This document shows positions 1 to 64,000 of a stretch of DNA of 64,000 nucleotides, piece after piece. Numbering within the stretch: position 1 is the stretch's first letter; every line of letters begins with the position of its first letter. The stretch is taken from positions 1 through 64,000 of the IMG/VR virus record IMGVR_UViG_3300025141_000046; one strand, 5' to 3'. The position numbers and the translations under genes are program-made. The notes under the pieces were generated by a model. It ran no database searches. It was not told where the DNA came from and worked only from the letters and a program-made list of their open reading frames with translations. The stretch comes from a virus.

Positions 1-3000
1 CATTGCTGTCATAAGAGATTTTCTAGTCGCTGAGCCATTGTATGCCACTGTCAAAGATGTATCAAATGATCCTGGTGTAATCGTGTGCCTGATTCCGACA
101 ACATAGTAAAAATTATCCATCGTAGTCCCGCTTCCCATGTCAATATAATACTTCTCGCCGTATGTTGTCAGCGGAAAGCCCGCACAAGAGAGAGTAGCGC
201 TAGTCGGTATGACAAAGATGTCTTCCACCTCCGACTGCTGCTTAGCTGTTGATGAATCTTTTTTATTATCAGAGATAGCATTTAAAAGAAGTACTTGATT
301 AACCGCTCCACCTGTATTTGAAGACATGCTGATAGATTTTATATTTGTAAACTGAGTTCCAAATGTAATGGACGGATATACAGACTTAATTGCATCCTTT
401 ATAACTCTTGCTGGGACACCAGGTAGCGATGTTATTATTTGCATCTTGTTTGGCGCTGAGTCTTCTGTGTCGGGTGTCACGTCTTTAATCTCCTCTGTTC
501 CACATTTTTTCTCGAGGTCATCTTGTGCCAATGGTTCTTTGGCAGATTCTCTCGTTGCGTTTTCTTGAGCTCCGTCTATTGTTTCTGTATCTCCGTCTGT
601 TGACGGACTTCTTGATGTGATAGCACCGCCGCTTATGACTTGCTGCAACAGGAGTACAGCGTCTGGTACTCCAGCTTTTGCATCGTAGACGTGAATTCTT
701 AAAACATTTGTAGTAGGCTTTCTAGGCTCACTGTTGTCGTATACGGGAACACACTCTGTTATCATTGCAAGATCAGGAACATCAAACTTTGCCTCCTTGC
801 CCTCCTCAGGGTAGATCCCAGCGAGAACTTTTTGCTTAGCTTTCTCCGGGGCCCCTGTCGCAAAGAATGTCTTTTTCTCCTCTTTAGATTTGCCCTTGAG
901 CTCGGTCTTTATATCGCTGTAATGCTTCGAGAGACCGTAGTTTACATGTGATGGACTTTCTGGACCTCCTGGGTACTTGAAGACTTTTTCTGCGAAAGCC
1001 TTTGCAGATATAGACGGACTTTCTTTTGAAATTTCAGTAATAAGATCAGAAAATCCATCCAGCCGAAAGGTAGCTACGTTTTTATGACACATCGCGCCTG
1101 CATACGTGTTGAAGGGGTAAAATATCATCTGGACCTCGTCGAACTTTCCAATCGCCTGGAGAGGTCTACCGACGTAGGTTAGAAGAACAGCACCGAGAGT
1201 AGGATTATTGCTACCCCGGTTGTTATCTCCTTCCTTTGAGTCTGGATTTGGTTCCTTCCCTTCATTCTTGTCTTTATCTGCTTTCTGCTTCTGGACCTGA
1301 GTCGTATCCTGGCCGTTGTCAAAAATATCAACAGTCTGCAACATTTTCAATTTTTGCTCAAGCTGAGTTCCCAGAGTGTCAAACCTTGTAGTCTTATTTG
1401 TTGAATTTTCCGCAGCCAGTATATCCTTAATAATAGCAACTGACTGTTTAACAAGTGATGCAGCATCAGTTTTTCCGTCTGTCGTATTATCTTTGATCGC
1501 CTGGAGAATCTCTATATATTTGCTTAGCTCTATCTGGGCCACTGGAGACGAAAAATTTCCAACTGCAGCGAAACCCTGCTGGATCTGTGCAAGCTGTGAC
1601 TTTTCTCCTGCTGGTGCCTCATCAAATTCTGGGTCACGGCCCGCTGCTGCTTTGAGCAGATCCTCAGTTATCTGTCTAAAAAAAGGTGCGAGCATAGATG
1701 CAGGAACTGTTGTTACGCCTGATGCTGCTGGCACCATTGTCATCTCTGCTACACCCCTTGATGCTAGCTTTAAAGTTACTCTAACCTGCCCGTCATCAAG
1801 GACATTGAGATCTGCAACCTGAATATTGAACATTGAAATGCATCTAAGTGAGTTTAAAAAATTTGCGTATTCATTCCCAGACTGATATCTAGTCGCCTGT
1901 GGGTGCATCCAGCCGAATTCGATTGTAACACTCGTTCCGGCGAACGTGCTTGCACCGATCAAAGGAGCCATAAACCTCATCATAGATCTATCATGAAGTA
2001 TGAACTCCATAGATGCAGTCTTGTTTGCTAGAGTTGCCAGGCCTAGACCGGTAATATCAACGCTCAACCTCTGAAGAGATGCTATGGGTGCAGCTGGGTT
2101 CAAAGCTGAGACATACCCCTCTCCCCTGTTTCCCATATTATTTAAAGTCTGCGGTGATTGAAATAATTCAATTCCAGCAGTTGAAACATTAGGCAATTCA
2201 ATTGTAACAGAATCTTCCTTGTTGTCGAATGGATTGGGTATGCCTGTGGCAGTACCTGATATATTGTCAAAGTCCCCATAGTCTCTCTCTACTCTCATCT
2301 TGCTTAGGTCTAGATCCGTCGATATACTTTGGAAAGCTTTTAAACCAGACAGATCTGACTCTGATGCTGATTGTGCGAATCCAAATAGTGACATTGGCCT
2401 GGCCGGGGATGTCTCTGATGAAAATACGAGCTTTATGAATGGAACACACTGCGACATTTCAACTGTCGGTATGCTGTTGAAGAAAATGGAGCCTGCTTGA
2501 TTTCTCGAATTACATGGATGGATGCGTATTGAATTAACTAAAATTGCAGATAGGTGTGGATTTTTTAGATTATCCGGGTCACCTACTCCGTTTCCTGTAG
2601 CTGCTATCACCTCCTCTGTCCCAGAGGATTCTTCTGTCTTAGATTCTGATGTGCTTGGCGGTGTTTTCACATATCCACACTGACTTTTCACGCCAACCTT
2701 GTTATCGTTGAGAACAGTCGCATTTATCGGTGAGTTAGGAGATATTTCTGGCTCGAGCTTAATGGAGAATGTTGCATCTAGCTTTGAATATCCTTTGAGC
2801 TCTTTCTCTGCTAATTCTAGCATAGTTTTTGCATGTGTTGCACCAGAACTAGTGTCCAGTATCCACGACTTAAGTTTTCTCTCTAGCTCAGCATCTCCCT
2901 CTCTCTCTGGGATTGGACCCTCTTCCTCTTCTGAGCCGTCATCATACCCTGTCGCATACGCGGAAGCTCCACCGGCCGCGAAGTATCTTGACAGCTCCAT

Positions 3001-3075
3001 AATTGAGCTGTCAAGCCTATTTGATGGAGGCAATTTACTTGCCTTAACTATCGTAAAAAGATCTTTAAATGCCAC
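1..3075 (-). CDS. Baseplate hub protein (gp27/GpD/VgrG-like fold), 3'-truncated by the window edge; absent from the ORF track
   Basis: Hand translation of both ends gives the same frame, from GTG 3075 (alternatives TTG 3033, ATG 3000) to position 1. The C-terminal part reads IPTSATLSCAGFPLTTYGEKYYIDMGSGTTMDNFYYVVGIRHTITPGSFDTSLTV, the typical hub C-terminal Y-x-V-xx-I-x-H...F-x-T-x-L motif. Follows the LysM wedge gene. Confidence 0.75.
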   Translation of the reverse strand, partial: MAFKDLFTIVKASKLPPSNRLDSSIMELSRYFAAGGASAYATGYDDGSEEEEGPIPEREGDAELERKLKSWILDTSSGATHAKTMLELAEKELKGYSKLDATFSIKLEPEISPNSPINATVLNDNKVGVKSQCGYVKTPPSTSESKTEESSGTEEVIAATGNGVGDPDNLKNPHLSAILVNSIRIHPCNSRNQAGSIFFNSIPTVEMSQCVPFIKLVFSSETSPARPMSLFGFAQSASESDLSGLKAFQSISTDLDLSKMRVERDYGDFDNISGTATGIPNPFDNKEDSVTIELPNVSTAGIELFQSPQTLNNMGNRGEGYVSALNPAAPIASLQRLSVDITGLGLATLANKTASMEFILHDRSMMRFMAPLIGASTFAGTSVTIEFGWMHPQATRYQSGNEYANFLNSLRCISMFNIQVADLNVLDDGQVRVTLKLASRGVAEMTMVPAASGVTTVPASMLAPFFRQITEDLLKAAAGRDPEFDEAPAGEKSQLAQIQQGFAAVGNFSSPVAQIELSKYIEILQAIKDNTTDGKTDAASLVKQSVAIIKDILAAENSTNKTTRFDTLGTQLEQKLKMLQTVDIFDNGQDTTQVQKQKADKDKNEGKEPNPDSKEGDNNRGSNNPTLGAVLLTYVGRPLQAIGKFDEVQMIFYPFNTYAGAMCHKNVATFRLDGFSDLITEISKESPSISAKAFAEKVFKYPGGPESPSHVNYGLSKHYSDIKTELKGKSKEEKKTFFATGAPEKAKQKVLAGIYPEEGKEAKFDVPDLAMITECVPVYDNSEPRKPTTNVLRIHVYDAKAGVPDAVLLLQQVISGGAITSRSPSTDGDTETIDGAQENATRESAKEPLAQDDLEKKCGTEEIKDVTPDTEDSAPNKMQIITSLPGVPARVIKDAIKSVYPSITFGTQFTNIKSISMSSNTGGAVNQVLLLNAISDNKKDSSTAKQQSEVEDIFVIPTSATLSCAGFPLTTYGEKYYIDMGSGTTMDNFYYVVGIRHTITPGSFDTSLTVAYNGSATRKSLMTAM

Positions 3076-3091
3076 TTTAAAATATTCCCAT

Positions 3092-3385
3092 CTATCTTAT
3101 TGCTAAAATTTGTCCCAAGTTGGATGGGACTCTAATAATTGTGCCAGGAGGTGATTGAAGACCCCATCCGATACCACTTGCCGCTGCTATTACCCACCAG
3201 TAAATTGAACTACCGTAAAACTCTGCAGAAATATTATCTAATCTCTGCCCTCGCTTAAGCTTTTGTGCCTTAAAGGGTATTGTACCCTGCATAACTCCTA
3301 GATATATCTTATTAGATATTCTCGGATTAGCCTTCCCCTCTCCCTTGTTGATGGGAGCAGCAAATGTGTATCTACCAATTGACAT
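3092..3385 (-). CDS. LysM-like baseplate wedge protein (T4 gp53 / P2 GpX type)
   Basis: GQRLDNISAEFYGSSIYWWVIAAASGI...PPGTIIRVP; lies between tube initiator and hub. Confidence 0.8.
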   Translation of the reverse strand: MSIGRYTFAAPINKGEGKANPRISNKIYLGVMQGTIPFKAQKLKRGQRLDNISAEFYGSSIYWWVIAAASGIGWGLQSPPGTIIRVPSNLGQILAIR

Positions 3386-3400
3386 TAAATTAACCCCTTT

Positions 3401-6400
3401 TTACTTCTTTAGATTTTGTGAAGCAGCTGACGTTGCTCTTGTATATTTTGCTTTTGCACCTAAGCCGTCATCAGGATTGTAATCGCCTGATACGGCATTC
3501 ATTGTAGCACCTACGTTGTAAATAGGTGCTCTGTTGTATCCACCGTGATCCAGACCTGGCGGCAGATCGTGAATTGGATCAAATGATATTGTTACCTTTG
3601 CGACCTTTGGTGCTCGTGATCCCCACTCTGTTTCCCATGTTACGGTTGGGTCAATCCAGTCGTAGCTTAGGCTTCTTATCACACCTGCGAGACCTCGTCC
3701 GCCTGAATTTTCGAATGCCCTTGTTATTGGATTATTTCTCGGATGGACAAATTCTGCTGCATTTGTAGTTGTTAACTGCAGTGCACTGGCAGGTATTCCT
3801 GTTGTCTTGGATGCATATTCATTAACTGCAACCTGGGCTGCACCTGCAACTGATCCTATTACATCAAGCAGGGTTCCAACTCTAACCATGAATAAAATAT
3901 CAGGATTGGGCATTAGATCCTCGTGTGTAACTAGCATCTTTCCGCTGCCTGCAAGTTTTGGTGCGTCCAAGTCAGCGAATTGAATCTCATACACAGTCTT
4001 TTGTATCACCGCTCCTGACGGGTTTGTAGTTCCTTTGCTGATGTTAGACTTGAATCCCTGCTTAATTGAATCAAAATCTCTCTTATACTTGTCGATAACT
4101 TTCACGCGATACGGTCCCGCTGTTCTAATTCTATTCTTGTTGTCTCCTTTGCAAAGGTATCCTACATCTACAGATGGTTTTAAAATAGGGTAGCTTGTTG
4201 ATGTATACCCACCGCCGCCCTGCCACGCCTTATTTGAAAATCCTGCTACAGCTTGTGCAGCTTCGGATACGGCATCTAAAATTGGATTAGATGTTGAAAG
4301 CAGGTCACCCATATCATCTGGGTTATCTGGGTTTGCCAGCTCCTGTAGTATCAAAGATGCACCAATTGGATTTACAATACCGCTGCCGCCCAAGAATCCC
4401 ATCGCAAGAGAAGCCACAGATCTTATCATGACATCAGCGACTGAGGCTCCTGCATCACCGCTTAGCGGCAGGAGTGCGAGAGGGGATCCAAATGCACTTC
4501 CAAAAATATAGTCAAGCTGAAATTCAACGATGTCTGAATAGCTTTGGCCGAAGAGGCTGATTTTGCTTAAGTTCCCGGCTCCGGATGCTAATCCGCCGCC
4601 TGTGTACGTGTCGTCTTTTATCTCAAACGCCTTAGACCCGACTCCAAACATTCTAGCAAGATTAAATCTCGAGTAGTTTGTCTTGACTACATCACCTATT
4701 CTTAGTCTAATCAATGGTGAAGCACTGATAACCTGACTAAAAGGCTGTACGAAGCTGCTTCCCTCACCGTCTGAAAGCTTTGTCCCGCGTGTCCATTTTG
4801 GATAAACCATGGTAGTTAGTTTATTAATTTTAAACCACATCTCGTCAAAGTCTTCTTTTGACGTAGCAGCTACATAAAAGCTAAAACCAATTGTTCTCTT
4901 TGTATCTTTGTAAATGTAGACTGGATCAACACGACCGTAACCCTGCACAGAGCTAAAGTTAGCTGCGTACCCATCTGACAGGTTATTTAAAAATGCATGA
5001 AATCCAATAAATTCATTTGTCCGAACATCGTGAAAATAGAACGGAACATACTCAGCATCTAGTGTATCCTCCATTTTTCTAGCGACATCTGTCGGTATTC
5101 TCGACCTTGTTGTCTTTCCGCCGTATGTGTTAGTATCGATAAATGATTTTGCCAGGAGGCTTGTTGCTGTATGGCCCTTGATTGGGTTTCCACCGTATGT
5201 AAGATTGTTCATATCTAGCGCTGCCTTCATAACATTTCTAGGAAGAAGGTAAAGAGCTGGAGATGACATACTTCTCCACGCTAGTGATGCTGATGTCTGG
5301 CCGTCTCTACTTCTGCTTTTTGATTGTCTCGTCTGAGGGCCGTCAACAAGCAGGTCAACATTAAAAGGTCTGATGCCGTTTGTTGCCCAGCCTGATTCAT
5401 CATCACCAAAGTCTCCTCCAGTGCTATATAGCACTATATCTCCAATTTCTACAAGTGTTCTCAGGAGAGCTATAATTCCACTTTTTGAAATCTCGGCGAT
5501 CAGATCAGGTAGATTGCTTTGTGTACTCTTATAATCCTGCACCATATCACCGATTGATGATGAGGAAAGTGCAAATTTTTGAAGCATAGATTTTCCGATC
5601 GCGTGCCAGAATCCCGGAGCTTCAGCTACAGTCTGGTATCTACCGACGGTGCCCTGCTCATTTTGTATCGCCTCTGCCTTGCTAGCATCATCAAATTTAA
5701 TTCCAAATAGAGCTAGACAGCCCGCATTGAGACACTCGCTGATCGGATATCTTGTGTTGGGCATCAAATATCTCTGGAATATTTGAATTTTTGCTTTTCT
5801 TGCGAATCTCTTTGCCTGTCCAGCATGCGTTGGGCTTCTTGTTAAGAATGGCATGTCATCAGTTCCGTCACTTTGTAGAGTGTCATTTACAGTTTTGCAT
5901 GCAAATATCATTCCAATTATAACAGCACCGGCACGTGCTCGAATTAACTCAGCAGATCCCTGGTTTGAAAAAGTAAGATCAGGTGTATAGCTTTGACCAT
6001 ATGACGATTGCTTTCCTCCGACCTCGAATGCGCCGCCGGATATGCCCTCTGGAGATCCAAATGCTTCTCTTGCCCTGGGTGCCTTTGGCTTAGTAGGATT
6101 ATTGAAAGCAACATCTGCGCCTGTAACCAAAACAGACTCGTTTTCATAATTAAATTCATTTGGATTAAATGAGCTATCAGGTGATGATCCCCAATCTACG
6201 CCTAGAGATTTTAATATCATTGACCTTGCAACATTCTTTAGATCGTTGTTGATAAAAATACCATCAGCATTTTTATTATAAGTTCCATAGTCTGGCTGCA
6301 CAGTTCGCGTTCCCATTCCCTTGGTACCTCTGCCAAGTCGTGCTGCGTCTACTGGGACTGTAGCCTCAAACGGTGCGAATGCTTTTTCAGACTTTGTATT

Positions 6401-7063
6401 GAACCTATTTCTTCTCTGCAGCATTGACTGAACACCTTCAATTGAATTCTCATCTGCATCTGCAGTGCTAGACTTGACAAATGTCTCACCGATAATATTG
6501 GGCGACGCGTTACCTTCAACTGATGGAAGCAGCCTATTGCCAGTATGTGGCCCTGGTGCTACGTCGTCCTCTGGTATAATTGTGTTTGTTTTTGAAACTA
6601 TTCCAGAGAGATCATCAAAATAACCGCTATCAGAGTACTGGCTAAGTGTTCCGCCCATGCCGTCTCCAGAAGACTCAGACTCGTTGATAAAAACATCCTG
6701 GCCTCCGTTGCTAGCTGCTCTTAGACTTACCGGGACTCCGTCCTTGTCCTTTCTTGATAATGGCATCGCAGCTGTTGCACCGCCCTTTACTACATAGTAG
6801 TTTCTGTACTCCACAAGATCATTAGTCAAATAGTGCAAAAAGTCATTTATCAAACTTTTGCCTGCGTCGGCTGAAGGCTCATTGCTTGAATTGTGACCTA
6901 TTAGAGCCTTTCTAGTTCCCGGATCCATTCCGAGGTCATCGATGCCAGGATCAAGACCATCAGAGTCCCAGTCTTTTATGGTATATGATATCGAGGTTCT
7001 CTGTGCGACAGACTCAGCTGTCACATAATCCGATAAAAAGTCTCCTAATTTTTCCCTAGACAC
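3401..7063 (-). CDS. Tail tube initiator / baseplate protein (GpU/gp48-gp54/CIS tube-like domain) with long N-terminal extension and internal insertion
   Basis: PFYFHD...FHAFLNNLSDGYAANFSSVQGYGRVDPVYIYKDTKRTIGFSF...PLIRLRIGD and GLAGVIRSLSYDW...WET...APKVAKVTISFDPIHD; located after tape measure. Confidence 0.65.
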   Translation of the reverse strand: MSREKLGDFLSDYVTAESVAQRTSISYTIKDWDSDGLDPGIDDLGMDPGTRKALIGHNSSNEPSADAGKSLINDFLHYLTNDLVEYRNYYVVKGGATAAMPLSRKDKDGVPVSLRAASNGGQDVFINESESSGDGMGGTLSQYSDSGYFDDLSGIVSKTNTIIPEDDVAPGPHTGNRLLPSVEGNASPNIIGETFVKSSTADADENSIEGVQSMLQRRNRFNTKSEKAFAPFEATVPVDAARLGRGTKGMGTRTVQPDYGTYNKNADGIFINNDLKNVARSMILKSLGVDWGSSPDSSFNPNEFNYENESVLVTGADVAFNNPTKPKAPRAREAFGSPEGISGGAFEVGGKQSSYGQSYTPDLTFSNQGSAELIRARAGAVIIGMIFACKTVNDTLQSDGTDDMPFLTRSPTHAGQAKRFARKAKIQIFQRYLMPNTRYPISECLNAGCLALFGIKFDDASKAEAIQNEQGTVGRYQTVAEAPGFWHAIGKSMLQKFALSSSSIGDMVQDYKSTQSNLPDLIAEISKSGIIALLRTLVEIGDIVLYSTGGDFGDDESGWATNGIRPFNVDLLVDGPQTRQSKSRSRDGQTSASLAWRSMSSPALYLLPRNVMKAALDMNNLTYGGNPIKGHTATSLLAKSFIDTNTYGGKTTRSRIPTDVARKMEDTLDAEYVPFYFHDVRTNEFIGFHAFLNNLSDGYAANFSSVQGYGRVDPVYIYKDTKRTIGFSFYVAATSKEDFDEMWFKINKLTTMVYPKWTRGTKLSDGEGSSFVQPFSQVISASPLIRLRIGDVVKTNYSRFNLARMFGVGSKAFEIKDDTYTGGGLASGAGNLSKISLFGQSYSDIVEFQLDYIFGSAFGSPLALLPLSGDAGASVADVMIRSVASLAMGFLGGSGIVNPIGASLILQELANPDNPDDMGDLLSTSNPILDAVSEAAQAVAGFSNKAWQGGGGYTSTSYPILKPSVDVGYLCKGDNKNRIRTAGPYRVKVIDKYKRDFDSIKQGFKSNISKGTTNPSGAVIQKTVYEIQFADLDAPKLAGSGKMLVTHEDLMPNPDILFMVRVGTLLDVIGSVAGAAQVAVNEYASKTTGIPASALQLTTTNAAEFVHPRNNPITRAFENSGGRGLAGVIRSLSYDWIDPTVTWETEWGSRAPKVAKVTISFDPIHDLPPGLDHGGYNRAPIYNVGATMNAVSGDYNPDDGLGAKAKYTRATSAASQNLKK

Positions 7064-7296
7064 TTGTTAAGCTCCTTGATACCCTCTGGCGAAAAGAAAT
7101 CATTAATTGCATCGGATAGTTCCTCGTCAGTTTTTTCTGTTGAAGCTTGATCTTGGATATACGATGCAAGCTCTTCAATTGGTCCCAATACTTCTGATGT
7201 GTACCTCTCCAGGTATTCAATCTCTTCCGCTGACAGTCCTTCTGTGAGATTCTTCATCATCGGTGTCTCAAAAACTCTCTCTTTTAAACTTTTCAT
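7045..7296 (-). CDS. Small acidic hypothetical protein
   Basis: 83 aa ORF overlapping both neighbours (ATGA coupling with the tape measure stop). Confidence 0.6.
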   Translation of the reverse strand: MKSLKERVFETPMMKNLTEGLSAEEIEYLERYTSEVLGPIEELASYIQDQASTEKTDEELSDAINDFFSPEGIKELNKCLGKN

Positions 7297-9695
7297 GTCG
7301 TTGTCACCAGACCTACTGTGCTGTTATTGCCTTTTGCGCCAGCTAGAACCCCGTCTATGACCAAAGATGCAAGCACCTTCGAATTCACGTCCTTTATCTT
7401 AATTTCATTAGGGTTTACTGTAAGCTGAACTGATACTGGCTCGCCAGAGCCTCTAGCAGTAAGTGCCTGGGTTAGCTTTGCAAGCTGAGCATCTTTTTCA
7501 GCCAAGAGCTTGGCTTGTTCTTGCTTAACTCTAGCTAGCTCATCTACTGGTGCGCCGTCTCCACCTGGTTTTGCGTCCTGCTGGACAACTTCTGGCTTAG
7601 CATCTTTCTCCTTCTCCTTCGCCAGGGCATCTGCGTCCCTCTTTTTTATAATCGACTTGAAGATCTCGTCCTTGTCGCTGCCGCCTGCATATTTCTTGAC
7701 AGCTCCAAGATCATATCCTTCAGACTCGGAGATCTCCTTCAGCCTGGCTTCGAGACCTTTCTGATCACCGCCGTATGCTGCCTTGGCCCTGTTGATGAGA
7801 GATTCTGCAATCTGTGCCTGATCTCTCTCCTTGACATTCTTAAGGTTTGCTGACATCGTGGTCCTGAGTCTTGCTGTTGTCATGCCAAACTTCTCCGTCG
7901 CCTTCCTGACTTCATCGTCTGTTAGATCGGAAAACTGTACACCTGACTGTCCCATCATCTGGCTGACTTTTGACAGTGCAGATTCAGCATTGGCCATATT
8001 TGCTTTATAAGCTTTTTCGCCTTTCTTGCCCATAGATTCGAGAGAGAGCCCCATTGTCTCTGGCAGCTCTTCAATTGCACTAGTGATCGGATCAGTCAGC
8101 AGGTGACTTAACTGGGATGACTGCTGCTTCTCCGTAATTGGGTTATTCTTAATTTCTTTGTGGATCTCGAGTATCACCTTCGCGATTTCTTCAGGAAGTT
8201 TTGCAAAAGCGTCTGCGATTGCCTGGGTGATCTCCTCACCTATTCCAGAGCCGCTGAACTTCTTCTGCATTTCTTCAACTTGTCTCTCAAGGTCTGGAAT
8301 TGGACTATCCGCTTTAAGATTTTTAGCTAGCCGCTGGGAGCTTCTCTCGACACGCGTTTGGAAATCCTGTATCTGTACTGAGTGAACCATCAGGAGTTTC
8401 TGTGAGCTGGCTATTGCGGCCTTGTATGCCTGGTCAGCAGTTCTAGAAACTATGTCATTTGATGTTGTTCCAAATTTTCTCAGCTCAGTTTCGAGCTCTT
8501 CGATGCTCTCCTTTACGCCTCCTATCTCATCATCGGTTGCAGCGTCGAGGTCATCGAGTGATTGATATTCAGCCTCAGGATCAAAGAGTCTCTCGACGGC
8601 TGAGACAGATTTTAGACCGAGCTGCTGCTGAATTAGTCTCTTTTCAGCGAGTGACATATCATCGACTGATTTTCCTGTTGCGATGAACTGATCACGCAGT
8701 GTCTCCATCAGCGCGCCCTGGTCCTCATTTGCCATTCGCATGAGCTCCATTGCGTCCAGCTGGACACCAAATACTGACGTCAGTGCAGAGACTGACTGTG
8801 CTGCTGTCTCAAAGTTGAAGAACTTATCAACCATTCCGTCGAGCTCACCGTAGTCAAGTCCTAGCTGTCTGAGAGAGCCACCTATCCTTGCTGCCTCATC
8901 GACGCTGACATTACCGTATCTCCGTGTGTCAGATATGAGGCCTTCAACTATATTCAGTATCTCCTTTGAGGAGTCACCAGTTTGATCTGCAATTCTTTTT
9001 GACATAATTGCAGCTTCTTGAAGCATATTTGTGTTAGCTTCACCAGTTAGATCAATTTGACGTGATACGAATGTTGAGACTTCTGATGTTGACAGTCCCA
9101 TATTTGTACCAAATGCTGCCATCTCAAGGGCCGTGTCTGCCGATGCATCCTTGAGAAGTCTCAGGCCGTCAGCAGATGATCCCGCCCCTGCGGCCATATA
9201 CTCAAATGCCTTAAATGCTTGTGATGTCTCCCCGAGAAGATTGCTTAAACTTACGCCGAGACCGTCGATTGATGACTTCTGTGTGCCATATATCTTTTCG
9301 TTAAAGTCAAGATATACCTTGCTATATTCATTTGCAAATGTCTTGCCTTCTTGAAACTGCTTGCCGAACCCGCCAGCTAACCCGCCCATCGAGGCTTGGA
9401 GATCATTCATGAACTTGAGGACCTCTGGATCAGTCAAGCCGCTGATTGCGTCACCTGTCTTCTTTACCTCCTCAAATCCCGGAATAGCCTGGAGGCTGCG
9501 TTCGACAACCTTGTCATAAAATTGGCGTGTTGTATTGCCTGCTCCTGATCCAGGTGTTGGAGTTCCCGCACCTGAGGTTGAGTCAGACTGAGTGCCTCCG
9601 CCTGATACTTTTATCTCGCCGCTGCCTAGCGCTTCCTTGACAGCTGCGGCGATGTCGATTCCAATCTGCCTGGCTTGTTGTTCAGTGAATGACAC
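7293..9695 (-). CDS. Tape measure protein
   Basis: 800 aa, helical and A/Q/E/K-rich; FFNFETAAQSVSALTSVFGVQLDAMELMRMA segment; directly after tube and chaperone genes; GAGGT RBS. Confidence 0.7.
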   Translation of the reverse strand: MSFTEQQARQIGIDIAAAVKEALGSGEIKVSGGGTQSDSTSGAGTPTPGSGAGNTTRQFYDKVVERSLQAIPGFEEVKKTGDAISGLTDPEVLKFMNDLQASMGGLAGGFGKQFQEGKTFANEYSKVYLDFNEKIYGTQKSSIDGLGVSLSNLLGETSQAFKAFEYMAAGAGSSADGLRLLKDASADTALEMAAFGTNMGLSTSEVSTFVSRQIDLTGEANTNMLQEAAIMSKRIADQTGDSSKEILNIVEGLISDTRRYGNVSVDEAARIGGSLRQLGLDYGELDGMVDKFFNFETAAQSVSALTSVFGVQLDAMELMRMANEDQGALMETLRDQFIATGKSVDDMSLAEKRLIQQQLGLKSVSAVERLFDPEAEYQSLDDLDAATDDEIGGVKESIEELETELRKFGTTSNDIVSRTADQAYKAAIASSQKLLMVHSVQIQDFQTRVERSSQRLAKNLKADSPIPDLERQVEEMQKKFSGSGIGEEITQAIADAFAKLPEEIAKVILEIHKEIKNNPITEKQQSSQLSHLLTDPITSAIEELPETMGLSLESMGKKGEKAYKANMANAESALSKVSQMMGQSGVQFSDLTDDEVRKATEKFGMTTARLRTTMSANLKNVKERDQAQIAESLINRAKAAYGGDQKGLEARLKEISESEGYDLGAVKKYAGGSDKDEIFKSIIKKRDADALAKEKEKDAKPEVVQQDAKPGGDGAPVDELARVKQEQAKLLAEKDAQLAKLTQALTARGSGEPVSVQLTVNPNEIKIKDVNSKVLASLVIDGVLAGAKGNNSTVGLVTTT

Positions 9696-9713
9696 TTAGT
9701 GCACCTCAAACAT

Positions 9714-9720
9714 TAAATAT
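9714..9720 (-). promoter_or_regulatory. Putative late promoter ATATTTA (tape measure)
   Basis: ATAnTTA motif about 19 nt upstream of the GTG, ahead of the RBS. Confidence 0.55.
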
Positions 9721-9733
9721 GCCTTTAAATAGT

Positions 9734-10012
9734 TTATCCGTTATCAAACTTTATATCACGACCTTGTCCAGGTGACATGTCAGATGTCGGACTTATTCCA
9801 AGCTGTTCGTGTATATCACCCATTGGGATATCAACGAGGCCAGATCTATTATCTGATGCCTTCTTTCTAGCGTCAGCCTGTTGCTTAAATTCATCAGATA
9901 TTCTTCTAATAAACCACTTTCTGTAGGGTAGCGGCATTGATCTTACGTCGCTGTAGCTCATATTTAAATGATACTGTAAAAGAAACGCTTCCTCTAGAAA
10001 CGCTTCTCGCAT
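9734..10012 (-). CDS. T4 gp51-like hub/tail assembly catalyst; may be made as a frameshift fusion with the upstream gene
   Basis: LEEAFLLQYHLNMSYSDVRSMPLPYRKWFIRRI resembles the gp51/GT-type motif; the frame is open back to at least 10045, across the upstream gene's U7 tract; ATG at 10012. Confidence 0.6.
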   Translation of the reverse strand: MREAFLEEAFLLQYHLNMSYSDVRSMPLPYRKWFIRRISDEFKQQADARKKASDNRSGLVDIPMGDIHEQLGISPTSDMSPGQGRDIKFDNG

Positions 10013-10016
10013 AGTA

Positions 10017-10820
10017 TCATTCCGGCCAAAAAAAGTTGGCGCCAATAGGAAGCGCCACCTCCCCTTGATGCATGCACTCTGGACACTTCATTAGCACATT
10101 CATATCAATCCCTGGCTCATTATTATTAATAAAATTTCTTAAAGACTTAGAGTCTCGTGCAGGCATCTTTCCAATAAACTGACGAATTGCATTGCCATCA
10201 GTAACACCATCAATTGCAACAATTTGGTATTCTAGTCTAGAAGTTACATCTCTGTCCACACCTTGCCCGCGTGTCATTTTTTTCATTCTGGTGATCATCG
10301 TTGTTCTTTCAGCTTCTTCCTTTCCAGTTAAGAATTTAAAGTGAACTGTCTTTCCTGTCACGGGAAGTGAAAACTCAAAAACATTTCCATCGCTACCGAC
10401 GGGTTCAAGGTCAAGCCGTCTAATTGAAAGGTCAGCCAGATTATAATCCTGAATGCTTCTTGCTGTACACTTTGGACAAGACGTATTAACACTATAGGCA
10501 GCTCCGTAACCTGTGATTCGAATTGCAATCATGATAGCATTTCGATCACCTGACAACAGGTCATCGGGATTTACATTTTTATCCAGGACACACGAAGAAA
10601 GAAGTGCTGATATTACTTTGCCCTGCTTGATTAGTGCAGATGACATTAAAATATCCTCTTCTCTCGCGGTCATTGATTTTATCTGAACAGTTTTTAAGTT
10701 ATGGAGGGGAGAATCTGAAGAATACACTTTTCCCTGCGAGGGTATGGGAACTGATTCAACGGGAACCTCCCAGTCGAATCTTTCTTTAACAATATCTTGC
10801 CTCTCTATAAGGTCACTCAT
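10017..10820 (-). CDS. T4 gp26-like baseplate hub/tail assembly chaperone
   Basis: VPIPSQGKVY, IKSMTAREEDIL, DLLSGDRNAIMIAIRITGYG, two CxxC (CPKC, CPEC), C-terminal FFWP; between tube and tape measure. Confidence 0.8.
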   Translation of the reverse strand: MSDLIERQDIVKERFDWEVPVESVPIPSQGKVYSSDSPLHNLKTVQIKSMTAREEDILMSSALIKQGKVISALLSSCVLDKNVNPDDLLSGDRNAIMIAIRITGYGAAYSVNTSCPKCTARSIQDYNLADLSIRRLDLEPVGSDGNVFEFSLPVTGKTVHFKFLTGKEEAERTTMITRMKKMTRGQGVDRDVTSRLEYQIVAIDGVTDGNAIRQFIGKMPARDSKSLRNFINNNEPGIDMNVLMKCPECMHQGEVALPIGANFFWPE

Positions 10821-10839
10821 TTACTATCTCCTACTATGA

Positions 10840-10868
10840 AAAGTACACAAACTTACCGTGCGTGTAAA
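10840..10868 (-). promoter_or_regulatory. Sigma70-like promoter TTTACA-N17-TACTTT for the tail chaperone
   Basis: 17-nt spacer, immediately downstream of the tube terminator, GGAG RBS follows. Confidence 0.45.
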
Positions 10869-10900
10869 TAAAAATAAAAGCCCTGCTTTGGGCAGGGCTT
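10867..10900 (-). terminator. Rho-independent terminator after tail tube
   Basis: Stem AAGCCCTGC/GCAGGGCTT (10878-10900) followed on the minus strand by a T-rich run. Confidence 0.85.
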
Positions 10901-10924
10901 AAATATTTTCCTAATATAAACTTT

Positions 10925-11416
10925 TTAGTACTGCAAGATGCAGTTATCATATCTTAGAGTCAAATCAATAGTTACGGGCGTGTTGTCCGTATCGTATGTA
11001 AGAGTCTGAAAGTTTACTGAGTTGATCATGGTACCTTTCATGTCCCAGTGCTCTACAACAGTTCCTATCGGATCTAGAAGTTTAATTTGAATATCTCTCT
11101 TGTAAAAGTCAGCATATCCTGCTCTTCCAGACACTGATTCGTAATGAGTTCTGATCCACTCCATAACCTGCTGGGCACCAGATGGTGCTATCGGGTCATA
11201 AAGGGTGATGCTCATTGTCTGAAATTGCATCCTTCCACTCAAGTATCTGTATGAGTTAATAAAAGGAATCGGAAGTTCCTGAAACTGCATTTGCGGTCTA
11301 GCAGCAGTTTTCATTAGGAATGAATCAATACCCTCTATGGCGAAAACCCACCGGAACTGACGCTTGGGTTCGAACTTGTTAGGTAGCATTTCGCTAACTG
11401 AAAGTGTTTCTGCCAT
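10925..11416 (-). CDS. gp19: Tail tube protein (T4 gp19-like)
   Basis: FEPKRQFRW...ITLYDPIAPSGAQQVMEW...GYADFYKRDIQIKLLDPIGTVVEHW...LTLRYD; follows sheath. Confidence 0.92.
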   Translation of the reverse strand: MAETLSVSEMLPNKFEPKRQFRWVFAIEGIDSFLMKTAARPQMQFQELPIPFINSYRYLSGRMQFQTMSITLYDPIAPSGAQQVMEWIRTHYESVSGRAGYADFYKRDIQIKLLDPIGTVVEHWDMKGTMINSVNFQTLTYDTDNTPVTIDLTLRYDNCILQY

Positions 11417-11444
11417 TTGAATAATCTCCTAGTGTTTCAATCTA

Positions 11445-11451
11445 TAAGTAT
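11445..11451 (-). promoter_or_regulatory. Putative late promoter ATACTTA (tube)
   Basis: ATAnTTA in the short sheath-tube intergenic region. Confidence 0.55.
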
Positions 11452-11465
11452 AACGTTGTTTTATT

Positions 11466-14400
11466 TTAAACACTGTCAAAATTACCTGCGTTAGCAACAG
11501 TAAAATCAAGTGCAATAAACTCTGCTGTCCGAGTGGGCTGCAGATAAATCTTTCCTCTAATTGTGTTATTTTCAATGTCCGCTTGTGTGGTTGTGGTTGT
11601 ATCAATAATAACCTTGTACCTATCAACTCCGCCATTGTCCTGAATTGTCTGCATGATTGGCTTAACTAGTGCATTAAATCTATCAAGCGTTTCCTGCCTG
11701 TTGGGCTCAAAGAGTAGTGAATTAGCAATATTCTTAACTTTTCGTCTGATATCAATCAATAGTCTTCTAACATTGATTCTATCTAGTGCAGATGCATTTG
11801 CCATCAGCGTTTTTTGACCCCAGACAACCGGGTCCTGTCCGACAAACTCAACAAGAGGATTAATTCTCTCTTCATACAGTTTATCTAAGTCATCCCTTTC
11901 AAGGGGAAGTGTGCATGCACTAATGCTAGCGTCTAGCCTTGCTCTTGAAAAACCTGCAGGTGCGTTAAAAGGTTGACCGTAGTAATCATTTCTTGACATT
12001 GCTCCCATGACTGCGACGCTTGGAGGAGCAACTTGCTCTCCTGACCCGTAGCCTATATCAATTACGACATCTGGATAATAAGCAGCTGCAAAAGAGCTAT
12101 CGAGACCCCTAGCAGCAAATCCTGCAGCAGTGTATGTTACACTTGGAATTATTACAGAGCCATCAGCTGCCACTGACCCAGTCATGACAACATTATTCTG
12201 GCTTCTCTGCTCAATATCCATGATATACAAAGCATCAAATCTATTTTCGACTGTACTCATAGCATAGTCAGTAACACTTGAGTGTCTAATTCCCGGGATT
12301 GTTAGCAATTTTACGTCAACGTCTGCTTTGACGCCCATGAGATCAAGTGCCTTTCTATATGTTGCAACTGTTGGTCCAGATACACCGCCTTGATTAATAG
12401 AGTCATCCATCTCTCTCTTGCAAGCTGTCGATGTAAAATCAGCCTTGTCGATGTCGAAAATGTCTGTACCGTCGAATCCCCCTTGCATATAGACTGAATA
12501 TTTTGCGAATGTTCTGTTTCCTGACGTCCTAAGATCATTCACATTCAATGCTCTCATTCCAAAACCTGGTGTAATTGAACCTTTTCGAATGTATGATGCG
12601 CTATGCCAGAAATCTGGATCTGCAATGTCGCCACTAGACCCTGTCTTGATTCTGATTCTCTCTAGCGTGAATATATTATTGTTGAATGCGTCGCAATCTA
12701 AAACCGTACCATTAACTGCTGCAGTGCCTGGATTATCTCCAACAGAGAAGTTGAATGCTCCGGGAGAGAAAGATGGGAAGAACTTTGTTTTTGTCACCAG
12801 CGAAAGGTCTTGACCGCCGCCATTTAGGCTTCGAAGCTTAGTTGATCCATAGGGATCTGTAATTAGAACATTTGCAACTCTCATTTCAAATTGAACACCC
12901 CAAAATAAGTTTGCGTTAGCTAGAATATCTGAAGAATCCCCGGGCGTGCCACGTTTGACATCGTCTCTATACCTTATTGGCGGTTCAGTGATCTCCTTAT
13001 ACGGGGTGGTGGGTACCAGGGCTGCGCCTGACTCTAGGTCTGCGAGAGGTCCGCTACCAGATGTTACAAGGTGATCCGGTCCTCTGAATCCCATGGGGAG
13101 TGCATCGTCAGGAACATTTCCCAACTCTAGCGCTTTTGGAATTTCAACTCTAATGAGTGAGGAGTTTCCAGGAAAGTTTCCTTCAACAACAAGCTTCTGG
13201 CTTCCAGCTGCCTGGTCAAAATCGAAGAATACTTGCTGGTCACCAATAACTCTTCCAATATATTTGTCACTGCCCAGATCTAAATTACACCCAAGGTGAC
13301 CCTCGAGAACTGCTGGAGAATCATCTGTATCATCAAATTCTCTTACAAGAACATCAAAAGTTCCAAACTTATCAGTTGCTGTTGCATTAGCAGGTGAAAT
13401 ATTTACAATAGAGATCTTATACTTTGATGACGGTATTGCACCGTCACCGCGAGCTTTGATTCTAAATAAGTTGTACTTAGTACCTCCAAAATCTTGAGAT
13501 ATAAAGTGAGGTGTTTTTGCTGCAGTAAATCTTTCCTGGAATGATTCGTAGTTAGGAGATACCCCAGCTGTATATGTGTCTCTTGCTTGAGAACCCGTTG
13601 TGATAAATCCGACATCCTCGAGCCTCGAATCTCCGGTGCCCTCTACATCAGCATGGAGAACAACACCGCTACCCGTAATTATAGCAAACCCTGGCGCTAG
13701 ATCATACCAGCTATATAGACAATGACCTTTTTTCTGAAGGAGTGTGGGGTCCTTATTGAGCTTCGTTGGAAAATACATCCCTGAATTTGAATCAAATGAT
13801 GCTGTAATTACATTACTGTTTCCACCATTTGGAATGTGACCGTTAAGAAGCAGTACGAACTCACCATCATGGACCTTGACAGATCCGCTCATCCCACCTT
13901 TCACTGATGCTGCACCCGGGATGGCCTCGTCTGTAACACTGGGTGCATTGGAATTTACTGCATGTGAACATGACAACTGAGGAATGACACCAGAAGGTGC
14001 CATCAATACACCTCTTAAAATAGGGGCAGAGCGGTTTTCTCCAACTATCTGAATATTAGCATCTGAAAATACAGTACTGCCAGCTGACTCTGACATGAAG
14101 CATCCCATGAAATATGTTCTACCTGGTGGAGCGTACGGGTGGGCCAAGCCCACTGCACTGGGATTTGCACCCACAATGCCATCATTTTGAACTAAGTTTG
14201 ATCCAACAGCAAATCCAGCCCGAGTTACCTTTCCAGTTGATGTGCTGCGCTGGTTTCCATCACCAACACCCAATACTCTAAGGTATGTTAGTGCTGTCGC
14301 ATTTCTTAAAAATGTATAAACAGCCATGGGACCGTAGATATCAGGCGGTGTTCTCCCTAGTGTTGCTGCATCAAATTGTGGTGCACCAAAGACGGCTGTA

Positions 14401-14561
14401 TAATCACTAAACGTCCCAAGTGTAATTGGGACAAATGCTGGGCCGTCCGTTGCGACACCTATCACCCCTGCAGGGACACCCATTGGGCCTGTTAGCGTAG
14501 GCTGTGATAGATCCGTCTCGGTGGAAAAAACTCCAGCGCTTTTGTAAACTTTTTCTGACAT
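11466..14561 (-). CDS. gp18: Tail sheath protein, paralogue 2
   Basis: N-terminal SAGVFSTETDLS...GPAFVP; C-terminal APAGFSRA, LYEERINP, VWGQKTL, ALDRINVRRLL, LFEPN, YLQPTRTAEFIALDF. Confidence 0.95.
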   Translation of the reverse strand: MSEKVYKSAGVFSTETDLSQPTLTGPMGVPAGVIGVATDGPAFVPITLGTFSDYTAVFGAPQFDAATLGRTPPDIYGPMAVYTFLRNATALTYLRVLGVGDGNQRSTSTGKVTRAGFAVGSNLVQNDGIVGANPSAVGLAHPYAPPGRTYFMGCFMSESAGSTVFSDANIQIVGENRSAPILRGVLMAPSGVIPQLSCSHAVNSNAPSVTDEAIPGAASVKGGMSGSVKVHDGEFVLLLNGHIPNGGNSNVITASFDSNSGMYFPTKLNKDPTLLQKKGHCLYSWYDLAPGFAIITGSGVVLHADVEGTGDSRLEDVGFITTGSQARDTYTAGVSPNYESFQERFTAAKTPHFISQDFGGTKYNLFRIKARGDGAIPSSKYKISIVNISPANATATDKFGTFDVLVREFDDTDDSPAVLEGHLGCNLDLGSDKYIGRVIGDQQVFFDFDQAAGSQKLVVEGNFPGNSSLIRVEIPKALELGNVPDDALPMGFRGPDHLVTSGSGPLADLESGAALVPTTPYKEITEPPIRYRDDVKRGTPGDSSDILANANLFWGVQFEMRVANVLITDPYGSTKLRSLNGGGQDLSLVTKTKFFPSFSPGAFNFSVGDNPGTAAVNGTVLDCDAFNNNIFTLERIRIKTGSSGDIADPDFWHSASYIRKGSITPGFGMRALNVNDLRTSGNRTFAKYSVYMQGGFDGTDIFDIDKADFTSTACKREMDDSINQGGVSGPTVATYRKALDLMGVKADVDVKLLTIPGIRHSSVTDYAMSTVENRFDALYIMDIEQRSQNNVVMTGSVAADGSVIIPSVTYTAAGFAARGLDSSFAAAYYPDVVIDIGYGSGEQVAPPSVAVMGAMSRNDYYGQPFNAPAGFSRARLDASISACTLPLERDDLDKLYEERINPLVEFVGQDPVVWGQKTLMANASALDRINVRRLLIDIRRKVKNIANSLLFEPNRQETLDRFNALVKPIMQTIQDNGGVDRYKVIIDTTTTTQADIENNTIRGKIYLQPTRTAEFIALDFTVANAGNFDSV

Positions 14562-14585
14562 CTAAATGAACTCCATTCTATAACT

Positions 14586-14592
14586 TAATTAT
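14586..14592 (-). promoter_or_regulatory. Putative late promoter ATAATTA (sheath 2)
   Basis: ATAnTTA in the 34-nt gap between the sheath genes. Confidence 0.55.
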
Positions 14593-14595
14593 CGT

Positions 14596-17500
14596 CTAAA
14601 CGAAATCTACACCTGCATTTGTGATGATAAAGTCAATTGCTATGAATTCAACAGCACGTGTTGGAACTATGACAATACGACCATTGAGAATATTGTTCTC
14701 AATATCAAGATCTGTATTGTTTGAAGAATCCATGACAATTCTAAATTGATCAATACCTTGTTGTGTCTGGATACTTGCCAGCAGCGGTGTAACCTCGGCG
14801 ACAAATCTTGCTCTTGTTGCTGGTGTATTTTGCTCAAAGACTAACTTCGTTGCCACATCACCAACAACTCTCTTGACCTCAAGCAACATCCTTCTAACAT
14901 TAACTCTATCTAGAGAGCTCCTTAGAGCCTGCAGCGTCTTCTGGCCAAAGATAACGTATCCTGCTCCTGGGAATGATGCGATTGGATTTATTCTATTTTC
15001 GTACAGGTTGTCTCTATTTTCCTGGTTAAGTCTAACATTCGTGTTTGTAACGAAACCTAATGATCCTCTATTGAATCCAGCAGGTGCGAACCACGGATAC
15101 GAAATACTATCTGTATATGCAAGTGCTCCAATAACTGCAACTGACGATGGAACGTCAACTGGCCTGTTATTAATATCATCAAATATTCTAACATCTGGGA
15201 AGTATGCACCGGCATAGTTGTTATCTATTCCTCGTCCTGCGAAGACCGATGCAGTTTTATCGACGCTAGGTCTATTGATGCTATCTCTAAACAATCTTGC
15301 CTGGTCCGCGTCGTAAGAAGGAACGTCAACTATGTAAAATCCCTTACCATAGCTTCCCAGTCTTAGCATTACATAATCTGTCAATGAAGAATCTCTAATT
15401 CCCGGTATGCAGACGATATTCACACGAGATGACACCTCAGATGTCAATATTCTCGCTGACGCTCTGTATGACTGAACTATTGCACTTTTGGCGCCGGCGC
15501 CAAAGTCATTTACTGTCGTATTTAAGCCAATATCCAGTGTTGCCCCGGATGCATATCCGCCTGTATCTGATGAAGATGACTTATCGTTCATCTTCACCAT
15601 GTTTGAATCAAGGATATTAACTCCGTCAAAGCCTCCGTAAATCATATTTGTGAACTTAGTGTAATCAACAAATTTGTTAAAGTACAGTGATGATGTAAGT
15701 GATGCTAGACTAGCAAATGTAAGTCTGTTATTGTACTCTGATCCATCTCTAATTGTATACAGTGCCGGATCCGGAGATCCATCTCTTATGTATGCTGCAT
15801 CAATAATATGATCAGCTGCTGATCCAGTTATCTGTGAAGTTACAGATCCAACAACATCACCCGTATATGATCCTGTTCCGTTATAGAATGCTACTCTTGC
15901 TAGTGTGAACTTGTTATTATTGAATTTATCAGCACCTGAGCCTGTTGTAAAGACGTCTAGCTTTTGTATTCCTAAAAGCTTAGCATACGAAGTTATAAGA
16001 GGGTTAGTAGTTGATCCCAGGTTTGATCTATAGATAGAATCTGTCCTTGTTGAGCTTGAGACTGCAAGGTGCTCAAATTTAACACCCCAGTACAGACTAG
16101 CATCGACAAGCTCTTCATCACCGCTCTGGCCGGTAAAATCTGGAGTTTTATCAAGAATTCCCCTTGTAACTTTAAATCTTAGCGGAACAGGGGGCACGAT
16201 TGATCCTGTCATAGATTTCGCGCCTCTACTTTGCCACAACAATGTGGCGGCTGCGACTGAGCCCGCGCCAGTACAGGCTGACATTCTTCTAGTATTTTGC
16301 GAAGGTACCGATACACCCTTTATTGCAGTACCGTCATCTGTTAGACAATCACTTGTCTTAATCGATGGTAACCCTCTGAATCCGAATGGAAGAGCTGTGA
16401 TAGGAACCTGACCGGCTTCTAGATCGCTGGAAGCAACAACTCTGACCCTGCTAGATTTATTGGGATACCTGCCAGTTACTACAACTCTCTTTTCACTGTC
16501 AATTTGTGCATCGAAGTTGTAAAATGCTTTCATATCACCGATCTTCTTTGCAACGTAGTCAGCACTTTTTGGATTTAAAGTACACCCTGTATATCTCTCA
16601 ATAACTGATATGCTTCTATCACTGTCTGAAAAATCTCGCACCTCAACAGTAAATGTACCATATGGGTCTTGTTCAGGGCTCAGAGGCATTCTGATATCCC
16701 TGATGGATATCTTGAACGATGTATTTGCGACTGCGCCATCAGAAATTGTCTCGATTCTAAACAAGTCGTATTCTTTATCACCGTATGGTTGTGAGATGAA
16801 GAATGTAGAGGTTGGTGTTTGAAATCTTGTATCAAATCTTCCGAATGCATTGTTGAAAGATACAGATGCTCCTAAGCCGCTAGTTGATGAACCTGCTGCT
16901 GAACCTGACATTAGACAGATTGATCCCGTAACCATGGCCCAGGACCTGGCCACAGATCCCCTATCTACCTCTGCCACCTCATTTTCAACTGCAAAGTCTC
17001 CGTAAAGCAAGTGCTGCTCTTTCTGAAAAAGTTGTGGATCAGTATTTAATATCTTTCCTATGTAAGCGTCATTAGCAGGATCTAGTGATGCCGTATATAT
17101 TCTAACTCCAGCAAAGCCATCTGCAGCTGCAAAACTTGATCCCGCTGTGGATGAAAGAACTAGCTTAAATAGACCTGCAGAGGAAGGCTTTGCAACATCA
17201 TTATTTGTTGCAAGTGTCTCTCCATAAGTTGCAGAAGCATATGTAAGCACTTGAAATCTTGATCCAGTAGGAGTCATAAGCACGCCTCTGACAAGATTTA
17301 CAGTTTGATCAGTAAGGGGCATTGAAGCATTGTCTGTAAAAATTGGATATCCCACAGCTTCAGCTCCAGATACATAGTGTCTTGCAGAGATAAACTGTAC
17401 GCAACCTAATTTTCTGCCTTTGTCATATGCTGGACCTTCTGTCCCTGCCGCTCCGTCGGCCCCTTGAATTACAAAACCTGCACTCTTGACAATTCCCGCA

Positions 17501-17805
17501 CCTTCAGTGAGAGTGATGTCTGTAGACGTTATGTTTGCTCCGGCACCTAAAACTCTGACATACGTCAGCGCTGATCGGTGCTTTAAAAACTCATTAACTG
17601 CATAAGGTCCAAACATGTCAGGATCTAGAGATCCAAACTTATTTTCAAACTCTAAAAATGATCCTACAGTTACCGGAACAAATGCTGGTCCCATTCTGGC
17701 AGTTCCTGCAACTCCAGCAGGTACTCCCGAGACCGACGTTTTTGACTGAGATAGATCTATCTCCCTCTCAAAAAACCCGGGTGATTTAAATGTCTGTTCA
17801 GCCAT
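14596..17805 (-). CDS. gp18: Tail sheath protein, paralogue 1
   Basis: N-terminal FKSPGFFEREIDLS...GPAFVP; C-terminal PWFAPAGFNRG, LYENRINPI, FGQKTL, LDRVNVRRML, PTRAVEFIAIDF. Confidence 0.95.
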   Translation of the reverse strand: MAEQTFKSPGFFEREIDLSQSKTSVSGVPAGVAGTARMGPAFVPVTVGSFLEFENKFGSLDPDMFGPYAVNEFLKHRSALTYVRVLGAGANITSTDITLTEGAGIVKSAGFVIQGADGAAGTEGPAYDKGRKLGCVQFISARHYVSGAEAVGYPIFTDNASMPLTDQTVNLVRGVLMTPTGSRFQVLTYASATYGETLATNNDVAKPSSAGLFKLVLSSTAGSSFAAADGFAGVRIYTASLDPANDAYIGKILNTDPQLFQKEQHLLYGDFAVENEVAEVDRGSVARSWAMVTGSICLMSGSAAGSSTSGLGASVSFNNAFGRFDTRFQTPTSTFFISQPYGDKEYDLFRIETISDGAVANTSFKISIRDIRMPLSPEQDPYGTFTVEVRDFSDSDRSISVIERYTGCTLNPKSADYVAKKIGDMKAFYNFDAQIDSEKRVVVTGRYPNKSSRVRVVASSDLEAGQVPITALPFGFRGLPSIKTSDCLTDDGTAIKGVSVPSQNTRRMSACTGAGSVAAATLLWQSRGAKSMTGSIVPPVPLRFKVTRGILDKTPDFTGQSGDEELVDASLYWGVKFEHLAVSSSTRTDSIYRSNLGSTTNPLITSYAKLLGIQKLDVFTTGSGADKFNNNKFTLARVAFYNGTGSYTGDVVGSVTSQITGSAADHIIDAAYIRDGSPDPALYTIRDGSEYNNRLTFASLASLTSSLYFNKFVDYTKFTNMIYGGFDGVNILDSNMVKMNDKSSSSDTGGYASGATLDIGLNTTVNDFGAGAKSAIVQSYRASARILTSEVSSRVNIVCIPGIRDSSLTDYVMLRLGSYGKGFYIVDVPSYDADQARLFRDSINRPSVDKTASVFAGRGIDNNYAGAYFPDVRIFDDINNRPVDVPSSVAVIGALAYTDSISYPWFAPAGFNRGSLGFVTNTNVRLNQENRDNLYENRINPIASFPGAGYVIFGQKTLQALRSSLDRVNVRRMLLEVKRVVGDVATKLVFEQNTPATRARFVAEVTPLLASIQTQQGIDQFRIVMDSSNNTDLDIENNILNGRIVIVPTRAVEFIAIDFIITNAGVDFV

Positions 17806-17838
17806 TAAACAAATCTCCTGTTCTACTCTATACAGATA

Positions 17839-17845
17839 TAACTAT
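17839..17845 (-). promoter_or_regulatory. Putative late promoter ATAGTTA (sheath 1)
   Basis: ATAnTTA upstream of an AGGAG RBS. Confidence 0.55.
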
Positions 17846-17866
17846 CTCTTAAGAGACCAAAAATCT

Positions 17867-19069
17867 CTATTCAGATGTAGGTGAATCTAACGTTGTTTCT
17901 AATTCTTTTGAAATTCGTGAACTAGCTACGGTCTCACCTGCCCTTTCGTTCCTTATTATGATCTTAGATACCTTAATCGTATCAGTATTAGTAAAGGGGT
18001 TTGTAATTGTCTCAACGACTTTGGCGGAATCCTGCCCTCTTTTTAATTTTTCCATTCCCTGGGTCTCAATCTCAGATAGCGTAAACTTATTTTGATCCAC
18101 AACATCATCAGGATTCTTATCATCTGTAAAAACAAATCCGCTTGTTTGATTATATCCAAACTCAATTTGTGTAGCAGACTGATATTTTCTAAATGGTGAC
18201 GGGAGACCGTCTTTTTTTGATGAAAATAGATATCCTGGTACATCAATAGTAAAATTGTACTTTATAATTCTTTCATCTTTGGAAAAATCACTAAAATTAT
18301 CAGATGTAGATAGTGGTGACTTAATAAATGCAACGTATTCCATTCCCGACCTAGTTATCATTTGAAATCCTGTATCCTGGCCCGAAAATCTTGTTAGCAT
18401 GATCTCTATCATCTGGTTCATATTTTGAACATACTGCGTCCAAAATACAACCTCGTAAGAAATCATCATAAAAGTAGGATATGGTGCTGTGATAATTTCA
18501 AAAATATTATCTGTTAGGCTATTATCAAGAGTTGCGACTTGCGAATCAGATAGAAGAGATAGATTTTTTCCATTTCTTCTAGTTGTTAACGTACCAGGTT
18601 TTGCAACATTTCCTGGAAAAATATCTTTCTTGTCAAAGTTCTTTCTACTTGAAACGTTTTTCTGACTTTTTATTCCACCCCTGTTGATAATATTTTGATA
18701 ATTTCTGTCCTTGGGAGAGAGCCTCTTTTTAACAACATATAGCGGTTGATCTCTAAAAGCTATGGGTGTTCCGTACCCGCCCTGCCCAGGAGAAAGATCT
18801 ATGCTTTTTCGGTATATCGCTATTACGGGCAATATAATTGCATTATTTCTGTCTCTTATTGGAGAATTTCTCCTAGTCAGGGCGAATCTTTCACCGGTTG
18901 AGAAAACAACGGGAACTTTTGTTGACTGATCGTCTATCTTAACCTGGAGAGGTAATGTTTTATCGAATAAATCAAAAATGGCCCTATCAATATCCTCTAT
19001 TCCAGATGGCGGTAAGTCAAAATCTTCAGCTTCTGGCAAGTTATTTCTATCATCAAATACGTTAGACAA
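17867..19069 (-). CDS. Tail terminator / sheath stabiliser (gp15-like)
   Basis: IEDIDRAI, VPVVFSTGERF, ILPVIAIYR, YEVVFWTQYVQNMNQMIE, ERIIKYNFTIDVPGYL; between neck and sheath. Confidence 0.65.
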   Translation of the reverse strand: MSNVFDDRNNLPEAEDFDLPPSGIEDIDRAIFDLFDKTLPLQVKIDDQSTKVPVVFSTGERFALTRRNSPIRDRNNAIILPVIAIYRKSIDLSPGQGGYGTPIAFRDQPLYVVKKRLSPKDRNYQNIINRGGIKSQKNVSSRKNFDKKDIFPGNVAKPGTLTTRRNGKNLSLLSDSQVATLDNSLTDNIFEIITAPYPTFMMISYEVVFWTQYVQNMNQMIEIMLTRFSGQDTGFQMITRSGMEYVAFIKSPLSTSDNFSDFSKDERIIKYNFTIDVPGYLFSSKKDGLPSPFRKYQSATQIEFGYNQTSGFVFTDDKNPDDVVDQNKFTLSEIETQGMEKLKRGQDSAKVVETITNPFTNTDTIKVSKIIIRNERAGETVASSRISKELETTLDSPTSE

Positions 19070-19077
19070 ATTTCACC

Positions 19078-19740
19078 TCAATCCTCCCCGTAGAAAGTGG
19101 ATCCCGCTGGGCCCCCTGCCTTCTCTGTTACACCCTTGGGCCCAGTCAATGGTTTATCTAGGACCCCATCTTTCTGAAGGTCTCTGACGTCCCCTGTTAC
19201 ACCCTCCTGATTGTGTGAATATCCACGCTGCTGATAATAATTTTCCTGGACAGCATCGGGATCACTATATCTTTCATCTGTGGGTCCGAATACATGTGTT
19301 TCGAATTGACCTTTTCTTGCCTGCTTGCCTGTTATAGTTATGAACCCCTTGTGCTCAACTTGTCCGTATATTGTATTTGAATCTGGAACTGTAATGATTT
19401 CAAAAAATACAGCACCATAACTAAAAAAATCACCCTCAACGACTTTAATACCTTTATCTATCATATCTCTTTCTTGAACATACGCTTCTATAGTGTAATA
19501 CTCTTCAGTTCCAAACTTATTAGCCCTAATATCTTGAGGCTGGTACTTAACTAGCGCATCTAGCTTAATAGGATTTTCAAAAACTTTTCTTGTTGATTCT
19601 TCATACACATCATGAACATTTGACTTCGTAGTTGAAATAGGGTAGTAGTATATGTGCTGCCCAATAACATCCTTCACCATCTCTTTTGCAAGATCGTTGA
19701 TAAAGTTAATCTCTCTGGGTGAAATGAAAAGTCTACTCAT
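19078..19740 (-). CDS. Neck / head closure protein (gp14-like)
   Basis: DVIGQHIYYY...DVYEE...F.NPIKLDALV...EGDFFSYG.VFFEI; synteny. Confidence 0.7.
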   Translation of the reverse strand: MSRLFISPREINFINDLAKEMVKDVIGQHIYYYPISTTKSNVHDVYEESTRKVFENPIKLDALVKYQPQDIRANKFGTEEYYTIEAYVQERDMIDKGIKVVEGDFFSYGAVFFEIITVPDSNTIYGQVEHKGFITITGKQARKGQFETHVFGPTDERYSDPDAVQENYYQQRGYSHNQEGVTGDVRDLQKDGVLDKPLTGPKGVTEKAGGPAGSTFYGED

Positions 19741-19744
19741 TAGC

Positions 19745-20932
19745 CTATCCCATCAATATTGCCAAGCCATTGGGCATTGGAATAAATTTAAGTTGTTTAT
19801 TTATGAACTCAGCTCTTGTTGCTGCTAGCTCCATAAGTTTGTCATAAGTCATTGTTTCTAGCATTTCTTTTATATGTGTAACTAAGTCCTTCTGCTCCTC
19901 TCTACCCTGTGTAATGAGATCTTTTCCGTTAAGCTGTAACTCAGCACCCGGTATCGGAACATTTGAAAATTTAGATCTAACTTGCCCAAGAAGCTCTTTT
20001 GACAGTGCTAGTGTAAACTGTCTAATCCACTGCCTGCCAATGCTATTAATATTTGTGTATGGCAAATTACCAAAAGGCAAATCAGAAAGATTAGAAACTC
20101 CTGAAATTGTACCATCGCTGTATGCCGGATTCAATGGATCAGAGTAAAATCTGACCCTTATCCACAATTTTTTAGGTGTATTTGGATCTACAGAGGGTGT
20201 TGGATAGATTCTTAGACTCTGCCCAGATAATTTATATGAGTAATTTGACCTTCTAACTCTGTTAGATAGGTCTAGCTGACCAGCACGAAGTATGTCTTCA
20301 AATACAGGCAGTACGTAAAAGATTGTTTCCGGTGTAAATGATTCAAAGCTAAATTCATTATTTAGGTAGTTAATTGCGCTTGTGGTGTCAAAAAATCTAT
20401 AAGCTGCTTGGGGATTGAAGTGAAATACTTCGACAACTTGCATCTTGCTTCTCTTTGTGTTTAGACTAGATGAAAATATTAAACTTCCGTCTGATGCTGA
20501 GAGAGTATTGTAAATATTGTAATCTTGTGTTCCAGCCTTTAGCTCAATTGATCCCGATACAGTATTATATGAACCTCCGATACCTGCTTCGAATGAGTAT
20601 GGCTCTGCAAATCTACTCAGATAATCGAGATTATCTCTCGGGAACTTACCTTCTGACCCAGACATAGTCCCGTCTGCGCCAGTTATTGGCATTCCAAGAA
20701 AGTTTACTATTTGTGATCTTGCCTGGTATGTGTTTAGTATTGCACTGAACTCAAGTGTGGCTTCTTCAAATGATGCCCATATTTGCTTTTTTGTCAACTC
20801 TACTGATAAAACATCGTCGCCCAGCTTTCTTTTTACAAATGTAACCATTGAATCAGCTTCAGTTTGAAAACTTGATTCTGGGTCATAAAATCCAAACGGT
20901 GTTGGTTTTGCTGTATTTGCGAAATTTGCCAC
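19745..20932 (-). CDS. Neck / head-tail adaptor protein (gp13-like)
   Basis: FVKRKLGDDVLSVELT, WIRQFTLALSKELLGQVRSKFSNVPIPGAELQLNG.DL. Confidence 0.82.
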   Translation of the reverse strand: MANFANTAKPTPFGFYDPESSFQTEADSMVTFVKRKLGDDVLSVELTKKQIWASFEEATLEFSAILNTYQARSQIVNFLGMPITGADGTMSGSEGKFPRDNLDYLSRFAEPYSFEAGIGGSYNTVSGSIELKAGTQDYNIYNTLSASDGSLIFSSSLNTKRSKMQVVEVFHFNPQAAYRFFDTTSAINYLNNEFSFESFTPETIFYVLPVFEDILRAGQLDLSNRVRRSNYSYKLSGQSLRIYPTPSVDPNTPKKLWIRVRFYSDPLNPAYSDGTISGVSNLSDLPFGNLPYTNINSIGRQWIRQFTLALSKELLGQVRSKFSNVPIPGAELQLNGKDLITQGREEQKDLVTHIKEMLETMTYDKLMELAATRAEFINKQLKFIPMPNGLAILMG

Positions 20933-20948
20933 GGAGATGCCTCAAATT

Positions 20949-20955
20949 TAATTAT
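20949..20955 (-). promoter_or_regulatory. Putative late promoter ATAATTA (neck operon)
   Basis: ATAnTTA just after a terminator, before a GAGG RBS. Confidence 0.55.
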
Positions 20956-20975
20956 TATGCTAGTCAAAGTATTTC

Positions 20976-21008
20976 AAAAAAGAAACCGCACATGCTTGAC
21001 ATGTGCGG
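20976..21008 (-). terminator. Rho-independent terminator
   Basis: Stem CCGCACATG/CATGTGCGG (20986-21008) followed by TTTCTTTTTT on the minus strand. Confidence 0.85.
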
Positions 21009-21042
21009 CCCTATGCTAGACAACAAAGTCTATTTTTTCATT

Positions 21043-21276
21043 TTATTTTTCTTCTGATTTTTTACTAGACTTCTTTTTGTAAACCTTTTTCTTTGTAGTG
21101 GACTTTTTAGGTTTTTCATCCTGCGATTCGGAATCATCTTCTTCAACTACGACTTCAGCAGGTTCCTTTTCTAGGGCTGGAGCGGGAGCATCTGCGGCCT
21201 TCTGTCTGCCACGTAACTTTCTTGCCTCTCTTGACCATCGCGTGAGCGGGCCTCGTCTAATATGTCTTCTTGCCAT
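21043..21276 (-). CDS. Small basic-acidic-basic low-complexity protein
   Basis: 77 aa; AAGGAG RBS; R-rich N-terminus, E/D core, K-rich C-terminus. Confidence 0.7.
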   Translation of the reverse strand: MARRHIRRGPLTRWSREARKLRGRQKAADAPAPALEKEPAEVVVEEDDSESQDEKPKKSTTKKKVYKKKSSKKSEEK

Positions 21277-21309
21277 TGTAATCTCCTTAGTTCAGCAATA
21301 TTTCTATAA

Positions 21310-21316
21310 TAAGTAT
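21310..21316 (-). promoter_or_regulatory. Putative late promoter ATACTTA
   Basis: ATAnTTA upstream of the 77-aa gene. Confidence 0.5.
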
Positions 21317-21343
21317 TATTCTCGTGTGAAATATTACAAATGA

Positions 21344-21838
21344 CTATATGCTACTACTCATAATAGACCAGTATCCATACTCGCTGAACGACGTAGGCAT
21401 AGATCCAGATGCCGTCTTTCTCCACCTTAGCACAAATCCTTCACCAGGTTTTGTGATCTTCATGTCTCCCGCGGGTGCTACTCCAGCATCTGCGTGAGCA
21501 GCTATGTTTGATGCAGATAGTACAACCTGGCTGCTTGCAGCCTGTGCGGTACCTATTGAGTCAACAAATATCCTGTGAATTAAGCCATCAGGAAGTGGGG
21601 CTCCTGCACGGTCTGGCATGCTAACACCAATTCTGGCATTGAGTGAAGCTGAGATGATTGTGCATGGGACACCCACCTTTGCTGTATAATCACCGGTTGT
21701 AGATAGAACTGTTCCAGATAAGACTGTTGAATTTGTAAATTCTACATAATTTTCAAATTTTGATTTCTGCGTTACGGTAAGTAGATTGCCACCGCCTAAA
21801 GTTATGAACCCATCTTTATTAATTACATTCTTTGCCAT
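21344..21838 (-). CDS. Hypothetical virion protein (candidate head decoration)
   Basis: 164 aa, beta-rich, AGGAGG RBS, directly downstream of the major capsid gene. Confidence 0.55.
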   Translation of the reverse strand: MAKNVINKDGFITLGGGNLLTVTQKSKFENYVEFTNSTVLSGTVLSTTGDYTAKVGVPCTIISASLNARIGVSMPDRAGAPLPDGLIHRIFVDSIGTAQAASSQVVLSASNIAAHADAGVAPAGDMKITKPGEGFVLRWRKTASGSMPTSFSEYGYWSIMSSSI

Positions 21839-21940
21839 AATTTTCCTCCTAGTGTTAAAATATAAAAGGCATGTACACCTCTTTTAATATATATCAATAT
21901 CAAATCACATATACTGAAAAAAAAATAACAAATTTTTCAT

Positions 21941-21974
21941 AAAAAAAAGGGGCACCTCATTGAGGTGCCCCTTT
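21941..21974 (-). terminator. Strong rho-independent terminator after major capsid gene
   Basis: Stem GGGGCACCTC/GAGGTGCCCC (21949-21971) followed by T8 on the minus strand. Confidence 0.92.
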
Positions 21975-21995
21975 GACTTTAGCTTAGAACTATTT

Positions 21996-23987
21996 CTAGA
22001 TTACATCTAGATTCAGAACTGTAACTGTACCGTAGAAGTCAGCGCGAACCATCTTCTTACCGTAGCGAGTCATCACGCCCTTACGGGGTGTGAAGTCCTC
22101 TGGAGCGAAGATAGTAGGAGTGACGATGAGTGGCACGTACGGAGCGTAGACGTAACCAGTCTCAAGGTAGCTACCGCCCTTGTACCCAACAAGAACCTTG
22201 TTGCGTGGGAAGTAGGGATCCTTATAGACCGTGAAACGGTTGCTCAAGCTACCGACTGGAGCTGCACCGAGCTGGAAGGGAGAACCGACCTGACCCTGGC
22301 CATCGAGGCTGTAATTGGGCTTGTACAGGACGGATGCTTCGAAGATCGTTGCTATGTCCGGTGAGCAAACAACAAAGTTTGCTGAACCACGAAGAGTCTT
22401 ACGATGAATCTCATTTGCGACGTCAATGATCGTCTCAACAAGTGTCTCGTACCACTCACGGACAGTACCTGTGAAGGTTGGACCAGAAGCAAGTGTGCTA
22501 GAGAGTGTGACCTCAGCGCCTGTCTTCTTGTTAACAAACCTACCAGGTGAACGTGACCAGTAGTAGTTAGCTCCCTTTGCCTGTGTCAGGAGATCATTAA
22601 GGATCTCACGATCAAGCTCAAGTGCAATCTGCTCAGATAGGATCTGAGTTAGCTCAACCTCAGCGTCAAGGCTGTGGTAAGCGTTCAGGTCCTGTGCGAG
22701 TTCTGGTGACCACCGAGCACGTAACTTACGTGTCTCAGCTGTAACAGCGATTGACTCAATCTTGATATCGATCTCAGGAATGTTGACAGCAGGTGTAGCC
22801 TGGAAGTCTGACTCAAAGGTCGGAATTGTCAGGGTTGACCCGTCGGTGTCTGTATTAAGCGTAGGTGCTTGTACGTAGGAGCCTGAGAAACCACTATATG
22901 TAGCATCAAGCACTGTGCTTGAGATATCAGGTGCATAAGTACCTGAAACAATTGTCAGCAAGGCTGCATTACCCGTGTTACGAGTTACCATAGGATCAGG
23001 AGTGAAAACACGTGCGCCAACATCCCAAGTACCTAGCTGGTTAAGACGTCGAATGTTGACGACCTGTCCACCCTGGATACCATCAGAAGCTGAAAGAACC
23101 TTAACAGAAAGACCACCGCCATTCACTGACATTGGTGATGTTGCTGAAGTGTTTCCACCGCTTATTCCGATTAGAGCTACTTCCTTGACAGCTGTAAAGT
23201 CCATCTGCGCTGGGAATACTGTTGCATCCCAGACTAGTGCCTGGAAAAGACCAAGACCCTGGCGGACACCAGCTGAAGAAGCATTATCTTCAATAAGCGT
23301 AGTTATCTGTGGGTCGAACTGCAGAAGCTTACCATCTGATCCCGTTGCCATGAGATACTGGCCACCCGTAAGTGAGCCTGCACCAGCATATGCACCAGAA
23401 GCAAGAAGCGTGAGCCTATCTGCTGCAACTACACCAAAGCCTGTGTTAACTCTAGTGTAAGCAGTTCCTGCAAGATCATAAGGACCACCAACAGCATCAG
23501 AACCTGATCTGACACCCTTGCCCGTGGGAAGGTTGTAGATTGATTGTCCCTGCGTATATGTCTGCTGAGAAGATGCTCCAGCTGCGCCTGTCACCTGGCT
23601 AGAATCTCCACCAACGTTATCACCGTAGGTGTAATCGAGGTAGAAAAGCAGACCAGAAGGTAGGCTCATTGGCTGAATTGAGACGAGATCATTGGCAACT
23701 AAGCCACCGAATACGCGTCGTACGATTGGGAAAGCGATATTCGTGAAACCACGAAGATCTCCTGAGGATGCGGTCGCGCCAGCACCTCCGCCGATTGTTG
23801 ACTGCTCGCGAAGAAGCTGTGCTGCCTGGTTTTCAAGTAGGCGTGCCATATTCTCGCAACGAGTGTCGTTCAATCCACGAAGAAGGCCAGTACGTGTCCA
23901 CTTCTCAGTTAAAAGAGCTGACTGCTGTCCGACGTCACGTTGACGAATTCCTTCAGTAAGCTGATTTAATGTGAATTTTTTAGACAT
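21996..23987 (-). CDS. gp23: Major capsid protein (T4 gp23 family) with large insertion
   Basis: FPIVRRVFGGLVANDLVSIQPMSLPSGLLFYL; IAVTAETRKLRARWSPELAQDLNAYHSLDAEVELTQILSEQIALELDREI; YAPYVPL, FTPRKGVMTRY. Confidence 0.97.
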   Translation of the reverse strand: MSKKFTLNQLTEGIRQRDVGQQSALLTEKWTRTGLLRGLNDTRCENMARLLENQAAQLLREQSTIGGGAGATASSGDLRGFTNIAFPIVRRVFGGLVANDLVSIQPMSLPSGLLFYLDYTYGDNVGGDSSQVTGAAGASSQQTYTQGQSIYNLPTGKGVRSGSDAVGGPYDLAGTAYTRVNTGFGVVAADRLTLLASGAYAGAGSLTGGQYLMATGSDGKLLQFDPQITTLIEDNASSAGVRQGLGLFQALVWDATVFPAQMDFTAVKEVALIGISGGNTSATSPMSVNGGGLSVKVLSASDGIQGGQVVNIRRLNQLGTWDVGARVFTPDPMVTRNTGNAALLTIVSGTYAPDISSTVLDATYSGFSGSYVQAPTLNTDTDGSTLTIPTFESDFQATPAVNIPEIDIKIESIAVTAETRKLRARWSPELAQDLNAYHSLDAEVELTQILSEQIALELDREILNDLLTQAKGANYYWSRSPGRFVNKKTGAEVTLSSTLASGPTFTGTVREWYETLVETIIDVANEIHRKTLRGSANFVVCSPDIATIFEASVLYKPNYSLDGQGQVGSPFQLGAAPVGSLSNRFTVYKDPYFPRNKVLVGYKGGSYLETGYVYAPYVPLIVTPTIFAPEDFTPRKGVMTRYGKKMVRADFYGTVTVLNLDVI

Positions 23988-24034
23988 TTTTTATTCCTTT
24001 TTAGTTAAAATGTGTTAAACAACTTGTGAGTTAA

Positions 24035-25513
24035 TTAGTTTTTAATCCCAGCCAAGATAGCCCAACGATCAATCTCGTTACTGGCTGCCGTAGCAGAAGA
24101 TCTGCCAACAGATCTCGAGGACGATCCAAGAGTTCGTTTTGTTGACTCGCTAAGATTTCTAGACCTGCCTTGTGAGCCAGTCAGAGTCTTATAGATAAGC
24201 TTTACTTCTCTCAAGCTCTTTGCTGCATCAATTGATTCCACCATAGACCTACGCCTAGATGAAGTAACTGACTTATCCTGGAAGAGCTTATTAACATAGA
24301 GTAGCTTAGCGTTAAACAGATTGAGATCTGTCAATTGCTCACGAAGTGTTTCAACTGCACCTCTGTATTCATCGAGCCTCTCTTTTAGAGCAACATTACG
24401 ACGTTGCTCTTTTTTCAATGACTCAGCTAGAGCATTGATCTTAACTTTGTAGACGTCACCCTTTTCAGAGCCGCCACCGAATGGGTTTCCTTTTCCTGAT
24501 CCGCTGCCGCCGAATTGATTTTTCTGGCCTGCTTTTGCGTTTCCTTTACCGCCCCATGAAGCTTCCATAGGATTTGCTCCGCCTTTTGCATCTGCAAGGC
24601 TCTTAGCTTCTCGGACGATTCTTCTAATTCTAGTAAGCTCTTCACGTAAAACGTGTGGATCAACTTCAAATACTTCATCAAGAGATTCTTCTTCAACATC
24701 GAGCTCTTCATCACCAAATTCATCTTCGATGTCCATTGTCTCATCTTCGACTTCAAGGTCTTCATCACCTTCTTCATCATCTACGAGAAGGCGAGCTGTA
24801 ATCATAATATCTTCGGGAAGCTCAACGTCATCACCGAGATCAATCTCTAGCTTGTCTTCATTTAAAAGACCAAGACTCCTAAGAATCTCCTGGAGACTTT
24901 CATCAGTGGCTGAGGCGTCATCCGCATCGACGTCATCTTCCTTCATATAATCAAGTCGACTCTTTGACTGGTCACCTTTCTTGGCACCACCTTCATGCTT
25001 TTCTTTCTCGACCTCTTCCCTTAGAAGGGAAAGGTCGATTTCATAAACTTTTTCTCTTGATGCCATTTGTGTGTTCTCCTGTAAGTCGCTTACATCTTTA
25101 TTTATTTCGCCGGTATTCAAGTTTTTATCAGCGGAGCTTATTTTTTTCGCTGCAGACATAACTAAATCAGCTTGACTCTTATCAAGACTGTTTATAGACT
25201 CAGCAAGTGCGTTTAAAATATCGCCTGAAGAGGACTTGCTACCAATCAGTCCAGCTAGTGATTCTAGAGCTGTCTCGTCAAGTTCAACATTTTCCTCAGA
25301 TGAGAGACCGATTGACTCTGCAATGATATCATTAATACTGCTTCTTTCATCTTGCGTGCTAGTATGCTGACCTTCATTTATAAGCTGATTATCAATAAAT
25401 TCTCTAATTTTCGGCGTGACTGCTTCAACTATAGCATTTTTTGCATTTTGTTCGGCAACCTCTCTAAGCTTCTTAGCTTCAGCTAGAGCTTCCCTATACA
25501 TGTTAGACGACAT
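24035..25513 (-). CDS. Prohead core scaffolding protein (gp22-like)
   Basis: EALAEAKKLREVAEQNAK, acidic middle, coiled coil LREQLTDLNLFNAKLLYVNKLF, ending RWAILAGI; immediately upstream of capsid. Confidence 0.78.
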   Translation of the reverse strand: MSSNMYREALAEAKKLREVAEQNAKNAIVEAVTPKIREFIDNQLINEGQHTSTQDERSSINDIIAESIGLSSEENVELDETALESLAGLIGSKSSSGDILNALAESINSLDKSQADLVMSAAKKISSADKNLNTGEINKDVSDLQENTQMASREKVYEIDLSLLREEVEKEKHEGGAKKGDQSKSRLDYMKEDDVDADDASATDESLQEILRSLGLLNEDKLEIDLGDDVELPEDIMITARLLVDDEEGDEDLEVEDETMDIEDEFGDEELDVEEESLDEVFEVDPHVLREELTRIRRIVREAKSLADAKGGANPMEASWGGKGNAKAGQKNQFGGSGSGKGNPFGGGSEKGDVYKVKINALAESLKKEQRRNVALKERLDEYRGAVETLREQLTDLNLFNAKLLYVNKLFQDKSVTSSRRRSMVESIDAAKSLREVKLIYKTLTGSQGRSRNLSESTKRTLGSSSRSVGRSSATAASNEIDRWAILAGIKN

Positions 25514-25535
25514 TCTAATATAACTCCTTGAATCT

Positions 25536-25542
25536 TAATTAT
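25536..25542 (-). promoter_or_regulatory. Putative late promoter ATAATTA (scaffold-capsid)
   Basis: ATAnTTA upstream of an AGGAG RBS. Confidence 0.55.
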
Positions 25543-25575
25543 TCCACAATTTGTGAAACTTATACTACTATTTAC

Positions 25576-26244
25576 CTACTTTGCCAATAGACTTTCAATC
25601 ATGTGAAGTGTTTTTTTAACTTCAAGCTGCTTGACTAAAAATTGTTTCTCTAGAAAATTTCTCTCATCATCGGAAAAATTTAACAAATCAATGAGTGACA
25701 TAAATCTTATATCATCATCTTCGTCATCTAGCGGTTTTCTGGAATATCCAAACTGTGTACCATCTCCGCCTACCTTACCTGGTCCGGTTCTAGTTGATCC
25801 AAACTCACTTGAAGATCCGCCCGTTGCCATTCCAAGGCCACCAGAATACTTTATCTTTCCGGGTATTGAGACCATTCCCTGCATTGTGGGAATATTTTGC
25901 TCTGCGAATTGGCCCAAGCCAACAGTAGAAAATCTATTATTACTATTTGCATACGAAGACATATCAGCACGTTGTTTAACTGAGTCTGAAGATTTATATC
26001 CTAGATTGACCCTTGCGAAAAAGGCACGGAGATCATCTGCATCATAAAACGGAAGTTCAATTTCTTCATCATCTTCGTCCTCTACTTTTGGAGGATAGAT
26101 TCCTGTTTCCCACCCAAGTTTGTATGTTGATCCAATACCAGTTGAATCTGATGGCAGCTTGGATTGACTTTTACCATACCCCATCCCCTTCCGGGGGTCG
26201 CCAGATGCGGCAACTGGATTATAGTAATGATGGGTCTTTGACAC
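25576..26244 (-). CDS. Hypothetical protein in head module
   Basis: 222 aa G/S-rich ORF, GTG start, in operon. Confidence 0.6.
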   Translation of the reverse strand: MSKTHHYYNPVAASGDPRKGMGYGKSQSKLPSDSTGIGSTYKLGWETGIYPPKVEDEDDEEIELPFYDADDLRAFFARVNLGYKSSDSVKQRADMSSYANSNNRFSTVGLGQFAEQNIPTMQGMVSIPGKIKYSGGLGMATGGSSSEFGSTRTGPGKVGGDGTQFGYSRKPLDDEDDDIRFMSLIDLLNFSDDERNFLEKQFLVKQLEVKKTLHMIESLLAK

Positions 26245-26248
26245 CTTA

Positions 26249-26854
26249 TTATTCCGTAGTTTCTGATGCTGCCTTATCTGATGTTGCGTATGATCTCCCA
26301 GAAATGTAGGAGCCCAATGTTACAGATTCTACTTCTTTTGAAGTCACACTTGGATTTGCAATGCTTCCCTGACCTGAGCCGTACTCGCCACCTGCGACGG
26401 GTAATTTCCCATTGATGTCGTCGTGTGGTCCCTGCTTGGCTGCACTAAAGTTTCCAACTCCAGGTGAGGTCAAAGGTGGGATGTAAGGTGTGGTGGGTGC
26501 TCCGGCTCCCTTGCCGAAAGGCAGTCCGTTCTTGGTCTTTTCATTACTGGCGATATCTGGTGCTTTGTCTTGAAGTACAGCACCTTCAGTAAAGTCTGTA
26601 TAGAAATTATCGACACCTAGACCTGTACCGCCCGGGACAACTCCTATACCCGTGCTGGGAGTGTAGTTTTCGCAGACGTTACTATTCAGGAGATTATTAT
26701 AAATCTCCTCTCTATTTTTATCTGTTATTTCTTCTAGGTAGATTGGTGACTCTGGATACGCTGCATTAAGATTTGCCTGAACTCTCATTCCGTAGGTTGC
26801 AGACCCGCGTGATTTAATTCCCTCATCAACAATTACCTGATCTTGTGACGCCAT
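26249..26854 (-). CDS. Hypothetical protein in head module
   Basis: 201 aa G/P-rich ORF, GGAG RBS. Confidence 0.65.
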   Translation of the reverse strand: MASQDQVIVDEGIKSRGSATYGMRVQANLNAAYPESPIYLEEITDKNREEIYNNLLNSNVCENYTPSTGIGVVPGGTGLGVDNFYTDFTEGAVLQDKAPDIASNEKTKNGLPFGKGAGAPTTPYIPPLTSPGVGNFSAAKQGPHDDINGKLPVAGGEYGSGQGSIANPSVTSKEVESVTLGSYISGRSYATSDKAASETTE

Positions 26855-26856
26855 GA

Positions 26857-27102
26857 CTATCTCCTCCCTTTAATTGATCTTTTTAGTTTCTCTCTCAATG
26901 CTTTGTAAACCTCTGCTTTTTTTCTATGCTTGGCTTCTTTAATTCCAAGAACCTTCATGTAGTCAATCTTATGAACAAGATTGTCACCTCCAGACCACAC
27001 GTCTTTGACTGTATCATCTGAGATGAGGCCCTCAGATTCGAGCTTCTTCTTCTCTTCTTTTATAATCTGTTTGATTTTATTTACACTAAGTCTATCGGAC
27101 AT
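26857..27102 (-). CDS. Small prohead core / internal head protein candidate
   Basis: N-terminal LSVNKIKQIIKEE amphipathic motif; AGGAG RBS. Confidence 0.6.
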   Translation of the reverse strand: MSDRLSVNKIKQIIKEEKKKLESEGLISDDTVKDVWSGGDNLVHKIDYMKVLGIKEAKHRKKAEVYKALREKLKRSIKGRR

Positions 27103-27118
27103 CGTATGCTCCTGTCAT

Positions 27119-27125
27119 TAATTAT
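27119..27125 (-). promoter_or_regulatory. Putative late promoter ATAATTA
   Basis: ATAnTTA about 17 nt upstream of the ATG. Confidence 0.55.
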
Positions 27126-27169
27126 ATCGGTAAAAGAATTGTTATCTCTAAAATTAGATAATGAAAAAA

Positions 27170-27592
27170 TTATTTATCACTAAATGCTAGAGACGCCCAA
27201 TTACCAGCTGATTCTCCAAAAAGTGACAGCGGATCTGAAGACGCTGCTGCTCTAGTTGCATGATCTCCTGCCATTGATGAGATGCCTGCTTTTTCAGCAC
27301 TCATTTGATTAAGCATCGTCCTCTGGCTATCAGCAAGTACTTCTGCAAGAATTGGATCATCAGTTAGTGCTCTTGCATTATCTTCTGCACTTGGTCCGGT
27401 GGGAGTCTCGTGATTGTTAAAATCTCTGGACCACGCTGCATGATCAAATCCTACTTTTTTAGACTTTGACTCATTAAGATTTTTTCTTATTCTCTGGTTA
27501 TTTGCATCTAATCCGATTCCCTCTGATAAAATCTCGACGAGACACTCTTTGACAATTTCTTTAAGCTCGGATTTTAATAGCTTGTTACTCAT
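27170..27592 (-). CDS. Prohead core / internal head protein candidate
   Basis: N-terminal KSELKEIVKECLVEILSEG, LNES site; follows the protease gene. Confidence 0.65.
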   Translation of the reverse strand: MSNKLLKSELKEIVKECLVEILSEGIGLDANNQRIRKNLNESKSKKVGFDHAAWSRDFNNHETPTGPSAEDNARALTDDPILAEVLADSQRTMLNQMSAEKAGISSMAGDHATRAAASSDPLSLFGESAGNWASLAFSDK

Positions 27593-28199
27593 TTTCCCAC
27601 GTCAGTATTTCATTAAATATTCTATCAATCCTGTCAGAAGAGTTAAAGTGTTTATCTAGATCTCCCCTGGCAAAATCTTTCCCCTCACTTAGCATAAATG
27701 CACCGGGAGTCGATGGTTCTGAAACCATATCGAAACATATTAGCTGAAAATCATCTTGAACAATCTGATTCCCGCTTTCGTTAATTGTTGATCCTACTCC
27801 CCTTGAAGAAATTCCAAGCGTCACACCGGATTCAACAAGAGCTTGTAATATTTTACCTGCAGGAGTGTCTAGAAGTTCAATGGTTCCAACAACATCATCA
27901 CCATTTAACTGTGCCTCTCTAACTATATGAGATACATTTTTTAACTCAATAACAGAAGTGTCAGGATGATCGCATTCACCGAGTGCCCTATTCTCTGAGA
28001 TAAACTTTTGATAATTTATCATCTCTCTTTCTAAGACAGATCTCGGATAAATTCTACCATTCTGGTTTAGCGTATCGCACCGTTGAAGTACACCGCGGAG
28101 AAATATTTTTCCGTCATTATTCATCTTTGACTCTTTGATAGTCTCAGGCCTGACTGATAAAGGCATCCACTCTGTTAAAAGTTTCATTGGCTTTGACAT
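27585..28199 (-). CDS. gp21: Prohead protease (T4 gp21 family)
   Basis: NQNGRIYP, RALGECDHP, VSHIV, LDTPAG, LGISSRGVGS, DMVSEPSTPGA; likely start ATG 28199 with GGAG RBS. Confidence 0.95.
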   Translation of the reverse strand: MSKPMKLLTEWMPLSVRPETIKESKMNNDGKIFLRGVLQRCDTLNQNGRIYPRSVLEREMINYQKFISENRALGECDHPDTSVIELKNVSHIVREAQLNGDDVVGTIELLDTPAGKILQALVESGVTLGISSRGVGSTINESGNQIVQDDFQLICFDMVSEPSTPGAFMLSEGKDFARGDLDKHFNSSDRIDRIFNEILTWENE

Positions 28200-29056
28200 T
28201 ATGTTGACTCCTTGATCTCTTTGCATAGATCTATTAATGTTAAAAATCTAACTATTTTTTGATCATCAAGCTTTCTTTTTGATTCAGATAATATCTGATT
28301 TTTAACTAGATCAATTTTATCTTTTACAATTTTGTTATCAGTAATTTTCTCAAGTTTACCAACAAGAAGAAGTGACTTTTTAGATACCTCGTTGAGAATA
28401 TTTTCTAGATCCTGTGATTCTTTGCTCCCTTCTGACATCGAAGAAAAAGAATATGCTTTTAAAATCTCTCTCTGATCGTGATCAAACTTTTTATTATATT
28501 TTTTATTTATCTTTTCAGACATAATTTTAACAACCAGGCTATCGACATCAGGATTTGTGTGATCTTCAAGATCGATTGGACTCTTTTCCGCTAGTAGATA
28601 GTCTGAAACCTTTGACTCATACAGCGCTATTCTTTCAATATTTGCTGATTCTCCGTCTCGCCAATCATTTAATAGGACTTGAATTGTTGCAAGAGATTTG
28701 TAGTCAGGGACATATCTTCTGTAAAGATTTGAATCCTTGAGAGAATAGTTCATTTCACGAATGAGACCTGATTTTTCCCTCTCTAGGGACTTTAAGTCTG
28801 TCTTTCTTGCGGCGTTTTTTGCTTCACGTAATATTGCATTAGCAACATTTTTATCTGAAACATGTGACTTAGCAAGAGCTCTAAAGAGTCTAAACTCTTT
28901 GTATAGCGTTGTTCCTTTTTTAAATCTTTTTGAAATAATGTTCAAAGTCTTTTGAGCTTCATTAGTATTACCGTTTATTAAACATTCCGATACTCTTCTC
29001 AATAGAAGCTCGTATACTACCCCGACATTTCTTTTTTTGTTGTGAGATTTTGGCAC
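28199..29056 (-). CDS. Helical protein between portal and protease, function unknown
   Basis: 285 aa, N-terminal SHNKKRNVGVVYELLLR; GAGG RBS. Confidence 0.7.
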   Translation of the reverse strand: MPKSHNKKRNVGVVYELLLRRVSECLINGNTNEAQKTLNIISKRFKKGTTLYKEFRLFRALAKSHVSDKNVANAILREAKNAARKTDLKSLEREKSGLIREMNYSLKDSNLYRRYVPDYKSLATIQVLLNDWRDGESANIERIALYESKVSDYLLAEKSPIDLEDHTNPDVDSLVVKIMSEKINKKYNKKFDHDQREILKAYSFSSMSEGSKESQDLENILNEVSKKSLLLVGKLEKITDNKIVKDKIDLVKNQILSESKRKLDDQKIVRFLTLIDLCKEIKEST

Positions 29057-29059
29057 GAG

Positions 29060-31069
29060 TTACACCTCATTTTCTTCAGACAATAAAGTCTTTTTCTTTT
29101 TTATATGTATGTTTCTCTCAAGAGAGTTTAACGTTGATCTTAATCTATGTGACATTCTATTCTGCACTTCCATTTTTTCACTAACATATTTATTCATATA
29201 TTCAGACTCAGATTCATAAACAGCAGGGAGCTTGCTAGCATTTTTTATTTCTCTAGATATTTCTAAATTTGGATTTGCATCTGCTTTATTCTCAGATGAT
29301 ACCTTGTATTCATCACTGTCCTCTTCATCCTGTACAATTGCTGAATGATCAACAAACGGCTTCTTTCTCTGTCTCTTTCTGTTTGCGTAAGCTTTGTCAT
29401 CAGCTTTTTTGTACTCAGATAATTTTATCCCTAGCGACTTTGTAATATTATCAACTCTCTCTTGGGCTTTTATCGGAGATCTATCATCTGATACGCTTAG
29501 CCTTGTGAAATCGGGCTCAGTTAGAATCTTAAGGTTACCCTGATTCACATTGTCAGAGTCAGAAAGTTCTACTGGAGACTCACCCGGTTCTCCTCCAGGC
29601 ATAGGAATATCGGGCATAGCCGGAGGTTCAATCTCATCAGTATCTTCACCTTGTGGTGTGGGTAATGTTACCGACTCTATTCTTAGATCATCAAGCTTAT
29701 CAACTTCTCTCTGTATTTTAATTTCTTCAATTTGATCATCTGTCATATTGAATAATTTCTTTCTTACCCAGTCGCGACTCACTAGACCCTCAATATTATT
29801 TGCAGTAGTTGCTACATCAAACCTAGTCCTATAGAGTTCTAATTTTTGCTGCTGGGCTATTGTTGATGGATTAGATAACCTGAGTTGAAAATCTAAAAGA
29901 TCTTCTCCTTCGAAACCGTTACAATAAAGGTGTATTATTGCAATTTTATTTAGTTCTGCAACAACAGTTCTCTGAATTCTTGCAATAGTCCTGCTGAATC
30001 TTACATCCTCTTGCGACAGTGTTGCTTTTGCGCCCAGACCTTCATCATATCCGAGATACGCCTTTGGAATCTTTAGAGCGGCAAATAGTTTCTTTTGAAT
30101 ATACTCTACATCTTCAATAGCAGCAGTATTTTGTCCCCCAGCAAGAGAGTCTATCTTAGTTCCAGACTCGCTACCTCGTACTGGAAGGTAATAGTCTTCA
30201 TCAACAGAGAGAGGATTATATCGCAAATCAACACGTCCAGATGTTCTGTCGACGACTTGCGCTTTCTTTAAAGTTGCTTGAACTTGCTCCATGTAATTTG
30301 GAATATCTTCAGGCGGAACATTTCCAACATCAATATAAAAAACTCTTCTCTCAGGTGATCTAACAATTCTATACACGAGCATTGCATCTTCTACAAGTAT
30401 AAGTTGACGCCAGATCCGTCTTGCCGATTCTAAGACTGACGATCCGTATGGTAAGAAAGCATCGTTTCCAAGAACTCTCATGTGTGAAACTTGCCAATTT
30501 TCAAGAATCTGGTTTCCCTGCGTTACCCACCTAAACCTAACTGCCATGGGATCATCTGGATCAAAGCCCTCCTCTCTTTCTATTTCATTTACCGGTATTG
30601 GGAATGCGCTGATGATTCCATGCTCTGGTGATACATCATTGAATAAAAAGAAATCTCCGTACTTACACAAGTTTCTAGCCCAGGCTGTTAAATTAAACTC
30701 TACATTTAATGTGTCATAAAAGAGATCGTGCAAAAGTTTTTCTATGGTGTGATTTTCTGAATACACATGCAAAACTTGGCCATGTTCATCTGCTGCCACT
30801 GTTTCTTCGGAGTAGATATCAAGTGCACTAGATATTTCCGGTGTGTATTCCATTTCGCTGAAATCTGAATATCTTGCCATTCTATCATAAGTGCCATATG
30901 CACTCATTGCACTGCTGTACACGTGGCTCTGGTTTTTTCTAAAGAGCTCAAAAGCTGACGAAGTTTTAATAGAAGAGTCTAGGTTCCTGACCTTTCTTTT
31001 AATAACAGGCCCACTCCTAAACAGTGTTGTGAGCCTTCTAAATAGAGATGTTGCTGGTTCTTCTGCCAT
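29060..31069 (-). CDS. gp20: Portal protein (T4 gp20 family)
   Basis: PEISSALDIY, EDAMLVYRIVRSPERRVFYIDVGNVP, EDYYLPVRG, IEDVEYIQKKLFAALKIPK, EDVRFSRTI.RIQ. Confidence 0.97.
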   Translation of the reverse strand: MAEEPATSLFRRLTTLFRSGPVIKRKVRNLDSSIKTSSAFELFRKNQSHVYSSAMSAYGTYDRMARYSDFSEMEYTPEISSALDIYSEETVAADEHGQVLHVYSENHTIEKLLHDLFYDTLNVEFNLTAWARNLCKYGDFFLFNDVSPEHGIISAFPIPVNEIEREEGFDPDDPMAVRFRWVTQGNQILENWQVSHMRVLGNDAFLPYGSSVLESARRIWRQLILVEDAMLVYRIVRSPERRVFYIDVGNVPPEDIPNYMEQVQATLKKAQVVDRTSGRVDLRYNPLSVDEDYYLPVRGSESGTKIDSLAGGQNTAAIEDVEYIQKKLFAALKIPKAYLGYDEGLGAKATLSQEDVRFSRTIARIQRTVVAELNKIAIIHLYCNGFEGEDLLDFQLRLSNPSTIAQQQKLELYRTRFDVATTANNIEGLVSRDWVRKKLFNMTDDQIEEIKIQREVDKLDDLRIESVTLPTPQGEDTDEIEPPAMPDIPMPGGEPGESPVELSDSDNVNQGNLKILTEPDFTRLSVSDDRSPIKAQERVDNITKSLGIKLSEYKKADDKAYANRKRQRKKPFVDHSAIVQDEEDSDEYKVSSENKADANPNLEISREIKNASKLPAVYESESEYMNKYVSEKMEVQNRMSHRLRSTLNSLERNIHIKKKKTLLSEENEV

Positions 31070-31079
31070 ATTCTATATC

Positions 31080-32708
31080 CTATAGGATCCATTTCCAATC
31101 ATTAAGTATCTTTATTTTATTCTTTATATCCGTACTGTGAATACCTCTTTTAGCAGGCATGCGTGGATCTACACCTTTTCTATCAGTCCCAGGGTTATTA
31201 TGAGGTCTTTCGTCTAAAATTGCATCAGGAATATCATCATACGTAGTTCTTGTAACAGACATAGCTTTTATCATTGAATCATTTAGCGTTTTGCTATCCT
31301 TGCTATATCCCTCAGATGAATCACATATCCATGTACCAATTGCAAGACTCATAACTAGATCATCATTGTGACCCTTCATGCCCTGTGCTTTCTGCCCTAT
31401 CCATATAAATGTCTTAAGCTCTTCATATGTTCTGCTGCTGTAAATTTTTAACATTTTATTTCTTAACATTTCTTCAAGCTTTGTTAAAACTAGAGATCTA
31501 GTTCTACCGCTTGTTGTAAATCCTGCAAGATCAGGACTTGCATCTGGAACATAATCACCAATAAAAATAGCTTTTCTTTTCTTGTAGTATAGATTCGGAT
31601 ATTGAATTTCTTTCATTTTTAATATTGTTGCATATCCGTAAGAATTATTTTCTGGGCATACGACTGCATTATTATATTTTTCGCCATATTCTGCTAGAAG
31701 TTCACCAAGCCTATCTGGCGGAATTTTCCCCTTATACTCTGCGACAACTTCTGACTCTCCTGCGTCAATGACATGAAAAGTTGAATAATCTCTTGAATCT
31801 CCGCGAGAAACATCTGCTGAAATAATATAATCGTGTTCGCTTAGCGGGTACTTCCATGTCCACACTCCATGATCAGGGCCAGACCTTTCAATAGGCTTCC
31901 TTATTAGCTCTCTGATGTACTCTAAATCGTTCTTTGATAGAAAGGTTTCACCGGATGCTGCAAAGTCACAGAGATACTCCTGCGCAATCTGTCTATCAGA
32001 TAGATTTTTTGTTGTTTCGTCAAACCACGAGACATCTCTCTCTGGGTGTGCATCCCAGGGTAGCCTGATTGATTTAAATTCATTTAAACCTGCTTCAGCG
32101 TCTGTGTAAAGCTTGTGATACTGGCCGCCGACACCGTTGGGAGTTGATAGAATTATAACTCTTCCGCCTGTAGAAATAGTGGGATATAAACCCATCCATA
32201 GTGAATCAAAATTCTTTACAAACGCAGCCTCATCAACAATTAGCAAAGAAAGTGCTTCTGACCTACCAGCATCATCAGATGTTGGAATTGCCTTTATGGT
32301 AGAGCCATTGCCAAATTGTAAAAGTTGCTTATTGTTTGAAATTAGCTCAGGTAGAATTATCCAGCTAGGAAGTCCCCTGAGCATTGTCTTAACTTTTGTT
32401 ATGAAGTTTTGAGCTACAGTAAGCTTTGTTGCAATAACAAGTATATTTTTATCTCTTTGATAAAGTGCCATCCAGAGAGAATATGCTGCAACAAGTGTTG
32501 ATAGGCCAAGTTGCCTTGATTTTAAAACTATTGAAAATCGCTCATCGAGAAATGTTTCAATACAATCGTCCTGGAACACGAAGGTGTCAAATTTTATTAG
32601 ACCGCGGACAGGATGTTGTATCTTTACATAATTGTTAAAAAAATAAACCGGGTCCTTACCGCACTTAATAATTTCTTGAACTTGCTTACTTTTTGTCGGT
32701 ACAGCCAT
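31080..32708 (-). CDS. terL: Terminase large subunit (T4 gp17 family)
   Basis: DPVYF, LKSRQLGLST (Walker A), LLIVDEAAF (Walker B), LSTPNG, QEYLCDF, SADVSRGDSRDYS, NDDLVMSLAI. Confidence 0.97.
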   Translation of the reverse strand: MAVPTKSKQVQEIIKCGKDPVYFFNNYVKIQHPVRGLIKFDTFVFQDDCIETFLDERFSIVLKSRQLGLSTLVAAYSLWMALYQRDKNILVIATKLTVAQNFITKVKTMLRGLPSWIILPELISNNKQLLQFGNGSTIKAIPTSDDAGRSEALSLLIVDEAAFVKNFDSLWMGLYPTISTGGRVIILSTPNGVGGQYHKLYTDAEAGLNEFKSIRLPWDAHPERDVSWFDETTKNLSDRQIAQEYLCDFAASGETFLSKNDLEYIRELIRKPIERSGPDHGVWTWKYPLSEHDYIISADVSRGDSRDYSTFHVIDAGESEVVAEYKGKIPPDRLGELLAEYGEKYNNAVVCPENNSYGYATILKMKEIQYPNLYYKKRKAIFIGDYVPDASPDLAGFTTSGRTRSLVLTKLEEMLRNKMLKIYSSRTYEELKTFIWIGQKAQGMKGHNDDLVMSLAIGTWICDSSEGYSKDSKTLNDSMIKAMSVTRTTYDDIPDAILDERPHNNPGTDRKGVDPRMPAKRGIHSTDIKNKIKILNDWKWIL

Positions 32709-32709
32709 C

Positions 32710-33096
32710 TTAATCAACTTTGAAAGTTGTAAATCTCCTATAATACGCAGTTCTTTTTGGAGAAAAAGGAGATGCTGTGATCACCTCTATTGAATCATTT
32801 GTATCCAGCTCTTTGCACTTTAGAGCTCTACCAGCTTGTGACTTGAACTCCTTTTTTAACTCCTTAATATACTCCTTGATAATTGCAAAAGATTCATCTT
32901 CAAAAGACTTTGCTTGATCTCTTAGATTTCTATCACTCATAAGGTTGACAATTGTAGTATATGCACACGTTATAGTGTCTCCCTGCACAGAGACATTTAT
33001 ACCAGCTGTAGGTACTTTTTTATTAAGGCCGCCTGGATATCCCCAGGTGTGATTTGTAATTTGCCCCAAATAATTAATTTCTTCTGATGTAAGCAT
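32710..33096 (-). CDS. Hypothetical protein immediately upstream of terL
   Basis: 128 aa, GAGG RBS, own ATAATTA motif. Confidence 0.7.
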   Translation of the reverse strand: MLTSEEINYLGQITNHTWGYPGGLNKKVPTAGINVSVQGDTITCAYTTIVNLMSDRNLRDQAKSFEDESFAIIKEYIKELKKEFKSQAGRALKCKELDTNDSIEVITASPFSPKRTAYYRRFTTFKVD

Positions 33097-33110
33097 TTTT
33101 TTAAAAACCT

Positions 33111-33362
33111 CTAGATGTAATTATCTATCTCATTTAGAATTGAATACACACTTTTCTCATTCTGGATCTTAAATTTTTTAATTTCATCTTTTGACGGACG
33201 CCAGCCTGCTTCCCATTTTTTACGATTTGGCTGGAAAAAAGTAAGCTCGCAGCTTCTACACACGCCTACGAGCATTTTTGATCTATGATCTATAGAATTT
33301 AAACTCAAGACTCCGCAAGTATCACAAAATACTTTTGCTTTATTTTTATACAAATTTGACAT
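33111..33362 (-). CDS. Small zinc-finger protein
   Basis: CDTC...CRSC, WEAGWRP; ATG 33362 overlaps the end of the Mre11-Rad50 gene. Confidence 0.65.
   Translation of the reverse strand: MSNLYKNKAKVFCDTCGVLSLNSIDHRSKMLVGVCRSCELTFFQPNRKKWEAGWRPSKDEIKKFKIQNEKSVYSILNEIDNYI
33118..33124 (-). promoter_or_regulatory. Putative late promoter ATAATTA (packaging/head operon)
   Basis: ATAnTTA inside the 3' end of the Zn-finger gene, about 22 nt upstream of the next ATG. Confidence 0.5.
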
Positions 33363-36300
33363 ATGAATCTTTTCCTTTTTTAATAATTTCAACAGAGTTA
33401 TCAACACAATCTTTGACTGCATCTACATGTGATATTACTATAATATTTCTAAACCACTTTTTTAGTGATTCGAGCAGTCTTGTACACGCCTCTAGATTTG
33501 TTGCGTCTAGTGATCCAAAACCCTCATCAATGATCATCATATTTGTCTTTGTTAAAGATGATGTATTGATGAGAGAAACTCTTATTGCCAAAGACGCAAT
33601 CATTTTTTCCATTCCGGATGCTAACTCAATAACTCTCTTACTATCACCGTAATCTATGTAGACATCAAGTGCATTTGTACTCAAGTCTGTTTCAAGCGTC
33701 ACAGTAAAATCAACGACACCTTGAAGAACTGATTCAATTTCCCTGTTTATTACGGGCAATCTTGACATCATTATTTGGAGCGGTATACCTTTTTTTGAAA
33801 CTGCTTGGGAAAATAAATCATATATTCTCATCTGCCTTTTTAGCTGGTTGTGATTTTCTTTATCATCCTCTAGAGATTTAATTGTAAATTTTAACTTAGC
33901 TATTTTTTCAATTAGTTTAGTTTGTGATTTTTCAAAATTTTCAATTTTTTCGGCAACAGAGTTTATTTTTATCTTGATGTCTGCTACTCCTTCATCCCTG
34001 TGTGTCTCTAGAAATAGAGACATTTTCTCTTTTTCCCTTTCAAGGTCGCCTAGTTTCTCTTTGCTTCTAATGATAGATTCCTCAAGATTAGATTCTTTTT
34101 CAATATCAAGATTTATATTTCCTGAAAGATCTTTTGATTTGAGAAATAGAGCTTCATATTTTCTAATTTTTTCATCTGGATTAATATTGTTAATAATATC
34201 TAGACTTTCTTTGCAATCATTTAATGACTGAAGAGATGCTGCTATTGTCTCCTCTTGTGATTCTATCAGTGCTTTATCTTCATGAGATGACTTGATAAAC
34301 ATGCACGTGGGAAATTTGTCGCCACACGGAACTTGATTAAGTCTTTCTGCAGATTCGTTTAACCTTTTAATATTTGATAAAGATTTTTCATAGTTGCTTG
34401 AAAGTGTAATCAAGCTCTTTTCCATAGCGATCTTTGCGTCTCTTTGATCTTTAAGCTCAGAAATAGAAATCAAATTACAGACAGCATCAATTCTTTTTAA
34501 CTTTTCTTTCTTTTCTATAATCGAGGTAGAAATAGAGATTTTAGTTTCTTCACTAAGCTCAATTTTTTCAACCAGACTCTTTATTTCATTTTTCTTACTG
34601 GAAAGTTCAGAAATAGTATAACAGTTCCTAGATGAAAATCCAAGCTGGGAAATTTGATTTCTCAGATCTGCTAGATCTTCTCTTGAAGATTTAATATTTA
34701 CTTTTAGCTCTTTTAGACTAGACTCTAGCTCTTTTAGTGACACCTTTTCTTCTGATATTTTTAGAGTCCAGTCTTCCTTCTTAATAGATCTAGACAGTGC
34801 CTTGATAGATCCGTAATCCTGTTTGCAAGAATCACTCATTTTTTCAAAAACTTCAAGATCTAAAAATTTTGTTAAAATACTTTTTCTGCTAGTTGAACCT
34901 TCACTAATGAACCTATTCATGTCTCCCTGACACGCGAGTGATGTCATTAAAAAGTCATCAGACGTACCAATCAGTTTTCTTAAAACTTTTTCTGTCTCTC
35001 TTCTCTGCTCTTCTGTTAGATTTTCTTTAACCTCACCATCTTTTGAAAGTTTTTGAAGATCTAGAGATGTCGAAGCATAAACTTCATTCTTTCTAGTTGT
35101 ATGCTTGACTGTCCCCCTGCTTATTCTAAATCTTTCACCATTAAGCTTAATATCAACAGACGCCTTGGCGAAATTTTTTCTACTATTTACAATGTGAAGA
35201 TTTTTTACAGGACCCCTGTCTGTGGTATTAAAAAGACAGTACATAAGTGATCCAATAATTGAAGATTTTCCTTTTGTATTTTTTCCGAATATTCCAGTAA
35301 TTCCTGTATTTTTAGCAAAATCAATTCTATTATCTTTCCCATACGAAAATAGATTATCAAAATTAAAACTTTCGATTCCCCATCTTGCGTTTCTAATAGT
35401 CTCATCATCTGATGCTACTAGGGAAAAATATTTATCAACAAGATCCTTTATATCATCCCTCTCTTCTTGCTCTAGAGAAGATGCCTTGAAATAATCTCTA
35501 AAAAGTGAATAATGTGTCGATATATCACGTAAATTCGAGTCATTCTCGCTGGCAAGGCTAGCAATTTTCTTAGAGCCAGCTTGGTTTTCACTCTTGAAAA
35601 CAACCTCTTCTGCTGCCATATCAGACTTAAGACGTGCTGATATTTCTTGAGAATCAGCTTGGGTGAGCTGCTCTTTTGATCTAATTCTAAACCTAGCCCC
35701 ATCTTGGCATGTAGATGCTAATTGTAATGTATCAAGGACTGTCCCAGCCCAGTCAATTGTAACAAATTGAGAGTAGTGTGGTATTTTATAGAACTTACTC
35801 GTGAACTTGTCACTGCTTTCTATATCCCACAGTAAAAATCCCTTGCCTATATCCTCACCGTAATTTTGCTGAATAGCTGACCCGCAATATGCAATTGTCT
35901 TTTTGCTATCCAGATACTGTCTTCTGTGTATGTCTCCCAAAAGGGAGAACTGAAAGTTCTCAAATAGATCAACTGTTGTGTCGCCTTCGATCTCCCAATC
36001 AATGTCTGTCTTTGATCCCCAAACGGCACCGTGAAAGAGTGCGATATTTACATCTCCGTCAATTGGTCTGACTTTCTGCCAGCCTGCTTCATCAAAGCAA
36101 GAAAAAACACACCAGTTAAAGCCAGGAGTTCCCGTTGGGTACACGCCAGATTCTTTATAGAGATGAATATTCTTATTATCAAGTGCAGATATTATTGGAG
36201 TTATTGCATCCTGGCGATCTTTATTTAGCATTAATCCGTCATGATTGCCTAAAATAATATGAACTGGGCATATCTCTGCCATTGAAGTAAACCACCACAC

Positions 36301-36483
36301 TAGTCTATCAATTAACTCTGGGGATATACCCTGAGTCTTCGAATGAACTATGTCGCCACCAACATAAATTACGTCTGGTTTAAGATTTTTACACTGTTTA
36401 AAAAATTCACTAAAAGATCTTGTATACTCTTCATGTCTAGAAAGACCCCTCCAGTGAATATCAGCAATATGAATTATTCTCAT
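33346..36483 (-). CDS. Fused Mre11/SbcD (gp47-like) nuclease and Rad50/SbcC (gp46-like) ATPase
   Basis: HIADIH, GGDIVH, GNHD, FHG, LGDIH phosphoesterase motifs; GKNTKGKSS Walker A, coiled coil, ASGMEK signature, IIDEGFGSLD Walker B/D-loop, VISH. Confidence 0.93.
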   Translation of the reverse strand: MRIIHIADIHWRGLSRHEEYTRSFSEFFKQCKNLKPDVIYVGGDIVHSKTQGISPELIDRLVWWFTSMAEICPVHIILGNHDGLMLNKDRQDAITPIISALDNKNIHLYKESGVYPTGTPGFNWCVFSCFDEAGWQKVRPIDGDVNIALFHGAVWGSKTDIDWEIEGDTTVDLFENFQFSLLGDIHRRQYLDSKKTIAYCGSAIQQNYGEDIGKGFLLWDIESSDKFTSKFYKIPHYSQFVTIDWAGTVLDTLQLASTCQDGARFRIRSKEQLTQADSQEISARLKSDMAAEEVVFKSENQAGSKKIASLASENDSNLRDISTHYSLFRDYFKASSLEQEERDDIKDLVDKYFSLVASDDETIRNARWGIESFNFDNLFSYGKDNRIDFAKNTGITGIFGKNTKGKSSIIGSLMYCLFNTTDRGPVKNLHIVNSRKNFAKASVDIKLNGERFRISRGTVKHTTRKNEVYASTSLDLQKLSKDGEVKENLTEEQRRETEKVLRKLIGTSDDFLMTSLACQGDMNRFISEGSTSRKSILTKFLDLEVFEKMSDSCKQDYGSIKALSRSIKKEDWTLKISEEKVSLKELESSLKELKVNIKSSREDLADLRNQISQLGFSSRNCYTISELSSKKNEIKSLVEKIELSEETKISISTSIIEKKEKLKRIDAVCNLISISELKDQRDAKIAMEKSLITLSSNYEKSLSNIKRLNESAERLNQVPCGDKFPTCMFIKSSHEDKALIESQEETIAASLQSLNDCKESLDIINNINPDEKIRKYEALFLKSKDLSGNINLDIEKESNLEESIIRSKEKLGDLEREKEKMSLFLETHRDEGVADIKIKINSVAEKIENFEKSQTKLIEKIAKLKFTIKSLEDDKENHNQLKRQMRIYDLFSQAVSKKGIPLQIMMSRLPVINREIESVLQGVVDFTVTLETDLSTNALDVYIDYGDSKRVIELASGMEKMIASLAIRVSLINTSSLTKTNMMIIDEGFGSLDATNLEACTRLLESLKKWFRNIIVISHVDAVKDCVDNSVEIIKKGKDSYVKFV

Positions 36484-36543
36484 GATCCTCTTTGGACACT
36501 TGCAATTAAATTATTATACATACACACCAGATGTACAAATTTA

Positions 36544-36900
36544 TTAATAGTCATCCGTGTGCATCTTGTATTCAAGATAATCGTATACAGCACTTATTTT
36601 TTCTGCTGCTCGAGCTATTTTACTCTGCGACCACGGGGGTAAATCATCTTCATCATTAAGCATATCATACAAGCTTTGTGCTTTAGTAAAGATATAATAC
36701 AGGTGCTTTTTAGCGGCGCGGCCTTCACTATCAGATGATTTTACATGACCGTAGCTTAAGTTTCTGCCCGGGTTATCATCGCCAGGGACTTCTCTTTGTT
36801 GAACAATTCCGGGGGAGGCTCTATCTGAAAAAATCGCATCATCCTGTAAAACAGTCATTATTTCTTCATAAATTAATTTTCTAATTTCTGACATTTTCAT
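36544..36900 (-). CDS. Internal head protein candidate
   Basis: N-terminal MKMSEIRKLIYEE; C-terminal helical EGRAAK..L...LYDMLND.DDLP.W.QSKI..A..I..VYDYLEY, a motif I recognise from T4-like phage proteins. Confidence 0.6.
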   Translation of the reverse strand: MKMSEIRKLIYEEIMTVLQDDAIFSDRASPGIVQQREVPGDDNPGRNLSYGHVKSSDSEGRAAKKHLYYIFTKAQSLYDMLNDEDDLPPWSQSKIARAAEKISAVYDYLEYKMHTDDY

Positions 36901-36922
36901 GATTGCTCGCCGTCCTAGCTTA

Positions 36923-36929
36923 TAAATAT
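36923..36929 (-). promoter_or_regulatory. Putative late promoter ATATTTA
   Basis: ATAnTTA in the 31-nt gap upstream of the 118-aa gene. Confidence 0.5.
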
Positions 36930-36931
36930 TT

Positions 36932-37894
36932 CTAAAAAAGAGATCCTGACTTTAAAGATCTTATTTTAAACATTAGGCTTTCATCTCTTGACCAAGATTT
37001 TGACTCTTTTGACATGACAGCGAACTCTTTTTTTGACATTTCGCCTACATCTTTTTTTGTATTGTTTTCTAATATTCTCACACTGCAACCACGCATAGAT
37101 AGATTTTTGGCAATTTTATGAGATTCTAACTTCATATCTTGATCAAGAGCAAGCAAGATAGGAGTTCTATTTTCAATAATCTTTGAATAAAGTCTGCTAG
37201 CCGTAGAAAGTTTTGATCCTAGCAGACAAGTTGAATTTCCGCTCGCTTTCATTAAATCAAAAATGCCTTCAACAAGTGTAAGCTCAGAATTCCAGTCTAT
37301 ATTCATTTCATTAAAAATTATTTCTGTCTTTTTTGCTTTAGAATTTAGATATTTTGGAAAACCCTTTGCATCAATTGACCTTGATACAAAGTAATTCAAA
37401 GATCCAGACAGGTCAAATGAAGGAACTATGACTCTTCTTTTAAAGTATGAGCTTTTACATGTACCAATATTAAAGTACCACATGTCTCTTTGTGTAATAT
37501 TGCGTCTCTTGCAGTATGAGATAACATCTCTAATATCAGGATCAAAACCTTGAAAAGAAGCAAGATGTACAAAATTATCAGGCAGAATTACAAAATATTT
37601 GTCTTCTTCATTCTCAATATTTTTATTTTTTGTCCCAGACGGGAGGCCAAATAATCTCTCAAACTCTTTTGCGTGGGCTCTCGGCCTATGCTTTTTCAAA
37701 ATAAAATATAAATTTTTACTTTTTTCACCACAAATCCAGCAATGACACATCCATGAATCTGTATTGATTGAAAATTTTCCCTTCTTCTCTCCGCATGATG
37801 GACACCCAACTGCTACATTGACTCCGTCTCTAGCAATTTTTAAAGATCCGAAAGACCTTTTTAAAAATTCAATCTTTTCTGTGTGAGATCTCAT
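36932..37894 (-). CDS. DNA primase (Zn finger plus TOPRIM, gp61/DnaG-like)
   Basis: CPSC...CHCWIC, RVIVPSFD, YFVSR, KYLN, LVEGIFD, LLG, LALDQD, KDVGEM. Confidence 0.88.
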   Translation of the reverse strand: MRSHTEKIEFLKRSFGSLKIARDGVNVAVGCPSCGEKKGKFSINTDSWMCHCWICGEKSKNLYFILKKHRPRAHAKEFERLFGLPSGTKNKNIENEEDKYFVILPDNFVHLASFQGFDPDIRDVISYCKRRNITQRDMWYFNIGTCKSSYFKRRVIVPSFDLSGSLNYFVSRSIDAKGFPKYLNSKAKKTEIIFNEMNIDWNSELTLVEGIFDLMKASGNSTCLLGSKLSTASRLYSKIIENRTPILLALDQDMKLESHKIAKNLSMRGCSVRILENNTKKDVGEMSKKEFAVMSKESKSWSRDESLMFKIRSLKSGSLF

Positions 37895-37902
37895 CCGTTT
37901 TA

Positions 37903-37931
37903 ATTTTATAATTTTGATCTATATTTTACAA
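37903..37931 (-). promoter_or_regulatory. Sigma70-like promoter TTGTAA-N17-TAAAAT before primase (near-leaderless)
   Basis: 17-nt spacer; the -10 ends 8 nt before the ATG; no SD. Confidence 0.35.
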
Positions 37932-38470
37932 TCTATAATTCCTGCACGAGAAACAATATACGCATCAATCATATCATGTGATCTCGGATCAACAACAATC
38001 TCTCCTTTTCTAGGACCTGATTTTAATTTTTTTTCTGGCCACTTGTAATCTACATTTGTCATAGCCCAGACATAAAGTTGATCCTTAACTGGTAAGCCGC
38101 CGTCTTTTTTTCTTTTTATTTTAATACCAAGTGATTTTCTAGCAGTGTTTACATTAAAAAATATAGGCTCAATATTAAAAATCTCAAAGCACGAAAAAGA
38201 CACTATTCCATTAAACTTTGAAAGAGTTGAAATTGTCCGCGCTGATGAAAATCCTGATCTAAATGATTGAAGATTCTCTTCTACAAATATTTTTTCAATC
38301 TTGTACTTTTTAGATATTGCTGTCAAGACATTCTTTACAGACTCACCTTTTTTAAATATTGATTTTTCCTTGCTTGTATCAATATACCCAGTTTCAACTA
38401 TTTTCTCATTGATGTCGAGCACACACCACCCTGTGCAAGAAGTTGAAATATCAAGGCCAAGTGCAATCAC
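37919..38470 (-). CDS. RuvC-like Holliday junction resolvase
   Basis: ALGLDISTSCTGW, IFVEE, LSKFNGIV, TARKSLG, DMIDAYIV (RNase H-fold acidic residues). Confidence 0.85.
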   Translation of the reverse strand: MIALGLDISTSCTGWCVLDINEKIVETGYIDTSKEKSIFKKGESVKNVLTAISKKYKIEKIFVEENLQSFRSGFSSARTISTLSKFNGIVSFSCFEIFNIEPIFFNVNTARKSLGIKIKRKKDGGLPVKDQLYVWAMTNVDYKWPEKKLKSGPRKGEIVVDPRSHDMIDAYIVSRAGIIDCKI

Positions 38471-40953
38471 TAGAAATCCATCTTAAATCTTAATAGCATA
38501 CTATCATCAACTCTTTTCTTAATAGGTTGCGCAAGATTTGCTCGAGCTATAACATTTAGATTTTCATCGTGGATATTCAGAGAATCTATATACACAAATG
38601 GCCGACCCTCATCTGACGGACTATCTGACGCTGAAAGAGATAGATACGAAGGATTACTAGATGAGTTGAACATTCCTGCAGGTAGCGGGATATTCAGTAT
38701 TGATACATGTGTATTCTGCTCACCCTTCATTTTGATTTCGAAGCAATCTTTACCAAAGTAAGAAAGCGATGGAGATTTAACAATTGCAACACCTTCTTTG
38801 TATAGAATATTACCAACATTTGACCAAACTGGATTTTTACCCTCTGCATCGGATCTATACAGTGCACCGCGACCGTTATCCCTTAGTGTTATTCTTATCT
38901 TGCCATCAGATCCAGTAAGTGAGGGATCAGATACATAGAACGTATCTGTCTGAATCTGGTCTCCGTAGTAAATATTAGATATGTCAAAGAAGCAAATTTC
39001 ATTTGATGATCTATCACGCGTTCTCTGTGCTATTGTTAAAATCGGCCCAGCAGTTCCGCCTGTACTTTCCGGTGTAACACCTGCAAGGAGGCCAGCAATT
39101 GACTCCTTGCTTAGATTATCAGGCAGAGTTGCTGCATCACCGTCTAGAGCTGCATTCATATCTGCAACAGTTGTTGTTGGAAGTCCTGGAAATATCTTTC
39201 CAGACGGAATCATATTTTCTAAAGAAACTATGCTTAAATCCTTTCCTGCATGTTTTCTAAGAAATCTATCTGACACAGTTGAGCTTGATAGAATATACGA
39301 AAAATTAGGATTAAAATTTCCGTTATCGTTTGGCAAAAGTGTTAAATTTCTTTTCTTTATTGATCCAGTGGAGTAAGCATATGTAGTTGCACTTATATCA
39401 ACAACAGTTGTATCAATTGTCGATGCTGTTAAATTTAAGCATCTTGGCATATTGTTTGTAACAAAGTCTTTTACATGATTTTCAAGATTCATTACAAAAC
39501 CGCCTACACCAAAAGAGAAAGTTTCGTTAAACGGCTGTGTCGACTTTACATTCTGTGTCTGAAACGGTGTGATGAGCATGTCTCTCTTTCGAACGTTTGG
39601 GATAAAAAACGGTGGAACATAAAAGAGAAGATTTTTATTACTTTCTGGGGATGATGTTCCTAGAAGAGATATCTCCTCCTTTGAGATGTGTTTATCGTAT
39701 ATTTTTACTTCATGAATTTCTGCGTTTAAAGGATGCCTCATTGTATACACAGGGTCGATATTTGTCCCGAAGGTTAGGGTTGGCTGGACCCCTTCTTTTA
39801 AAGTCTCTAAGTTAAAAAACTTTGCTTCATTGTCACTACCCTCATAATAATTTCCCATAACAAGCGCTGCATTTGAAATATGGGAGGGCGGCATGATAGA
39901 TGAAGACGGAACAACAAACGATGTAGATACTCCATCTATATCTAGACTTCCAGTTCCACTATTATAACTATTAGTACCCCATCTGACAGTGCAATGATGC
40001 CAGTTATTTTTCTTTAATGAATTGTCTCCCGATAGAAAAATAAGATCTCTTGGGTATGTCCCAAGAGATCCATATGCTACTTCACTTGGGGATATATCTG
40101 CACTGTGACTAAGCTGTAGCATTAATCTAAATCCGTCGACCTGACCGCTTGCGTCAACACTGCTTCCAGATACCAGGGAAAGTGCAAAAGTTGATGATAG
40201 ATGTAAAATTGTGCCTGCTTTAAAATCATATCCTTTATCATTAGTATATCTTGGGTTTACATACATGTCTATGGAAAAAGAGCCGGTCGGAGAGTATGGT
40301 CTTGGTAATGCTGAAGATGTTGTAAAATTTTGATAAATTATCGCAGAGTTATCTGGTATTCTTGCTGTAGATCCAATTCCCGGTGCTCCAGATGTTTGCG
40401 GTGCAGAAAAGAAATTTAAGCTGTGATAGTTTGTATATGCCATCTCACAAAGATCGTATCTAGATTCATAAAATGTCATCAAACTATTTCTAATCGCAGA
40501 TTTCTCAATCGCAACATCATTAAGCGAAAATGGCGGGTCAAATCTTGTAATAAAAATCTTTTTTGAACTTGCAATAGGCGCTGGTGACTGATTAACACCG
40601 AGCATATAATTTTCAACCCAAGTTCTAACATCTGCTGTAGTACCGGAAATATTTGCTGCTGATACCTGGTCAATTGCGGTCTTTAGGCTTAGAAGCATTG
40701 TGAAATCTTCGACATTAAACGGTCTAGCACTCGGGCTAGCGTTGATATCATTGCTAGCCTGTCTAGCTACACCAGGTGCTACAAGCTCTTTTATAAAAGG
40801 ACTCGGCCTTCTTCGTAATGGAACTGAACCTGACGTTCCAGGCAAAATGTCTAGTGACTCTATCGGTATACTAGAGCTTAAATAATCCGTTTCAGGGTGC
40901 AGTGTTAACGAAAATTTTTCTACTCTTTCTGGAGGTATTTTAATAATTGACAT
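38470..40953 (-). CDS. Baseplate/tail protein with LamG (ConA-like) domain and tail-collar-like C-terminus
   Basis: SFSIDMYVNP, NNWHHCTVRW, LNAEIHEVKIYDKHIS; C-terminal VGNILYKEG...IDSLNIHDENLNVIARANLAQPIKK...RFKMDF. Confidence 0.6.
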   Translation of the reverse strand: MSIIKIPPERVEKFSLTLHPETDYLSSSIPIESLDILPGTSGSVPLRRRPSPFIKELVAPGVARQASNDINASPSARPFNVEDFTMLLSLKTAIDQVSAANISGTTADVRTWVENYMLGVNQSPAPIASSKKIFITRFDPPFSLNDVAIEKSAIRNSLMTFYESRYDLCEMAYTNYHSLNFFSAPQTSGAPGIGSTARIPDNSAIIYQNFTTSSALPRPYSPTGSFSIDMYVNPRYTNDKGYDFKAGTILHLSSTFALSLVSGSSVDASGQVDGFRLMLQLSHSADISPSEVAYGSLGTYPRDLIFLSGDNSLKKNNWHHCTVRWGTNSYNSGTGSLDIDGVSTSFVVPSSSIMPPSHISNAALVMGNYYEGSDNEAKFFNLETLKEGVQPTLTFGTNIDPVYTMRHPLNAEIHEVKIYDKHISKEEISLLGTSSPESNKNLLFYVPPFFIPNVRKRDMLITPFQTQNVKSTQPFNETFSFGVGGFVMNLENHVKDFVTNNMPRCLNLTASTIDTTVVDISATTYAYSTGSIKKRNLTLLPNDNGNFNPNFSYILSSSTVSDRFLRKHAGKDLSIVSLENMIPSGKIFPGLPTTTVADMNAALDGDAATLPDNLSKESIAGLLAGVTPESTGGTAGPILTIAQRTRDRSSNEICFFDISNIYYGDQIQTDTFYVSDPSLTGSDGKIRITLRDNGRGALYRSDAEGKNPVWSNVGNILYKEGVAIVKSPSLSYFGKDCFEIKMKGEQNTHVSILNIPLPAGMFNSSSNPSYLSLSASDSPSDEGRPFVYIDSLNIHDENLNVIARANLAQPIKKRVDDSMLLRFKMDF

Positions 40954-40962
40954 GACAAGACT

Positions 40963-42219
40963 CTAGAAGTCGAGCCTCACCCTTATAGTCAAATCCTTCT
41001 CATCGTTTTTCTCTATCGGCCTAGACGTCTTTGCGACTGCGACAAGATTATCATTCTCATCGTAGAGACCAATCGTAGTAATATATGAGAATGGTTTTTG
41101 GGTTTGCTCCTGACCTGGTTCGATAACTTTAATTCTATTTGTTGTTGTATTTACGTATGTCGGATTAGAAGAGTAGTTAAACTCATCGGCCGTAGCCCTG
41201 CAGAAAACAAGGGTAGAGTTAATGTTTGTTAAATTCTGGAATGTAATTGCTGTATTTGAACCTGATGACATTCTACATGACGCAAGGTGGTCAACGATAT
41301 CGTCAATACTAGCAGATGTAAGAAGATCTGGAATAAACTGTGCTCTCGCATTTGTACCAGGGACTATTGGGCCGCCTGTTGGGCCGCCGCCAAGATATCC
41401 TGTGCCTAGACATACCTTCCCGGCTCCAAATAATGCTTCTGTTGTTACAGCTGATATTGTCCCAGATGCATGCTGTGTTCCTGATAATATTTTTGCAAGA
41501 TCAAAAACACTGATGCCATGCTGATAAAACATTAGTCCAACATTTCTAGACGTGTTTGATGCATCTACTATGTTGCCAACCTCTCCTCCGAATGAGCTTA
41601 GGACATTTGTTGATGACCCAACGTCTGTATAGATAGCTGAACCTGATTCTGATGTCTGTGTTAGATTTGGCTTATCTGTATCAATATCATGTGATGCTGT
41701 CTGATAAAATCTCATTGCAAAAGAATCTCTTTTTATCTTGTCTCGAGAGAAAAGACGCTTAAAGGAAATAAACATTGCCTCTTCTATATTGTCAGATGCT
41801 AATGAAGAGCCTATAAACGGTGCAGTAAACCTGCTATTTGAATTACCAAGAAGAAGCTGGGCGAACTGTCTATAGTTTGAAACCTTCTCTCTCATCATTA
41901 GAGACTGAGATATGTATAAGACTTTTCCTGCTGTATCAACTCCAGTCGATGCCGATGCACAGAGCGCTGATCCTGAATATAGTCCGACTGTCATGTCAAA
42001 TACAGCATTTGCAGTTTGCAATGTGTAATCTTGATCAAAGACTGTTTGAAACAAAGAGGATGTAACTCCAGGTCCCACACCTCCTGTGACAAATACTTGA
42101 TATTTTTTTCTTGAAACTGTTCCTGAAATATCTGATTCTATAACATCAACTAGCTGGTTCAAATATGATCTAGTTGACTTAATGTCTGCTGCTGCGTTAA
42201 GCTGTTTATACGTACTCAC
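40963..42219 (-). CDS. Baseplate/tail structural protein, paralogous to 38470-40953
   Basis: VGLMFYQHG...EFNYSSNPTY...YITTIGLYDENDNLVAVAKTSRPIEK...RVRLDF. Confidence 0.6.
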   Translation of the reverse strand: MSTYKQLNAAADIKSTRSYLNQLVDVIESDISGTVSRKKYQVFVTGGVGPGVTSSLFQTVFDQDYTLQTANAVFDMTVGLYSGSALCASASTGVDTAGKVLYISQSLMMREKVSNYRQFAQLLLGNSNSRFTAPFIGSSLASDNIEEAMFISFKRLFSRDKIKRDSFAMRFYQTASHDIDTDKPNLTQTSESGSAIYTDVGSSTNVLSSFGGEVGNIVDASNTSRNVGLMFYQHGISVFDLAKILSGTQHASGTISAVTTEALFGAGKVCLGTGYLGGGPTGGPIVPGTNARAQFIPDLLTSASIDDIVDHLASCRMSSGSNTAITFQNLTNINSTLVFCRATADEFNYSSNPTYVNTTTNRIKVIEPGQEQTQKPFSYITTIGLYDENDNLVAVAKTSRPIEKNDEKDLTIRVRLDF

Positions 42220-42237
42220 TTAAGGTTCCTCTTATCT

Positions 42238-42945
42238 TTAAAAAACATTCACATTAAAACTTATAAATTGGCCTGAATTATAGCCTGATACTGTTACAAC
42301 CCTCGAAACAACGCTATTGTTTCCTTCAGTGTGTGAATAAGTGTTAAAAATATCCCCTGCAACTTCTTTTACAACGATAGAAAATGTAACCTTTGAAAGA
42401 TTTGCAGAGTCAATAGATGCATTACATGGAATAGTGTATGTTGCAATATTATAATTATCAACAGTATCAGGAATAACATTCTTAACAGTCATAAATGTAT
42501 AATCAAGTGTCACTCTATACGAGTAATCTGTATTGTCAACATCAACTGTTGTTCCGTTTGGTGCTGTCTGTTTGATAGTAACTGACTGTACTGTAGATCC
42601 TCCTACTTTTCCCCTGTACAAGCTCATTGTATTTGATGTAAGGGACGTTTCAAGAGCAAGTATTGGCAAAATATACAAGCTATTATTATTAAGACTCAAA
42701 TTTCTATATTTCACACCTAGATAGCCAGTTGTACATGCCTCAAGAACAGGTGTGTTCTTTTCTATCTTCTCTTTGCCTACAGTTCTTCCAAACTGCTCTA
42801 TAATGCTATAATCAACTTCATCATCAGCGAGAGCAAACTTAGCTATTGAAAAATTTCCAACACCGTTGGCTAGTAGCTCTCTACCCTTATCAGTTAAAAC
42901 AGCGTCTAAAATTATATTATTTGTAGAATGATCTAGGAAACCCAA
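42238..42945 (-). CDS. Baseplate wedge / tail-collar-like protein
   Basis: MGFLD...IILDAVLTDKGRELLA...IAKFALADDEVDY; AAGGAG RBS, TTG start. Confidence 0.6.
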   Translation of the reverse strand: MGFLDHSTNNIILDAVLTDKGRELLANGVGNFSIAKFALADDEVDYSIIEQFGRTVGKEKIEKNTPVLEACTTGYLGVKYRNLSLNNNSLYILPILALETSLTSNTMSLYRGKVGGSTVQSVTIKQTAPNGTTVDVDNTDYSYRVTLDYTFMTVKNVIPDTVDNYNIATYTIPCNASIDSANLSKVTFSIVVKEVAGDIFNTYSHTEGNNSVVSRVVTVSGYNSGQFISFNVNVF

Positions 42946-43005
42946 TTTAAACTCCTTACCTGATTATATATTACGATAATCAACTTCTGTAAATCTATTC
43001 GTTAA

Positions 43006-45027
43006 CTAGAAGATAGTTTTAACTGTTGCTGATGTCATCGGAACATCAGCAACTTCACCTGTTTGATCTGATATAGCTATATCGAACGTTTGTGCATTTT
43101 GTAAATCAATATTAATTATTTGAAGCTTATACATGTCAGAAATTAATCTAAGTGATGTATCTACCTTAACAGAATCTTTCCCTTCACCAGCTGTATTCGT
43201 CTTAAGAACATCATAATACTCTGGGTCAAAAAATACTCTCATTCGTGTCGACTCAGAGCTTTTAATTGTGTCAACAAAAAGATCAGTCTTTAAATATAGA
43301 TTAGGATAAGATTTTGGAGCCCCGGGGGGTGAGATTCTCTTTCTAACAATTTTATTTTTAAAACTATTAAAAGATACTAAAACTTGCTCTGAGTATTCAG
43401 AAGTTAAACCTCGTGCGTCAACGCATGCCATTGCGTAGATATAACTCTCACTTCTTTTAAAGTCGAGGTCCTTATAGTGCTTTCTTGGACCGCGAACTTG
43501 GTAAATCTTTTCAGGCGGTGCTATTTCAAGCGGGACTACTTTTGATGTAGACATATCAAAATCATATTCAGCGAGCAACACAAACGATTCTTCGATGCTT
43601 CCTCTTCTTAGTATTTGATATCTTACAACATCTCTTTGTGGGTTCGTAGGCTCTTCCCAAAATATGTCAAGCGAGTAATCCTGAAAATTATAATTAAATC
43701 TTAGGTTTTGAGGTGGTTCTGGGGGTATTCTTTCAATTGCAACAGTTTGAGTTTTTACGCCTTCTGAGGCCACCATGCTAATTGCAAAAACTATCTCATC
43801 TGGTGTAGCGCCATCTGGATCTATTGCAGATGCTTCATATGCAGTTAAATATAAGACTTTTACGTTATAGAGATATGTTGCACCATATCTTATGTCTGAG
43901 TCTAAAATATTAAAATCTCCGTAGGTATCAATAATAATCGGCTCAAGCTGCCTAGTTGACATCTCGCTGTCTGCTCCAGCCTGTATCTCGGTTTTTTCTA
44001 CATAGTAGCCTATAGGATAAGAAGATTCATCAATTACACTTTTACCTAATGTTGCATCTTCCAATGTTAGTGTATACACGGGCGCCATCTCAAGCTCAAA
44101 CTCAGAAGAATCAACTGCATATGAAGAAGCCTGGGCGACATACATATCCTGAATTAATTTCACGTCAGATTCGACACTCATCAGCTCATCTTGATAAATA
44201 TTTCCCCTGTCCTCTAGGGCACCCAAGACAACATTTGAAATTACTGCATTGTTAATTGAAAATCCAAATTCAACAAATCTAACATCTCTCAGCGCCTCGG
44301 CAATAGTTTCAAATCTCGCATCAGCTGGTGCATAAGCAACACCTTTTGGTTGACTATTTGAAAGAGCCTTTCGAATAGTTGAAGTAGTCTGAGAAGACTC
44401 TGCCATGGGGGAGAAGAACTGACTTGTCAAGTTGGTCATAAACTGACTATCTGTATCAGATTTTGCATATGCATCAGAAAATGTTACAGAGCCCGTAATT
44501 TCATTGTAAAATGTATCATCAACCTGATTATCCTTGAGTATGATTGTTGAAAATCTTGAGTTTGCGATTGCACCTTCAAAAACAATTTTATCTGTCGAGG
44601 TGTTTATTAGTGTTTTTCCTTTTGCTATTGCATAATCCTTAAGAAAGCTATCAGTAGAAAGTGACGGTGGTGGCTGACTTCTTATTTTTAATATTACTGA
44701 CCTTGGAGATTTATTTTGCTTTTTTATAAATTCAACATTCTGGTCACTCGATGCGATATTTACTATTGTTTGTTCACCTGTTGAAACTGTTCTCTCGTCC
44801 CTCGTGTAATAGTTATAGTGAAACTCTGACGAAAGTGAAAGAATTTCAGGAAGGTCAATAAATGTCGGCGGTGATGATGGATATGTAGATGTACTAGTAA
44901 GCCCAAGCTCATCTGAAAGATACTCTGAGAATGATTGAATATCTAAGATTGCTGCATCTGTATACTCTTCTGCGCTAACACTCTTTTCACTTGTATCTGC
45001 ATGAACTGCTGTTTCGTCAGTTGCCAT
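43006..45027 (-). CDS. Virion protein with fibronectin type III-like domain(s)
   Basis: PPEPPQNLRF...IFWEEP.....VVRYQILRR...YIYAMACVDARGLTSEYSEQ. Confidence 0.6.
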   Translation of the reverse strand: MATDETAVHADTSEKSVSAEEYTDAAILDIQSFSEYLSDELGLTSTSTYPSSPPTFIDLPEILSLSSEFHYNYYTRDERTVSTGEQTIVNIASSDQNVEFIKKQNKSPRSVILKIRSQPPPSLSTDSFLKDYAIAKGKTLINTSTDKIVFEGAIANSRFSTIILKDNQVDDTFYNEITGSVTFSDAYAKSDTDSQFMTNLTSQFFSPMAESSQTTSTIRKALSNSQPKGVAYAPADARFETIAEALRDVRFVEFGFSINNAVISNVVLGALEDRGNIYQDELMSVESDVKLIQDMYVAQASSYAVDSSEFELEMAPVYTLTLEDATLGKSVIDESSYPIGYYVEKTEIQAGADSEMSTRQLEPIIIDTYGDFNILDSDIRYGATYLYNVKVLYLTAYEASAIDPDGATPDEIVFAISMVASEGVKTQTVAIERIPPEPPQNLRFNYNFQDYSLDIFWEEPTNPQRDVVRYQILRRGSIEESFVLLAEYDFDMSTSKVVPLEIAPPEKIYQVRGPRKHYKDLDFKRSESYIYAMACVDARGLTSEYSEQVLVSFNSFKNKIVRKRISPPGAPKSYPNLYLKTDLFVDTIKSSESTRMRVFFDPEYYDVLKTNTAGEGKDSVKVDTSLRLISDMYKLQIINIDLQNAQTFDIAISDQTGEVADVPMTSATVKTIF

Positions 45028-45040
45028 TTTATACTATCCC

Positions 45041-48000
45041 CTAAAGCCTTACTAGCTCTGATATATCCAATGGAGAATCTAGCTGTTGCTGCTCTACACT
45101 CGGGTCATCTTCTCTATCCTGTGTATACTCATCAGAATACTCCTCTGGTTTTAAGGATATAGTTGCATAATACTGTGTATACTCTCCGTTTCCATAGACA
45201 GAATCTGATCTTGATGATTCTAGAAACTCTCTCAATTCACTTTCCTTATTTGCCAGCTTAAATGTGTCAGGATCAATCAAAATACAAAATACTCTTTCAA
45301 ATATCTTTGGATATATTATTCTATTTCTATATTTCTGGCCACTCATAAATATTGATCTAGATATTTCTCCCTTGAGTCTATCGTAATTTAATGATGATTC
45401 AACATCTAGATCTACAAATAAAGTTCTAGCTTTTTCAACCATTGTCTGGTATATTATTTCATTTCCTGGGTCTGGACCGTCAAATAAAACATTTCCCTCA
45501 AGGAACGGAAAAACATCTTCATTTAAATCAAATCCAGTAGTTAGCTTCATAAATGTTTTAATGTAATAGTCAATAACATGATTTTCAAACATTATGCGTG
45601 AATCCACACCGAGATCTGTACTAAAATACTTACCTTCAGAAATAATATTTCCCACGTATGTTCCGTTATTTCCCTCAGGGCCATATTTTCTTACTACTAT
45701 TTTTGACATAATCTCATTAAAATCTTGAGGATCAGGAGCTGAAATTGCTGCATCAATATAGCTTGTCCACCACGAAGTTCCCTCTGCTCGTCCGGTAATA
45801 ATAAATTTAGAAGTATCAAAGACGTATCTCTGGGGTGCGTATACAGCGCTTTCATTTAAAAGATCTCTTTTCCAAATAGTAATTTCAATAATATTAGAGT
45901 CTCTATACGAAGTATCACCAGTCTCATCCATCATTCTATTTCTTAGAGCTTCAATCATTCCAGCGGGAACTCCGACCGGAGCAAGAAATCGTCGAGATGC
46001 AAATGAATTTTCTCTTTTTAAAAATTTTGATAATTTTAGAAAACCAGATAGATTTTTAGTCTGATTTACAAGGATTGCCTTCGTAGCAGGAACGTAGCCG
46101 TACTCTCTATTTGGAACTGAAAGTGAGTCATAAAGTGCCCGATTTAGAGATAATTGATCTTTTGTAATTGATAAAAGCGATGCTTTTTGAAAATCAGGAT
46201 CAGATCTAATTGGTCCCAGTGCATTATCAAAGCTATCTGAATCCATGTCTGATGATGACATGGCACTCAGCAAGTTAACAGCAGCGTTAGAAAGTTGATC
46301 AATTCCAGAGGCTGCTAGCAGACATGCAGCCATTCCTGTTTGCTCAGCATATAGTAAATTCTTTTTAAAGCTTTTAAATTTTGACAACCAGGCTTCAATA
46401 GCACCGTAAGACCCGTGGAGCCAAGTCTCAGCGCTTGATGCATAATTATCTACTACTGCGAATCGTTCTGTTTCACTAATGTGATTTCCGCTGGATGACT
46501 CAAGTGTCTCAAGATCAATATCATATGGAAATGCTTTGTGAAAGATATCAACTGCATCACAAAATCCGCACGGGCTTCGTTGATTTACAGCATACAGAAT
46601 ATACACAGACGATGCAGCAAATTCATTTTGAATCTTCCCACCTGAATCTTGGCTTCTGTAAGCTGATGCTTGGAAGTAAACTGAAAGTCTAAACATGTCA
46701 TGCCAGTACTCCTTGCAAACTGCTAGCGCGGCCATTATCTTTGCTTTTTGATCATAACCCCTAGAACTTGTATTCCAAGTATCTGTGAATGATGAATCAA
46801 GAGAATTTGCAACATCCTTGTGATATCTTCTAGTTGCAAAATATGGTGTTAGGAGTATGTTTTTCGGAGCATCGTTAAGAGAGTCACCTCCCCATAGGTG
46901 ACAAACACCTCCCAGCTCATCGACAAGAGTTACAATATCTCTTGTATCACTAGCTACGTCGATACCAGAAGTGTTCCTCTCATAAAATTTATTATCTGTA
47001 CCATCGCCGGGTATTATTCCAGATGAACCCATCGGATAGTAGAAGTAATCACTAGAAGAGCCGCCGCCGCTTGATTGATCCCAAACCTCTTCGTGCTGGA
47101 TGTTACCGTCCGGATGCGCGCCATCGCCATACCACACGACATGACCTGCACCGCTAGCTTCACCTGAATCAAATGAATCGATGATATCTTTTTGCAATTT
47201 TTCTATTGCCTTCCACTCAAGGACATTAGCAGCTTCTTTAAGTGTGCCCTGTGTAATTTTTCCATCCTGATACTCGCAGTATGCAACATTTAATGCTCCA
47301 ACATAGTATGCAATTGTTGAATCTTCTGAGGCCATTGCAGCAACTAAGAATGTAAAAAGATATGAATTTTTAATATCAGATACGTACTCCTGATTCCACA
47401 CGAGACCTTGACCTGTTGAGTCTCTTAGGCCCTTTAAGATATAGTGGTAGAATGTACTTGGCATAATTTTTAAACTTTCTGATTTTTTTTCGTATCCATA
47501 CTGATAAAAAGAATCATCTATGTAGCTATCACTCCCTGGTGTGGGTCCACAAAGTAGACTTCCGTAATCTTTAAGGTTGTCTGCTGCTAGAGATAGTGAG
47601 CCTATTAAGCTTTGAATTCGATCTTTAGCATCGTCGTACTCAAGCGTAGGTATTTCATCACAGTAATATGACCTACCAGTTCGAGATGAAGAAACACCAT
47701 CTGCAAGCTCCGCATTTGTCTGTGTATATGACTCTATTACATCTCTAGTATCGGAGCTTGAAAAATCTCGATTTGGTGTTAGAATATATCTTGTCAGATT
47801 ATCTTCTGATGTGGGTAATTTTTCCAGTATGCTTGATAAGTCTAAAGATGTGGATCTTCCAAAAGATCTTTCTATAAATGTAGATATATCAGATACATTT
47901 GTTGAAGCTCCAGCAAGTGAGCTATTTTTTGAAAAAACTAATGTCTGGAGTGTGTCTAGAGCTGCAAAGCTGCATAAATTTGCTAAAAATGCACCTATTG

Positions 48001-49156
48001 TTTCATTACCCCATCTATTCTCAGACATACCTGATATCATTCCATCGAAATTTCCGCTACTTAGCTCACTTGTGCTGCTAGCAGTAAGTCCCATTGTAGA
48101 TGATATTCCGTCAGTTCCGGAATATGAACTGAACGACGCAATATCTTTTAAAAGAAGCAAAGAGGGCGTAGCAGATTTTATAATATTATATCCTGGCAAA
48201 ACACCCTTGACATAGCTTCCGCTGTCAGTGCCGTACCCTGGCGAAAATTTTAATCCACAAATAGACCCAGCTATGACGTTAAACATTGCAAGCATGTGAA
48301 GTGATCCACTAGATCCGCGAAATTTCGATCGTGATGAAATACTTGTGTGTAGACCGAGAACATCTGTTAGGAAATCAACAAAATTCATTGAAACTGTATA
48401 CGGAACTTGACCTACGTTTGCGTCTACTGAGAGATCAAGTGCTGGAAAATTGGCCAATGCTGCAGTGAAGGCTGGTCGTATAGATGCGTCTACTGTCTGT
48501 TCCACGACGAAGGTGCCGTCTTCAGTGGAGTAGCGGTCCGCTCCATTAAAAATAATATGTGAAGAATTTAAATCTTGAGAGTCAATAAAGCTAGAAATTG
48601 AAAAATAAATAGTTGACAAATAATTCAAAATACTAGAAGCTTGCTCCATATTATCTGTATATTTGCTAATAATTTGATTAGCAAACTCTATATCCTCTGA
48701 AGACATGCTGTCACTTACAATATACTGACCGTTTTCGCTAGATATTCCGAGCATTAATTTAAAATAAGAATCTGCATCACTGTATCTCATTTGCTTAAGC
48801 TGGCACTGGTAGTCATATAGCTCACCGGACGGCGTTATAATATATTCTGCGCCGCTGCCATCGTCAGACCCACGCTCAAGCGGTGCAATATAATTGAACA
48901 TTCCTATAATCTCAGGTCGCTGTGTTGAAAATCCCCTACTGTTTAAAAGAGACTCAAGGTCAGAATTGAGATAGAAAGAATCAGAAGTGCTTGATTGAAA
49001 AGCTACAGTTCCGCCACGAGATTGTACAAGACCTGATTCTTCTATAGGTGACGGATATAAAACTTTATCAGCTGTAGACTGTGCTGGAACTTTTGTATCT
49101 AGCTGGTCAGAATGGCTAGCATCTGGCAAAATACTAATTTTAACTGTTGGATCCAT
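45041..49156 (-). CDS. Large hypothetical virion/baseplate protein
   Basis: 1371 aa S/D-rich ORF in the structural operon; no motif recognised. Confidence 0.6.
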   Translation of the reverse strand: MDPTVKISILPDASHSDQLDTKVPAQSTADKVLYPSPIEESGLVQSRGGTVAFQSSTSDSFYLNSDLESLLNSRGFSTQRPEIIGMFNYIAPLERGSDDGSGAEYIITPSGELYDYQCQLKQMRYSDADSYFKLMLGISSENGQYIVSDSMSSEDIEFANQIISKYTDNMEQASSILNYLSTIYFSISSFIDSQDLNSSHIIFNGADRYSTEDGTFVVEQTVDASIRPAFTAALANFPALDLSVDANVGQVPYTVSMNFVDFLTDVLGLHTSISSRSKFRGSSGSLHMLAMFNVIAGSICGLKFSPGYGTDSGSYVKGVLPGYNIIKSATPSLLLLKDIASFSSYSGTDGISSTMGLTASSTSELSSGNFDGMISGMSENRWGNETIGAFLANLCSFAALDTLQTLVFSKNSSLAGASTNVSDISTFIERSFGRSTSLDLSSILEKLPTSEDNLTRYILTPNRDFSSSDTRDVIESYTQTNAELADGVSSSRTGRSYYCDEIPTLEYDDAKDRIQSLIGSLSLAADNLKDYGSLLCGPTPGSDSYIDDSFYQYGYEKKSESLKIMPSTFYHYILKGLRDSTGQGLVWNQEYVSDIKNSYLFTFLVAAMASEDSTIAYYVGALNVAYCEYQDGKITQGTLKEAANVLEWKAIEKLQKDIIDSFDSGEASGAGHVVWYGDGAHPDGNIQHEEVWDQSSGGGSSSDYFYYPMGSSGIIPGDGTDNKFYERNTSGIDVASDTRDIVTLVDELGGVCHLWGGDSLNDAPKNILLTPYFATRRYHKDVANSLDSSFTDTWNTSSRGYDQKAKIMAALAVCKEYWHDMFRLSVYFQASAYRSQDSGGKIQNEFAASSVYILYAVNQRSPCGFCDAVDIFHKAFPYDIDLETLESSSGNHISETERFAVVDNYASSAETWLHGSYGAIEAWLSKFKSFKKNLLYAEQTGMAACLLAASGIDQLSNAAVNLLSAMSSSDMDSDSFDNALGPIRSDPDFQKASLLSITKDQLSLNRALYDSLSVPNREYGYVPATKAILVNQTKNLSGFLKLSKFLKRENSFASRRFLAPVGVPAGMIEALRNRMMDETGDTSYRDSNIIEITIWKRDLLNESAVYAPQRYVFDTSKFIITGRAEGTSWWTSYIDAAISAPDPQDFNEIMSKIVVRKYGPEGNNGTYVGNIISEGKYFSTDLGVDSRIMFENHVIDYYIKTFMKLTTGFDLNEDVFPFLEGNVLFDGPDPGNEIIYQTMVEKARTLFVDLDVESSLNYDRLKGEISRSIFMSGQKYRNRIIYPKIFERVFCILIDPDTFKLANKESELREFLESSRSDSVYGNGEYTQYYATISLKPEEYSDEYTQDREDDPSVEQQQLDSPLDISELVRL

Positions 49157-49159
49157 CTG

Positions 49160-51919
49160 CTATTTCCCTTGATTTGGAATCTTATAATCTATGTTCATAG
49201 GTTTATTCTCTAGTAAGGTTGATGATGTTATTGTTTTTTTAGATATGACATTTCCACCAACCATAACAATGGACGCGAAATAACTTATTGTTCCAATAAA
49301 TTCTTTATTAGTATAATCAATAAACACAATTTTGCCAGTTTGATCACAGTGACATGCGCCGCAGATGAAAGATTGACCATTTTTAACACATGTAATAATA
49401 ATATAATCTATAAGATCTAGCGATGTCGGCTCAGAAGAAGTTACTTTGAATCTTAAGACAGGTGAGCCCTCATTAGATCTCGTAAGTGAAACCCTTGATG
49501 ATGAAATTATATCATAAGATCCTAATGAAATATTCAAGTTCTTAAAGCTGAAATCTCCAGTATTATACTTTTCAAAATCATAATCTTGCGTTGCATTAAC
49601 TGAATTTTCAATTTTTCCTGATGCTAACGCTTTTCCAGAAAAATATTTTTGAATTTTAAAATTATTAAATTGTTCAATTGATTCTGAAGATAAAGCTGAT
49701 GGGCCTGCGGAAGGAGGAGAACGGGCGGCTAGTGTAGAGTAAATTGCAGAATTTTGTACCCTTTGAATGTATGTGGGTATTCTAATCTGGCTCAAGCTGT
49801 TAATAATATTACTATTATATGTTTGTGACATTTCAAAATAGTTTTTAATTTGTTCTGGGCTTGCAAGATAAGCATTAACATAGTATCGATACTTGTTTCC
49901 AACTTGCGGTGGGGTAATAATTGATCCACCATCTACGAAGTCACCAGCTTGGTGGTAACCAAAGAAATCTACTTCTGAAGTTGTTATATTAACTCTTTTC
50001 ACTCCAAATACGACCATATCTGAAAGTGATCCTCTAGTTGCAACAATTGTATCACTAAACAAGCTTGCCATCCCTGACGCCTGTAGTGTGTTATAGACAA
50101 CGTCAGTATTTGTTTCAACAACAGTATAGCCAATTTTGAATCCAACTGCTATAGAGCCGTTTTTATCTCTTGACCTATAAATCTCACCAATATTAACATC
50201 TATAGCATTCAAAGGATCAACCCTTACTATAGAAGATGACTGACGAGAAAATTGGTCAGCGCCATTTTTAAAAAATAATCTTAACCTATAGTCTATGAGC
50301 TTTCCAGGATTTCCAATAGGGTCAACTGTATTGCCAACTCTTCCATTCCTAGCAACTTCTGATTTTTCACTATTTAAAACTACTACCTCTGGTTCACCGC
50401 CTATAGAAAATGATGTTTGATTCGTGTATAGCATAGGTGTATATTCAGTCTCACCCTTTATCTTTCTATAGACTGTGACGCCAGCAACATCATCAGAGTC
50501 AACAAAATATGAAATGAAAACAGCATTTTTTTGGTTAGAAGTGTAAATTCCAGAGTGAACATAGTTAAACATTTCACCGCATATGGAGTCTCCATTTATA
50601 TTCATGATCTTTAAGCCTGCAACAGTTTTAGGTATAGATCTTATAATTACCATTTGAGACTTGCTCATATCAGTAATTTTACTCAGCCTGTAGCATTTTT
50701 GGTCTTTGATCTCTTTGAAACTAGTTATCTCTGATGTGGGCGAAAATTTTGAACTAGCAAGGCTGGTATCATCACTTATTTTTCGCATAGAGAGATCGAT
50801 TGATGATATTTTTTTATCAATGTTTCCAATTATACAGTTGACATATGAGTAATTACTATTCATAGATTTTCTTAAAATTGAAATATTTGGTAGTGACTCT
50901 GGAATATAATAGTTTTCTATATTTATAGTATGCGGAATTGAAAACTCAAACATTTCAGTAGTCAGACCAGACTCTGGGTCCTTTGCAGTCACAGAAAAAT
51001 AAAAAGATTCTAAAGATGAGATTGTATCAGCAAATATCTTAAATACATGTCTAATAGTTTTAATCCTGCCAGACTTTTTTTCCATAACGGCAACGCGGCC
51101 TGTAGAATTTCCAGGAAGTGAATTGATATCTGAAATATTTGACAGAGATAATGTTTCAAATTTGCTACGCATTGTATCTATATTTTTGTGTGGTATATTT
51201 TTCGGATAAAGATTTTCAATATTCTGTTTATACGCTGGAATTTTTGGAGACGGACTTGACAAGCTGCTTACAGAAAAGAATGCACTGGAGGGATCAGCGC
51301 CTAGTGATATTATTTCTCTATAAATGTCAAAAAATTCTCTATTTGACACATTGTCTGGGTTAAATGTAGAAGAGGTCTTTATAGCTAGTCTCTGAGAACC
51401 TTTATTTTTTCTTTTTTCGCTGGCGGGATCTACAAGTGAAATTTTCGCTTTTTTTCCAAAAAGTTCAATATCTGATTTTTTATTAAAATTTCTGCTATTT
51501 GTACCTGCGTGTCTAATGTGCGAAATTAGATCTATTTTTCCTGCGCCCAGTGTTTTAGTTTTCTTGTCATATTTTAGTGCCTCATAAGATTCAGAAGTAC
51601 CACCGTAGAGTGCAGCCATAACATCACTTGCAGCTCTGCTTTCTAACTCTACGAACATTCCCGCTCTTTTTTTAACAGGTGACAGCAGTATTGAAAAATC
51701 AAGGTATTGAATATTAGACTCTATTAACTTTCTTAAGTCAATATTGAAAAATACCTCATACGTGATTGATTTTCTATCGGGTGCAGGTTCAGTTGTTTCA
51801 ACGCCATTCCGAATGATAACTTTGTCAGACTTGATTTTTTCAATATTGACTATCCGGGAGCTTTGACCTGCATATGCAGAAAGAATTCTAGTTTTTTTTG
51901 TGGGTACTAAGATTGCCAT
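49160..51919 (-). CDS. Large hypothetical virion/baseplate protein
   Basis: 919 aa; Ig/FN3-like strands (VAGVTVYRK, GNKYRYYV). Confidence 0.55.
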   Translation of the reverse strand: MAILVPTKKTRILSAYAGQSSRIVNIEKIKSDKVIIRNGVETTEPAPDRKSITYEVFFNIDLRKLIESNIQYLDFSILLSPVKKRAGMFVELESRAASDVMAALYGGTSESYEALKYDKKTKTLGAGKIDLISHIRHAGTNSRNFNKKSDIELFGKKAKISLVDPASEKRKNKGSQRLAIKTSSTFNPDNVSNREFFDIYREIISLGADPSSAFFSVSSLSSPSPKIPAYKQNIENLYPKNIPHKNIDTMRSKFETLSLSNISDINSLPGNSTGRVAVMEKKSGRIKTIRHVFKIFADTISSLESFYFSVTAKDPESGLTTEMFEFSIPHTINIENYYIPESLPNISILRKSMNSNYSYVNCIIGNIDKKISSIDLSMRKISDDTSLASSKFSPTSEITSFKEIKDQKCYRLSKITDMSKSQMVIIRSIPKTVAGLKIMNINGDSICGEMFNYVHSGIYTSNQKNAVFISYFVDSDDVAGVTVYRKIKGETEYTPMLYTNQTSFSIGGEPEVVVLNSEKSEVARNGRVGNTVDPIGNPGKLIDYRLRLFFKNGADQFSRQSSSIVRVDPLNAIDVNIGEIYRSRDKNGSIAVGFKIGYTVVETNTDVVYNTLQASGMASLFSDTIVATRGSLSDMVVFGVKRVNITTSEVDFFGYHQAGDFVDGGSIITPPQVGNKYRYYVNAYLASPEQIKNYFEMSQTYNSNIINSLSQIRIPTYIQRVQNSAIYSTLAARSPPSAGPSALSSESIEQFNNFKIQKYFSGKALASGKIENSVNATQDYDFEKYNTGDFSFKNLNISLGSYDIISSSRVSLTRSNEGSPVLRFKVTSSEPTSLDLIDYIIITCVKNGQSFICGACHCDQTGKIVFIDYTNKEFIGTISYFASIVMVGGNVISKKTITSSTLLENKPMNIDYKIPNQGK

Positions 51920-51920
51920 T

Positions 51921-53090
51921 CTAATCCATTATTATAGTAAATAAGTTAACAAATGATGGTAAACCGATTGAATTTATAAATATTTTACCCACAAAAAACA
52001 CATCTTTTTTAGGATGGGCAACAGAATCTGTGTCATTAAATGTTCCATAATTTATAACATCGAGCTTTGTTAGCTTTGAAGACATTGAATCCAATTCAAA
52101 CATTTGCATTACAAGATTATTTGTATTAGAAGTTTTATTAAAAAAGACTGATACTCTCTCTCTCGGTAATTCATCTGAAGATATGTTAACAATTGATGCA
52201 TTTACATTTGATGATGCAAGACCAAGTGTGCCTAGAGAGTTGAGTTGAAGATACGGTGCTGGGAGAATAGACACGGACGGTGATATGTCAAAATCAGAAT
52301 CTGGATCACCTGAAACTGCAACTGAGCCTGATTGATCAGTGAATATATTCATGTGTCTTAATATTCTACTAAGCGTTAGAGGATTTGGCCTGTGATACCT
52401 CGTGTAATCACCAAACTTCTTTGTCCTCGGAGGATTTGAAGGCACTTGACTTTCTGATGTGCTTAAAGGCTCAGTAAGCGGTGGGAGATATTTGAAGTTT
52501 ATTGCATCTGATAGTCTCATGTCAAAAAATAAAGGCTCTAGATAATCGACATTTGTCGTTGCTGAAGAAATTCCTTCAATGAATGGAAACTTATTATTCA
52601 TTGTAAAGCTATATCCCGAAGGCTGTATTTCCATTTGGAGATTGTGAGCTTCGTTTGATTCACGAGTACCTAGAGAGTATAGATTTTTGAATCTATCTAT
52701 GGAAGAAGTTATAATTCCCTCTGCGACACTAGCAAATCCTGTTGAGTTTCCTGAATTTGCATACGTCAGTGTACCGCTAACAGATGTTCTTCCTGAAATC
52801 ACACCGTCAGTATTGTAGAATTCACTTCCCTGTACGGGATATCCCAATAGTTTACCGCTATCATCAGATTCCATAACAATTGAGTCATTAATACACTCTG
52901 TCGGGGATTCAAAGTAAAGCCTAACAGTTGCATCAGCTGATCCACTAGCTGCTGAAGCTTCATAGTATGTGTGCTTATCTGAGACACTTGCAAATACGGA
53001 CCTCAAACCTCCGTTCGCTATCTGTCGCTTTCCCTCTTGAGTTATCACTGCATCGATAACTCTAACTTTAGAATCTAATATACCAGACAC
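51921..53090 (-). CDS. Baseplate wedge-like protein, N-terminus paralogous to 42238-42945
   Basis: MSGILDSKVRVIDAVITQEGKRQIANG...FASVSD...Y. Confidence 0.55.
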   Translation of the reverse strand: MSGILDSKVRVIDAVITQEGKRQIANGGLRSVFASVSDKHTYYEASAASGSADATVRLYFESPTECINDSIVMESDDSGKLLGYPVQGSEFYNTDGVISGRTSVSGTLTYANSGNSTGFASVAEGIITSSIDRFKNLYSLGTRESNEAHNLQMEIQPSGYSFTMNNKFPFIEGISSATTNVDYLEPLFFDMRLSDAINFKYLPPLTEPLSTSESQVPSNPPRTKKFGDYTRYHRPNPLTLSRILRHMNIFTDQSGSVAVSGDPDSDFDISPSVSILPAPYLQLNSLGTLGLASSNVNASIVNISSDELPRERVSVFFNKTSNTNNLVMQMFELDSMSSKLTKLDVINYGTFNDTDSVAHPKKDVFFVGKIFINSIGLPSFVNLFTIIMD

Positions 53091-53110
53091 TTTTCACCCG
53101 TCATGTTATC

Positions 53111-53117
53111 TAATTAT
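53111..53117 (-). promoter_or_regulatory. Putative late promoter ATAATTA (baseplate operon)
   Basis: ATAnTTA about 21 nt upstream of the GTG. Confidence 0.5.
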
Positions 53118-53151
53118 ACTATTTAAAAAATTATTTGAAAATATGAATTTT

Positions 53152-53847
53152 CTATTCAACTGATTTACTCTCTATCTCTTTGATTAAATTTGATATTTCA
53201 ATATCGCTAAGCTTTGTTTCACCCATCCTTTCTAAGAATGCAGATATAACTTTAAGTCTAATATGGGATAATCCAAAACTTTCCCCCCACACCCAGGGAA
53301 GAGATGCTTCCATCTTTGAAATTTTATCTTTTGTTATTTTAATTCTTTCACCTAGCTTTTTGATAATAATCGGTGAATCAATATCAACATCTATATTTAG
53401 ATCTAGCGCGAGATCAATTAGGCTATCGTAAGATTTTCTCTCCATGATAGTAGCAGCTTCTTGAAATATTTTTGATGATTCATTGTCATGATTTTCCTTT
53501 GTAATGTCTGGGTGGGTTCTTCTAGCTATTTTTCTATATAGCTTTTTTGCCCAATTTGGTGTGTGTTTTTCTGGAGTATTTTCTTCAATATTATTAGATA
53601 TATTTTCCCCATTGGGTGGGGGAGTAAAATCTACTATTTTTTTTGTATTTTGCTGTATAGATTGTGACTTTTCAATATCATTGGTATCCTGTAAAAGTTT
53701 ATCAAGTATTATTTTTTTATCCCTTGCCCATTCATTCTCATATTCTGATAGGATTTCGGCCATGTCTACGAGTGTTGATCTATAGAAGCTAAGTTGAGAT
53801 TTTAAATATCTGATTTTTCTTTTTTGATTTCTACTCTTTAATGACAT
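53152..53847 (-). CDS. J-domain (DnaJ-like) co-chaperone
   Basis: AKKLYRKIARRTHPD...SKIFQEAA (helix II, HPD, helix III) after a coiled coil. Confidence 0.75.
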   Translation of the reverse strand: MSLKSRNQKRKIRYLKSQLSFYRSTLVDMAEILSEYENEWARDKKIILDKLLQDTNDIEKSQSIQQNTKKIVDFTPPPNGENISNNIEENTPEKHTPNWAKKLYRKIARRTHPDITKENHDNESSKIFQEAATIMERKSYDSLIDLALDLNIDVDIDSPIIIKKLGERIKITKDKISKMEASLPWVWGESFGLSHIRLKVISAFLERMGETKLSDIEISNLIKEIESKSVE

Positions 53848-53887
53848 TTCTTAAGCTGCCCCTGTAGAAATATTTAGGTAATTTATT

Positions 53888-54370
53888 CTATGCCTCCTTC
53901 TTTTTTCTCTTTGTTTTTTTATTTTTTTCTCTCGATTTGATTTCGACTTTCTCTTCTTGTTTGGCCTCTCTAACTTTTAGCTTATTTTCCGGTCTAGATC
54001 CAATTTTTCTTTTTTTGCCCGGTTTTTCAGATTTGTCGCTGATTGACGCCGACTGTTTCTTCTCATTTTCACATGAAGTATAGATATCAGCTGCTTTTTC
54101 GTAGGCAGTAATTGTTACAATAATATTAGACTCAACCTTGTCAAGATACTCAAATGATTTTCTAATAATATTTGGAAGCTTTGTAAGTGCGGCACCTAGA
54201 GATCTTGCAGGACTATCTGGGTGATCATTTGCCTCAGACCTTATTGCCTGATTTATTTCGCTAGTTATAAAATTAATATGGTGCTCTGAATCAAGCCTTG
54301 CAGTTCTTACTTTGTGAAGCTCAGATTTCATATCGTGTAAAATATCTTCTACTTTATGTAAAAAATCCAT
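53888..54370 (-). CDS. Hypothetical helical protein with K-rich tail
   Basis: AAGGAG RBS favours ATG 54370 (MDFLHK). Confidence 0.65.
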   Translation of the reverse strand: MDFLHKVEDILHDMKSELHKVRTARLDSEHHINFITSEINQAIRSEANDHPDSPARSLGAALTKLPNIIRKSFEYLDKVESNIIVTITAYEKAADIYTSCENEKKQSASISDKSEKPGKKRKIGSRPENKLKVREAKQEEKVEIKSREKNKKTKRKKKEA

Positions 54371-54400
54371 TATCACACTCCTTTTTAAAAAAATCATAAA

Positions 54401-54429
54401 ATTATAAGAAAAAGGGACCCCGAAGTTAA
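54401..54429 (-). promoter_or_regulatory. Sigma70-like promoter TTAACT-N17-TATAAT overlapping the terminator
   Basis: Perfect -10; the -35 lies in the terminator loop; 17-nt spacer. Confidence 0.45.
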
Positions 54430-54439
54430 TCGGGGTCCC
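54407..54439 (-). terminator. Rho-independent terminator after fibre gene
   Basis: 10-bp stem GGGACCCCGA/TCGGGGTCCC followed by TTTTTCTT on the minus strand. Confidence 0.9.
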
Positions 54440-54474
54440 AAAGAAATTTTATTTAAACTTCTTATGTGAATTTA

Positions 54475-56853
54475 TTACTGCTGGGCAGTTGTCTTGACAA
54501 TTATAACATCATCAGGTACCAATTGGAAGGCGAACCTAAGAATGCCAGGATTTGCTGCAGACTGAACAATATAGTCACCATTTGAAGTCGAGGATCCGGA
54601 AGCCAGAAGCTGACCGTTAACAAAGACATCTGTATTTGCAACTGAAACCTCAACCAGGCTGATACCGTTCTCATCGTAACCCGTTCTATCAACAAGTGCT
54701 GCATCATTCAGCGTGAAGTTTGCGTTTGCAGCAATTGATGACGTAATTACAGCGAGACCTTTAACACCACCACTAGCAGCGCCAGCGAGTGCATTAAGTG
54801 CTCCAACGATTGTGGTGTTATCACTAAACAGAGCCTTTCCGATGAATGTTGTAAACTCACCACCATCAGCTAGCCTTATTTCATCACCTTGCATGTTACG
54901 TGAATCTGCACAACCAAAAGTGATGGCAGAACCAGACATTCCTACACCGATTGATCCAGACAGTCCGACTGAACCGAGTAATGATTGCAACTTAATTGCC
55001 TCTGTAGAATCTCCGCCTGTGTTAACAACGGAATACTTCTCCAGACCTGCGGTGGCTGAAGGTGCTATAACAACTTCGACACCACCAACCTTACCAAGTG
55101 ACACCCCTTTCTCATCTGGGACACTGATCTGGACACCACCGGCGACGGCGTTGAGCTTAATAGCATCGAGTCCAGTACCAGCAGTGTTGGTGAGAAGGAA
55201 CTTCTCACTAGCAGGAGTACCATGAGGTGATAATACCATCTCAACGGCACCAGATTTACCAAGTGCAAGTGTTTGTCCATCAGCCAGGATAGCACCCATT
55301 GTCATTGAACCAGCGGTTGAGTCAAGTGAGACTGCACCGGCTGCATCAAGGTCGAATGAAGTACCAGCATCAACATCAATACCGCCAGCAACTGCAGAGA
55401 GCAAAAGAGCATCCGCTGCAGTACCCGCAGTGTTGATAAGCTGCCACTTCTCATTAGCAGGAGTGCCATGAGGTGAGAATGTCATTTCAACAGCTCCAGC
55501 TTTACCAACTTTTACTGTTTGTCCATCCGCTAGGATAGCACCCATTGTTATTGAAGCAGCACTTGAATCAAGTGCAACAGCACCAGCTGCATCAAGGTCG
55601 AAACCGAGAGCAACATCGACATCAATACCACCAGCAGAAGCACCTAGCTTAATAGCATCGGCACCTGTACCAGCAGCTGTGACTATGACAGATGAATCAT
55701 TGCCACCAACCTGTGCGATGAGGAGGTCTTGTCCAGCACCACTAGAAGTAACAGTAAGGTTAGCAGAAGCACCTGCTGAATCGAGTGATACACCCACTGC
55801 ATCAATAGTAACCGCACCAGAAGCGTCGAGATCGAACGTAGATGAGTTAACGTCAAAAGCAACATCATTTGCTGTACCAATATTGATACCGCCGCCGCCA
55901 TCGAGCCATAGCGCTCCTGTGGAAACAGCAGAAAAATCGCCTGCGGCGTCGATGTCGACACCACCAGCAGAAGCTGTGATATCAATTGCATCAGTACCTG
56001 TACCAGCAGAGTCAAGCTGAAGCTTCTGAGCTCCACCGCCGGCAGCAGCAAGAACTAAGCTCTTGGCTGCAGCTGTAACAGTGAGGTTAGAATCGTCAGT
56101 TGCATCTAGTGATAGCGTAGAAGCATCCCATGAACCAGCAGCTGAATTAATATCAACGGCACCTGTCGTGGTAATATCAACTTCTGCAGCGTTACCAAGA
56201 ATCATGACGCCGTTGTGGCCATCAACGGTTGCAACACCTGCTGCTGCGTCTACAATGAGATTTCCAGCTGTTGTAGTTATGAGTGATGTTGCTCCGCCAG
56301 AGATATTGAAATCTGAAGTTGCATCCACGTCAAGCTTTGCAGTTGCGATCTCAACTTCCCCGTCAGCATCAAGGTCTAGCTGACCGTCTACAGATGAGAA
56401 GACCTTGATATTTGAATCTCTGAACTGAAGCTGTTGAGCGCCTGCGTGTCCAATACGAATATTGGCAGAACCAGTAAGCTGTAGAACGTTTTCACCGTCC
56501 TCGTCATACTCAATAGTAACATCCTGGTCATTACCGAACAGAATCTTTTTATCGTCAGCAATGTAGAAATCACCCCACTCAGCTGTGGCTGAACCGAGGT
56601 TTCGTGTACCCACACCGTCTGGAAGTAGATTCTGATAAAATGTACCAGCAGTAGCATTCGTGAAACCGCTTGCACCAACTCCATTTTTACCGGATAGGCG
56701 ACCAATTGCGCCGGCCATCTCGCCGAGAAGGCCTGCAAGATCTGTCTCTACAACTGCACCAGCATCCGCGGCTGCTGAAGTAGAACCAGAAAAAGCTACA
56801 TCTACAAGTGATCCTGTCACCTGAGGTAGCGTAATTTGTGAAAAATGTGCCAT
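54475..56853 (-). CDS. Repetitive fibre / beta-helix virion protein
   Basis: A/G/D-rich short beta repeats, RNLGSATAEW motif, internal duplication, C-terminal DVFVNGQLL domain; AAGGAG RBS. Confidence 0.7.
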   Translation of the reverse strand: MAHFSQITLPQVTGSLVDVAFSGSTSAAADAGAVVETDLAGLLGEMAGAIGRLSGKNGVGASGFTNATAGTFYQNLLPDGVGTRNLGSATAEWGDFYIADDKKILFGNDQDVTIEYDEDGENVLQLTGSANIRIGHAGAQQLQFRDSNIKVFSSVDGQLDLDADGEVEIATAKLDVDATSDFNISGGATSLITTTAGNLIVDAAAGVATVDGHNGVMILGNAAEVDITTTGAVDINSAAGSWDASTLSLDATDDSNLTVTAAAKSLVLAAAGGGAQKLQLDSAGTGTDAIDITASAGGVDIDAAGDFSAVSTGALWLDGGGGINIGTANDVAFDVNSSTFDLDASGAVTIDAVGVSLDSAGASANLTVTSSGAGQDLLIAQVGGNDSSVIVTAAGTGADAIKLGASAGGIDVDVALGFDLDAAGAVALDSSAASITMGAILADGQTVKVGKAGAVEMTFSPHGTPANEKWQLINTAGTAADALLLSAVAGGIDVDAGTSFDLDAAGAVSLDSTAGSMTMGAILADGQTLALGKSGAVEMVLSPHGTPASEKFLLTNTAGTGLDAIKLNAVAGGVQISVPDEKGVSLGKVGGVEVVIAPSATAGLEKYSVVNTGGDSTEAIKLQSLLGSVGLSGSIGVGMSGSAITFGCADSRNMQGDEIRLADGGEFTTFIGKALFSDNTTIVGALNALAGAASGGVKGLAVITSSIAANANFTLNDAALVDRTGYDENGISLVEVSVANTDVFVNGQLLASGSSTSNGDYIVQSAANPGILRFAFQLVPDDVIIVKTTAQQ
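55141..55632 (-). repeat. Tandem 246-nt (82 aa) internal duplication in the fibre gene
   Basis: Units start at 55632 and 55386 (GGIDVD...MGAILADGQT...SPHGTPA.EK...NTAGT..DA); a degenerate third starts at 55140. Confidence 0.85.
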
Positions 56854-56969
56854 TTTTGTTCTCCTTTGTTTGTTAAAATAGGCTTAGGAAAACAACAAAC
56901 TTTGAAGACAACAAAGTTAAAATTTTACAATAAATACAAGCAAAGAGAAAGCGAACAATTTTATATATG

Positions 56970-57194
56970 CTATCGATTATGATTTTTTAGCAAAAGTCTC
57001 AAGTTTTTTGAATACATATCATATTTTGTAAATTCTGAGTTTAAATATTCAACTGCGTATGTTTCACACCTGCCATCTGTATTTTCAAATAGTATCTCAT
57101 ATGCTCCGCTACTTCGTGATGCAGATATAAGCTTACCCCCTTTTAACATGATGTAAGAGGCCAATCCGATATCAGAAGTTGAATATTTTTTCAT
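56970..57194 (-). CDS. Small DUF5659-like protein
   Basis: YSTSDIGLASYIMLKG.KL...YEILF; GAGGAG RBS. Confidence 0.55.
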   Translation of the reverse strand: MKKYSTSDIGLASYIMLKGGKLISASRSSGAYEILFENTDGRCETYAVEYLNSEFTKYDMYSKNLRLLLKNHNR

Positions 57195-57214
57195 TAAAAT
57201 CTCCTCTTGATTAT

Positions 57215-59344
57215 TTAGATGCTAACAACAGTAGTTATAGCATCATCTGTAAGTAGGTCGAAATTAAAGTGGATGCTTCCAGTCTTTGCAGTATTTAGTA
57301 AATAATCTTTTAAAGATCCACTTAGCAGTAACTGCCCGTTTACAAATACATCTACCTTATTGAAATCATAGTTTACATTTGAAAAATTTGCTGATATGTC
57401 ACAGTCTTGTCCTGCACCTATTGGTGAGTTGATGATTCTGATAGATTTTACCCTTTCCTGATTCTTGAAGCCTATTGTAATGCTTCCGTTGGAAGCACTT
57501 GATATGTTTATACCGGCGCCTCCAATAAGATAACTAGAGCCGCCCTGGAGCCTTGTTAGAGAACCTGACAATCCATCGCTTGCGTGTATCGGCCCTTTAA
57601 AGTTGGATCCCCCGTCGGACCCAGTAAAAAATAATGTTCCCGGAGAGCTCAGTGTAATTGTTCTTTTTGTAAGCTCTGCTGATCCAGACATCTTAAGCTG
57701 GCCGCAGGCGCCATTGTGTAGATCAAATAGATCTATAATTCCAGTATAAGATCCAAGCTCTAAAGAGCTGCTAGCAAATACTTTTACTTTTCCTTTGAGA
57801 TTCTGAATTCTTGCAACATCACCCAGTTCTGGATTGATATCCAAAGATCCTGTCACAGCTAGTCCACCTGCCACCTTCAAGGGAGAGCCTCCATGAAGTG
57901 TTCCTGATATTACGACGTCACCACCAAATACTGAGGTGCCTCTTGTTGTAGTTCCTTTTGATCCAGCCGAACCTGATACGAAGAAAGCAATGTCGGAACA
58001 TTTTTCTGGTTGTATTGCTGCGCTGTGCATTCCAGAACCTGAAAGAAAAATCACTTGCCTTTTATTGCTATTGTAATAGTCTCCCATCCTCAAAATTTCT
58101 TCAACTGTTGAGCCATTAAACACGTTAAATACTAAATCGTTAGTATTACCTACATGAACAATAGAGGCTCCGGTGACGCCAGCTGCTCCAGCAAAATCCA
58201 AAGTCCCGTCTTCTGCTTGAGCCTCTCTTTGTATTCTAACTCCAGGGTCTGAATCTTTTATATGAAGTGTGGTTGCTGGTCCATTCAATCCAATTCCAAC
58301 TCTATTTGTATCACCCCTAATATATAGTGTGTTATCATCGCCGCTTGTCTTGACTTGGAAATCTACGTCGCCGCCATCGCCAATTATCACAGTATCTTGA
58401 CTGTGTTCTTTTAGTGTCAGCAATGTTTCATTTCCGGCAGAAAACGTTATTTGATCAGATTCAAATCTTAGAAAAGTGTCTGGATCGTTTTTGTGATAAA
58501 GATACTCACCTAGATGCATGTTGCCTGCAGCACCAAGCGAGCCTGTAATTCCTACGTTTCCAGAAAATTGAGAACCCGTCAGTGTCGCAACGACAGAATC
58601 CAATATATTCAGTGTGTAAGCATTGCCAGCACCAGCATCAACTGATGCTAAACCAATTCCCGGTGTAAAAACTCTTTCGTCAGAAAGTGATCCCGTTGCA
58701 GATAGAACAAGATATTCAGCATTTGGATCTCCTCCGCTGCCGCCGCCCGTGATCTTATCTTTTACAGATGCTCCAATATAGAGAAATGCGTCTACATATC
58801 TTGGATTCTGGTTGCTATCACCTGTTGCCGGTGGGTCCTGTTGGAAAAATATTCCATTAAAATAGTCAAGATTCCAATCTCTTGCATCTAAAACTGGTAT
58901 TTGAGTCTGTACATTACTGGCTGAATGATATGGAATTGATTCATAGTCCATAGAGAATGAAGTGGGAACAAGCTGTAGAGATCCACTTGTAATGTATATG
59001 ATCTGACTATTTAAAAAAGGATATGTACCTTTTTTTGAATTTGAAGAGTTTGCCTCATAGTCATCTGGTAGCTGTAATGAAAACCCATGTCTTCCGCTGG
59101 CTGTATCTGTACCTGGAATAAACGAAGCAGATAGCCTTAAATACTCGACAGCACCGCCAGTTGTAGCATATAGCGATGCCTTGCTCGGATTTGTAGGAAT
59201 TACATCACCAAATATAGTCTCTGATGATAATGTGAGGCCAGTTGGAAGACCTTCATTTGCAAGATCTTTATCATTAGAAGTTTGCGCTTTTCCACTTAAC
59301 TTCTTAATCGATATATTAATTTTAGTGGTATCTGAAAGTGCCAT
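57215..59344 (-). CDS. Tail fibre-like virion protein
   Basis: DWNLDYFNGIFFQ, DPNAEYLVL...LSDERVFTPG, RVGIG..GPATTLHI, C-terminal DVFVNGQLL domain. Confidence 0.65.
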   Translation of the reverse strand: MALSDTTKINISIKKLSGKAQTSNDKDLANEGLPTGLTLSSETIFGDVIPTNPSKASLYATTGGAVEYLRLSASFIPGTDTASGRHGFSLQLPDDYEANSSNSKKGTYPFLNSQIIYITSGSLQLVPTSFSMDYESIPYHSASNVQTQIPVLDARDWNLDYFNGIFFQQDPPATGDSNQNPRYVDAFLYIGASVKDKITGGGSGGDPNAEYLVLSATGSLSDERVFTPGIGLASVDAGAGNAYTLNILDSVVATLTGSQFSGNVGITGSLGAAGNMHLGEYLYHKNDPDTFLRFESDQITFSAGNETLLTLKEHSQDTVIIGDGGDVDFQVKTSGDDNTLYIRGDTNRVGIGLNGPATTLHIKDSDPGVRIQREAQAEDGTLDFAGAAGVTGASIVHVGNTNDLVFNVFNGSTVEEILRMGDYYNSNKRQVIFLSGSGMHSAAIQPEKCSDIAFFVSGSAGSKGTTTRGTSVFGGDVVISGTLHGGSPLKVAGGLAVTGSLDINPELGDVARIQNLKGKVKVFASSSLELGSYTGIIDLFDLHNGACGQLKMSGSAELTKRTITLSSPGTLFFTGSDGGSNFKGPIHASDGLSGSLTRLQGGSSYLIGGAGINISSASNGSITIGFKNQERVKSIRIINSPIGAGQDCDISANFSNVNYDFNKVDVFVNGQLLLSGSLKDYLLNTAKTGSIHFNFDLLTDDAITTVVSI

Positions 59345-59351
59345 TAAATTC

Positions 59352-61784
59352 TCACAGCCACGTTATAGAAACGGTGTTAACATTTCCAGTAAATGAAGCA
59401 TCTGCCTCTATTTTTAACATAATATACTCATTGGAGTCTACGAATACGGTTCCAAATGTTGCATCATTTGTTGCATTTAGCGTGCTATCTAAAGATCCAT
59501 TAAGGCAACCATCACCATCTCCTGTTTGCCCTGTTGAGAATGCAACTGCAAGATCCATCCAGCCAGTAGTCTGATTTCCTGATGTTGTAGGCAGCTTGGC
59601 AAGAACTGAAATATTTCCAGTTCCAAGGTTAGTTCCTTGTGAAACTATAGTTCCAGATCCATTAACTGAAAGTCTAAAATCTGTCTTTGCGCCGCCTGTA
59701 TTGTTTTGAAAATATCTATAAAATGTTCTCTTTCCAGAGCCTATATTGCTATAATTTACATTTTCATCAGGCCCGTTTGAAATTGACCCTCCGTCAGAAG
59801 TGTTTCTAAAATCTCCACTATTTGCCCCTTGCTGTGGCGCACGAAGTCTACTATTGTAAAACATAAGGCCGTCTTCATATCCAACATTTGTTCCGCTCAT
59901 GTGAACAGATGACACCCAGTCATTAGAATTGCTAGTAACGTCTGACTGTGAACCGTAACTTCCAGAAATTTTTCTATAGTTTTCTAATCTAAACGTCTCA
60001 GATGTCGACGTAGAAGTGTTTGATAAGTTATAAAGTAGTATTCCGCTTATCGACTCTGAGCCGCCACTTGAAATATTGGACTTGAGTGGGTGCGGAACAT
60101 TAACGCTTACAGATATAGAATTGTCTAAAATTGGGTCTGAATTTATTGTAGCTGAACCTGTTATGTGAAGAACTTTTTGCTCGTTTTCTCCGTTGCTATA
60201 ATCTATAACAGGGAGAGCCTGTGAGGAGACACTGCAATTAGTTCCATTAAATGTTATGTTATTTTGAGAATAAACATTTCTATATGCGTTTGTGACTCTA
60301 GCCCTGTACTCTGCAGTTCCTCCTGTATTGTATCTTACACCTGATAGTGTATTCATGCCTGTCATAGAAAGTGTATCTAGAGCTGAGCCAGCTGCTGCTA
60401 AGGTATTGTTATCACTATCATTTACCCATTCTACGTAATTGCATGTTGTGTCAACACCTGAGATTGTGTGAACTACTCTTAAATAGTTCCACCCGTTTCT
60501 TTGATCAGATGTTGCGACCGTATAGGTTCCTTGACGGTGCTGGAATGTGTCAAAATTGCTACCATTACTAAAATGACCGGGTGTGGTCACAGAAAGATTG
60601 AACCCAGAACCGTTTCCATTCACAGAATTTCCAGATCCAAATGAGCTGAGATCTACAGAATGAATCTCTGTCGAATTATTGTTCACAAAAAGCTTTAGAA
60701 TCCCCTGATTGCCATTTCCAAAAGAATCAGCTGCGTAATTCGGACTATCTGCCGGAACGTCTGCGTTAAGTGTACCATCTATTACTGTCGCTCCGGTAAA
60801 ACACGCAACGCGCACATCATTACTAACTGTTGTAGAGCTATAGCTTCCATTAATATTAACGTCAGACAGGCTGGAGGCAGGTGATGAAAGAGTGGATGGC
60901 TGAGCATTTATATACCCTACGATCGACTGAGTCGATCCAAATGAAAGATTTGCATTGGCACCCGAATCATTACAGTCTATATCGTCTAGTGATGGTGCTG
61001 CTGCAGGAGCAAGACCCTTCAGCACCTCGTTGAATCTATCAATAGCTGTTCCAACTGGTGTCCCAGAAAAGAAATCAGTAAATAGACCGTCAGAATAAGA
61101 TCCGTCTTCTGCATTTCCTATTGATCCTGTTAGTGCTACTACACCTGCACCTTCATCACTCAGGATTGCCAAATTCGTTACATTAAGCTGCGTTACATTT
61201 CCAACATCAGTAGATCCAGATTTAACGTTAGACCCATTATCTGTAGAAGAAACAGTTATTTGACCAGCTGAACTTGATGATATTGTGACATTGTTTCCTG
61301 CAGCTATAAAAGAAGCACCGCTAGGCAGACGAGTTAGTGAAGCTGAAAGATTGGAAACCGTTAGTGTGTTTGTAGTCTTGTTGAATGTAAAATTAGCGTC
61401 GCCGCCGAATGCTGCGCTGTCATTAAACTGAACCTGTGTATTAGATCCGCCTGGATTTCCAGAACCTCCGCTTCCAAATGCGGTCCATTGCGGATTTAAT
61501 CCGACATTATTTTTAAATTCGAGAGTTCCATTATTATCTCTGAATCCATATCCAGATGTTCCAGGTGCAATTCCAAAATTTATGTAATCACTAGCAGAGA
61601 CAAGAAGGCTTCCTGAGACTGATACATTTCCGTAGACATGGAGTCCCTCTCTAAAGTACGGACTGTCAAGACCTACTTCTGTCCTATTTGGAAATTGTAT
61701 CGAATGAATATTACCCGTTCTGCTCTCTCTAGTGACTAATCTATCAGATTTTTTTAATATTTCATTTTTTACTTTGCTTCCCAT
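59352..61784 (-). CDS. Fibre/baseplate-associated virion protein
   Basis: PGGSNTQVQFND..AFGGDANFTF fibre motif; IG.AEDGSYSDGLF...AIDRFNEVLK.LAP; S/N/G/T-rich beta domains. Confidence 0.65.
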   Translation of the reverse strand: MGSKVKNEILKKSDRLVTRESRTGNIHSIQFPNRTEVGLDSPYFREGLHVYGNVSVSGSLLVSASDYINFGIAPGTSGYGFRDNNGTLEFKNNVGLNPQWTAFGSGGSGNPGGSNTQVQFNDSAAFGGDANFTFNKTTNTLTVSNLSASLTRLPSGASFIAAGNNVTISSSSAGQITVSSTDNGSNVKSGSTDVGNVTQLNVTNLAILSDEGAGVVALTGSIGNAEDGSYSDGLFTDFFSGTPVGTAIDRFNEVLKGLAPAAAPSLDDIDCNDSGANANLSFGSTQSIVGYINAQPSTLSSPASSLSDVNINGSYSSTTVSNDVRVACFTGATVIDGTLNADVPADSPNYAADSFGNGNQGILKLFVNNNSTEIHSVDLSSFGSGNSVNGNGSGFNLSVTTPGHFSNGSNFDTFQHRQGTYTVATSDQRNGWNYLRVVHTISGVDTTCNYVEWVNDSDNNTLAAAGSALDTLSMTGMNTLSGVRYNTGGTAEYRARVTNAYRNVYSQNNITFNGTNCSVSSQALPVIDYSNGENEQKVLHITGSATINSDPILDNSISVSVNVPHPLKSNISSGGSESISGILLYNLSNTSTSTSETFRLENYRKISGSYGSQSDVTSNSNDWVSSVHMSGTNVGYEDGLMFYNSRLRAPQQGANSGDFRNTSDGGSISNGPDENVNYSNIGSGKRTFYRYFQNNTGGAKTDFRLSVNGSGTIVSQGTNLGTGNISVLAKLPTTSGNQTTGWMDLAVAFSTGQTGDGDGCLNGSLDSTLNATNDATFGTVFVDSNEYIMLKIEADASFTGNVNTVSITWL

Positions 61785-61793
61785 ATTGCCCCT

Positions 61794-64000
61794 TTATGGT
61801 CCCGGTGTCCAGGGACCAAAGAGCACAGGACCTGTCATGTATGGCGATATTGTTGGTTCTGGTCCAGTAGGCGGAGTCATTGTAGTACCGCTGGATCCGC
61901 CGCTGCCTGGAGTAAATGTTGCTCCTCCGTATGTAAAGCCAGACCCGATCAAGGCTGGTGATGCAGAGATTGCCGAGCTGGTTGAGCTGCTGGTGCTTGA
62001 TGTGAATGTCCCAGGCGCGGTCACGACGGGGATTCCTGGAACCATTGTAACGAGCTCACTACTCACGAGCAGCGGATCCGCTGAAGATCTGTCAGAATAC
62101 GGATATGAAGATGTATACTCAAAGCTAAAGTTAGCAGAATCTGTGGCAAACGGGCTTACTGTAGTTGAACCATTAAGGCTGCTTACAAATTTTACCTGAA
62201 TGGGTGATTCATCAATTGCTGCATTTCTCCCACCCGCTACTGATAGAAAGAACTTCCCATACGGTCTTTGCTCTAGCATATCTCTAATTTGTCCAAACCT
62301 GTCTCTTCTAAATTTTGCAACTGGTTTTGCAAGAACAGGGCTAATCATCCCATATCTTGGCCCGAAAGATCCCGTGATATTATATGAAAATTCGTTCATA
62401 TTAGTCGGTCCTATTTTTGCTCTATACGAAAATCCTCTGTTAAAGAGCGTAACATATGATAGTTTGCTATAATCTGTTGATAAAACTTCTTTCACCCTGG
62501 TTGATGAAAAAGATCCAGATGAGGGTATAAGCCTAAGATAGAAGTTTTGATGTGTGTATCTATCCGGGTTTCCCTTATATGGGTACGCTGTAACTCGGTG
62601 AAGATTTGCAACGTCTGCATAAATCCTGTGTGTAAATGTTCCAGATGAAATTTTCCAGGCTCTTATAAAGTTAGTCTGATCTCTCTCGGCAAAATCCACT
62701 ACATCGGGAGCCATGCTGTCGTAATATGTCTCGATCATATCTGGGAATGATACAAATCTCTGAAGTGAGACGATATTGCTAGCTCCCATCACAGCAGAGG
62801 TTTTCTTTGTAACGAAGTGTGGATCTCCCGCGAGCTCTTTTATATTTCTATTCCATATCACAAAGTCATTGTCATCATCTCCGATAAAGGACGCAGGTGA
62901 TCCGACTTTATTATCTGCTGTCGGGGATGAAATAACACTGGGATTTGTTGATGCTCCGTCGATACCTCTTCTATTTTTTGAGTGAAGTGAGACTACTGAA
63001 CGTGCTGTTCTAAACCCAGCATCTGTATTAATTCTATTAAATGATGGTTCTGCTAGCGGAACACTATTTGAAAAATTGAGCGCATTTTGTGAAACGTTAA
63101 GTTTACCATATACAAAATTATCAACATAAGATCCCGAGAGATCGAGCCTGCTGGCAATATCAAACTGATCTAGTACACGTCTTGTACCGATTGCCTCATG
63201 AATTGCATTTGATGTAAGTCCTTGATTTGTCGTAACCAGGACTTCGCTGTTTAGCTTGACCTGGCTACCAAAGAGAGTCAGACTCGCACTACCGGTCAAA
63301 ATCTTCATAAAGGATCCTGACATGCAACCTAGAATTTCCATAGGTGACAATGATCTGTAAAATCCAAGGTCACGGCCAGCATCTACGGGTGTTGCACGAC
63401 CAATATAATTAGTCATTGTCCCAGGTCCACCTCCAGCGAGGCCACTCGATGAGCATGGCAGCATAGATATGCCAGCATCGATGCCAAGTATTAACTCATC
63501 ACCTGGCTGAAAAAGGTATGGTGACACCTCAGACGAGGGTCTTGCACCAAAGAGAATTGGATAGGAAGGTGTGCCAGAGATACCCCAGTCGTGGCCAGTA
63601 TATCCTAGCATTCCTATGCTTGATAGATTGCTATTTATAGTCCCATCACTATCTTGAAGTGAGTGAAGGTCATCTCCGTCTATATTAAATTTGCCAGCGC
63701 CCAGATATGTCTTAAATTGTCTCGGGTCTCTCACAACACTGTCAGAGCCTACAGACTTCATAGTATCCCGTATGTAGGATGGAGCCTTATTGGATGATGT
63801 AAGCGCAAAGGGCACTAATCCCGCTGCGAGCTGGTCACCAGCGATGAACACATCTTCATTTGAAACAACTGTATTTATTGTACTATTGGCAGTCAAGCTT
63901 GAAGAAGGTATTTGATCACCGCCCTGCCACCAGTCCTGTGTTATTACTGATCTCTGCGTTGGATTCAAGAACCCAGTATTAGATGTTCCAGAGCCCTTAA
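61794..64000 (-). CDS. Large virion structural protein, 5'-truncated by the window edge
   Basis: Frame stays open beyond the listed 63968 start to the edge; SPYLFQPGDELILG and FRRDRFGQIRDMLEQR motifs; P/T/S-rich tail. Confidence 0.65.
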   Translation of the reverse strand, partial: KGSGTSNTGFLNPTQRSVITQDWWQGGDQIPSSSLTANSTINTVVSNEDVFIAGDQLAAGLVPFALTSSNKAPSYIRDTMKSVGSDSVVRDPRQFKTYLGAGKFNIDGDDLHSLQDSDGTINSNLSSIGMLGYTGHDWGISGTPSYPILFGARPSSEVSPYLFQPGDELILGIDAGISMLPCSSSGLAGGGPGTMTNYIGRATPVDAGRDLGFYRSLSPMEILGCMSGSFMKILTGSASLTLFGSQVKLNSEVLVTTNQGLTSNAIHEAIGTRRVLDQFDIASRLDLSGSYVDNFVYGKLNVSQNALNFSNSVPLAEPSFNRINTDAGFRTARSVVSLHSKNRRGIDGASTNPSVISSPTADNKVGSPASFIGDDDNDFVIWNRNIKELAGDPHFVTKKTSAVMGASNIVSLQRFVSFPDMIETYYDSMAPDVVDFAERDQTNFIRAWKISSGTFTHRIYADVANLHRVTAYPYKGNPDRYTHQNFYLRLIPSSGSFSSTRVKEVLSTDYSKLSYVTLFNRGFSYRAKIGPTNMNEFSYNITGSFGPRYGMISPVLAKPVAKFRRDRFGQIRDMLEQRPYGKFFLSVAGGRNAAIDESPIQVKFVSSLNGSTTVSPFATDSANFSFEYTSSYPYSDRSSADPLLVSSELVTMVPGIPVVTAPGTFTSSTSSSTSSAISASPALIGSGFTYGGATFTPGSGGSSGTTMTPPTGPEPTISPYMTGPVLFGPWTPGP

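Follow-up and report, generated by a model that had tools for sequence, protein, structure and literature searches.

The outer virion proteins of G000, an uncultured aquatic T4-like phage, carry an excess of a short ordered motif whose common core is [ST]-G-S, often set between hydrophobic residues (h). We give roughly even odds (about 0.5) to the reading that h-[S/T]-G-S-h is the sequon of a phage-encoded cytoplasmic protein O-glycosylation that coats the virion exterior. The window analysed is a stretch of 64,000 nucleotides from a record that is about 25% complete for a genome of roughly 300 kb, and the excess extends beyond the end of the window.

A sequence-only reading of this DNA had proposed the broader tripeptide [ST][GAS][ST], usually after a hydrophobic residue, and its by-eye counts were correct to within about 3. 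Our expected counts came from composition-shuffled proteins, with a stricter control in which residues were shuffled only within 20-residue windows. Pooled over 34 proteins, 204 tripeptides were observed versus 134 expected (z 6.0), and z was 5.1 under the local shuffle, so that the enrichment survives both checks. The class as proposed is too broad, however, because the statistical signal comes from the Gly-centred form only: [ST]G[ST] was found 86 times versus 41 expected (z 7.1, shuffle), whereas [ST]A[ST] (43 versus 36) and [ST]S[ST] (75 versus 56) were not significant under the local shuffle and the permuted orders G[ST][ST] and [ST][ST]G occurred at expectation. The wider class is partly vindicated, in that aligned homologues exchange G, A and S as the middle residue. 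The hydrophobic lead is confirmed (57% of sites at -1), and 53% of sites also have a hydrophobic residue at +3; the form flanked on both sides, h[ST]G[ST]h, was observed 26 times versus 4 expected (z about 11). Within 13 outer proteins [ST]GS reached 76 versus 19.3 expected (z 12.9, about fourfold), and SGS and TGS rank first and second in over-representation among all 8,000 tripeptides in G000. The codon triplets at the sites are diverse, with the commonest 9-mer used only five times in 115 sites, which argues that selection acts on the protein.

The carriers are unrelated outer virion proteins, as the earlier reading held (Table 1). Four carriers stand out strongly by themselves: the 709-aa fibre, the 1511-aa protein, the 827-aa LamG protein and the 418-aa protein. 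For the two sheaths, the neck, the capsid and the 164-aa protein the single-protein signal is marginal ([ST]G[ST] p 0.03-0.16). Residues 435-616 of the 709-aa fibre, which has no Pfam or PHROG match, place one hhh-[ST]-G-[ST] site in each coil of about 18-28 residues. At full length the 1511-aa protein (Pfam Laminin_G_3, E 1.9e-13) has 15 [ST]G[ST] versus 5.2 expected and 8 of the h-form versus 1.6; the 827-aa protein scores slightly below the Pfam cut-off for the same domain. For the 810-aa protein [ST]G[ST] is not significant by itself (8 versus 5.2). All seven sites of sheath paralogue 2 (predicted model pLDDT 72) lie in an inserted region, residues 181-661, leaving the conserved C-terminal core of the sheath without any; one of the six sites of paralogue 1 aligns with a paralogue 2 site, and [ST][GAS][ST] counts in the two sheaths are 19 versus 9.3 and 11 versus 6.4. 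The capsid has 5 [ST]G[ST] versus 2.1, 3 of the h-form versus 0.7 and 10 [ST][GAS][ST] versus 5.5, seven of these ten in a variable insertion (about residues 128-395) delimited by alignment blocks with Flavobacterium phage immuto and T4 gp23. The neck has 4 [ST][GAS][ST] versus 2.4. The 164-aa protein, with no family match in PHROG or Pfam, is possibly a decoration protein.

The inner proteins are poor in the motif, again in agreement with the earlier reading. Thirteen of them (25576..36483, 3401-11416 and 17867-19740) together have 3 [ST]G[ST] versus 9.9 expected (P(<=3) = 0.011), and [ST][GAS][ST] occurs 2, 0 and 2 times in 29060-31069, 31080-32717 and 33346-36483 and not at all in the tube (10925-11416), which lies outside the range given for the original observation. 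The terminase and portal names used in this region fit the gene order and the immuto orthologues. The scaffold (24035-25513) had been singled out as a partial exception, a status that disappears with the Gly-centred motif (2 versus 0.7).

Table 1. Motif carriers and contrast proteins in the window (counts are observed versus expected)
Feature	Coordinates	Strand	Remarks
Fibre-like protein, 709 aa	57215..59344	(-)	Densest in-window carrier; [ST]G[ST] 13 vs 3.2; h[ST]G[ST] 10 vs 1.0; [ST][GAS][ST] 19 vs 7.8
LamG-domain tail protein, 1511 aa, C-terminal part	61794..64000	(-)	Gene continues to contig 66329, past the window
Tail or fibre protein, 810 aa	59352..61784	(-)	h[ST]G[ST] 6 vs 1.4, p 0.003
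Gly/Ala-rich tail or fibre protein, 792 aa	54475..56853	(-)	h[ST]G[ST] 5 vs 0.9, p 0.003; [ST]G[ST] 7 vs 3.2
LamG-like protein, 827 aa	38470..40953	(-)	[ST]G[ST] 8 vs 1.9, p 0.0009; [ST][GAS][ST] 19 vs 7.6
Structural protein, 418 aa	40963..42219	(-)	[ST]G[ST] 6 vs 1.5, p 0.004; [ST][GAS][ST] 11 vs 5.0
Tail sheath paralogue 2, 1069 aa	14596..17805	(-)	PHROG tail sheath E 1e-58; [ST]G[ST] 7 vs 2.9
Tail sheath paralogue 1, 1031 aa	11466..14561	(-)	PHROG tail sheath E 2e-52; [ST]G[ST] 6 vs 2.4
Major capsid protein, gp23 family, 663 aa	21996..23987	(-)	Pfam Gp23 E 4e-77
164-aa protein adjoining capsid gene	21344..21838	(-)	Weak carrier; [ST][GAS][ST] 6 vs 2.3; [ST]G[ST] only 2 vs 0.7
gp13-like neck or adaptor, 395 aa	19745..20932	(-)	Weak carrier; PHROG head-tail adaptor Ad2 E 4e-11; h[ST]G[ST] 2 vs 0.2
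Contrast proteins without the motif	25576..36483	(-)	Include Mre11-Rad50 candidate and putative terminase and portal

The excess recurs in the relatives G003, immuto, Microcystis phage Mel-JY01 and Rhodothermus phage RM378, the last three of them cultured, and the hosts of motif-bearing phages range from Bacteroidota to cyanobacteria. (Immuto also encodes its own GroES/GroEL.) No excess was found in T4 (21 versus 27 expected), XacN1 (108 versus 100.8), G008 or G007, the last with 21 h[ST]G[ST] versus 19.3 over 133 kb of a genome about 53% complete. Where it occurs, the excess is confined to virion-module proteins: the structural region of G003 has 139 versus 74 and its 149 other ORFs 29 versus 31, and the non-tail regions of immuto (23 versus 25.4) and Mel-JY01 (43 versus 37.6) are at expectation.

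The sites are constrained in some lineages only. Those of G000 are kept as motifs in motif-rich G003 at 40% versus 12% expected and in motif-poor G007 at 7% versus 8%, and in G007 conservation of the motif residues (0.23) falls below that of the background (0.40). The site columns of sheath paralogue 2 are kept in close orthologues and read RGK, RGN or KDY in the motif-poor clade; at lost sites -1 and +3 remain hydrophobic while 0 and +2 turn polar or charged, a pattern that may serve as a proxy for exposure. Site density is maintained while positions turn over, with sites spread over 32 columns of the aligned sheaths and 45 of the p512 alignment, and only one of the 11 immuto sheath sites in common with G000. 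Constraint of this kind, found across unrelated folds, is a better fit to the recognition site of a trans-acting enzyme than to one structural turn, a contrast that the sequence-only reading had drawn from recurrence across folds, although modification of the residues stays putative.

That reading had found no modifying enzyme in the window, but a candidate lies just past it on the same contig, where a conserved pair of adjacent GT4 glycosyltransferases (78687-81143) stands directly upstream of baseplate genes. The pair is followed at 82-93 kb by a highly variable, soluble nucleotide-sugar and tailoring cassette. Its enzymes include a UDP-sugar dehydrogenase, SDR epimerases/dehydratases, a DegT aminotransferase, additional GT2/GT-A enzymes, and transferases for acyl, formyl, methyl and sulfo groups. 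Transmembrane proteins are missing from this cassette and from those of G003, immuto and Mel-JY01, and the acceptor is therefore taken to be soluble. The phage GT4s did not match known protein-O-glycosyltransferase families (17.7 bits with the GtfA model versus a cut-off of 574.6; 16.3 bits with the SdgA model versus 800), and the PDB sequence matches of GT4-b include chlorovirus B736L (3oy2, E 4.5e-6).

A block of PD-(D/E)XK, GT4-b and GT4-a genes is present in 5/5 motif-rich genomes, and outgroups without the pair also lack the motif; the excess is maintained by selection only in lineages that also have the pair. The co-occurrence fails in the other direction: one internal motif-poor clade, G007 and L094-L102, has an apparently intact pair, in G007 with the synteny unchanged, and GT4-b keeps 66/72 invariant columns there. 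Possession of the pair thus does not suffice to bring the motif with it. Nor do the sugar genes track it fully; RM378 has neither cassette nor epimerase, and our advance prediction that it would lack the motif for that reason was wrong. Because motif status switches only once or twice on the GT4-b tree, the co-occurrence carries little statistical weight.

An alternate explanation, which we consider unlikely, is a structural habit with no modification, in which h-[ST]-G-S-h starts or ends beta-strands in the decorating beta-sandwich, jelly-roll and solenoid domains of Far-T4-type virions, is inherited with these domains and has drifted away in one clade, while the glycosyltransferases act on another target. 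The hydrophobic flanks, the location in loops or at the edges of strands in all-beta domains, the regular spacing in the fibre with one site to each coil of about 21 residues and the GT pair still present in the motif-poor clade would all fit. Certain sites, moreover, occur throughout and clearly have a structural role; sheath residue 622, for example, is a site in 24/28 orthologues, motif-poor ones included. Yet equal folds in T4 (Hoc, gp18, gp34, gp37), XacN1 and G007 show no excess, and the G007 orthologues hold the fold with other residues at columns that evolve faster than average there. Beta-propensity would also give Gly-Ser no advantage over alternative residues that are small or polar, the lack of enrichment of the permuted orders and the turnover of positions at kept density count against it as well, and the sites share no single secondary-structure context.

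Still less probable is that another trans-acting factor reads the motif, be it an assembly chaperone or another modifying enzyme such as a kinase or an acyl- or ADP-ribosyl-transferase, encoded by the host or elsewhere in the phage genome and lost or changed in G007 and L094-L102. The lineage-limited constraint and the restriction to virion proteins demand a trans factor without naming one, the GT pair tracks the motif imperfectly, the genomes of G000 and G007 are partial, and immuto's GroES/GroEL is of interest here. However, a presence/absence gene screen of low sensitivity gave no candidate enzyme, the GT pair is the only gene set common to the motif-rich genomes that is chemically sensible for a Ser/Thr hydroxyl, and the breadth of hosts speaks against a host factor. 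That composition, low complexity or common descent of repeats produced the signal artefactually is very improbable. Ser, Thr and Gly are indeed abundant in the carriers, a Mel-JY01 ORF with 112 sites is a collagen-like Gly-X-Y repeat and pooling orthologues across loci pseudo-replicates sites, but within-protein and 20-residue local shuffles leave z 6-10, in every genome the permuted tripeptides occur about as often as expected, the single-genome analyses avoid such pseudo-replication, the collagen-like ORF was left out of the counts, and paralogy within G000 is minimal (homology only between the two sheaths and in two short C-terminal stretches).

Protein O-glycosylation by the GT4 pair would have several parallels. 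GtfA/GtfB is the O-GlcNAc transferase complex for Gram-positive serine-rich-repeat adhesins, and it and SdgA/SdgB, of the GT4 family, are likewise two adjacent GT4-type proteins working in a soluble cytoplasmic reaction on acceptor Ser spaced by a small residue (S-A-S or S-x-S, compared with S/T-G-S in the phage). The phage GT4s fall outside those families by the scores above, and the phage acceptors are dispersed in folded beta domains and not, as for GtfA/GtfB, in long Ser-rich repeats. In Aah/AIDA-I and TibC/TibA, cytoplasmic heptosyltransferases O-glycosylate many Ser/Thr in short inter-strand acceptor loops of a beta-helical autotransporter passenger; the coiled region of the 709-aa fibre is similar, but most phage carriers are not solenoids. 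Giant-virus particles (Mimivirus fibrils; chlorovirus Vp54, with glycosyltransferase B736L) are glycosylated by virus-encoded pathways that also combine a nucleotide-amino-sugar pathway (aminotransferase, acetyltransferase, dehydratases) with soluble glycosyltransferases, but these viruses infect eukaryotes, and to our knowledge no [ST]-G-S sequon has been described for them. T4 alpha/beta-glucosyltransferases glycosylate phage DNA, and are likewise soluble phage enzymes acting on a cytoplasmic macromolecule. A DNA acceptor (phage DNA glycosylation: Pyle et al. 2024, cited in PMC12619734) would leave the protein motif unexplained. Published mass spectrometry of immuto DNA gives its nucleosides as dA, dC, dT and fdPreQ1 and reports none that is glycosylated (PMC10516641), so DNA is not the acceptor in immuto; DNA hypermodification may occur in lineages with a thymidylate-synthase-family gene, such as G003 and G004.

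The closest phage precedent is that of mycobacteriophages Che8, Corndog and Myrna, whose virions are glycosylated by phage-encoded glycosyltransferases, and whose glycans are reported to sit at the C-terminal ends of capsid and tail-tube subunits (Freeman et al. 2023, Cell Host Microbe, cited in PMC12619734). There as here, the phage-encoded enzymes are proposed to act in the cytoplasm on structural proteins of the phage itself, either ahead of particle assembly or in its course. Relative to that cited account, the candidate sites here are an internal ordered tripeptide on >10 outer proteins with none in the tube, and the phages, T4-like myoviruses of Bacteroidota and cyanobacteria, bring nucleotide-sugar pathways of their own.

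The enrichment with its specificity and distribution, the lineage-limited constraint and the genes themselves are observed; modification of the residues, and the action of the glycosyltransferase and cassette genes on the motif, we infer. Under the O-glycosylation reading, the soluble GT4-type pair would be made late in infection alongside the structural proteins, and one or both enzymes would attach the first sugar to the motif Ser/Thr hydroxyl at beta-strand edges or loops, where both hydroxyls would face outward. The adjacent membrane-free variable cassette would supply nucleotide sugars and extend or tailor the glycan. The outcome would be a lineage-specific glycan coat on the sheath insertions, baseplate, fibre proteins and capsid insertion.

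The tripeptide [ST]-G-S on the outer proteins of this phage is best explained as a candidate sequon at which the phage's own enzymes would O-glycosylate the virion surface, a reading to which we give a probability of about 0.5. The sequence-only reading had described a dense tripeptide [ST][GAS][ST], usually after a hydrophobic residue, and had interpreted it as a modification sequon coating the particle; the observation was confirmed and narrowed, and the interpretation was supported in part. The per-protein counts made by hand were correct to within about 3, and the enrichment outlasts correction for composition (204 pooled vs 134 in shuffled sequences, z 6.0; z 5.1 when 20-residue windows were shuffled). 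The excess belongs to the Gly-centred form [ST]G[ST] (86 vs 41, z 7.1), however, since the Ala- and Ser-centred forms occur at expectation, and so do the permuted orders G[ST][ST] and [ST][ST]G. The middle residue interchanges among G, A and S at homologous alignment columns, so the broader class can be regarded as tolerated variants. Both flanks, and not only the leading one, are hydrophobic (h[ST]G[ST]h, with h a hydrophobic residue, 26 vs 4). When all 8,000 tripeptides were scanned without bias, SGS came first and TGS second, and [ST]-G-S is the core common to all genomes with an excess of the Gly-centred motif, here called motif-rich. A strict requirement for Ser was rejected, because TGT is depleted in this genome (3-4 vs 8-9) but not in the related genome G003 (27 vs 14) or in Flavobacterium phage immuto (32 vs 21).

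Known sequons are not enriched. The Bacteroidota O-glycosylation sequon D-[ST]-[AILVMT] was not enriched in the outer proteins (41 vs 45.9), nor was the N-linked sequon N-x-[ST] (130 vs 116.1, z 1.3). The proteoglycan-type Ser-Gly pattern was not found either, with [DE][ST]G depleted (8 vs 17), SG.G at 6 vs 9.8, and Asp/Glu at motif positions -3 and -1 depleted to 0.3x. A cause at the DNA level was ruled out, since the sites use many different codon triplets and selection thus acts on the protein, and paralogy or a shared domain was ruled out as well, the only sequence-related carriers being the two tail sheaths (33% identity) and two short C-terminal stretches.

The window makes up the initial 64 kb of a viral contig, 93,274 bp long, whose completeness is estimated by CheckV at about 25%, and relatives imply a genome size near 300 kb. 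All substantial ORFs lie on the minus strand. Encoded on the contig are a capsid protein of the gp23 family that bears a large insertion, a gp13-like neck protein, two intact tail-sheath paralogues side by side and many large tail proteins without a family match. G003 and another related genome, G007, likewise have two tail-sheath genes. By capsid, the closest cultured relatives are immuto (47%), Microcystis phage Mel-JY01 and Rhodothermus phage RM378, and the contig belongs to the 'Far-T4' neighbourhood, of which RM378 was long the sole cultured member (PMC4360716).

In 13 outer proteins [ST]GS occurs 76 times vs 19.3 expected (z 12.9); in 13 inner or non-surface proteins, a set that takes in the tube, with 0 sites, and the proteins originally named terminase, portal and Mre11-Rad50, [ST]G[ST] occurs 3 times vs 9.9 (P 0.011). 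The excess runs on beyond the window in a 1511-aa protein (of which the window holds part only), a 1194-aa LamG protein and p512, a 512-aa baseplate protein (8 vs 1.1), and it ends at the enzymes past 75 kb. Tested one by one, the two sheaths, the capsid, the neck and the 164-aa protein each show only a marginal excess. Seven of the ten capsid sites fall within the variable internal insertion (residues 128-395), and in the sheath with seven sites all lie within residues 181-661, clear of the conserved core at the C-terminus, on a structure model of moderate confidence (pLDDT 72). The sites are scattered and irregularly spaced in folded beta domains and do not form a long repeat of the Ser-rich or Ser-Asp type. 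The motif also occurs in a 320-aa protein that has DnaG-primase-like domains and is encoded inside the structural module (3 [ST]G[ST] vs 0.4), probably by chance since about 60 proteins were tested. The window's lowest-GC segment encodes three large Ser-rich proteins that show no motif excess, match no family and lack orthologues in both G003 and G007; perhaps they are receptor-binding proteins that were acquired recently or are exchangeable.

The same enrichment is found in several relatives. In G003 (273 kb) the structural region holds 139 sites vs 74, and 149 other ORFs hold 29 vs 31. In immuto SGS ranks first of 8,000 both genome-wide and in the ORFs beyond 60 kb (63 vs 18, z 10.4, in the latter), with 11 vs 2.6 in the sheath and 22 vs 2.7 of the form with a hydrophobic lead in one tail protein. 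The immuto sheath gene lies at 147026-149155, a 1053-aa tail protein of this phage (97658-100819) carries 28 sites, and its host is Flavobacterium sp. LMO8. Mel-JY01 has 83 [ST]GS vs 24.7 with a collagen-like ORF left out, RM378 has 42 vs 15.6 (h[ST]G[ST] 40 vs 13.5), and about 40 p512 orthologues carry 4-12 sites apiece vs about 1.2 expected. The motif is weak in LR756508 and at expectation in G006, G007 and the clade of loci L094-L102, and no excess was seen in the compared genome G008, in 28 structural proteins of T4 ([ST]G[ST] 21 vs 27, hydrophobic-lead form 5 vs 8.2) or in jumbo phage XacN1 (108 vs 100.8, SGS at rank 1,882). For the L094-L102 clade, an apparent change of the motif to [ST]-G-T (30 vs 16) was rejected, being mostly one conserved site in the orthologues of the glycosyltransferases GT4-a and GT4-b that was counted once per locus. 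The excluded Mel-JY01 ORF, with 112 sites, was considered as a 'poly-sequon' substrate and rejected as a collagen-like Gly-X-Y repeat; this unannotated 805-aa ORF of GTS/GSS triplets adjoins a 1227-aa protein that carries the annotation FkbM methyltransferase and contains a GT4-a-like domain as well.

The unlikely alternative that the motif is a modification-free structural habit was set against the test with the greatest power to discriminate, in which pairs of orthologues of similar overall identity behaved in opposite ways; the expectation was drawn from background retention of Ser/Thr and Gly. In G003 (44% identity) the motif is kept at 40% of this genome's sites vs 12% expected; in G007 (40% identity) it is kept at 7% vs 8%, and its residues are conserved at 0.23 where the average residue is conserved at 0.40. 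The sheath of the clade without an excess (motif-poor) has R-G-K, R-G-N or K-D-Y at the site columns, and therefore the fold does not need the motif. Constraint on the motif is confined to some lineages, as expected for a site read by a trans-acting factor. Site positions turn over while density is kept, with 32 distinct site columns across 28 sheaths and 45 across 46 p512 proteins, only 1 of 11 immuto sheath sites in common with this genome, and 1 of 6 shared between the two sheath paralogues. The confident structure model of p512 (m038651d0ea82, pLDDT 87) comprises a CBM-like jelly-roll followed by Ig/FN3-like sandwiches, in which the sites are located at strand starts, strand ends and loops. 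At columns that have lost the motif, positions -1 and +3 stay hydrophobic and positions 0 and +2 turn polar or charged, which suggests that both motif hydroxyls face the solvent.

The candidate O-glycosylation would need a modifying enzyme, and the sequence-only reading had seen none in the window. A pair of GT4 glycosyltransferase genes, GT4-a and GT4-b (PF00534/PF13692), and a cassette of sugar genes lie just past it on the same contig. The cassette precedes the pair and encodes a sulfotransferase, two SDR epimerases/dehydratases, a UDP-sugar dehydrogenase, WbqC, a DegT aminotransferase, a hexapeptide acyltransferase, a formyltransferase, a methyltransferase and a PF03407 transferase. In this genome, G003, G007, immuto, Mel-JY01 and 64 viral contigs, GT4-b and GT4-a are direct neighbours, and immuto, Mel-JY01 and RM378 carry the same pair (hhalign probability 96.6% for the RM378 partner). 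The block PD-(D/E)XK, GT4-b, GT4-a, small genes, p616 and p512 is rigidly conserved in the 64 contigs, and two small predicted membrane proteins encoded in it, between the pair and the baseplate genes, are conserved clade-wide. From PhoH to PD-(D/E)XK the flank forms a glycan island of high variability, at which many contigs terminate.

Positions of features on the contig and in related phages
Feature	Position	Remarks
Tube	10925-11416	
Tail-sheath paralogues	11466-17805	1031 and 1069 aa
DnaG-primase-like protein	36932-37894	320 aa
Ser-rich proteins	43006-51919	673, 1371 and 919 aa; GC 35-38%
p512	70791-72329 (L001:9794-11329)	baseplate protein
Membrane protein	75299-75841 (L002)	180 aa; three predicted transmembrane segments
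Membrane protein	78379-78696 (L002)	105 aa; N-terminal transmembrane segment
GT4-a	78687-79859	directly upstream of baseplate genes
GT4-b	79875-81143	adjoins GT4-a
Glycan island	82000-93274 (L002:8000-19274)	past the window, between PIN-PhoH gene and PD-(D/E)XK nuclease; other loci L049-L112, upstream of PD-(D/E)XK
PF03407 nucleotide-sugar transferase	90954-91712	
Thymidylate-synthase-family gene and lone SDR epimerase	G003 187646-190044 (L140-L141)	away from glycan island
GroES and GroEL	immuto NC_055915.1, L146:88-2030	few kb upstream of GT pair
GT4-b orthologue	Mel-JY01 L156:6010-7501	two adjacent ORFs, 190 and 302 aa
Collagen-like ORF	Mel-JY01 PP395634.1, L175:635-3052	plus strand; record annotates minus-strand CDS at 739-2298

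Gene sets of the island differ widely between close relatives and include UDPGDH, SDR, DegT, WbqC, GT2, GT64/GT25, sulfotransferases and TylF-type methyltransferases, and many metagenomic contigs stop no more than 1-2 kb from it, as at a metaviromic island. UDP-glucose dehydrogenase was found in 35 loci, and given this enzyme and the sulfotransferases, the proposed glycan might carry both acidic and sulfate groups. In structure, the p512 N-terminal domain best matches a carbohydrate-binding module that binds chondroitin sulfate (8wab, E 4.7e-6), and p512 could conceivably be a baseplate lectin for such glycans. A hydropathy scan, which is not a dedicated predictor, found no transmembrane proteins in the cassettes of this genome, G003, immuto and Mel-JY01, and none of the membrane components of the undecaprenyl-phosphate pathway (initiating transferase, flippase, polymerase/synthase); the absence of predicted transmembrane proteins makes a lipid-linked surface polysaccharide less likely and a soluble acceptor more so. 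In Mel-JY01 the division of GT4-b might stem from a frameshift or an error in sequencing, or the two Rossmann domains might truly be separate. Immuto also encodes its own chaperonins.

Several results count against the main reading. A trans factor other than the GT pair as the reader of the motif is rather improbable. Motif-rich genomes carry the pair, but G007 and the L094-L102 clade, which have no motif, also keep both genes at the same position, and their GT4-b preserves 66 of the 72 invariant columns, so the pair is not sufficient for the motif. Co-occurrence has little statistical weight, because motif status changes only once or twice on the GT4-b tree. A presence/absence screen of motif-rich against motif-poor genomes by BLAST, of low sensitivity at these distances, gave only 12 shared families. 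Loss of D219 and H246 in GT4-a was rejected as the cause of the motif-poor clade since G007 has both residues, and H246 was rejected as a determinant since locus L085 and RM378 are motif-rich without it. RM378, which has the pair but no cassette and no epimerase, was predicted to be motif-poor and was found to be motif-rich; therefore the cassette is not required.

DNA, the most evident other acceptor, may be modified in some lineages, because G003 and another relative, G004, carry a thymidylate-synthase-family gene. The divergent G003 gene (44 bits) might encode a pyrimidine hydroxymethylase and hence be a sign of DNA hypermodification. In immuto, LC-UV-MS of the DNA detected dA, dC, dT and fdPreQ1 only, and no glycosylated nucleosides (PMC10516641).

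Phage particles are usually regarded as protein that bears no modification, and to our knowledge the one documented exception is glycan on mycobacteriophage capsid and tube C-termini. That is the closest precedent for the proposed virion O-glycosylation, in that the phage also encodes glycosyltransferases; however, the carriers and phage group differ, and here the capsid sites lie in an internal insertion and the tube has none. The GtfA/GtfB and SdgA/B systems similarly have two adjacent GT4-like genes, but their acceptors are Ser-rich or Ser-Asp repeats, unlike the dispersed sites here. Membership was rejected for both GtfA (TIGR02918, 17.7 and 15.2 bits vs a cut-off of 574.6) and SdgA (NF047880, 16.3 bits vs 800), and GtfA/GtfB and the autotransporter-heptosyltransferase systems are mechanistic analogies rather than families of the phage enzymes. 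The latter are generic GT4s, with BshA/MshA-type enzymes and chlorovirus B736L as nearest relatives, and fall in no known protein-O-glycosyltransferase family. The general O-glycosylation of Bacteroidota is periplasmic, whereas virions assemble in the cytoplasm. Our literature search returned no paper on this motif and no glycosylated virions for immuto, Mel-JY01 or RM378; for large aquatic 'moraphages' with four core glycosyltransferase families, virion glycosylation has been mentioned as a possibility (PMC12619734).

For the group as a whole we tentatively propose that aquatic 'Far-T4' phages of Bacteroidota and cyanobacteria have their own cytoplasmic O-glycosylation, in which the conserved GT4 pair would read h-[S/T]-G-S-h on more than ten unrelated outer proteins, the hypervariable, O-antigen-like island would give each lineage its 'serotype', and sequons would decay genome-wide where the system lapses, as in G007 and L094-L102. 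Since the motif-rich phages immuto, Mel-JY01 and RM378 are in culture, the hypothesis is directly testable. If true, an abundant marine and freshwater phage group would bear a sequon on sheath, baseplate, fibres and capsid, and a simple sequence rule would predict glycosylated virion proteins from genomes. It would represent a compact, soluble, sequon-directed O-glycosylation system, possibly useful in glyco-engineering. It would also account for the large, fast-changing sugar-gene islands where metagenome assemblies break, and what hosts, grazers, particles and antibodies meet at the virion surface would be carbohydrate.
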